From IMG/VR virus record IMGVR_UViG_3300011334_000503: 20,000 bases of DNA. One strand, given 5' to 3'. Shown piece after piece: positions 1-20,000 of the stretch. Position numbers and translations under genes: made by a program. The DNA comes from an uncultured virus (IMG/VR IMGVR_UViG_3300011334_000503) (taxonomy: Duplodnaviria > Heunggongvirae > Uroviricota > Caudoviricetes). The notes beneath the pieces were generated by a model. The model saw nothing but the letters and a program-made list of their open reading frames with translations. It was not told where the DNA came from and searched no databases. Position 1 is the first letter of the stretch, and each line of letters begins with the position of its first letter.

Positions 1-375
1 GTTGGAGATACAGGTTGCGGAACTTTTACGCTTCTAAAAAAGTATGATACAGAATATGTAAAACACACTGCCGCGATAGATACAGAAAAAGATTACATAT
101 TCACAGATAACAATAGACAATTTCCCTATTTAGAAAAGTATAGGTGTCAATTTATACATAATTGCTTTATACACTACTATCGAGGATCTAACTGGTCAGA
201 ATCCGATCCTAATTACCATGAAGAGAAAATGAATTTTTTATTATCCTTTTTAAATGATAAAAATAGTTATGGAATAAATTTAGACAGTAATGTATGCTAT
301 GGTACCGCGCATTCTGATAAAGGATATAATGGAGTAGATCATAACTATAGAAATTATAAATTTGTAACAAAGTAG
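1..375 (+). CDS. Partial (5'-truncated) ORF, possibly the C-terminus of a phage glycosyltransferase-like protein
   Basis: Frame 1 is open from base 1 to TAG at 373-375 (VGDTGCGTF...FIHYYRGSNW...). The GDTG and HYxxGSNW motifs recall phage glycosyltransferase-like proteins, but the function is a weak inference. Confidence 0.6.
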   Translation, partial: VGDTGCGTFTLLKKYDTEYVKHTAAIDTEKDYIFTDNNRQFPYLEKYRCQFIHNCFIHYYRGSNWSESDPNYHEEKMNFLLSFLNDKNSYGINLDSNVCYGTAHSDKGYNGVDHNYRNYKFVTK

Positions 376-388
376 TATTTATTAGTAC

Positions 389-691
389 ATGCCAATAGCT
401 TATTCCCCATACACGATGTCATTTCAAGCTCAGACTACAATATACCAAAACGAGGTTCGGTGTCATGTAAATGAGAACGATTTTAATTATACTCAGAATC
501 CAAGCGCAACTATTTCTGGATCCTTTGGACAATACGAAAACGGTATCACAGGATCAGACTTTAAGCCTTATGCGACTACAGTTGGATTGTACAACGATAA
601 AAACGAATTGATAGTAGTAGGAAAACTTTCTACACCTTACCCAATTCCTTCAAACACAGACATCACATTTGTTATTAAGTGGGATAGCTAA
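389..691 (+). CDS. Putative virion structural protein (baseplate or tail-collar-like beta domain)
   Basis: 100 aa. The C-terminal PYATTVGLYNDKNELIVVGKLSTP...FVIKWD resembles the 'VGLYND..EL.AV.KL..P' motif of large-phage structural proteins. Preceded by TATTTATT. Confidence 0.55.
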   Translation: MPIAYSPYTMSFQAQTTIYQNEVRCHVNENDFNYTQNPSATISGSFGQYENGITGSDFKPYATTVGLYNDKNELIVVGKLSTPYPIPSNTDITFVIKWDS

Positions 692-712
692 TATTTATAC
701 CAAATAGGTTTA

Positions 713-1192
713 ATGAATTGGTTATACGAAAATAAAGAAATGAAACAGTTATCGGATTTCCCAGAAAACTGTGTTGGTTTTGTCTACGTTATTAAGAACA
801 AAGAGAACGGTAGGATCTACGTAGGTAAAAAGATTCTACACAATAACCTCACAAAGAAACTTACTAAAAAAGAGATAGAAGCTTGGATAAAACCTGGTAG
901 AGTACCAAAGAAAAGAAAAGAAGTAAAGGAAAGCAATTGGCAATCCTACTACGGAAGTTCCAAGACCCTGCTCGAAGACATTACCAAACTTGGTAAAGAG
1001 GGATTCGAAAGACAAGTACTAAGACCTTGCTATACCAAAAAAGAGTTAAGCTACTACGAAGTTTATTATCAAATAAAGATGGAAGTTTTACACATAGATT
1101 CTTATAATGAGAATATAGGCGGTAAGTTCTTCCGTAAGGATACAGGCCAGATCCTAGAACAGTCCCAAGATAATTCCGGGACTGCTGGATAG
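713..1192 (+). CDS. GIY-YIG family endonuclease (T4-like Seg / free-standing type)
   Basis: GFVY-x9-IYVGKK (GIY-YIG hairpin), YYGSS, F.R.VL, conserved helix Glu (YYEVYYQ) and YNENI Asn. Confidence 0.8.
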   Translation: MNWLYENKEMKQLSDFPENCVGFVYVIKNKENGRIYVGKKILHNNLTKKLTKKEIEAWIKPGRVPKKRKEVKESNWQSYYGSSKTLLEDITKLGKEGFERQVLRPCYTKKELSYYEVYYQIKMEVLHIDSYNENIGGKFFRKDTGQILEQSQDNSGTAG

Positions 1193-1210
1193 ATCAAAAT
1201 CTATAGGACA

Positions 1211-2203
1211 TTAATACATTAACTCCCTCTGAACTATCTTGTCCAAGAAGTCAGGATGATTACTAAGATTAAATTTAGAATCAAATATCCAAGTATAAGG
1301 GATGTTTTTAGTGGGTCTTTTTTCTCCATGCGATATTGCGATGTGTTTCCAAAAGAAACAGGTTTTATCTTCTACGTTCAAGTACTTCTGACTTGTCATC
1401 GGATTAGAAGGGTGATTAACTAGGGTGGCCATCTGATCTAGCCACATATCTGCTTGTTTGTTTTCAGGTATAAAGTCTCCGCTCTCGTTAATAGTGTACT
1501 TCACCTTACCGTTTAGGTTCTGTCCTCCAAACACTTGATGCAGACCATCGAAGTGACCAGTGCCACCAAAAAGAATAGACTCTGGATTAACTAAGTGAGG
1601 ATAACTCATTGCGATGTATCTTGCAGTATTTTTGCAAGGATACAGCGGACTTCTAAAGTTTTGGTGTTCCTTAAAGTACTTCTCAAGAATCTTTGCAAAT
1701 CCCATCATTGAGTAAGGAGTGCCTCTCTTTTCGGCTTCGTCAAGAACGTACGCAAGATCCTTAGCAGCTTTTCTTGGTCCTTCTAAAAGCCAATCCTTAA
1801 CGTTAGTTCCCTTAGGATAATATATCTGAAACAGATCGTTTCTAGCGTGTCTGTTCTCAACAAAGAATTCCCTTGTCGCGTCCTTACCCTCTGTCATTAA
1901 TTTTGTTAGAGTTCCCCAATGTTCGTTAGAGAAAGAGAAAACAAGGGTATAGTACATCCTTAGTTCGTTATCTGTAACAGATTGCATAAGATCACAGTAA
2001 GGATGCTCGTGCCAGTGAAGGCGATGAGAGAATATCTGATACTCGTCCTTCAATAGATCGTCTTGCCTATCGTCGAACTTCTTACAGAACTCAAAGAACT
2101 TATCGATCCTTTGATCTAGAGTCCAATCCCTCATCCAAGAGTCTTTTGGTTTTTTACCTTTGAATTCTACTTCGCACGTATTTGTGTAAACTATTTGGCT
2201 CAT
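1211..2203 (-). CDS. Amino-acid:DNA transferase / alpha-glutamyl-putrescinyl thymine pyrophosphorylase (aGPT-PPlase)-like protein, paralog 2
   Basis: 330 aa helical protein with 'ARYIAMSYPHLVNPESILFGGTG' and 'NVEDKTCFFWKH', matching the E-x-x-x-C-x-(F/Y)-x-K C-terminal motif of AADT/aGPT-PPlase1 HhH-fold enzymes. Its ATG overlaps the stop of the upstream paralog. Confidence 0.55.
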   Translation of the reverse strand: MSQIVYTNTCEVEFKGKKPKDSWMRDWTLDQRIDKFFEFCKKFDDRQDDLLKDEYQIFSHRLHWHEHPYCDLMQSVTDNELRMYYTLVFSFSNEHWGTLTKLMTEGKDATREFFVENRHARNDLFQIYYPKGTNVKDWLLEGPRKAAKDLAYVLDEAEKRGTPYSMMGFAKILEKYFKEHQNFRSPLYPCKNTARYIAMSYPHLVNPESILFGGTGHFDGLHQVFGGQNLNGKVKYTINESGDFIPENKQADMWLDQMATLVNHPSNPMTSQKYLNVEDKTCFFWKHIAISHGEKRPTKNIPYTWIFDSKFNLSNHPDFLDKIVQRELMY

Positions 2204-3375
2204 AATGTGTAAAGTGCTTTTACTTTTTCTTTGTATTGTTGTTCTGTCATGTTAACAGCTTTGATAATTTTATCATCTGATGGGTGATCCTTAATTCCGT
2301 TAAAAGAAGGAATTAGATTAAGATCAAGCATTGCCTTCTGACGACCGTATGGATGATCCTTTATTGTAGAACTGTTCCACACGTGGTCGAAATCAAGGTG
2401 ATCGTAATCAGAACCAGGTTTTACGTAGTTCTCAATCCACCTAATGAAGTCACATGCAACGTCCTCCATGTTGTACGGGACTTCGCCAGTGTCTTCGTAT
2501 ACTTTTTGCATAACAGAATCTAAGAAAGTGATTTCATCCATCTTGATAGACTTCTTAGCTAAGTAACTGATACACTCTTTGGCGTTGGTACCGTAATAGA
2601 ATACCGACTCTCGGTTTACAAAATCAGGGAACCAGTCAGCGACATCAGCAATGAATGCTGCGTACTGAAACTTGTAAGCTCTAAGACCGTTATCCTTGTT
2701 CCAAGCAAACATGAAGTCACCGATTTCCCTAAGATTCTTTTTAGGTCCTGTCTCTAAGAATGTGGCTACTGCTTCAGATAGTTGTGGTAAGAATTCACAC
2801 ATAAAATAATCTCCACCTCTCTTGTACTTGCCTTGTGGTTTTGGAAAGCTAGGAAACTGGTATCCTACTGATGTGTAGAAAGGTCGCCAAGCCCCTTTGA
2901 TGATATCAACCATCTGTGGAATGTTATCTGCCTGATGCATCTCAAACAAAAGTGTGTTGTGATAACCAGAAGGCTTCTTAGCGTAGTTAATACCTGATCC
3001 TGTAAGACGGTGAAACAAAAGTAGATAGATCCACTCTTTAAGACCAAACACTTGCTGCTTACCAGTCCAGTTCTTCGCTACAGTTTCTCTCTGTTTAAAA
3101 CAGAGTCCCTGCTCCATCTTTTTCCAATAAGGATGATCTTCTGTCCATCCGTAAAACACGTCGTTAACGATCTGAGAGAATCCAGCATACTTGCGTTCTA
3201 CTACATCGTAGAGTTCAACGTGAAGCATAAGATCATCTTCGATGCCGCATGTAGCGTGCTTTTCTATTCCTAGATTACAAAGTTCTTGTTGCTTTTTTGC
3301 TAGAGTGTAATAGTAAATAAACTCTTCGTAATACCTTGTGGGTTGTATCCACTTTGACGATGGTGTAGTACTCAT
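2200..3375 (-). CDS. Amino-acid:DNA transferase / aGPT-PPlase-like protein, paralog 1
   Basis: 391 aa with 'LYDVVERKY', 'LLFHRLTGS', 'FQYAAFIADVADWFPDFVNRESVFYYGTNA' and 'NMEDVACDFIRW', consistent with the aGPT-PPlase1/AADT motif order. Confidence 0.6.
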   Translation of the reverse strand: MSTTPSSKWIQPTRYYEEFIYYYTLAKKQQELCNLGIEKHATCGIEDDLMLHVELYDVVERKYAGFSQIVNDVFYGWTEDHPYWKKMEQGLCFKQRETVAKNWTGKQQVFGLKEWIYLLLFHRLTGSGINYAKKPSGYHNTLLFEMHQADNIPQMVDIIKGAWRPFYTSVGYQFPSFPKPQGKYKRGGDYFMCEFLPQLSEAVATFLETGPKKNLREIGDFMFAWNKDNGLRAYKFQYAAFIADVADWFPDFVNRESVFYYGTNAKECISYLAKKSIKMDEITFLDSVMQKVYEDTGEVPYNMEDVACDFIRWIENYVKPGSDYDHLDFDHVWNSSTIKDHPYGRQKAMLDLNLIPSFNGIKDHPSDDKIIKAVNMTEQQYKEKVKALYTL

Positions 3376-3382
3376 TAAAAAC

Positions 3383-4183
3383 TTAATTGTGTGATTGTTG
3401 ACTAATATAAATATCGTTAGCTGATAAATTTCTTGCTTTTATTCGATCGAATACAGCGCTAACCTGCTGAGTATAGAAGTTCTCGTCTGATACTAGCGGA
3501 GCCTCTTCGTTAACCCATTCTTCCTTAGCGTGACCGAATCCCATGATCTTGATGTACCTGTGGCCTCTCTGATTCGAAGCGATAGACTTTACTTTCTCCG
3601 TAGCTTCCAACTGAGTCCTTGCCATAACGCAACAAGCGTAATCCCTACACACGTTCCAATTGTTAATGATAAGCCTTTCATCTTCGTAGTGTAGGTAGTA
3701 TACGAGCATTGGTACGTATTCGCTAGACTCTCTCTTTTCCCTTTCCATTTCGGCTCTTGCCCAATCAACGTACCAGTTAAGAACGTGGTCATCTACTTGG
3801 GTATCGTACTGAAACAATTGAAAGACTTTCCAAGAATCTAGCGCGTACTTACCCACGCCGTACATTTTTTCTAATTCAAATAATGGAATCTCAGCAGAAT
3901 CGTACTTTCTAACTAGCTCTATCCACTGCATAGAGAACGTCTTCCACGCTTTGGCCCGTTTGTTATAGAATCCTAAGATCTTGATCATCTTAGCGATCTC
4001 TGAGTCCTCTGCTAACACTAGCTTTTCTGGAGTTGGGAACCTCTCAAAGAATTCGTGACGAATCTGGTCTACTTGTTTGTGACTTGTTTGATTGAGCATG
4101 AAGCATACCATTAACATTTTCCATGGGTCTTCGCGATACTCTTCTTGACGTGTCTCGTAGGGAGAGGTTGGTAGTTTGTACAT
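3383..4183 (-). CDS. MBD4-like HhH-GPD DNA glycosylase with a C-terminal extension of unknown function
   Basis: SPY..QE....DPWKMLMVCFMLNQT, FFERFPTPE, LGFYNKRAK, HhH GVGKYALDSWKVF and catalytic D in 'VDDHVLNWYVDW' closely follow the MBD4 glycosylase domain. Confidence 0.85.
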   Translation of the reverse strand: MYKLPTSPYETRQEEYREDPWKMLMVCFMLNQTSHKQVDQIRHEFFERFPTPEKLVLAEDSEIAKMIKILGFYNKRAKAWKTFSMQWIELVRKYDSAEIPLFELEKMYGVGKYALDSWKVFQLFQYDTQVDDHVLNWYVDWARAEMEREKRESSEYVPMLVYYLHYEDERLIINNWNVCRDYACCVMARTQLEATEKVKSIASNQRGHRYIKIMGFGHAKEEWVNEEAPLVSDENFYTQQVSAVFDRIKARNLSANDIYISQQSHN

Positions 4184-4242
4184 AACTTTGATTTAAGTAA
4201 ATGTACTAATAAAGATCGAAATAAAAAAAATTAAATTAGCAG

Positions 4243-4884
4243 TTAACCTACTCTATTAACGGTAACTATTAAAGATGGAACTTCTGGACCTCCTCCAAGA
4301 CCTGCGGAAGCTGATACAAATGCGTTATTAGAAGCTCCGACCACTGACCACATTATTTGATAGTAGTCGTTAGGAGCAGCTGACACAAACCAGTTCCATG
4401 CAGGTGTAGCCACATCGTTGGATCCTCCTGCTAAGGTAACACCTGTGTTAGACCAAGGAACATCGATATTATTTTTCCTGATCCAAATGTAAACGTTTGA
4501 TGTAGTTCCAGTAGACTTAGCTAGCTGAGCTGAGAATTGAATATCGTAAAACCCTCCGCTAGCGAATTTGATTTTATCAAACGTAGATCCAGAAATAGAG
4601 ATCCCAGAAGAGAAGTCAGTTGTGTTAAGGGACATCGTAGCTGGAGTAGATAAAGCGCCTGCTATAATATTCTGAGTGTGATAGAAAGATCCGTAATAAG
4701 AGGTCGGAGCAAAAGATCCGGTCTGACTAGGTAGTATCACCGAAGAGGATATCTGATTGAATACGGTAGATCCCAGGTTTTGGACTGTGGTTTTTTTCGT
4801 AACTCCTCCGTTAACTATTGGAAAAACGTCAGCGGCTAAAGGGATTGCAAGTGCTGGCAGTCCTGATATCGGTAAATCTGGCAT
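4243..4884 (-). CDS. Putative virion fibre or appendage protein with a C1q/BclA-like beta-sandwich C-terminus
   Basis: N-terminal 'MPDLPISGLP...FPIVNGGVTKK' is a typical fibre start. Ser/Gly/Thr-rich; 'GGFYDIQFSAQL...VYIWIRKN...NDYYQIMW' is a C1q/TNF-like pattern. Confidence 0.6.
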   Translation of the reverse strand: MPDLPISGLPALAIPLAADVFPIVNGGVTKKTTVQNLGSTVFNQISSSVILPSQTGSFAPTSYYGSFYHTQNIIAGALSTPATMSLNTTDFSSGISISGSTFDKIKFASGGFYDIQFSAQLAKSTGTTSNVYIWIRKNNIDVPWSNTGVTLAGGSNDVATPAWNWFVSAAPNDYYQIMWSVVGASNNAFVSASAGLGGGPEVPSLIVTVNRVG

Positions 4885-4888
4885 AGGT

Positions 4889-5155
4889 TTAAATTTCTAC
4901 TGTTACGTATATTCTTGATCCGTCTTCTTGTAAAACGTAAAATAAGTTTTCTTGTTGTAGGAATCCCTCGTTTACTATTTCTTTCGCTCTTACGTTTCCT
5001 CCACCACCTCTAGCGCAATTAACATTCTGCACCATCCACTCGTTCATTTCGCACACATAATAGTTATAACGCCTAGTCTGCTCAGTAAGCGACATTATTT
5101 TTATGTGAGGAAGAGAGATATACTCTTTCCAACTGTATACGTAAGGCATTTCCAT
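4889..5155 (-). CDS. Hypothetical protein (88 aa), probably virion-associated
   Basis: The track ORF 4889..5359 runs through tRNA-Leu, so the likely start is the ATG at 5155 (MEMPYVYSWKEY), just downstream of CATATTTATA. It ends in 'FLQQENLFYVLQEDGSRI', a motif common in phage structural proteins. Confidence 0.6.
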   Translation of the reverse strand: MEMPYVYSWKEYISLPHIKIMSLTEQTRRYNYYVCEMNEWMVQNVNCARGGGGNVRAKEIVNEGFLQQENLFYVLQEDGSRIYVTVEI

Positions 5156-5184
5156 ACTGCTATAAATATGTGAAAATGTAATTG

Positions 5185-5269
5185 TGCCCCAGACGGGAAT
5201 CGAACCCGTACTCGCTTTCAGCGAACAAGATTTTAAGTCTTGCGTGTCTACCGGTTCCACCACCGGGGC
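5185..5269 (-). tRNA. tRNA-Leu(TAA)
   Basis: GCCCCGG/CTGGGGC acceptor stem, A73; D arm GGTGGAACCGGTAGACAC; anticodon arm CAAGA-CTTAAAA-TCTTG; long variable arm; T arm ACGGG-TTCGATT-CCCGT. No encoded CCA. Confidence 0.95.
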
Positions 5270-5388
5270 TGGTCGGGTCTCTCCCCGTGTGTCACTTGCT
5301 GAGATCATTACCGGCGGCCGCACTGTACATAACCTAGACAAGTTGTACAGATTCTCCATTTAGGGCTCTCTTTAAGTTACTTTCCCCT
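5270..5388 (-). ncRNA. Unassigned structured spacer RNA in the tRNA cluster
   Basis: Hairpins CTGTACA/TGTACAG and CGGG-GAGAGA-CCCG. Ends ...CGACCA immediately abutting the 5' G of tRNA-Leu(TAA). Confidence 0.35.
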
Positions 5389-5390
5389 CG

Positions 5391-5472
5391 TAGTCAGAGT
5401 AGGATTCGAACCTACAACGCACAACCATTCTTCAGGATGAGATGCCGTTTTCCCATTACGTGCTACCTGACT
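5391..5472 (-). ncRNA. tRNA-like element 1 (no canonical anticodon arm)
   Basis: Acceptor AGTCAGG/TCTGACT-A and T arm GTAGG-TTCGAAT-CCTAC. The central region does not form a 5-bp/7-nt anticodon stem-loop. Confidence 0.7.
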
Positions 5473-5529
5473 ATAAGAGTGCAGTGAGATCTAGATTCTC
5501 TGCGGCTACTGCACATTTTATCCGCTTTG

Positions 5530-5595
5530 TAGTCAGGGTGGGATTCGAACCCACAACGGAAACTATCGCAACCGCTTTTCTTAAGCTACCCGACT
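5530..5595 (-). ncRNA. tRNA-like element 2 (66 nt, minimal, anticodon arm degenerate)
   Basis: Acceptor AGTCGGG/CCTGACT-A, D arm GCTT-AAGAA-AAGC and T arm GTGGG-TTCGAAT-CCCAC. Only 19 nt lie between the D and T arms. Confidence 0.7.
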
Positions 5596-5596
5596 A

Positions 5597-5890
5597 TTTA
5601 GGAAAGCAGAAGATGGGTGCGTAGACATCTGCTTTTACGATTGGCGTTACTTCGGTTTCTACACCTCCTCGCTTACATTCCAACTTTTTAATGAAGGTGT
5701 AAGGTTTCCCAATCAACCTAATTTGCAATCCTATTCCCCAGTGGAATTGCTTTACACTGCTGACTAACGATTCAGAGGAGTAGTGTGCTTCGTAATCCTT
5801 TTCGATACTATCTCAAGGCAATTAGAGAGGCATTCCTGAGTTTTCGATCCCGTGGCCTGCGGGCTAGTTTCGTAGACTCACTGTGTTCAG
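5597..5890 (-). ncRNA. Unassigned multi-stem structured RNA(s)
   Basis: No credible ORF. Nested helices TTAGG/CCTAA, GATTGG/CCAATC, TACACCTTC/GGAGGTGTA and AAGCAGA/TCTGCTT, plus GCAATTC/GGATTGC and TGAGT/ACTCA (the last enclosing CTA/TAG and CCCG/CGGG hairpins). Confidence 0.5.
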
Positions 5891-5891
5891 G

Positions 5892-6048
5892 CTGTCAGGG
5901 AAGGATTCGAACCTTCATGCTGTGATTCGGTAGTGGACAAAATAGCCGGCTTTGTGGTCAACCCATATCCCGTCTACCTTTTTCAGATTCAGCGCCCTCG
6001 AGACAAGAGGGTGTGTATGCCGTTGCGTACGCTTTTCACCACCTGACA
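5892..6048 (-). ncRNA. tRNA-like element 3 (157 nt; GTC at the anticodon position, giant variable arm)
   Basis: Acceptor TGTCAGG/CCTGACA-G; D stem GTG/CAC with an enlarged loop; CCCTC-TTGTCTC-GAGGG stem-loop; a variable region of about 75 nt closed by GCTG/CAGC; T arm GAAGG-TTCGAAT-CCTTC. Confidence 0.7.
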
Positions 6049-6053
6049 ATTTG

Positions 6054-6135
6054 TGCCCCATATCGGACTCGAACCGATACACCGTAAGGAACTAGATCCT
6101 AAGTCTAGCGCGTCTACCAATTTCGCCAACGGGGC
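6054..6135 (-). tRNA. tRNA-Leu(TAG)
   Basis: GCCCCGT/ATGGGGC-A acceptor; GGCGAAATTGGTAGACGC D arm; CTAGA-CTTAGGA-TCTAG anticodon arm; T arm ATCGG-TTCGAGT-CCGAT. Confidence 0.95.
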
Positions 6136-6143
6136 ATTCTCTG

Positions 6144-6217
6144 TGGACCTTGTAGGACTTGAACCTACGACCCCCTGATTATGAGTCAGATGCTCTAACC
6201 AACTGAGCTAAAAGTCC
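6144..6217 (-). tRNA. tRNA-CAT, most likely Ile2 (lysidine-modified), alternatively elongator Met
   Basis: GGACTTT/AGGTCC-type acceptor with A73; GCTCAGTTGGTTAGAGC; CTGA-CTCATAA-TCAG; GTAGG-TTCAAGT-CCTAC. G1-C72 is paired and there are no triple G-C pairs in the anticodon stem, so it is not fMet. The overall sequence resembles bacterial tRNA-Ile2. Confidence 0.9.
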
Positions 6218-6235
6218 GTTATCTGTTAGATAGGA

Positions 6236-6249
6236 TGTAAATATACGAC
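6236..6249 (-). promoter_or_regulatory. Putative promoter of the tRNA/ncRNA cluster (GTCGTATATTTACA)
   Basis: The same GTCGTATATTTACAT occurs at 11551-11565 upstream of another gene. It resembles the Bacteroidota -7 TAnnTTTG box and lies about 18 nt upstream of the first tRNA, just after a terminator. Confidence 0.65.
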
Positions 6250-6261
6250 AATAATATCAAT

Positions 6262-6300
6262 AAAAAACCCCTAACTTTTCAGTAGGGGCTTTTCTTTTTT
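6262..6300 (-). terminator. Rho-independent terminator (probably bidirectional)
   Basis: AGCCCCTA-loop-TAGGGGTT followed by a T run on the - strand, with a T run on the + strand too. Directly downstream of the 6316 stop. Confidence 0.8.
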
Positions 6301-6315
6301 ATCTTTACGTTCTTA

Positions 6316-6636
6316 CTATTTGAAGAACTCGGCCAACTTAACTCTTAACTCCTGAACGTCGTCATCGTCTAGTCCTGTCTTTTTAATAAGATTCCTCATG
6401 TGATCCATCATTACGTTGAATACTTCGTCAACTTTACCGCTGCCTTCCATTAGTTCTTCATCTGGACCCAAAGGATCGTTCTCTCCGTCCTGAGGATTAA
6501 GATCAAAATCTTCTGCGCTTTGGTAATCGTAATCGTCATCCTCAAGCATCTTTTCTGGTTGGGTATAGTTACCATAACCACTAGTTTCTTTTAGAAGAGG
6601 ATTATTCTTGAGGTATTTATTGAAATTAAATTCCAT
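6316..6636 (-). CDS. Acidic hypothetical protein, candidate internal head protein
   Basis: Likely start at 6636 (MEFNFNKYLKNNPLLKE), after AAAACT and the upstream stop. Very Asp/Glu-rich; N-terminus resembles that of the neighbouring gene. Confidence 0.7.
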   Translation of the reverse strand: MEFNFNKYLKNNPLLKETSGYGNYTQPEKMLEDDDYDYQSAEDFDLNPQDGENDPLGPDEELMEGSGKVDEVFNVMMDHMRNLIKKTGLDDDDVQELRVKLAEFFK

Positions 6637-6646
6637 AGTTTTTGTT

Positions 6647-7402
6647 TTATCTGCATTTAGACATGCTAGCAGCTGTTCTGTTTCCTTCGTCGTCAACTCT
6701 ATAGCACTTACCGTTGATTAATTGGTAACTAGATTCGTATTCATTTATTTGACTTTCGAAATTTTTTCCTTTAGCAGCTGCTTCTGAATGAGCATCAATA
6801 AACATCTTACACATTTCTAATACGTCTTCTGGTTCGAATCCATCGTCAAGCAAAAACATAATGCCCTTTTCGATCTGATCTCCACCCAAATCAAACATCC
6901 TGTCAAAGTCTCCGCTATCAACAGGACTAGCGGCATCTCTTTGAGCTTGAGCGAAAGAATCGTCAGCGTAGACGTTCTCTGGCTTTTCTAATTCGTTAGT
7001 GATAGCGGGACCACTTTTTGCATCATACTTTCCGTCGTACTGCTCACCGTCTGGTTCGCCTTCGCTCATCTCACCGTTAAGAAGTTCAGGATAATAATGC
7101 GCAATAGACTCTTCGTCCATGTCATAGAATTCGCTTCTAAGATAACCAAGAATGTCTTCCTTTCTACCAGTAACTTCGTAAGTACCAGGATTTTCTGTCT
7201 CTTTTACTTGGATATTAAAATCAGCAAATGATCTTTGCGCGTATGTATCCATTGCAGGATCCCATGACATATCAAGTTCAATAGTCATCATGTCGCTCTC
7301 CTCTTCTCTTAGAGGCATAAGATCAACGTAACCGCCGATGCTTTCGTTAAGCAGTTTGTTTCCGTGGCGTAGATAGCCTTTTAAATCGAAATTATCTTGC
7401 AT
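6647..7402 (-). CDS. Acidic hypothetical protein, candidate internal head protein
   Basis: 251 aa, Asp/Glu-rich, starts MQDNFDLKGYLRHGNKLLNE. Preceded by CATATTTATAA. Confidence 0.75.
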   Translation of the reverse strand: MQDNFDLKGYLRHGNKLLNESIGGYVDLMPLREEESDMMTIELDMSWDPAMDTYAQRSFADFNIQVKETENPGTYEVTGRKEDILGYLRSEFYDMDEESIAHYYPELLNGEMSEGEPDGEQYDGKYDAKSGPAITNELEKPENVYADDSFAQAQRDAASPVDSGDFDRMFDLGGDQIEKGIMFLLDDGFEPEDVLEMCKMFIDAHSEAAAKGKNFESQINEYESSYQLINGKCYRVDDEGNRTAASMSKCR

Positions 7403-7482
7403 TGCTTTATTTTTTGGTTATAAATATGCGTTCGGTAAGAACAAAAATCCCCCAGTTGGGGCCCTATACACGTATATACACA

Positions 7483-7974
7483 CTACCTTATGGTGAGCAG
7501 TTGACCGAGCTCCTCGATCACTTTAACAGCGTCAGCCGATTTGATCTCAAACCCTTCACGACGTGGATTGACCCTGTACCCCATAAGTTCTAGCCTTTCG
7601 TGCACCGCTTGTTCAAGGATCCTAGAGTTCAAACACTTATACTTGTAAACAGGAATCCAAGGAGTAATGACGCCTGTGGCCGAGTTGATCTCTTTAACTC
7701 GTTGGTTAACGCTAGTCGTAGTCATGCCAATCTTGCAGATCCCAGGTATTCCCTTGTTGACGAGAACGTAGACAAATTCAGGCTTATGAACCGAATCAGT
7801 AGGATCCATGATACCTTCTTGATAATAAGTAACATCGTCCCAGCCCTCAAATTCGGGATCTTGACTCGGAGTAAACGTAAACGCTACGGCCTTGCGACAG
7901 CAGTTAGGATCTCCAGATTGGATCTTTACGTACCTATATGTCTCTTCTTGAGTTATCCTTTTCATCGGTTCCAT
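7483..7974 (-). CDS. T5orf172/MUG113-like (GIY-YIG superfamily) protein
   Basis: FVYVLVNKGIPGICKIGMT...QRVKEINSATGV...LEQAVHERL...RVNPRREGF is the T5orf172 signature. Confidence 0.85.
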   Translation of the reverse strand: MEPMKRITQEETYRYVKIQSGDPNCCRKAVAFTFTPSQDPEFEGWDDVTYYQEGIMDPTDSVHKPEFVYVLVNKGIPGICKIGMTTTSVNQRVKEINSATGVITPWIPVYKYKCLNSRILEQAVHERLELMGYRVNPRREGFEIKSADAVKVIEELGQLLTIR

Positions 7975-7980
7975 AATAGA

Positions 7981-8265
7981 TTATTTAGAGAACAAAGTCT
8001 TGATAGCTAACCAAAGCAAAGCAAAAGGAGCAGCAAAAACGGCAGATAGGGCAAGAGCAGCTATGTGGATTACGTAGCCGCAGATAAAGAAGCCAGCGCT
8101 AAAACCAACGACCTTTCCGCCAAGGCTCACATCGAACGGCATGATAAGAAACCCAAGGATAAACGCGGCCAAGAGAATCATGGCCAGACCAGCAAGGATC
8201 CTAAAGAATTTAACGGTCAAAAAACCGATAGCGAGGCAGACCAAGATAAAGATAACGTACGACAT
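7981..8265 (-). CDS. Small membrane protein (multi-TM)
   Basis: Almost entirely hydrophobic. Likely start MSYVIFIL after AAAGTT. Confidence 0.7.
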   Translation of the reverse strand: MSYVIFILVCLAIGFLTVKFFRILAGLAMILLAAFILGFLIMPFDVSLGGKVVGFSAGFFICGYVIHIAALALSAVFAAPFALLWLAIKTLFSK

Positions 8266-8398
8266 AACTTTAATTTTTAGACTCAAAAGACCCACAACAA
8301 TCGGCCTGCTGCATCCGGCTAACCAGGTCAGATCAGGACCCGACTGTTGTGTATAATCTTAAGAGAGAGTTTTAGTAGCCCAAAACAGCTCGGGTGAC

Positions 8399-8548
8399 TT
8401 AGACGGCTTGAGAGTAGGTGAGCGCTTGGTAATACATACCTTTTTCTGTGAAAGGATTAGAATACAGGTTCCATCCTCGTGATAGTCGTTGGTTAACCTG
8501 TTCTGCTAGTTCTTGCGCGTTTGAGGCGCTTAGGATTGCGTACTGCAT
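8399..8548 (-). CDS. DUF1737-like small protein (49 aa, not in the ORF track)
   Basis: Manual translation MQYAILSASNAQELAEQVNQRLSRGWNLYSNPFTEKGMYYQALTYSQAV* matches the Y..L...L...VN..L..GW...P.....YQA pattern. Confidence 0.7.
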   Translation of the reverse strand: MQYAILSASNAQELAEQVNQRLSRGWNLYSNPFTEKGMYYQALTYSQAV

Positions 8549-8551
8549 ATA

Positions 8552-8734
8552 CTATTTGTTTTTGGTGATTGATTCGATTCTTTCGGTCTTGATCCAGGCT
8601 GTTAGGATCCATATAGCGCATGCTAGAGGCCAAGACCAGGCCGAAAAGCCCGACTGAAACGTGAAGACTGCTGCTGTGATAGAGCTAACAAGACCGAGAA
8701 CGAAAAACGTCCTTTCTAGATTGATCATTTTCAT
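8552..8734 (-). CDS. Small two-TM membrane protein
   Basis: 60 aa with two hydrophobic segments. AAAGTT-ATG start and an upstream GTAAATTTAC motif. Confidence 0.65.
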   Translation of the reverse strand: MKMINLERTFFVLGLVSSITAAVFTFQSGFSAWSWPLACAIWILTAWIKTERIESITKNK

Positions 8735-8756
8735 AACTTTCGTATTTTAGGTAAAT

Positions 8757-9020
8757 TTACTGCTTTTTTTCTAATTCTGAAAGTTGATCTTTGTAGTGAG
8801 CTATGGACTCAGAGTAACTGGCTAGCCCCTGACGCATGACCTTAAGGTCACTTTTAAGGTCGACGATCTGCTCCTCTTGCAAATTGACTAGTCGTTTTAG
8901 GTGGTTGATGATCTCGTCCCGATCTTTGATTGCCTCTTTGTAAAGTGCGATTAGGTCTGACTGAGTGGCGATTAGACTGACCATTGCCTCTTGCGTTTCT
9001 GCTTTGAATAGGTTAAACAT
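8757..9020 (-). CDS. Coiled-coil hypothetical protein
   Basis: 87 aa with heptad Leu/Ile periodicity. Confidence 0.65.
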   Translation of the reverse strand: MFNLFKAETQEAMVSLIATQSDLIALYKEAIKDRDEIINHLKRLVNLQEEQIVDLKSDLKVMRQGLASYSESIAHYKDQLSELEKKQ

Positions 9021-9046
9021 ATTTCTGTATTTACTTTTTTGACAGG

Positions 9047-9289
9047 TTAGAAATTTTTCTCGGGGTTTAAGAACAGATCGAAGTACGCGTGATCGAAAGC
9101 TGAGGCCAGGTCCGTGCCTTTGATGTATATATTTTTAACCTCGTACAGATACTCGTCCAGAATTCCGTCGTACTTTGCGCGTGTAAGGTATTCCATCAAT
9201 TGCTTGAATTCGTTGTAGTCCAGGACTTCCGAGATTTCGTTCAGACTTATAGCGAGAAAGGTGAGGTCGTTTGTAAGATCCGTATTCAT
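9047..9289 (-). CDS. Hypothetical protein (paralog of 9300-9524)
   Basis: Likely start MNTDLTNDL at 9289. Aligns by eye with the neighbouring ORF. Confidence 0.65.
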   Translation of the reverse strand: MNTDLTNDLTFLAISLNEISEVLDYNEFKQLMEYLTRAKYDGILDEYLYEVKNIYIKGTDLASAFDHAYFDLFLNPEKNF

Positions 9290-9299
9290 TGTATTTTTT

Positions 9300-9524
9300 T
9301 TAATAAAGGTCTCCTGGTTCTTCTGCAATTACTTCGTTCTCGTAGGCACAAAAGAGAGCAGCTTGCATAGGGTGTCCAATGTTGATGTAAAACTGTATCT
9401 TGTCTAGGTACGCATAGAGTCTGTTTATTTTCTGTGCTTCTGGTAAAGTTTCTAGAAAGGATTGGAAGTCTTCGGGAGTAACATTGTTCTCTATGATTTT
9501 TAGTAGTGGAATCAAATCTGTCAT
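9300..9524 (-). CDS. Hypothetical protein (paralog of 9047-9289)
   Basis: Likely start MTDLIPLLK at 9524. Confidence 0.65.
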   Translation of the reverse strand: MTDLIPLLKIIENNVTPEDFQSFLETLPEAQKINRLYAYLDKIQFYINIGHPMQAALFCAYENEVIAEEPGDLY

Positions 9525-9689
9525 GTGTAAATTTGTAAATATGTTTTTGATTAGGTGAAATTTTTCTGGGAGTTGGCGACGGACCAAAGCATAGGGCCCC
9601 GGCCCCTGGCCCTTCCTGGCTCCGAAAACTAATGCTTTGGCAGGGAGCTAGCGCACCGCTAGTGGTACGCCAGCACCTTGCCGCCGCTC

Positions 9690-10496
9690 TTAGTTCGCGT
9701 AGGCGTCTGCTAATGTCCAGAGACCTTGGTTGAGGGTCATGTCCTGTATAGGATTGGTGATCGGCCTAGCTGTTCTGTTGTTCATCTGGAATCCTCCTTT
9801 GATCAGATTCTCTTGGACTCGGTTGAAGACGTGCCACAACGTATTGCTGTCATCCTCTCTGCGTCGTGAAGACAGGATCTCGTTGATCTCGTAGTCTTCG
9901 GCTTGGCGATCGGTGTTGAGTCGCATCGCTAATGCCTCGATAGCGAAGGCGGACCGCTGTCCTGCTGTCATCTCTATTCCGTTCCACCTAGAGATCTTGC
10001 CTACTACTGAGCTCATGCCTTCGATCTTCTCAGAGATAAGGTCCTTTACGGATTGGAAGTCCAGCTTTGTGTGGCGCTCTCTGAATCCTCCGAAGTCTTG
10101 GTCCTTGATCATGAGGCCGTTGGAACATACTAACCTAAACATTCCCATCTCGAACTTGATCGGCATTACGCCGTCGTGGGAGTTAACCAAGATCACGGTT
10201 GGCTTGGCTTCTAGCTTACCGTCAGAACCCTTGACAGACAATTCTGGGTGCTGGAACTGTACGATGTGCGTACCGAAGTCCTTTCTGAGGTCGCTCTTTG
10301 TGGCTGACTGCTTAGCATCTGTGAGGACAAAGCCGAGGTCGTTCATGTGGCTGATGACTTCGGTTGTCGGTGTGAACTTGTAGCGGTTTAAATTGATGTG
10401 CGCTGCGGGTCTGGTGGCTGCGATGGCTGGTGCCTTTTCGATTGCTTCTTCGAGGCTGAGTACGCGGCTAGTGTTGAAGGTGCTAATGTTGTTCAT
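9690..10496 (-). CDS. DUF932 domain protein
   Basis: APAI.A......Y.F.PT.EVI..M...GF, H.V.F, ILVNSHDG, GMFRLVCSNGL, RRREDD.NTLWHVFNRVQENLIKGG and LNQGLW.LA are DUF932 hallmarks. Confidence 0.9.
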   Translation of the reverse strand: MNNISTFNTSRVLSLEEAIEKAPAIAATRPAAHINLNRYKFTPTTEVISHMNDLGFVLTDAKQSATKSDLRKDFGTHIVQFQHPELSVKGSDGKLEAKPTVILVNSHDGVMPIKFEMGMFRLVCSNGLMIKDQDFGGFRERHTKLDFQSVKDLISEKIEGMSSVVGKISRWNGIEMTAGQRSAFAIEALAMRLNTDRQAEDYEINEILSSRRREDDSNTLWHVFNRVQENLIKGGFQMNNRTARPITNPIQDMTLNQGLWTLADAYAN

Positions 10497-10583
10497 AACT
10501 TTTATTTTTTGTTCTATGTAAATATAATCGTTTCTGGTGATCTGGTAAAACTTTTCTTAAAGTATTTTAGAAAGTTTTTATTG

Positions 10584-10802
10584 TCAACCAACGGGTTGTG
10601 TCAGGTTGGTTAATACCTGATGGAGGTACTCTACTTCCAGACTTTCTTTACAGTACTGCTCTTCCATCCACTTGGCGTTCTTGTGGGTGGAGTCTTCTCC
10701 AAATAGTCTGATCATCTCCTCGATCCTCTGGAGTCTGGTATCAAGTGCTGTTCTGAGAAGCTCGATCTGACGGTCGTTAAGTTCTAAGTTGTGGTAAGTC
10801 AT
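10584..10802 (-). CDS. Hypothetical protein
   Basis: Likely start MTYHNLEL at 10802; helical, 72 aa. Confidence 0.6.
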   Translation of the reverse strand: MTYHNLELNDRQIELLRTALDTRLQRIEEMIRLFGEDSTHKNAKWMEEQYCKESLEVEYLHQVLTNLTQPVG

Positions 10803-11189
10803 GCTCTTATTGTTTGGTAACAGGGTAAAAGTACCCCTTTCTGGTGACAATATATAGTACTAGAGCAAGTATTTTTAGAAGTTTTTAGTTTGTCTAATCC
10901 TGGAATCCTGGGCTGAGGGTCATCTAACCAGGTCCCCTGGGGCTGAATGGGGTTTAGCCTCCAGACCTGCATTGGCTTCTATTGGAAATCAGCGCGTTAT
11001 GAAACTACAATACCCCTGCGTCTTGGCATGGGGTGCAACTGGGGGGTGAGATATGTTTACTTTCGCGTCTGGCTTTAGAGAGGATCCAGCGGCTCTGACC
11101 TTTATTCTTTAGTATTCGTCTCTTCGTCCCTTGTTATTGCTCCGTCCAGCGGTGCAGGGAATGTCACTCCTACTGTCAATAAATATCTG

Positions 11190-11246
11190 AAAAAAGAAAA
11201 GGAGGCGGGGACTGAAAGAATCTGTTACCAAACCCAGTCCCCGCTT
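11190..11246 (-). terminator. Rho-independent terminator
   Basis: GCGGGGACTG/CAGTCCCCGC 10-bp stem with a long loop, followed by CTCCTTTTCTTTTTT, just after the 11263 stop. Confidence 0.75.
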
Positions 11247-11262
11247 ACCTTAGGGTGAAGGC

Positions 11263-11514
11263 TTAGTTCATTACTGAATCAAGCTTCTTGACGTTAGAGA
11301 TACGACCGCGGGTCATATCGTAGGCCTTGTTCAGGATAACGTCGTTAAAATACTTACCACTTACTACGTCAGAGACGTGTGTAGCTGAATACCCGGTTGC
11401 TTCTGACACGCGAGTGATATCGCCTGTACGGAGTTTACGGTTGATCCTAGCGGCTTTCTGAATGTAGGTCAGCTTAGTGTAAGAGCTTGGCCTGCTTGAG
11501 TTTGATGTTTGCAT
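11263..11514 (-). CDS. Small basic HTH-like DNA-binding protein
   Basis: 'GDITRVSEATGYSATHVSDVVSG' fits a helix-turn-helix. It is a monocistronic unit with its own promoter motif and terminator. Confidence 0.65.
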   Translation of the reverse strand: MQTSNSSRPSSYTKLTYIQKAARINRKLRTGDITRVSEATGYSATHVSDVVSGKYFNDVILNKAYDMTRGRISNVKKLDSVMN

Positions 11515-11550
11515 GTAACCTGTTTTTGTTGTTTGTTATTTAATTAACCT

Positions 11551-11565
11551 ATGTAAATATACGAC
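11551..11565 (-). promoter_or_regulatory. Putative promoter GTCGTATATTTACAT
   Basis: Identical to the motif upstream of the tRNA cluster. Confidence 0.65.
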
Positions 11566-11846
11566 TTATTTGCTTCTGTATTGTTGCTTATGTTTTCGGT
11601 ACGTATCTTTTTTTCACTTTTTTCTTTTATTTTTTTGTTTCGTTGCGATAGCAGGTTGTATTGTACTAAGAACGTTTATTTTTTTGTTTAGGTGGGTTTA
11701 CAGGTTTACTGTTACCCCGTTATTTTATTTTTTTCTTGCGAGTATTCCCCCCCTTAGGGACGTTATAAAAAGGGACCCGCTTTCTTCGTTGCTATACGGT
11801 TTTCTTACCCACTCGGTCATCGTGTCATATACCACCGTTTTCTTTG

Positions 11847-12032
11847 TCAAGGTGTCATAGAGGGGATTGCCGCTTTTGTCACTATCTGTATGTCACCTTG
11901 TCCTATCAGGTAGCCTTGTATAAAGCCATTGATCCAAAACTGTTTGTCGTACTCGTCGCAGTGGTGACACCCCTCCCACGTTTCTTCTGCCAGTTTTCTT
12001 ATCTCTTCTAGCGTGAGTTCTTTCTTTTGCAT
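11847..12032 (-). CDS. Hypothetical protein
   Basis: 61 aa with a CxxC motif, 1 nt downstream of the gcvH stop. Confidence 0.65.
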   Translation of the reverse strand: MQKKELTLEEIRKLAEETWEGCHHCDEYDKQFWINGFIQGYLIGQGDIQIVTKAAIPSMTP

Positions 12033-12033
12033 G

Positions 12034-12417
12034 TTAGTATCCTACTAGGGCTTTGTATTGTTCTGCTGTTAGTAGATCCTTTGTTTCTTCTTTGTTCTCT
12101 ATCTGCACCTTTACCATCCAACCTTGACCGTAAGGATCTGTATTCACTAGTTCTGGACTTGTATCCATTAGGGGATTTGTTTCTGGTATCCTTGCTGATA
12201 TTGGCATGAACAGGTCTGATACTGTCTTTACTGCTTCCACTGTTCCGAAGGTTGTGTCTTTGGTTATCTCCTTGGTTGATGGTTTCTCTGTCTCTACGTA
12301 TATTATGTCTCCCAGTTCGGACTGTGCAAACTCTGTTATTCCTATTGTGGCTTTGTCCTCCTCTATTAGGATCCACTCGTGTTCTTTTGTGTATCTAAGA
12401 GTCTCGGGAAATGTCAT
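12034..12417 (-). CDS. gcvH: Glycine cleavage system H protein (lipoyl carrier)
   Basis: YTKEHEWI, ATIGITEFAQSELGDIIYVE, FGTVEAVKTVSDL (lipoyl-Lys intact) and PELVNTDPYGQGWM. Confidence 0.95.
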   Translation of the reverse strand: MTFPETLRYTKEHEWILIEEDKATIGITEFAQSELGDIIYVETEKPSTKEITKDTTFGTVEAVKTVSDLFMPISARIPETNPLMDTSPELVNTDPYGQGWMVKVQIENKEETKDLLTAEQYKALVGY

Positions 12418-12635
12418 TGGTTATTTGTATTAAAGGTTTCAAGGTAGTATTCTTCTGCCGTTAACGCTCTACCTAAAAATGTAGGTAGGTTTCCGTGTTT
12501 CCATGATTCTATTATCTGCTCCTTGAATACGAGTTTTGCATCTTCTAATATTTGGTTAGGATCACACTCTACTGTACCCATTAGACATTTTCTTAAAGCT
12601 TGATCGTAAAATTCTACTGCTGTTTGGTGTGTCAT
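12414..12635 (-). CDS. Small phage protein, 'QTAVE...AEEYY.ETF' family
   Basis: Paralog of 14363-14581 and 14794-14991. Confidence 0.75.
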   Translation of the reverse strand: MTHQTAVEFYDQALRKCLMGTVECDPNQILEDAKLVFKEQIIESWKHGNLPTFLGRALTAEEYYLETFNTNNQ

Positions 12636-12636
12636 A

Positions 12637-12855
12637 TTATAGTTTTTCTATTTCTTTTTGTACTTGTTGCCAATATTTTACCCTTGCTTCAATTACATCC
12701 ATTGAAACTGATGGTTCTATGTTTGCTATTATCTCATTCACTGCTATCAATGCACATTTCTTTTTATGTTCCCAATTCTCTTTACCGTATACCCAACCGT
12801 CTGTCAATGTAATATATTTATGGACTAACTCCTGTGCTTTTTCTTTTGGTGCCAT
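12637..12855 (-). CDS. Small phage protein, 'PKEKA..LV...YWQ.V..EIEKL' family
   Basis: Paralog of 13572-13805 and 19137-19370. Confidence 0.75.
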   Translation of the reverse strand: MAPKEKAQELVHKYITLTDGWVYGKENWEHKKKCALIAVNEIIANIEPSVSMDVIEARVKYWQQVQKEIEKL

Positions 12856-12857
12856 AG

Positions 12858-13217
12858 TTATTTGTTTTTAACTGATTGAATTAGTTTTTTCAAGCATTCA
12901 AGTTGGGCTTGTTCAATAGATAAATTTCTATCATATTCAATAAACCTATTGTGGGTTCTATTATACACAACGAATCCATATAATTCATTTAATGGTTCTA
13001 TTTGAACAAACCCATCTATGTTATGCTTCTCTCTAAACCACCGGAAGGCTTGTTGGTATAGTGGGGCAGGAATAATATAATCATCTCCACTTGTCATAGT
13101 TGCTAAATGGTATGAAAAACTTTCTCCTTCATAATAACTTAAACATGGTTCATCAAACCCAAGTTCTTTAAGTTCTAACGCTTGTTCGTATGGGATAAAT
13201 TCTGTTTGTTGTGCCAT
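12858..13217 (-). CDS. Conserved phage hypothetical protein ('EFIPYEQALELKELGFDEPC...APLYQQAFRWFREKH')
   Basis: 119 aa; a recurrent motif in Bacteroidota phages. Confidence 0.75.
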   Translation of the reverse strand: MAQQTEFIPYEQALELKELGFDEPCLSYYEGESFSYHLATMTSGDDYIIPAPLYQQAFRWFREKHNIDGFVQIEPLNELYGFVVYNRTHNRFIEYDRNLSIEQAQLECLKKLIQSVKNK

Positions 13218-13240
13218 AGTTTATTTGTTATAGGTTTTAC

Positions 13241-13570
13241 TTACAGTAACGTTACTCCTCCCATTCTCATATAGTCACTCATGCCTAATGTGCCTTCTTC
13301 TACTTTATCGTAAGTCATTTCAAATATCTCTGGCTTACATGGATAGATTTCTCCTTGTACTCCTTTGATTATGTAATCTCCACAGTCTCCTCTCATGATT
13401 CCCTCTAAGGTTTTTATTTCACAATAGTATTCTGATGGATCTCTTACGTCCGTTCCTACGTAAGTTATAATCTGGTTAGAGGTTACTTTGTCACTAAACC
13501 AATCCGGTCTCGGGTCTATTCCGTATTTGAATGCTTCTATTACTACCGGTTTCTTTCTGTATTGTGCCAT
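13241..13570 (-). CDS. Conserved phage protein ('YRKKPVVIEA...TLEG...GDYIIKGVQGEIYPCKPEIF', PGDYG-like)
   Basis: Widely conserved phage family signature. Confidence 0.8.
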   Translation of the reverse strand: MAQYRKKPVVIEAFKYGIDPRPDWFSDKVTSNQIITYVGTDVRDPSEYYCEIKTLEGIMRGDCGDYIIKGVQGEIYPCKPEIFEMTYDKVEEGTLGMSDYMRMGGVTLL

Positions 13571-13571
13571 A

Positions 13572-13805
13572 CTATAGTTTTACTATTTCTTTTTTTACTT
13601 CTTGCCAATAATTTATTATCCATTCACAGTAATCATCATCCGCAAAATGTGTATGGTCTAATTCATTAATAATCTCATCCACTGTTCTTAATCCGCATTG
13701 TATTGCCATTTCTTTAGTCATATATCTTGGCGTATTATACTCTTGTTCGTCGCTAAGATCCATGTATTGATCAACTAATTGCATTGCTTTTTCTTTCGGT
13801 GTCAT
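13572..13805 (-). CDS. Small phage protein, 'TPKEKA' family
   Basis: Paralog of 12637-12855. Confidence 0.75.
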   Translation of the reverse strand: MTPKEKAMQLVDQYMDLSDEQEYNTPRYMTKEMAIQCGLRTVDEIINELDHTHFADDDYCEWIINYWQEVKKEIVKL

Positions 13806-13808
13806 AGC

Positions 13809-14063
13809 TTACTTGTTTATTACTTCAAATAGGTGCCAAACGAACATCATGTCTTGCCATGTTCCGATGTACTTCTTGTTTGTGTCATCGAAAATGTGTC
13901 CTGTGCCTACCACTTCAAACACTCTCTTCTCTGTCTCTGCTTCTGGATCTACTAAAGCCCAAATACACGTATTAAATGAATCTTGCATTTGAACTGTTAG
14001 AATCTCTGCTCCCTTGGGCATCTCGATAACGTTCTCTACTGTAAACTTCCAAATCTGTTTCAT
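13809..14063 (-). CDS. Conserved small phage protein ('IWKF...MPKGAEILTVQ...VGTGH...YIGT...VWHLFE')
   Basis: Recognisable widespread phage family of unknown function. Confidence 0.8.
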   Translation of the reverse strand: MKQIWKFTVENVIEMPKGAEILTVQMQDSFNTCIWALVDPEAETEKRVFEVVGTGHIFDDTNKKYIGTWQDMMFVWHLFEVINK

Positions 14064-14068
14064 ACTAT

Positions 14069-14359
14069 TTATTTTTTATCTATATAAGTTAAAGTCATTG
14101 GCTTCTTGTATTCCATTTCAACTACTCTATAGAAGTATCCATCCACACTATTTGTACTGTTCTTTACGTACTTGTCAAAGAACCTCTTAAACCAAGATCC
14201 TTTAAATATAACAACTTGAAATCTTTCTACGTAATCCATTCCGTCTTCTTCGCTTATTAATCCTTGGCTGATTAGACTACCGATTACAAGCTCTTTCACT
14301 TTGTTTGCGTGTATAGTATCTGTTTCTATACTTAATACTTGATTGTCAATTGCTGCCAT
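14069..14359 (-). CDS. Hypothetical protein
   Basis: 96 aa; starts at the repeated TAAACTATGGCA junction. Confidence 0.7.
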   Translation of the reverse strand: MAAIDNQVLSIETDTIHANKVKELVIGSLISQGLISEEDGMDYVERFQVVIFKGSWFKRFFDKYVKNSTNSVDGYFYRVVEMEYKKPMTLTYIDKK

Positions 14360-14362
14360 AGT

Positions 14363-14581
14363 TTATTTGTTATATGTTTCGTTGTAGTATTCTTCGTAAT
14401 CCTCAATGTCCACTCCGTTATTATTTCCAAATTTTACACAAGCATTTATTATCTGCTCTTTCTCTATTTCTTTGGATAATTCAGTTATATCTATAACCTG
14501 CTGCCAAGTCATTTTTTCTCCTTTTGCTTGAAGTTTTTTCCAACGATTTACCAACCATTCAACTGCTGTTTGTTGTGCCAT
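14363..14581 (-). CDS. Small phage protein, 'QTAVEWL...EEYYNETYNK' family
   Basis: Paralog family member. Confidence 0.75.
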   Translation of the reverse strand: MAQQTAVEWLVNRWKKLQAKGEKMTWQQVIDITELSKEIEKEQIINACVKFGNNNGVDIEDYEEYYNETYNK

Positions 14582-14584
14582 AGT

Positions 14585-14791
14585 TTATTTGTTTATATCT
14601 ATTAAGAGTTTAAAGAGCGCGATTGTTATCATCAATGTAACTACACTTCCCGCAAGTAATAGTCCGTGAGGAGATGCATCCATTCCATCCTCTTCCATAA
14701 TCTGAAAAGCCTTTCTGATTATCCAATTATACAAGTGTTGTACTAGTATGATGCATAAACATAGGGAAATTGTTGCGATTGTAAGTGCCAT
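14585..14791 (-). CDS. Small two-TM membrane protein
   Basis: 68 aa with two hydrophobic stretches. Confidence 0.7.
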   Translation of the reverse strand: MALTIATISLCLCIILVQHLYNWIIRKAFQIMEEDGMDASPHGLLLAGSVVTLMITIALFKLLIDINK

Positions 14792-14793
14792 AG

Positions 14794-14991
14794 TTATTTT
14801 TTATAGGTTTCGTTAAAGTACTCCTCTCCTGTTTTTAATGGGTTGTTGTAAACGTCTTCTTCGACTCCTGTGCGGTATGCTTCTGAGATTTGTGCCTTCT
14901 CCATCTCTTTGGCTTTGGTCATGTCCTCGTAGTACAAGGTACCATAATCGTGGTACCTCTTAATCAACCATTCGACTGCTGTCTGTGTCAT
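14794..14991 (-). CDS. Small phage protein, 'QTAVEWL...EEYFNETYKK' family
   Basis: Paralog family member with an upstream GTACATTTAC motif. Confidence 0.75.
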   Translation of the reverse strand: MTQTAVEWLIKRYHDYGTLYYEDMTKAKEMEKAQISEAYRTGVEEDVYNNPLKTGEEYFNETYKK

Positions 14992-15102
14992 AACTTATTG
15001 TTTAGGTAAATGTACGCTAATCCTTTGGAAAGGAGAAGTATTCCGTTTTGGTGTATATATAGATCTTAAGGGTTCTCGGGATCGTGGTGTGTGGCGCGCT
15101 CG

Positions 15103-15312
15103 TCACTGTCCCTTATCCTCACCGCCGCAGTACTTACACTTGATTGGTCTCCAATCCTGGTTCGGTACGGGTTTTACTTTTTCTAGTTCTATCTGTTCTT
15201 TGAATACTGTATCTAGTATTGTTAATAGTCTTATCTTTGCATTCTCCTCTATTATTGAATATCCGTCTGAATATTCTAGCTCTATGTCTTTGGTCTTAAT
15301 TTTTAGGTTCAT
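15103..15312 (-). CDS. Hypothetical protein
   Basis: 69 aa with a C-terminal CxxC. Confidence 0.6.
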   Translation of the reverse strand: MNLKIKTKDIELEYSDGYSIIEENAKIRLLTILDTVFKEQIELEKVKPVPNQDWRPIKCKYCGGEDKGQ

Positions 15313-15316
15313 ATTA

Positions 15317-15571
15317 TTATTCTTGATAGTATTTATCTAGCATTTTGTCCCATTCTTTATCGTATAATTCCTTCCACTCATCACTTAATTTAGGATAGAT
15401 ATTCTCTTGAAAGAAATTATTCATCGAGTACCCAAACTTAAGATCATTTAAATAGGTTTCGCAATACTGTCCTTCTATACCCTGTTTGCAAGATAAAGGC
15501 GAGCAACAACCTTCTTCTCCACATCCATTACATATCTTACAATATGGACTGTATTCTTCTGTTTGTGCCAT
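15317..15571 (-). CDS. Cys-rich hypothetical protein (possible metal binding)
   Basis: YCKICNGCGEEGCCSPLSC...YC motif. Confidence 0.7.
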   Translation of the reverse strand: MAQTEEYSPYCKICNGCGEEGCCSPLSCKQGIEGQYCETYLNDLKFGYSMNNFFQENIYPKLSDEWKELYDKEWDKMLDKYYQE

Positions 15572-15581
15572 AGTTTATTTT

Positions 15582-15815
15582 TTAATACCACTCTATTGTC
15601 AATAGATATTTGGTAGAATTGATGCAGGGTCCGATCTCTATTACATTGGAGAATTTTTTAGTCTTTCCTTTGAACACGAAGAATCCTGGAATTTTTAGAT
15701 AGAAGAACCAGTAGTTATCGCTCATCCTTTCTGGATTGATGACTCTATAAGATCTAAACATGTTGTACTTATCTATTGCGTCTAGCATTCTCTCTTTTAC
15801 TAGTCTTACTTTCAT
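15582..15815 (-). CDS. Hypothetical protein
   Basis: 77 aa, in the operon-like array. Confidence 0.6.
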   Translation of the reverse strand: MKVRLVKERMLDAIDKYNMFRSYRVINPERMSDNYWFFYLKIPGFFVFKGKTKKFSNVIEIGPCINSTKYLLTIEWY

Positions 15816-15819
15816 ATGC

Positions 15820-15951
15820 TTAAGGTTTGGTTGTTTTAGCTTTAGTCACTAATTCTAATATCTCCTCTAACTTTTGATCTATGGAGTTAGCTCTTTCCTC
15901 TATTCGATCTAAAGAATCGTTAATCTGGTCTATTATTTCTTGTTCTGTCAT
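15820..15951 (-). CDS. Small coiled-coil protein (43 aa, not in the ORF track)
   Basis: MTEQEIIDQINDSLDRIEERANSIDQKLEEILELVTKAKTTKP*, with an ATGA overlap with the upstream stop. Confidence 0.65.
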   Translation of the reverse strand: MTEQEIIDQINDSLDRIEERANSIDQKLEEILELVTKAKTTKP

Positions 15952-16406
15952 AGTTTATTATTTAAGCGTTTGATATAGTCGTTAGCGAACTTGATCTTCC
16001 ATTCTCCAGTGTGACCGTCTTCGTCTAAGGCATACATGATGGCGTCCTTAATGCGTTGCTCTTCCTTTTCTTTGTTTTTCCAATTATTAACTTTGTCTAC
16101 TTGTTCTCTTATTTGGGTTGATGTTTCTATCTGTATTCGCTGTATCAAATTTATAAGTTCATCTTTTGTGAATACAAATACCTCACCTGTTAATCTATGG
16201 AAATCTTGTGCGTGGGGGTTTTTGTCATCAAATTTAACAGTGGAATGCTTAACAATGTCTGGTTTTGCTATAAATAGTTCATCAGCGATTCTATACATTA
16301 ACTGCCTATTCATCTGTTCTACTAATCCATGAATATGTGAACGTTCTAGCATTTCTCTAGGTACTATATATTCTGCTCTAAGTCTATTTTTTAATGGTAG
16401 TTCCAT
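15948..16406 (-). CDS. Hypothetical protein
   Basis: 152 aa, tightly packed. Confidence 0.65.
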   Translation of the reverse strand: MELPLKNRLRAEYIVPREMLERSHIHGLVEQMNRQLMYRIADELFIAKPDIVKHSTVKFDDKNPHAQDFHRLTGEVFVFTKDELINLIQRIQIETSTQIREQVDKVNNWKNKEKEEQRIKDAIMYALDEDGHTGEWKIKFANDYIKRLNNKL

Positions 16407-16409
16407 AGA

Positions 16410-16643
16410 TTAGTTTAAAAGTAAGATTAATTTAATTTGAGTATTACAATAATTGATTGTTCGTTCTAGTTCTTGAATAGACATAATGTGCTCATCGGGA
16501 GTTTGTTCATACTTTATGCAAACCATCTTCCTCATGTCTAGATAAGGTTCTAACATTCGAAGTAACTGTTCATTACTTATTGAGTTATTAGCAATCTTTC
16601 TAATCCTTTGTTCTTGTTCGAGTCCATCGTAATTTAAATTCAT
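16410..16643 (-). CDS. Hypothetical protein
   Basis: 77 aa with an upstream GTACATTTAAC motif. Confidence 0.65.
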   Translation of the reverse strand: MNLNYDGLEQEQRIRKIANNSISNEQLLRMLEPYLDMRKMVCIKYEQTPDEHIMSIQELERTINYCNTQIKLILLLN

Positions 16644-16680
16644 AACCTTTATTTAGTTAAATGTACTAAATCTTTTTGAT

Positions 16681-17064
16681 CTAATTAAACTTATCTTTGA
16701 AGCGATAGTTCGATTCTAAGTATTCCCACAAAGACTGAAACGAGTAGCAGATGGGATTGCCATTCTCGTCTCTTGCGCCGTATTCTATTTCTCCAGTAGG
16801 TTCTTTTCTAGTGAAGGTACCGTCTGCCTCTCGCCTAAGAGTAGTTTTACTCCAGTCCTTTTCTCCGTAGTCGTTTTCCCAACAGAACCAAGAGTACCAA
16901 TCATAACCCTCTTTTGTATAGATTTCGGTCAGTAATGTTTGTGTCATTACAGAATACTCTTCTACGAAGTCTATAAGATCGATCTTGATGTCGTAAGCTT
17001 TTTGGATCTTTTGCTCCATCTTTCTTTGAGTCATAATCACCTTCAGAAAATTTTCGTACGTCAT
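16681..17064 (-). CDS. Conserved phage hypothetical protein ('EGYDWYSWFCWENDYG...A.DENGNPICYS..SLWEYL')
   Basis: The likely start is MTYENFLK at 17064; the track start at 17166 lies inside a tRNA-like element. Confidence 0.75.
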   Translation of the reverse strand: MTYENFLKVIMTQRKMEQKIQKAYDIKIDLIDFVEEYSVMTQTLLTEIYTKEGYDWYSWFCWENDYGEKDWSKTTLRREADGTFTRKEPTGEIEYGARDENGNPICYSFQSLWEYLESNYRFKDKFN

Positions 17065-17078
17065 AATTTTTATTTTTG

Positions 17079-17180
17079 TAGTCAGGACAGGATTCGAACC
17101 TGTAAGTGGTACACCCAAGTAATTCAGTTCCACCATCTGAATGTATTTAGAGTGTGCGTCTACCATTCCGCCACCTGACC
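17079..17180 (-). ncRNA. tRNA-like element 4 (anticodon arm replaced by a long hairpin)
   Basis: Acceptor GGTCAGG/CCTGACT-A; Leu-type D arm GGCGGAATGGTAGACGC; extended hairpin ACACTC..ATTCAG/CTGAAT..GGGTGT; T arm ACAGG-TTCGAAT-CCTGT. Confidence 0.75.
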
Positions 17181-17188
17181 ATCCTTCG

Positions 17189-17449
17189 TTAATAAAGTTC
17201 TACATTCAATTCCTTACTCCATTTCTTATATGCCTCAATTGGATCATTAACGTATGCATTTATTTCAGATAGTGCCCTTTCATAATTTGTAAATGCAATT
17301 GATTTACAACCAATTCTTACAACACAACCGCTATCTAGAAATTCAATGTTGATTTGATGTCTTCGCCTAATTTCATCTGCAGATGGTTTATATCTATTTG
17401 GTCCATCATCTCTAACTGGTTCTTGGCATAATGTTTCTTCTGGTCTCAT
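17189..17449 (-). CDS. Hypothetical protein
   Basis: 86 aa ('INIEFLDSGCVVRIGCKSIAF'). Confidence 0.7.
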   Translation of the reverse strand: MRPEETLCQEPVRDDGPNRYKPSADEIRRRHQINIEFLDSGCVVRIGCKSIAFTNYERALSEINAYVNDPIEAYKKWSKELNVELY

Positions 17450-17840
17450 GGTTTATTTGTTTTTTATTTATTATACGCTTCGTTATAGTTTATATTATAG
17501 TATTCTTCTGCAAATAGTTTAACTATTGAGTCATCATACGTTGCCTTTTCCATTCCAGACATAAACGCTACTCTTGATGCTTTTTCTAGATGATCCTTCT
17601 CAATCTGCAAAAACCTACTAAAATCTTCATGAGCATGGAATTTGATTGAACCATCCTCTTGTCTGCGTTCAACAAAAATAAAGTTTAGTAATTCCATTAC
17701 TCCTGTCATTGCTTTTTTTCTCGCTTCTACAACTGGAGGTTTCCAAGAAATTGTCGTTGTTCCCATTTCTGTTGGCTTAAAAGATGTTGGCTCTTGATTT
17801 GATGTTTCTTGATTCATGGTTTATTTGTTTTTTATTTATT
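17446..17840. repeat. 27-bp exact direct repeat (17446-17472 and 17814-17840) flanking one gene
   Basis: TCATGGTTTATTTGTTTTTTATTTATT read identically at both positions. Confidence 0.9.
17464..17817 (-). CDS. Hypothetical protein with a C-terminal 'AEEYY...YNK' tail
   Basis: 117 aa; the C-terminus resembles the QTAVE family. Confidence 0.7.
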   Translation of the reverse strand: MNQETSNQEPTSFKPTEMGTTTISWKPPVVEARKKAMTGVMELLNFIFVERRQEDGSIKFHAHEDFSRFLQIEKDHLEKASRVAFMSGMEKATYDDSIVKLFAEEYYNINYNEAYNK

Positions 17841-17999
17841 TTTCATTCTTTCCATTTGTTCGTGGTACTCTTCATACCAAAAGTCCTTGTCATCTTCCCA
17901 CTGACCGGTAAGTTGCGGATACATTTCCCAAAACATCCCGCTTTTTAAGAGTTTAGTGTAAGAATCCTTTACCTTTGCTTCTATAGTTTCTTTTGTCAT
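17832..17999 (-). CDS. Small hypothetical protein (55 aa, not in the ORF track)
   Basis: MTKETIEAKVKDSYTKLLKSGMFWEMYPQLTGQWEDDKDFWYEEYHEQMERMKNK* fills the gap exactly. Confidence 0.7.
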   Translation of the reverse strand: MTKETIEAKVKDSYTKLLKSGMFWEMYPQLTGQWEDDKDFWYEEYHEQMERMKNK

Positions 18000-18008
18000 A
18001 ACCTGTTT

Positions 18009-18635
18009 TTAGAATTCGTTTACTCCATCCAGTCTTTCTAACTCAGCCTGCAAATCTTTTATAGAGGATCCCTTATTAAAACTGGTATTAGGATCCAAGT
18101 CTTTGATCTGTTGTGCTAAGTGTTCTTTACGACCCTGTTCGTAGAACCTATCTTCGATAGCTGTGACTAGATCCCACATCTGAGTGTTTCCACTGATGGA
18201 TATTCTAAGATCATAGTAGTGCCACTTTGTCTTATAGTCAAATATCATGTATCCTCCAGTAAGTCTAGTTAGGAGATTATGTAGCACTCTGTTCCTTACC
18301 CTTACGATAGAGTTATCAGATCCGAATAAGTGTAAGAACCTTAGGAACCAACGAGGACACCACTTAGGTTTTGCCTTGTAGTCCATGAATACCACTAAGG
18401 GTTCCATCGCTTTGAATATTTCACCGTCTTCTTTCCAAGGAACGGAGCCAAGATATTTGTATTTTTCGTAGAACCCATCAGGAAAGAAAACAGCTCTAAG
18501 ATCGTCTAAAGTAATGTCTCTAGTGTGGATCATGCCTTTCTTTCTGCCTTTCCAAAACAATAGGCTTTTTCCAAAGTTAATTGCTTTCTCTTTAAACGAT
18601 CTATTGTCTTTGAATGCAAACTTGCTCTTCTTCAT
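18009..18635 (-). CDS. Hypothetical protein
   Basis: 208 aa, basic and aromatic; starts 17 nt after tRNA-like element 5. Confidence 0.75.
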   Translation of the reverse strand: MKKSKFAFKDNRSFKEKAINFGKSLLFWKGRKKGMIHTRDITLDDLRAVFFPDGFYEKYKYLGSVPWKEDGEIFKAMEPLVVFMDYKAKPKWCPRWFLRFLHLFGSDNSIVRVRNRVLHNLLTRLTGGYMIFDYKTKWHYYDLRISISGNTQMWDLVTAIEDRFYEQGRKEHLAQQIKDLDPNTSFNKGSSIKDLQAELERLDGVNEF

Positions 18636-18652
18636 AACTCTTTATTTTTTTG

Positions 18653-18780
18653 TAGTCAAGATAGGATTCGAACCTATATTACATTTCTGTAATCCTTCTC
18701 ATTCACGTGATACTGGTGCGTCTACCAATGTCTCAGGCCCCAGTTTTTATCCCAGCGCCAAACAATTCCGCCACCTGACT
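18653..18780 (-). ncRNA. tRNA-like element 5 (hairpin inserted in the D loop, degenerate anticodon arm)
   Basis: Acceptor AGTCAGG/CTTGACT-A; GGCGGAAT-[36-nt hairpin insert]-TTGGTAGACGC; variable hairpin ATTACA-GAAA-TGTAAT; T arm ATAGG-TTCGAAT-CCTAT. A promoter-like GTAAATTTAT lies 10 nt upstream. Confidence 0.75.
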
Positions 18781-18840
18781 ATTTATTTGTATAAATTTAC
18801 TAATACTTTTAGACAGATTAAACTATAAGTTTATGGTATC

Positions 18841-19140
18841 TTAGTCAAAGTAACCCAAATCTTTTAAACAATACAACATAGTCTGTAGTTCATCATCGTG
18901 TAATTCGATTCGTTTATTGGTCCACACACCTGTTTTAACGTTGCTTTCTGTTTCCCAACTTATATCGAATCCTTCTCCATTTGCCCACTGAGTTACCTTA
19001 CAGAATGTTTTAGCTAAACACTCGTATTCGAACTCAACCGATCTCGACTCACCGAACTTCTTGAACTTTGCGTAGTCATTCTCTTGGATGTCTTCTTCAG
19101 TGATCTTTAGCCACTTGGCGATTGTCTTTTTGATATTCAT
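18841..19140 (-). CDS. Hypothetical protein
   Basis: Likely start MNIKKTIAKWL at 19140 (ATGA overlap); contains 'VTQWANGEGFDI'. Confidence 0.7.
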   Translation of the reverse strand: MNIKKTIAKWLKITEEDIQENDYAKFKKFGESRSVEFEYECLAKTFCKVTQWANGEGFDISWETESNVKTGVWTNKRIELHDDELQTMLYCLKDLGYFD

Positions 19141-19370
19141 ATTTTTTCTATTTCTTGTTTTACTTGCATCCAATAAGTCAAATACATTGGATGTGGTGTG
19201 TAGTATTCGCTGCTTGTAGATGATAGTGTATCGTCAAATGCACCATCGTCTTCTCTACTACTGATAATCTCATCTACATTTACTAATGCACATTCTTTAG
19301 CCACTTGTTTACTAACTACTTTACTCATATACTTTACTACTAAATAGGCTGCTTTTTGTTTTGGATTCAT
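19137..19370 (-). CDS. Small phage protein, 'PKQKA..LV...YW.QVKQEIEKI' family
   Basis: Paralog of 12637-12855 and 13572-13805. Confidence 0.75.
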   Translation of the reverse strand: MNPKQKAAYLVVKYMSKVVSKQVAKECALVNVDEIISSREDDGAFDDTLSSTSSEYYTPHPMYLTYWMQVKQEIEKI

Positions 19371-19678
19371 ATTGTTGCTTTTATAGTTTTAATGTGTCTA
19401 CAATCTCCTCTGCGCCAAGATCCTGATGCGCAGCTACAGCTCCATGTTCCTTTAGACTTCTTTACCTCGTAGAATTTACCAGGCTTGGTGGAAGATTCTG
19501 CTCTAAATGTTTCTACCGTGGTCTTTATCGAGTGATCTATCTCGAACTCTACCTGATCTACGCTTGTGCCGGATGGTACTGGATACCAACCTGGGCAGAT
19601 GTAAGTGCCTGATAGAGTGGTTAGTATGGATATCGCTGTACCGAACTGACCGTGTGGCTTGATTCTAAACTTTTTCAT
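19367..19678 (-). CDS. SWIM zinc-finger protein
   Basis: SSTKPGKFYEV...WSCSC-x9-CRH is the SWIM CxC-xn-CxH motif. Confidence 0.8.
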   Translation of the reverse strand: MKKFRIKPHGQFGTAISILTTLSGTYICPGWYPVPSGTSVDQVEFEIDHSIKTTVETFRAESSTKPGKFYEVKKSKGTWSCSCASGSWRRGDCRHIKTIKATI

Positions 19679-19689
19679 AACTTTTATTT

Positions 19690-19911
19690 TTATACTACTT
19701 TCTTATGTACGAATCGTTGATGCATATCAATGCTATCGAACAGCTTCTGTCCTGTTATCCATTCCGTTCTACCGTCTTCGTACTTGATCTTAACGTTGCC
19801 CAACATTGGACGATTGATGTGTTGAGATTCTAACAGATACATCTCCATAATCTCTACCTTGTAGGATCTACCTACCAAGCCATTTTCTCCGGGTGTGTAC
19901 TTGACTTTCAT
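19690..19911 (-). CDS. Hypothetical protein
   Basis: 73 aa with an AAAGTT-ATG start. Confidence 0.65.
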   Translation of the reverse strand: MKVKYTPGENGLVGRSYKVEIMEMYLLESQHINRPMLGNVKIKYEDGRTEWITGQKLFDSIDMHQRFVHKKVV

Positions 19912-19923
19912 AACTTTGATTTT

Positions 19924-20000
19924 TTATTCAGTTATTTCTATCTCTGCAAATCGGGCAATATCAACTATTTCCCATCCGACAGCGGTCCAGTCTTTAAATT
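19924..20000 (-). CDS. Partial ORF (3' end only)
   Basis: ...FKDWTAVGWEIVDIARFAEIEITE* ending at the TAA at 19924-19926. Confidence 0.55.
   Translation of the reverse strand, partial: FKDWTAVGWEIVDIARFAEIEITE

Follow-up and report, generated by a model that had tools for sequence, protein, structure and literature searches.

Five tRNA-like elements in an uncultured phage belong to a viral family with a constant tRNA-Leu-type chassis and varied inserts

Known tRNA-like RNAs and the five elements of the window

The closest known RNAs to those described in this report come from two phages. Within a tRNA cluster of phage T5 lies RNA1 (misc_RNA T5s03, NC_005859 30501-30644), whose annotation reads "tRNA-like stable RNA with unknown functions." This 144-nt RNA combines a T-arm, an acceptor stem, and a Leu-type D-arm (GGAATTGGTAGAC) with an expanded interior, and it is the top match in its region for our covariance model R1 (27.8 bits vs 23.9 for T5 tRNA-Leu). 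However, it is a single-copy RNA of a coliphage with other acceptor and T-loop sequences, and no family with a frozen chassis and swappable inserts is known for it; the likeness does not imply homology. In T4 species 1 RNA (rnaC, Table 1), which has no Rfam family match, the 92 nt at the 3' end adopt a tRNA-like fold with T-arm GGTTCGAATCC and score 23.3 bits with R1, and T4 is of the same phage type as the carriers considered below. It differs from our elements in its acceptor stem, in a 47-nt extension 5' of the tRNA-like part, and in having one copy per genome. Class II tRNA-Leu (Rfam RF00005) shares with the elements the acceptor/T minihelix, a 3-bp D-stem with a GG loop, U48, A73, and the flanks of real tRNAs, but not their want of a 5-bp anticodon stem and 7-nt loop. 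Three further systems offer partial parallels. In murid gammaherpesvirus 68, tRNA-like RNAs are linked to pre-miRNA hairpins, so that a viral tRNA-shaped unit and host tRNA processing yield small non-coding RNAs, although this is a eukaryotic virus and its hairpins follow the tRNA-like unit instead of lying within it. Ponchon and Dardel reportedly engineered a "tRNA scaffold" that carries a foreign RNA where the anticodon arm would be, so that the product is processed and stabilised by the cell; the design logic is the same, but that scaffold is man-made, and the likeness is one of design, not descent, which does not imply stabilisation in nature. Finally, PeSL cassettes are described by Arbiol et al. 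2010 (PMC2839356) as short intergenic units that are conserved in the hyperplastic regions of T4-type phages and at which recombination shuffles the adjoining genes. Our elements are likewise short, conserved, and intergenic, but PeSLs are there described as promoter and terminator units, whereas our promoter and terminator scans found neither inside the elements, which carry conserved inserts instead.

The window analysed here is a stretch of 20,000 nt from an uncultured virus (IMG/VR IMGVR_UViG_3300011334_000503). A first-pass annotation had proposed five tRNA-like RNAs of 66 to 157 nt on its - strand, and both the places and the lengths hold, since a script and R1 run with filters off return exactly the same five coordinate sets (E1 to E5, Table 1). 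The 3'-arm pattern has five matches in the window vs 0.00 expected from 200 shuffles, and a repeat search independently recovers the same five 3' arms as one family (D1). Each element has a 7-bp acceptor stem, with the 5' strands AGTCAGG, AGTCGGG, TGTCAGG, GGTCAGG, and AGTCAGG and the 3' strands TCTGACT, CCTGACT, CCTGACA, CCTGACT, and CTTGACT in E1 to E5, respectively. All five have the T-loop TTCGAAT, and the covariation proposed earlier can be read in the sequences: the T-stems (GTAGG/CCTAC, GTGGG/CCCAC, GAAGG/CCTTC, ACAGG/CCTGT, and ATAGG/CCTAT) are all paired, and the first acceptor pair is A-T in three elements, T-A in one, and G-T in one. The leucine features ascribed to the group fare unevenly, with A73 present in four elements and replaced by G73 in E3, and a Leu-type D-arm found in E4 and E5 but not in E1, E2, or E3. 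ARAGORN calls none of the five a tRNA, as had been expected, because none has a 5-bp anticodon stem bearing a 7-nt loop; the earlier count of one canonical anticodon arm thus falls to zero. The Rfam tRNA threshold (29 bits) is passed by E2 alone, and several relatives elsewhere also pass (34–45 bits), which are trivial matches to a generic tRNA model. Folding energies are unremarkable for E1, E4, and E5 (z-scores of -0.88, -1.13, and -1.24), with a z-score of -2.24 for E3.

Table 1. Coordinates of the five elements, their parts, and neighbouring features (window positions unless an accession is given)
Feature	Position	Strand	Basis or detail
tRNA-Leu(UAA), real, last gene of tRNA operon	5184..5269	-	ARAGORN; Rfam 58.9 bits
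E1, divergent member, 82 nt	5391..5472	-	R1 47.0 bits
E2, truncated member, 66 nt	5530..5595	-	R1 40.4 bits; Rfam tRNA 40.7 bits
E3, expanded member, 157 nt	5892..6048	-	R1 40.4 bits
tRNA-Leu(UAG), real, 4 nt upstream of E3	6053..6135	-	ARAGORN; Rfam 56.8 bits
tRNA-Met(CAU), real, first gene of tRNA operon	6143..6217	-	ARAGORN; Rfam 72.6 bits
Terminator-like hairpin and T-run	6262..6289	-	Read from sequence
A-rich trailer, 14 nt, from E4 to ATG of ORF 16681-17064	17065..17078	-	Sequence
E4, standard member, 102 nt	17079..17180	-	R1 80.5 bits; no ARAGORN call
E4 3' chassis	17079-17103	-	T-arm ACAGG/CCTGT, CCTGACT, A73
E4 insert	17104-17154	-
E4 5' chassis	17155-17180	-	Acceptor GGTCAGG, Leu-type D-arm
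A-rich trailer, 17 nt, from E5 to ATG of ORF 18009-18635	18636..18652	-	Sequence, ORF list
E5, standard member with two inserts, 128 nt	18653..18780	-	R1 64.3 bits
E5 3' arm	18653-18677	-
E5 second insert	18678-18717	-
E5 constant segment TGGTAGACGC	18718-18727	-
E5 D-loop insert module, 38 nt	18728..18765	-	Boundaries by family comparison
E5 5' arm	18766-18780	-
T4 species 1 RNA (rnaC)	NC_000866 70908-71046

The three real tRNAs nearby have different acceptor stems, as had been noted, that of tRNA-Leu(UAA) being GCCCCGG. The terminator-like hairpin lies just upstream of their operon and parts it from the preceding gene; our terminator scan did not list it because its 9-nt loop exceeds the limit of the scan. 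E4 and E5 sit between ORFs, and the similarity of the A-rich trailer of E4 reaches many members of the wider family. In 44 of 155 cases across that family, an upstream ORF stops 2–13 nt ahead of the element, and in 31 of 155 an ATG-started ORF begins 12–22 nt downstream.

A chassis conserved across a viral family

The five copies in the window are part of a family found on at least 120 viral contigs, which goes beyond the first-pass annotation, as do the frozen sequence of the chassis and the conserved, reassorting inserts described below. The 3'-arm pattern occurs at no fewer than 136 loci on these distinct IMG/VR contigs, as well as at 20 loci on 18 contigs of metagenome-assembled genomes, 9 labelled Bacteroidota, and at none from isolates. 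Of 174 pattern matches, 32 receive an ARAGORN call, and the anticodons assigned are scattered and in many cases unusual. Record G004 has about 11 members amid about 24 real tRNAs, all on one strand of a nearly ORF-free stretch of about 7 kb. The T4 capsid family Gp23 was found in four of five carrier records, and we take the carriers to be T4-type phages whose hosts are probably freshwater Bacteroidota.

The chassis shared by these RNAs consists of the acceptor stem, a Leu-type D-arm with GG, U48, the T-arm, and usually A73, and corresponds to the upper half of a class II tRNA-Leu together with its elbow. Among 133 distinct members, the acceptor AGTCAGG/CCTGACT is found in 104 and the T-loop TTCGAAT in 120, although the conservation of the T-loop and the 3' acceptor strand is partly by construction because the search pattern fixes the former and most of the latter. 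The D-arm, 5' strand, U48, A73, and T-stem lie outside the pattern: A73 is present in 118 of the 133, the T ahead of the T-stem (U48) in 120, and the D-loop GG at its standard offset in 86 of 104 standard members. Over the same 133 members, 98.9% of the chassis pair cells are paired, with double-sided changes at 13 of 15 pairs, which upholds the earlier claim of selection on the acceptor/T minihelix and elbow rather than decay. In these alignments, the chassis is nearly frozen in sequence and not merely in structure, and a need for processing by itself fails to explain frozen stem sequences as against mere pairing. A leucine origin is favoured by the R1 scores of the two real tRNA-Leu genes of the window, 43.5 and 38.6 bits vs 17.7 for tRNA-Met, by the enlarged CTTAAG loop that some family members retain, and by one real tRNA-Leu(UAA) whose acceptor stem, ACTCAGG, is nearly identical. 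For the real tRNA-Leu genes of these phages, the acceptor stems are of the GCC type.

Inserts conserved in unrelated surroundings

The chassis has two sites for inserts, one in the D-loop and the other at the anticodon/variable region, of which one or both are occupied, and 176 inserts fall into 153 clusters. Orthologous inserts are nonetheless 85–97% identical, with compensatory changes, whereas the flanks of orthologues have no homology in 44 of 49 comparisons, and this too speaks for selection. The consensus of E4 and two orthologues (L065 and L157) is a cloverleaf that has a 6-bp stem where the anticodon stem would be, an inner 6-bp hairpin, and three pairs with compensatory changes. The D-loop insert of E5 (family row L177 is this phage's own E5) is identical in L170, on another contig, where it lies between the same constant segments but the second insert and the flanks are unrelated to those of E5. 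One D-insert type pairs with three to four different second inserts, and the L020 insert, which has no D-insert beside it in L020, stands alongside one in L179. The inserts are thus separately conserved, reassorting modules. The remaining three elements of the window depart further from the standard plan. E1, whose Rfam tRNA score of 27.5 bits is below threshold, has its D and anticodon arms fused into a single arm closed by GCACG/TGTGC; its core, GTAATG...GGTTG, is common to seven relatives (L006, L059, L095, L015, L037, L062, and L096), across which the closing helix covaries. E2 has a short hairpin in place of the anticodon arm, its Rfam match covering 12 of 15 expected anticodon-arm positions, and a D-loop without GG. 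Its orthologues L021 and L035 have an identical 19-nt core and a longer D-loop with GG, and the window's copy may be impaired. E3, with T1-A72 and G73, carries about 60 nt ahead of the GGTAGAC D-loop motif; it is 91% identical to its orthologue L021 over the insert, with two covarying hairpins, and has a remoter relative in L116. Within the window, antisense matches do not exceed those of shuffles, and no target or partner of an insert was found.

Function, processing, and rival explanations

With slightly better than even confidence, we read the five elements as non-decoding modular RNA genes derived from phage tRNA-Leu, excised by tRNA-maturation enzymes and with inserts that are their working parts. 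If the chassis were only a signal for cutting transcripts and a homology block for recombination in the manner of PeSL cassettes, with functionless inserts, one would understand the close spacing to upstream stops and downstream start codons, seen for E4 and E5 also, as well as the unrelated flanks and the reassortment of modules, and shuffling mediated by PeSLs is documented (PMC2839356). However, the inserts are not expected to be filler because they are conserved beside unalignable flanks, many members lie in tRNA arrays devoid of ORFs, which offer no message for punctuation, and the elements lack a promoter or terminator; we consider a role restricted to joints and punctuation unlikely. 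Decay of duplicated tRNA-Leu genes into pseudo-tRNAs would agree with the silence of ARAGORN and with the loss of the D-loop GG in the window's E2 relative to its orthologues, but is contradicted by the near-complete pairing of the chassis, the compensatory changes in chassis and inserts alike, and the conservation of orthologues in unrelated contexts, and is scarcely credible. A similar fate befalls the suggestion of the first-pass annotation that these are Y-RNA-like scaffolds, taken here to tether a Ro-type protein. Chen et al. in 2014 are said to have found a tRNA-like domain in bacterial and phage Y RNAs, and there is a TROVE gene in Bacteroides thetaiotaomicron, the control genome of our search. 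No match to YrlA or another Y RNA was found over 5000-6400 at E values up to 10, though, TROVE was found in none of the five carrier records, and the ends of the RNA lie in the acceptor stem rather than in a Ro-binding helix, which makes such a scaffold highly improbable.

Two other readings give the leucine shape itself a function. As decoys against tRNA-directed defence, abundant tRNA shapes without a cleavable anticodon loop would titrate anticodon nucleases, or enzymes modifying the acceptor end, while the inserts diversify in an arms race. The tRNA sets of the carriers are nearly complete (G004 has about 24), two of the five records encode an RNA ligase of the T4 Rnl1 type, a tRNA-repair enzyme in T4, and the insert repertoire is hyperdiverse. 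Yet a single Leu chassis mimics just one tRNA type, the inserts are unlike anticodon loops, and each insert type is conserved over diverged phages rather than fast-evolving, and we find decoys distinctly unlikely. Alternatively, host LeuRS would charge the chassis whatever its insert, and the charged end would be needed, for example, for EF-Tu to bring it to ribosomes or an aminoacyl-transferase, or for titrating LeuRS. According to a review (PMC9976931), A73, A15-U48, G18G19, A20a, and D/T tertiary pairs matter to the E. coli enzyme, and E. coli tRNA-Leu variants without anticodon and variable arms are still active. By that account, the chassis, with A73, the T that would pair with A15, the D-loop GG, and the T-loop kept at the frequencies given above, retains elements sufficient for E. 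coli LeuRS, from which Bacteroidota LeuRS may differ. However, A73 is not specifically informative because every chassis position is frozen, LeuRS-irrelevant ones too. Furthermore, E3 has the G73 that the same review gives as a LeuRS antideterminant, E1 and E2 lack a Leu D-arm, neither a class I synthetase family (none of five carrier records) nor a phage LeuRS was found, and a charged, insert-bearing RNA has no evident use. Leucine carriers are unlikely in our view.

The flanks of the family fit processing by RNase P and RNase Z, as far as sequence can tell, in that they match those of real tRNAs. T is found at -1 in 136 of 174 cases and A at -2 in 126 of 174, and from the discriminator onwards the most frequent sequences are ACAA (57 of 167) and ACTA (35 of 167). 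In 92 real tRNAs from the same loci, T is at -1 in 57, C74 is present in 89, and ACAA is commonest. As non-decoding modular RNA genes, E1 to E3 would be transcribed within the phage tRNA operon and E4 and E5 within runs of small ORFs. The chassis would be read as a pre-tRNA, with an RNase P cut at U(-1), removal of the 3' trailer after position 73, and addition of CCA by host enzymes. As with T4 species 1 RNA and T5 RNA1, the excised product would be a stable small RNA that accumulates, its insert performing type-specific work in trans. Where an element lies between ORFs, these cuts would also divide the polycistronic transcript, and the following gene would then begin with a short A-rich leader. 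At the DNA level, recombination may take place at the identical chassis segments and thereby reshuffle inserts and flanks. Overall, the earlier interpretation is partly supported, and the family looks like a natural RNA carrier with swappable inserts.

The five elements and their surroundings

A script searching the window for a T-arm joined to a 7-bp acceptor stem returned the five elements of the first-pass annotation (E1–E5; see the table), with positions, strand and stems unchanged. Each combines a 7-bp acceptor stem with a 5-bp T-stem and a 7-nt T-loop; the window contains their common 3'-arm pattern five times, where 200 shuffles predict 0.00, and a repeat search independently yields the same five 3' arms (repeat family D1). 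R1, a covariance model of the part that is constant across the family (the chassis), detects the five elements and the three tRNAs of the window, with nothing more above 15 bits. ARAGORN calls only these three tRNAs (Leu-UAA, Leu-UAG and Met) and none of the five elements, which removes the canonical anticodon arm that one of them had been thought to keep: by this program, none of E1–E5 has an anticodon displayed in a 7-nt loop on a 5-bp stem. Neither ARAGORN, with its tmRNA search included, nor Rfam finds a tmRNA in the window. Rfam 15 holds no specific family for the elements, and the proposed check against it gave a mixed answer: E2 scores 40.7 bits against the gathering threshold of 29 for the tRNA model RF00005, its anticodon arm being shortened in the alignment, E1 falls just below that threshold with 27.5 bits, and E3, E4 and E5 are not reported at threshold. 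Several relatives in other phages, at 34–45 bits, also exceed it. A73, which had been ascribed to all five, stands except in E3, which has G73; the Leu-type D arms likewise ascribed to them are present in E4 and E5 and absent from E1, E2 and E3, and E2 lacks the D-loop GG.

Coordinates of the five tRNA-like elements
Element	Position	Strand	Length	Detected by
E1	5391-5472	-	82 nt	T-arm + 7-bp acceptor stem script
E2	5530-5595	-	66 nt	T-arm + 7-bp acceptor stem script
E3	5892-6048	-	157 nt	T-arm + 7-bp acceptor stem script
E4	17079-17180	-	102 nt	T-arm + 7-bp acceptor stem script
E5	18653-18780	-	128 nt	T-arm + 7-bp acceptor stem script

The window comes from a large uncultured phage with many small co-oriented ORFs. 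The T4 capsid family Gp23 is encoded in four of five related family-bearing records, both near-complete ones included; the record nearest to the window, G001, is 100% identical to it over 9555-20000 and is the same phage, so it brings no comparative information. E1–E3 lie inside a tRNA operon that begins after a hairpin-plus-T-run at 6262-6289, between tRNA-Leu(UAG) and tRNA-Leu(UAA) and co-oriented with the tRNAs. E4 and E5 are located between small ORFs instead: E4 starts 8 nt past a stop codon and ends 14 nt short of the next ATG, and E5 ends 17 nt short of the next ATG. Scans covering sigma-70-type promoters only, together with terminators, gave no promoter- or terminator-like site within or beside E4 and E5 above shuffle expectation.

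Several other features of the window deserve mention in their own right. Within the tRNA operon, the 296 nt between E3 and E2 (5596-5891, - strand) have no convincing ORF and fold no better than shuffles (z = +0.96), and the 55 nt adjoining E2 (5597-5651) are about 90% identical in two related contigs (L021 and L058). The window encodes DUF932, a SegE-type GIY-YIG endonuclease (713-1192, + strand, about 4 kb from the tRNA operon) and a T5orf172 gene (7483-7974, - strand, about 1.3 kb from it); in T4, the homing endonuclease SegB sits inside the tRNA cluster. An intergenic unit of about 100 nt at 10799-10916 (- strand) has at least three copies in this phage with 82–85% identity; its other sites there are 8905-9021 and 14414-14498 of L163, which belongs to G001. 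On another contig, at 19-116 of L170, sequence 86% identical to the unit precedes a family member by about 30 nt. The unit has an AT-rich, promoter-like stretch with a short GC hairpin behind it and may be a promoter/stem-loop cassette of PeSL type. The GC-richer stretch of about 330 nt at 10920-11250 (- strand), which comes after a hairpin and T-run resembling a terminator (near 11215-11250) and has no - strand ORF of at least 50 aa, may hold another non-coding RNA. Across 12844-17472 (repeats D2, D8, D9 and D11; + strand coordinates), at least six small - strand ORFs begin almost alike, with an A/T-rich leader and ATG GCA (- strand), which suggests gene starts that are paralogous or have recombined repeatedly. 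Finally, a 391-aa ORF at 2200-3375 (- strand) has no Pfam match, and in its nearest ESM Atlas clusters (score 0.96–0.97) 11–36% of members carry HMUDK_hel (5-hydroxymethyluracil DNA kinase); next to it, ORF 3383-4183 (- strand) has an HhH-GPD glycosylase-type domain, and 12034-12417 (- strand) encodes a glycine-cleavage H protein. These could be DNA thymidine-hypermodification genes.

Chassis and inserts

The RNA gene family to which the five elements belong is real and well supported. Scanning IMG/VR with the 3'-arm pattern, a search for relatives in other phages that the first-pass annotation had called for, gave at least 136 loci on at least 120 distinct contigs, with the 5' strand AGTCAGG in 122 of 167 among the matches listed. 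In an alignment of 66 members (A1), a constant 5' part (acceptor strand, TG and Leu-type D-arm) and a constant 3' part (T, T-arm, acceptor strand and discriminator) enclose an unalignable middle, and R1 was built from this alignment using chassis pairs only. Covariation with pairing kept on the acceptor and T helices, as first described for the five copies, extends to the whole family: among the matches listed, 133 distinct members have 98.9% of chassis pair cells paired (99.4%, 96.6% and 99.7% in the three helices) and double-sided changes in 13 of 15 pairs, values reached by none of 500 shuffles. More striking than the pairing, the chassis is frozen in sequence. Among the same 133 members, the T-stem is ACAGG/CCTGT in 98, the T before it is kept in 120 and A73 in 118; the acceptor stem is AGTCAGG/CCTGACT in 104 and the T-loop TTCGAAT in 120, although the pattern used for collecting them already prescribes the T-loop and the greater part of the 3' acceptor strand, so that independent evidence comes from the other positions only. 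Members found by R1 alone, in two fully fetched arrays (L160 and L161), have the same chassis. Such frozen stems are more than processing alone explains and point either to a partner that reads their sequence or to homogenisation by recombination. As to origin, the tRNA-Leu genes of the window score far higher with R1 (43.5 and 38.6 bits) than its tRNA-Met (17.7 bits), which points to derivation from a leucine tRNA. A canonical tRNA-Leu(UAA) on one IMG/VR contig (L111), with acceptor ACTCAGG/CCTGAGT and A73, is one pair swap away from the chassis and may resemble the progenitor.

The inserts are as diverse as the chassis is constant, with 176 of them falling into 153 similarity clusters among the matches listed. 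Where an insert type is common to two or three contigs, the whole element is 85–97% identical and the DNA outside is unalignable; at the protein level, no homology was seen between the flanks of orthologous elements in 44 of 49 comparisons, which therefore disclose no cis-partner genes. E4 and its orthologue in L157 alone have an upstream small ORF in common (47% identity over 45 aa). The consensus of E4 and its orthologues L065 and L157 is a cloverleaf whose anticodon-stem position is taken by a 6-bp stem. An internal loop caps this stem, together with a further 6-bp hairpin whose 9-nt loop is invariant, and three pairs of the cloverleaf show compensatory changes. Two hairpins covary between E3 and its orthologue in L021, a 19-nt core of E2 is identical in three contigs, and E1 is part of a wider subtype whose closing helix covaries. 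Conservation and covariation of the inserts amid unalignable flanks argue that these are not decaying pseudogenes and that the inserts are not filler, in line with the selection rather than decay proposed at first reading. An anchored pattern for an E5 orthologue matched only the window phage's own record.

The inserts also change partners. Members carrying a D-loop insert were retrieved with a gapped pattern, which gave 18 loci. The 38-nt D-loop insert of E5 recurs letter for letter in L170, there with an unrelated second insert behind it and in unrelated flanks; one D-loop insert type recurs in L167, L178 and L182, with a variant in L169, beside a different second insert each time; the insert type of L020 occurs there without a D-loop insert and in L179 with one. 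There are thus two cargo sites whose contents assort independently, and recombination within the constant segments would be the simplest route for exchanging modules. As to antisense targets, the longest complement of each insert to - strand RNA of the window is 9–10 nt, equalled or exceeded in 96–199 of 200 shuffles, and Rfam at permissive thresholds gave no family for inserts in the tRNA operon and two related arrays. Words enriched across inserts, such as TGGTA and GTAGACG, were discarded as largely D-loop segments displaced by D-loop inserts.

Distribution, maturation and known relatives

A stricter 21-base pattern, run on one genome per species for 185,579 species, matched 20 loci on 18 contigs, all 18 from metagenome bins and none from isolates. 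Nine of the 18 are labelled Bacteroidota (Chitinophagia, Sediminibacterium, Flavobacterium, Saprospirales/Saprospiraceae and Bacteroidia), which suggests a host range within this phylum, and the sequencing runs containing the window are riverine, aquatic, estuarine and viral metagenomes. Among cultured phages, blastn of E4 against 50,697 records gave no match covering at least 80% of the query, all matches being short ones between its arms and ordinary tRNAs, and a region search of cultured phages likewise gave no full-length relative. The chassis occurs on contigs of one metatranscriptome run (X20), which, being contigs possibly assembled from DNA in the library, show no transcription, ends or levels. 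Copy number can be high: by R1 and ARAGORN, the related phage record G004 has about 11 members among about 24 real tRNAs, on one strand of an almost ORF-free stretch of about 7 kb. A comparable array exists in G006, L160 and L161 have relatives placed between tRNAs, and two near-complete genomes have 2 and 4–5 copies. The tRNA array of L161 also contains, at 14749-14811 (+ strand), a near-match to the Rfam freshwater-1 RNA (RF02979; 70.1 bits against a threshold of 72).

The ends of the elements resemble those of tRNAs. Bacterial RNase P prefers U at -1, and among the matches listed T is found at -1 in 136 and A at -2 in 126 of 174 members; from the discriminator on, ACAA (57) and ACTA (35) are the commonest sequences in 167. 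In 92 real tRNAs of the same loci, T is at -1 in 57 and C74 is present in 89, ACAA is again commonest and CCA is encoded in only 17. The same signals at both ends suggest that the elements mature as the tRNAs around them do. Among five related records, several of them fragments, none has an RNase P RNA and one has a CCA-adding enzyme, which suggests maturation by host enzymes; two have an Rnl1 ligase.

RNAs of this kind were known before, since phage tRNA clusters with tRNA-like stable RNAs such as T4 species 1 and T5 RNA1 date back to the 1970s; what is new is a large modular family with a design rule. To our knowledge, the two earlier RNAs have remained single curiosities for which no function has been found. 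The annotation of T5 RNA1 reads 'tRNA-like stable RNA with unknown functions'; its D-arm is of Leu type, and it gives the best R1 match in its region (27.8 bits). The tRNA-like 3' 92 nt of T4 species 1 (rnaC) score 23.3 bits, and real tRNA-Leu genes of T5 and T4 reach comparable values of 23.9 and 31.8. All have a tRNA-like acceptor and T-arm, an enlarged interior and no anticodon function, and E1–E3, like the T4 and T5 RNAs, sit co-oriented in a phage tRNA cluster, whereas E4 and E5 lie between ORFs. The present family differs in copy number, frozen chassis and two-site modular design, and is described nowhere in the literature searched. In the excerpts of PMC3014915 and PMC9697503 the role of T4 species 1 is stated to be unknown. 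Module reassortment parallels the PeSL-mediated shuffling of T4-type phages as presented in part of PMC2839356; PeSL cassettes, however, have a strong promoter and a terminator stem-loop per unit, neither of which the sigma-70-type promoter and terminator scans gave for E4 or E5 above shuffle expectation. Tenacibaculum phage pT24 (L162, LC168164), a cultured Bacteroidota jumbo phage, was rejected as a relative on its different chassis. Its two near-identical tRNA-Undet genes (2790-2868 and 3157-3235) have a normal class I tRNA body with a hairpin filling the anticodon loop, an analogous remodelling that makes this phage a possible laboratory model.

Readings of function and significance

The chassis corresponds to that portion of a tRNA which is recognised by RNase P, the CCA-adding enzyme, EF-Tu and the enzymes of 3' processing. 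With slightly better than even confidence, we read it as a handle for processing and stability, and the inserts as functional modules acting in trans. That the elements act only as punctuation and recombination joints is unlikely. Their spacing fits it: among the matches listed, the stop of an upstream ORF lies 2–13 nt from the element 44 times in 155, and in 31 of 155 an ORF with an ATG start follows 12–22 nt downstream, and between ORFs the same processing cuts would split the message. Conserved, covarying inserts sit poorly with so limited a role. Charging with leucine makes a slightly weaker candidate still for the main function. According to passages of the review PMC9976931, E. coli LeuRS needs A73, A15-U48, G18G19, A20a and D/T tertiary pairs and dispenses with the anticodon and variable arms; A73, A15-U48, G18G19 and an intact D/T elbow are present in E4, E5 and most of the family, for which leucine charging is thus possible. 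The Leu-acceptor fit suggested for all five elements accordingly narrows to these, as E3 has G73, E2 has no GG and E1 does not fit either, and among the five related records, several of them fragments, there is no class I synthetase, hence no phage LeuRS, nor another dedicated partner.

Decoys against tRNA-targeting defences, also raised in the first-pass annotation, seem doubtful to us, and its Y-RNA-like scaffolds very improbable: Rfam gave no YrlA or Y RNA match at E values up to 10 in 5000-6400, nor for E4 and E5 at gathering thresholds, and a Ro/TROVE gene is found in none of the five related carrier records, several of which are fragments. Decaying pseudogenes have next to no credit, as orthologue conservation and compensatory changes speak against them. 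Returning to trans-acting modules on a tRNA handle, a bolder form, tentative and with the chances against it, is that freshwater Bacteroidota T4-type phages run a natural RNA display platform. A frozen leucine-tRNA handle (for RNase P, 3' processing, CCA addition and perhaps LeuRS/EF-Tu) would present, at two sites, more than 150 separately conserved and reshuffled modules. Together these would make up a diversified set of effectors working in trans, for instance by binding or inhibiting proteins of the host, its defence nucleases among them.

Whatever its function, a family of up to about 11 copies per genome stands against the single-copy curiosities T4 species 1 and T5 RNA1, and has a design rule: a constant tRNA-Leu top half plus two cargo sites filled with conserved, exchangeable modules. 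This turns an orphan observation into a testable system, in which the enzymes of processing and a possible charging enzyme can be predicted from the chassis and the modules are many independent handles on function. The pattern and R1 also ease annotation of genes that today go unrecognised, or else receive a tRNA-Undet label or a spurious tRNA identity. If the display platform were true, it would give the 45-year-old orphans T4 species 1 and T5 RNA1 a functional context, and if the inserts are effectors, the family would be a new class of phage regulatory or counter-defence RNAs and the natural counterpart of an RNA-engineering tool.
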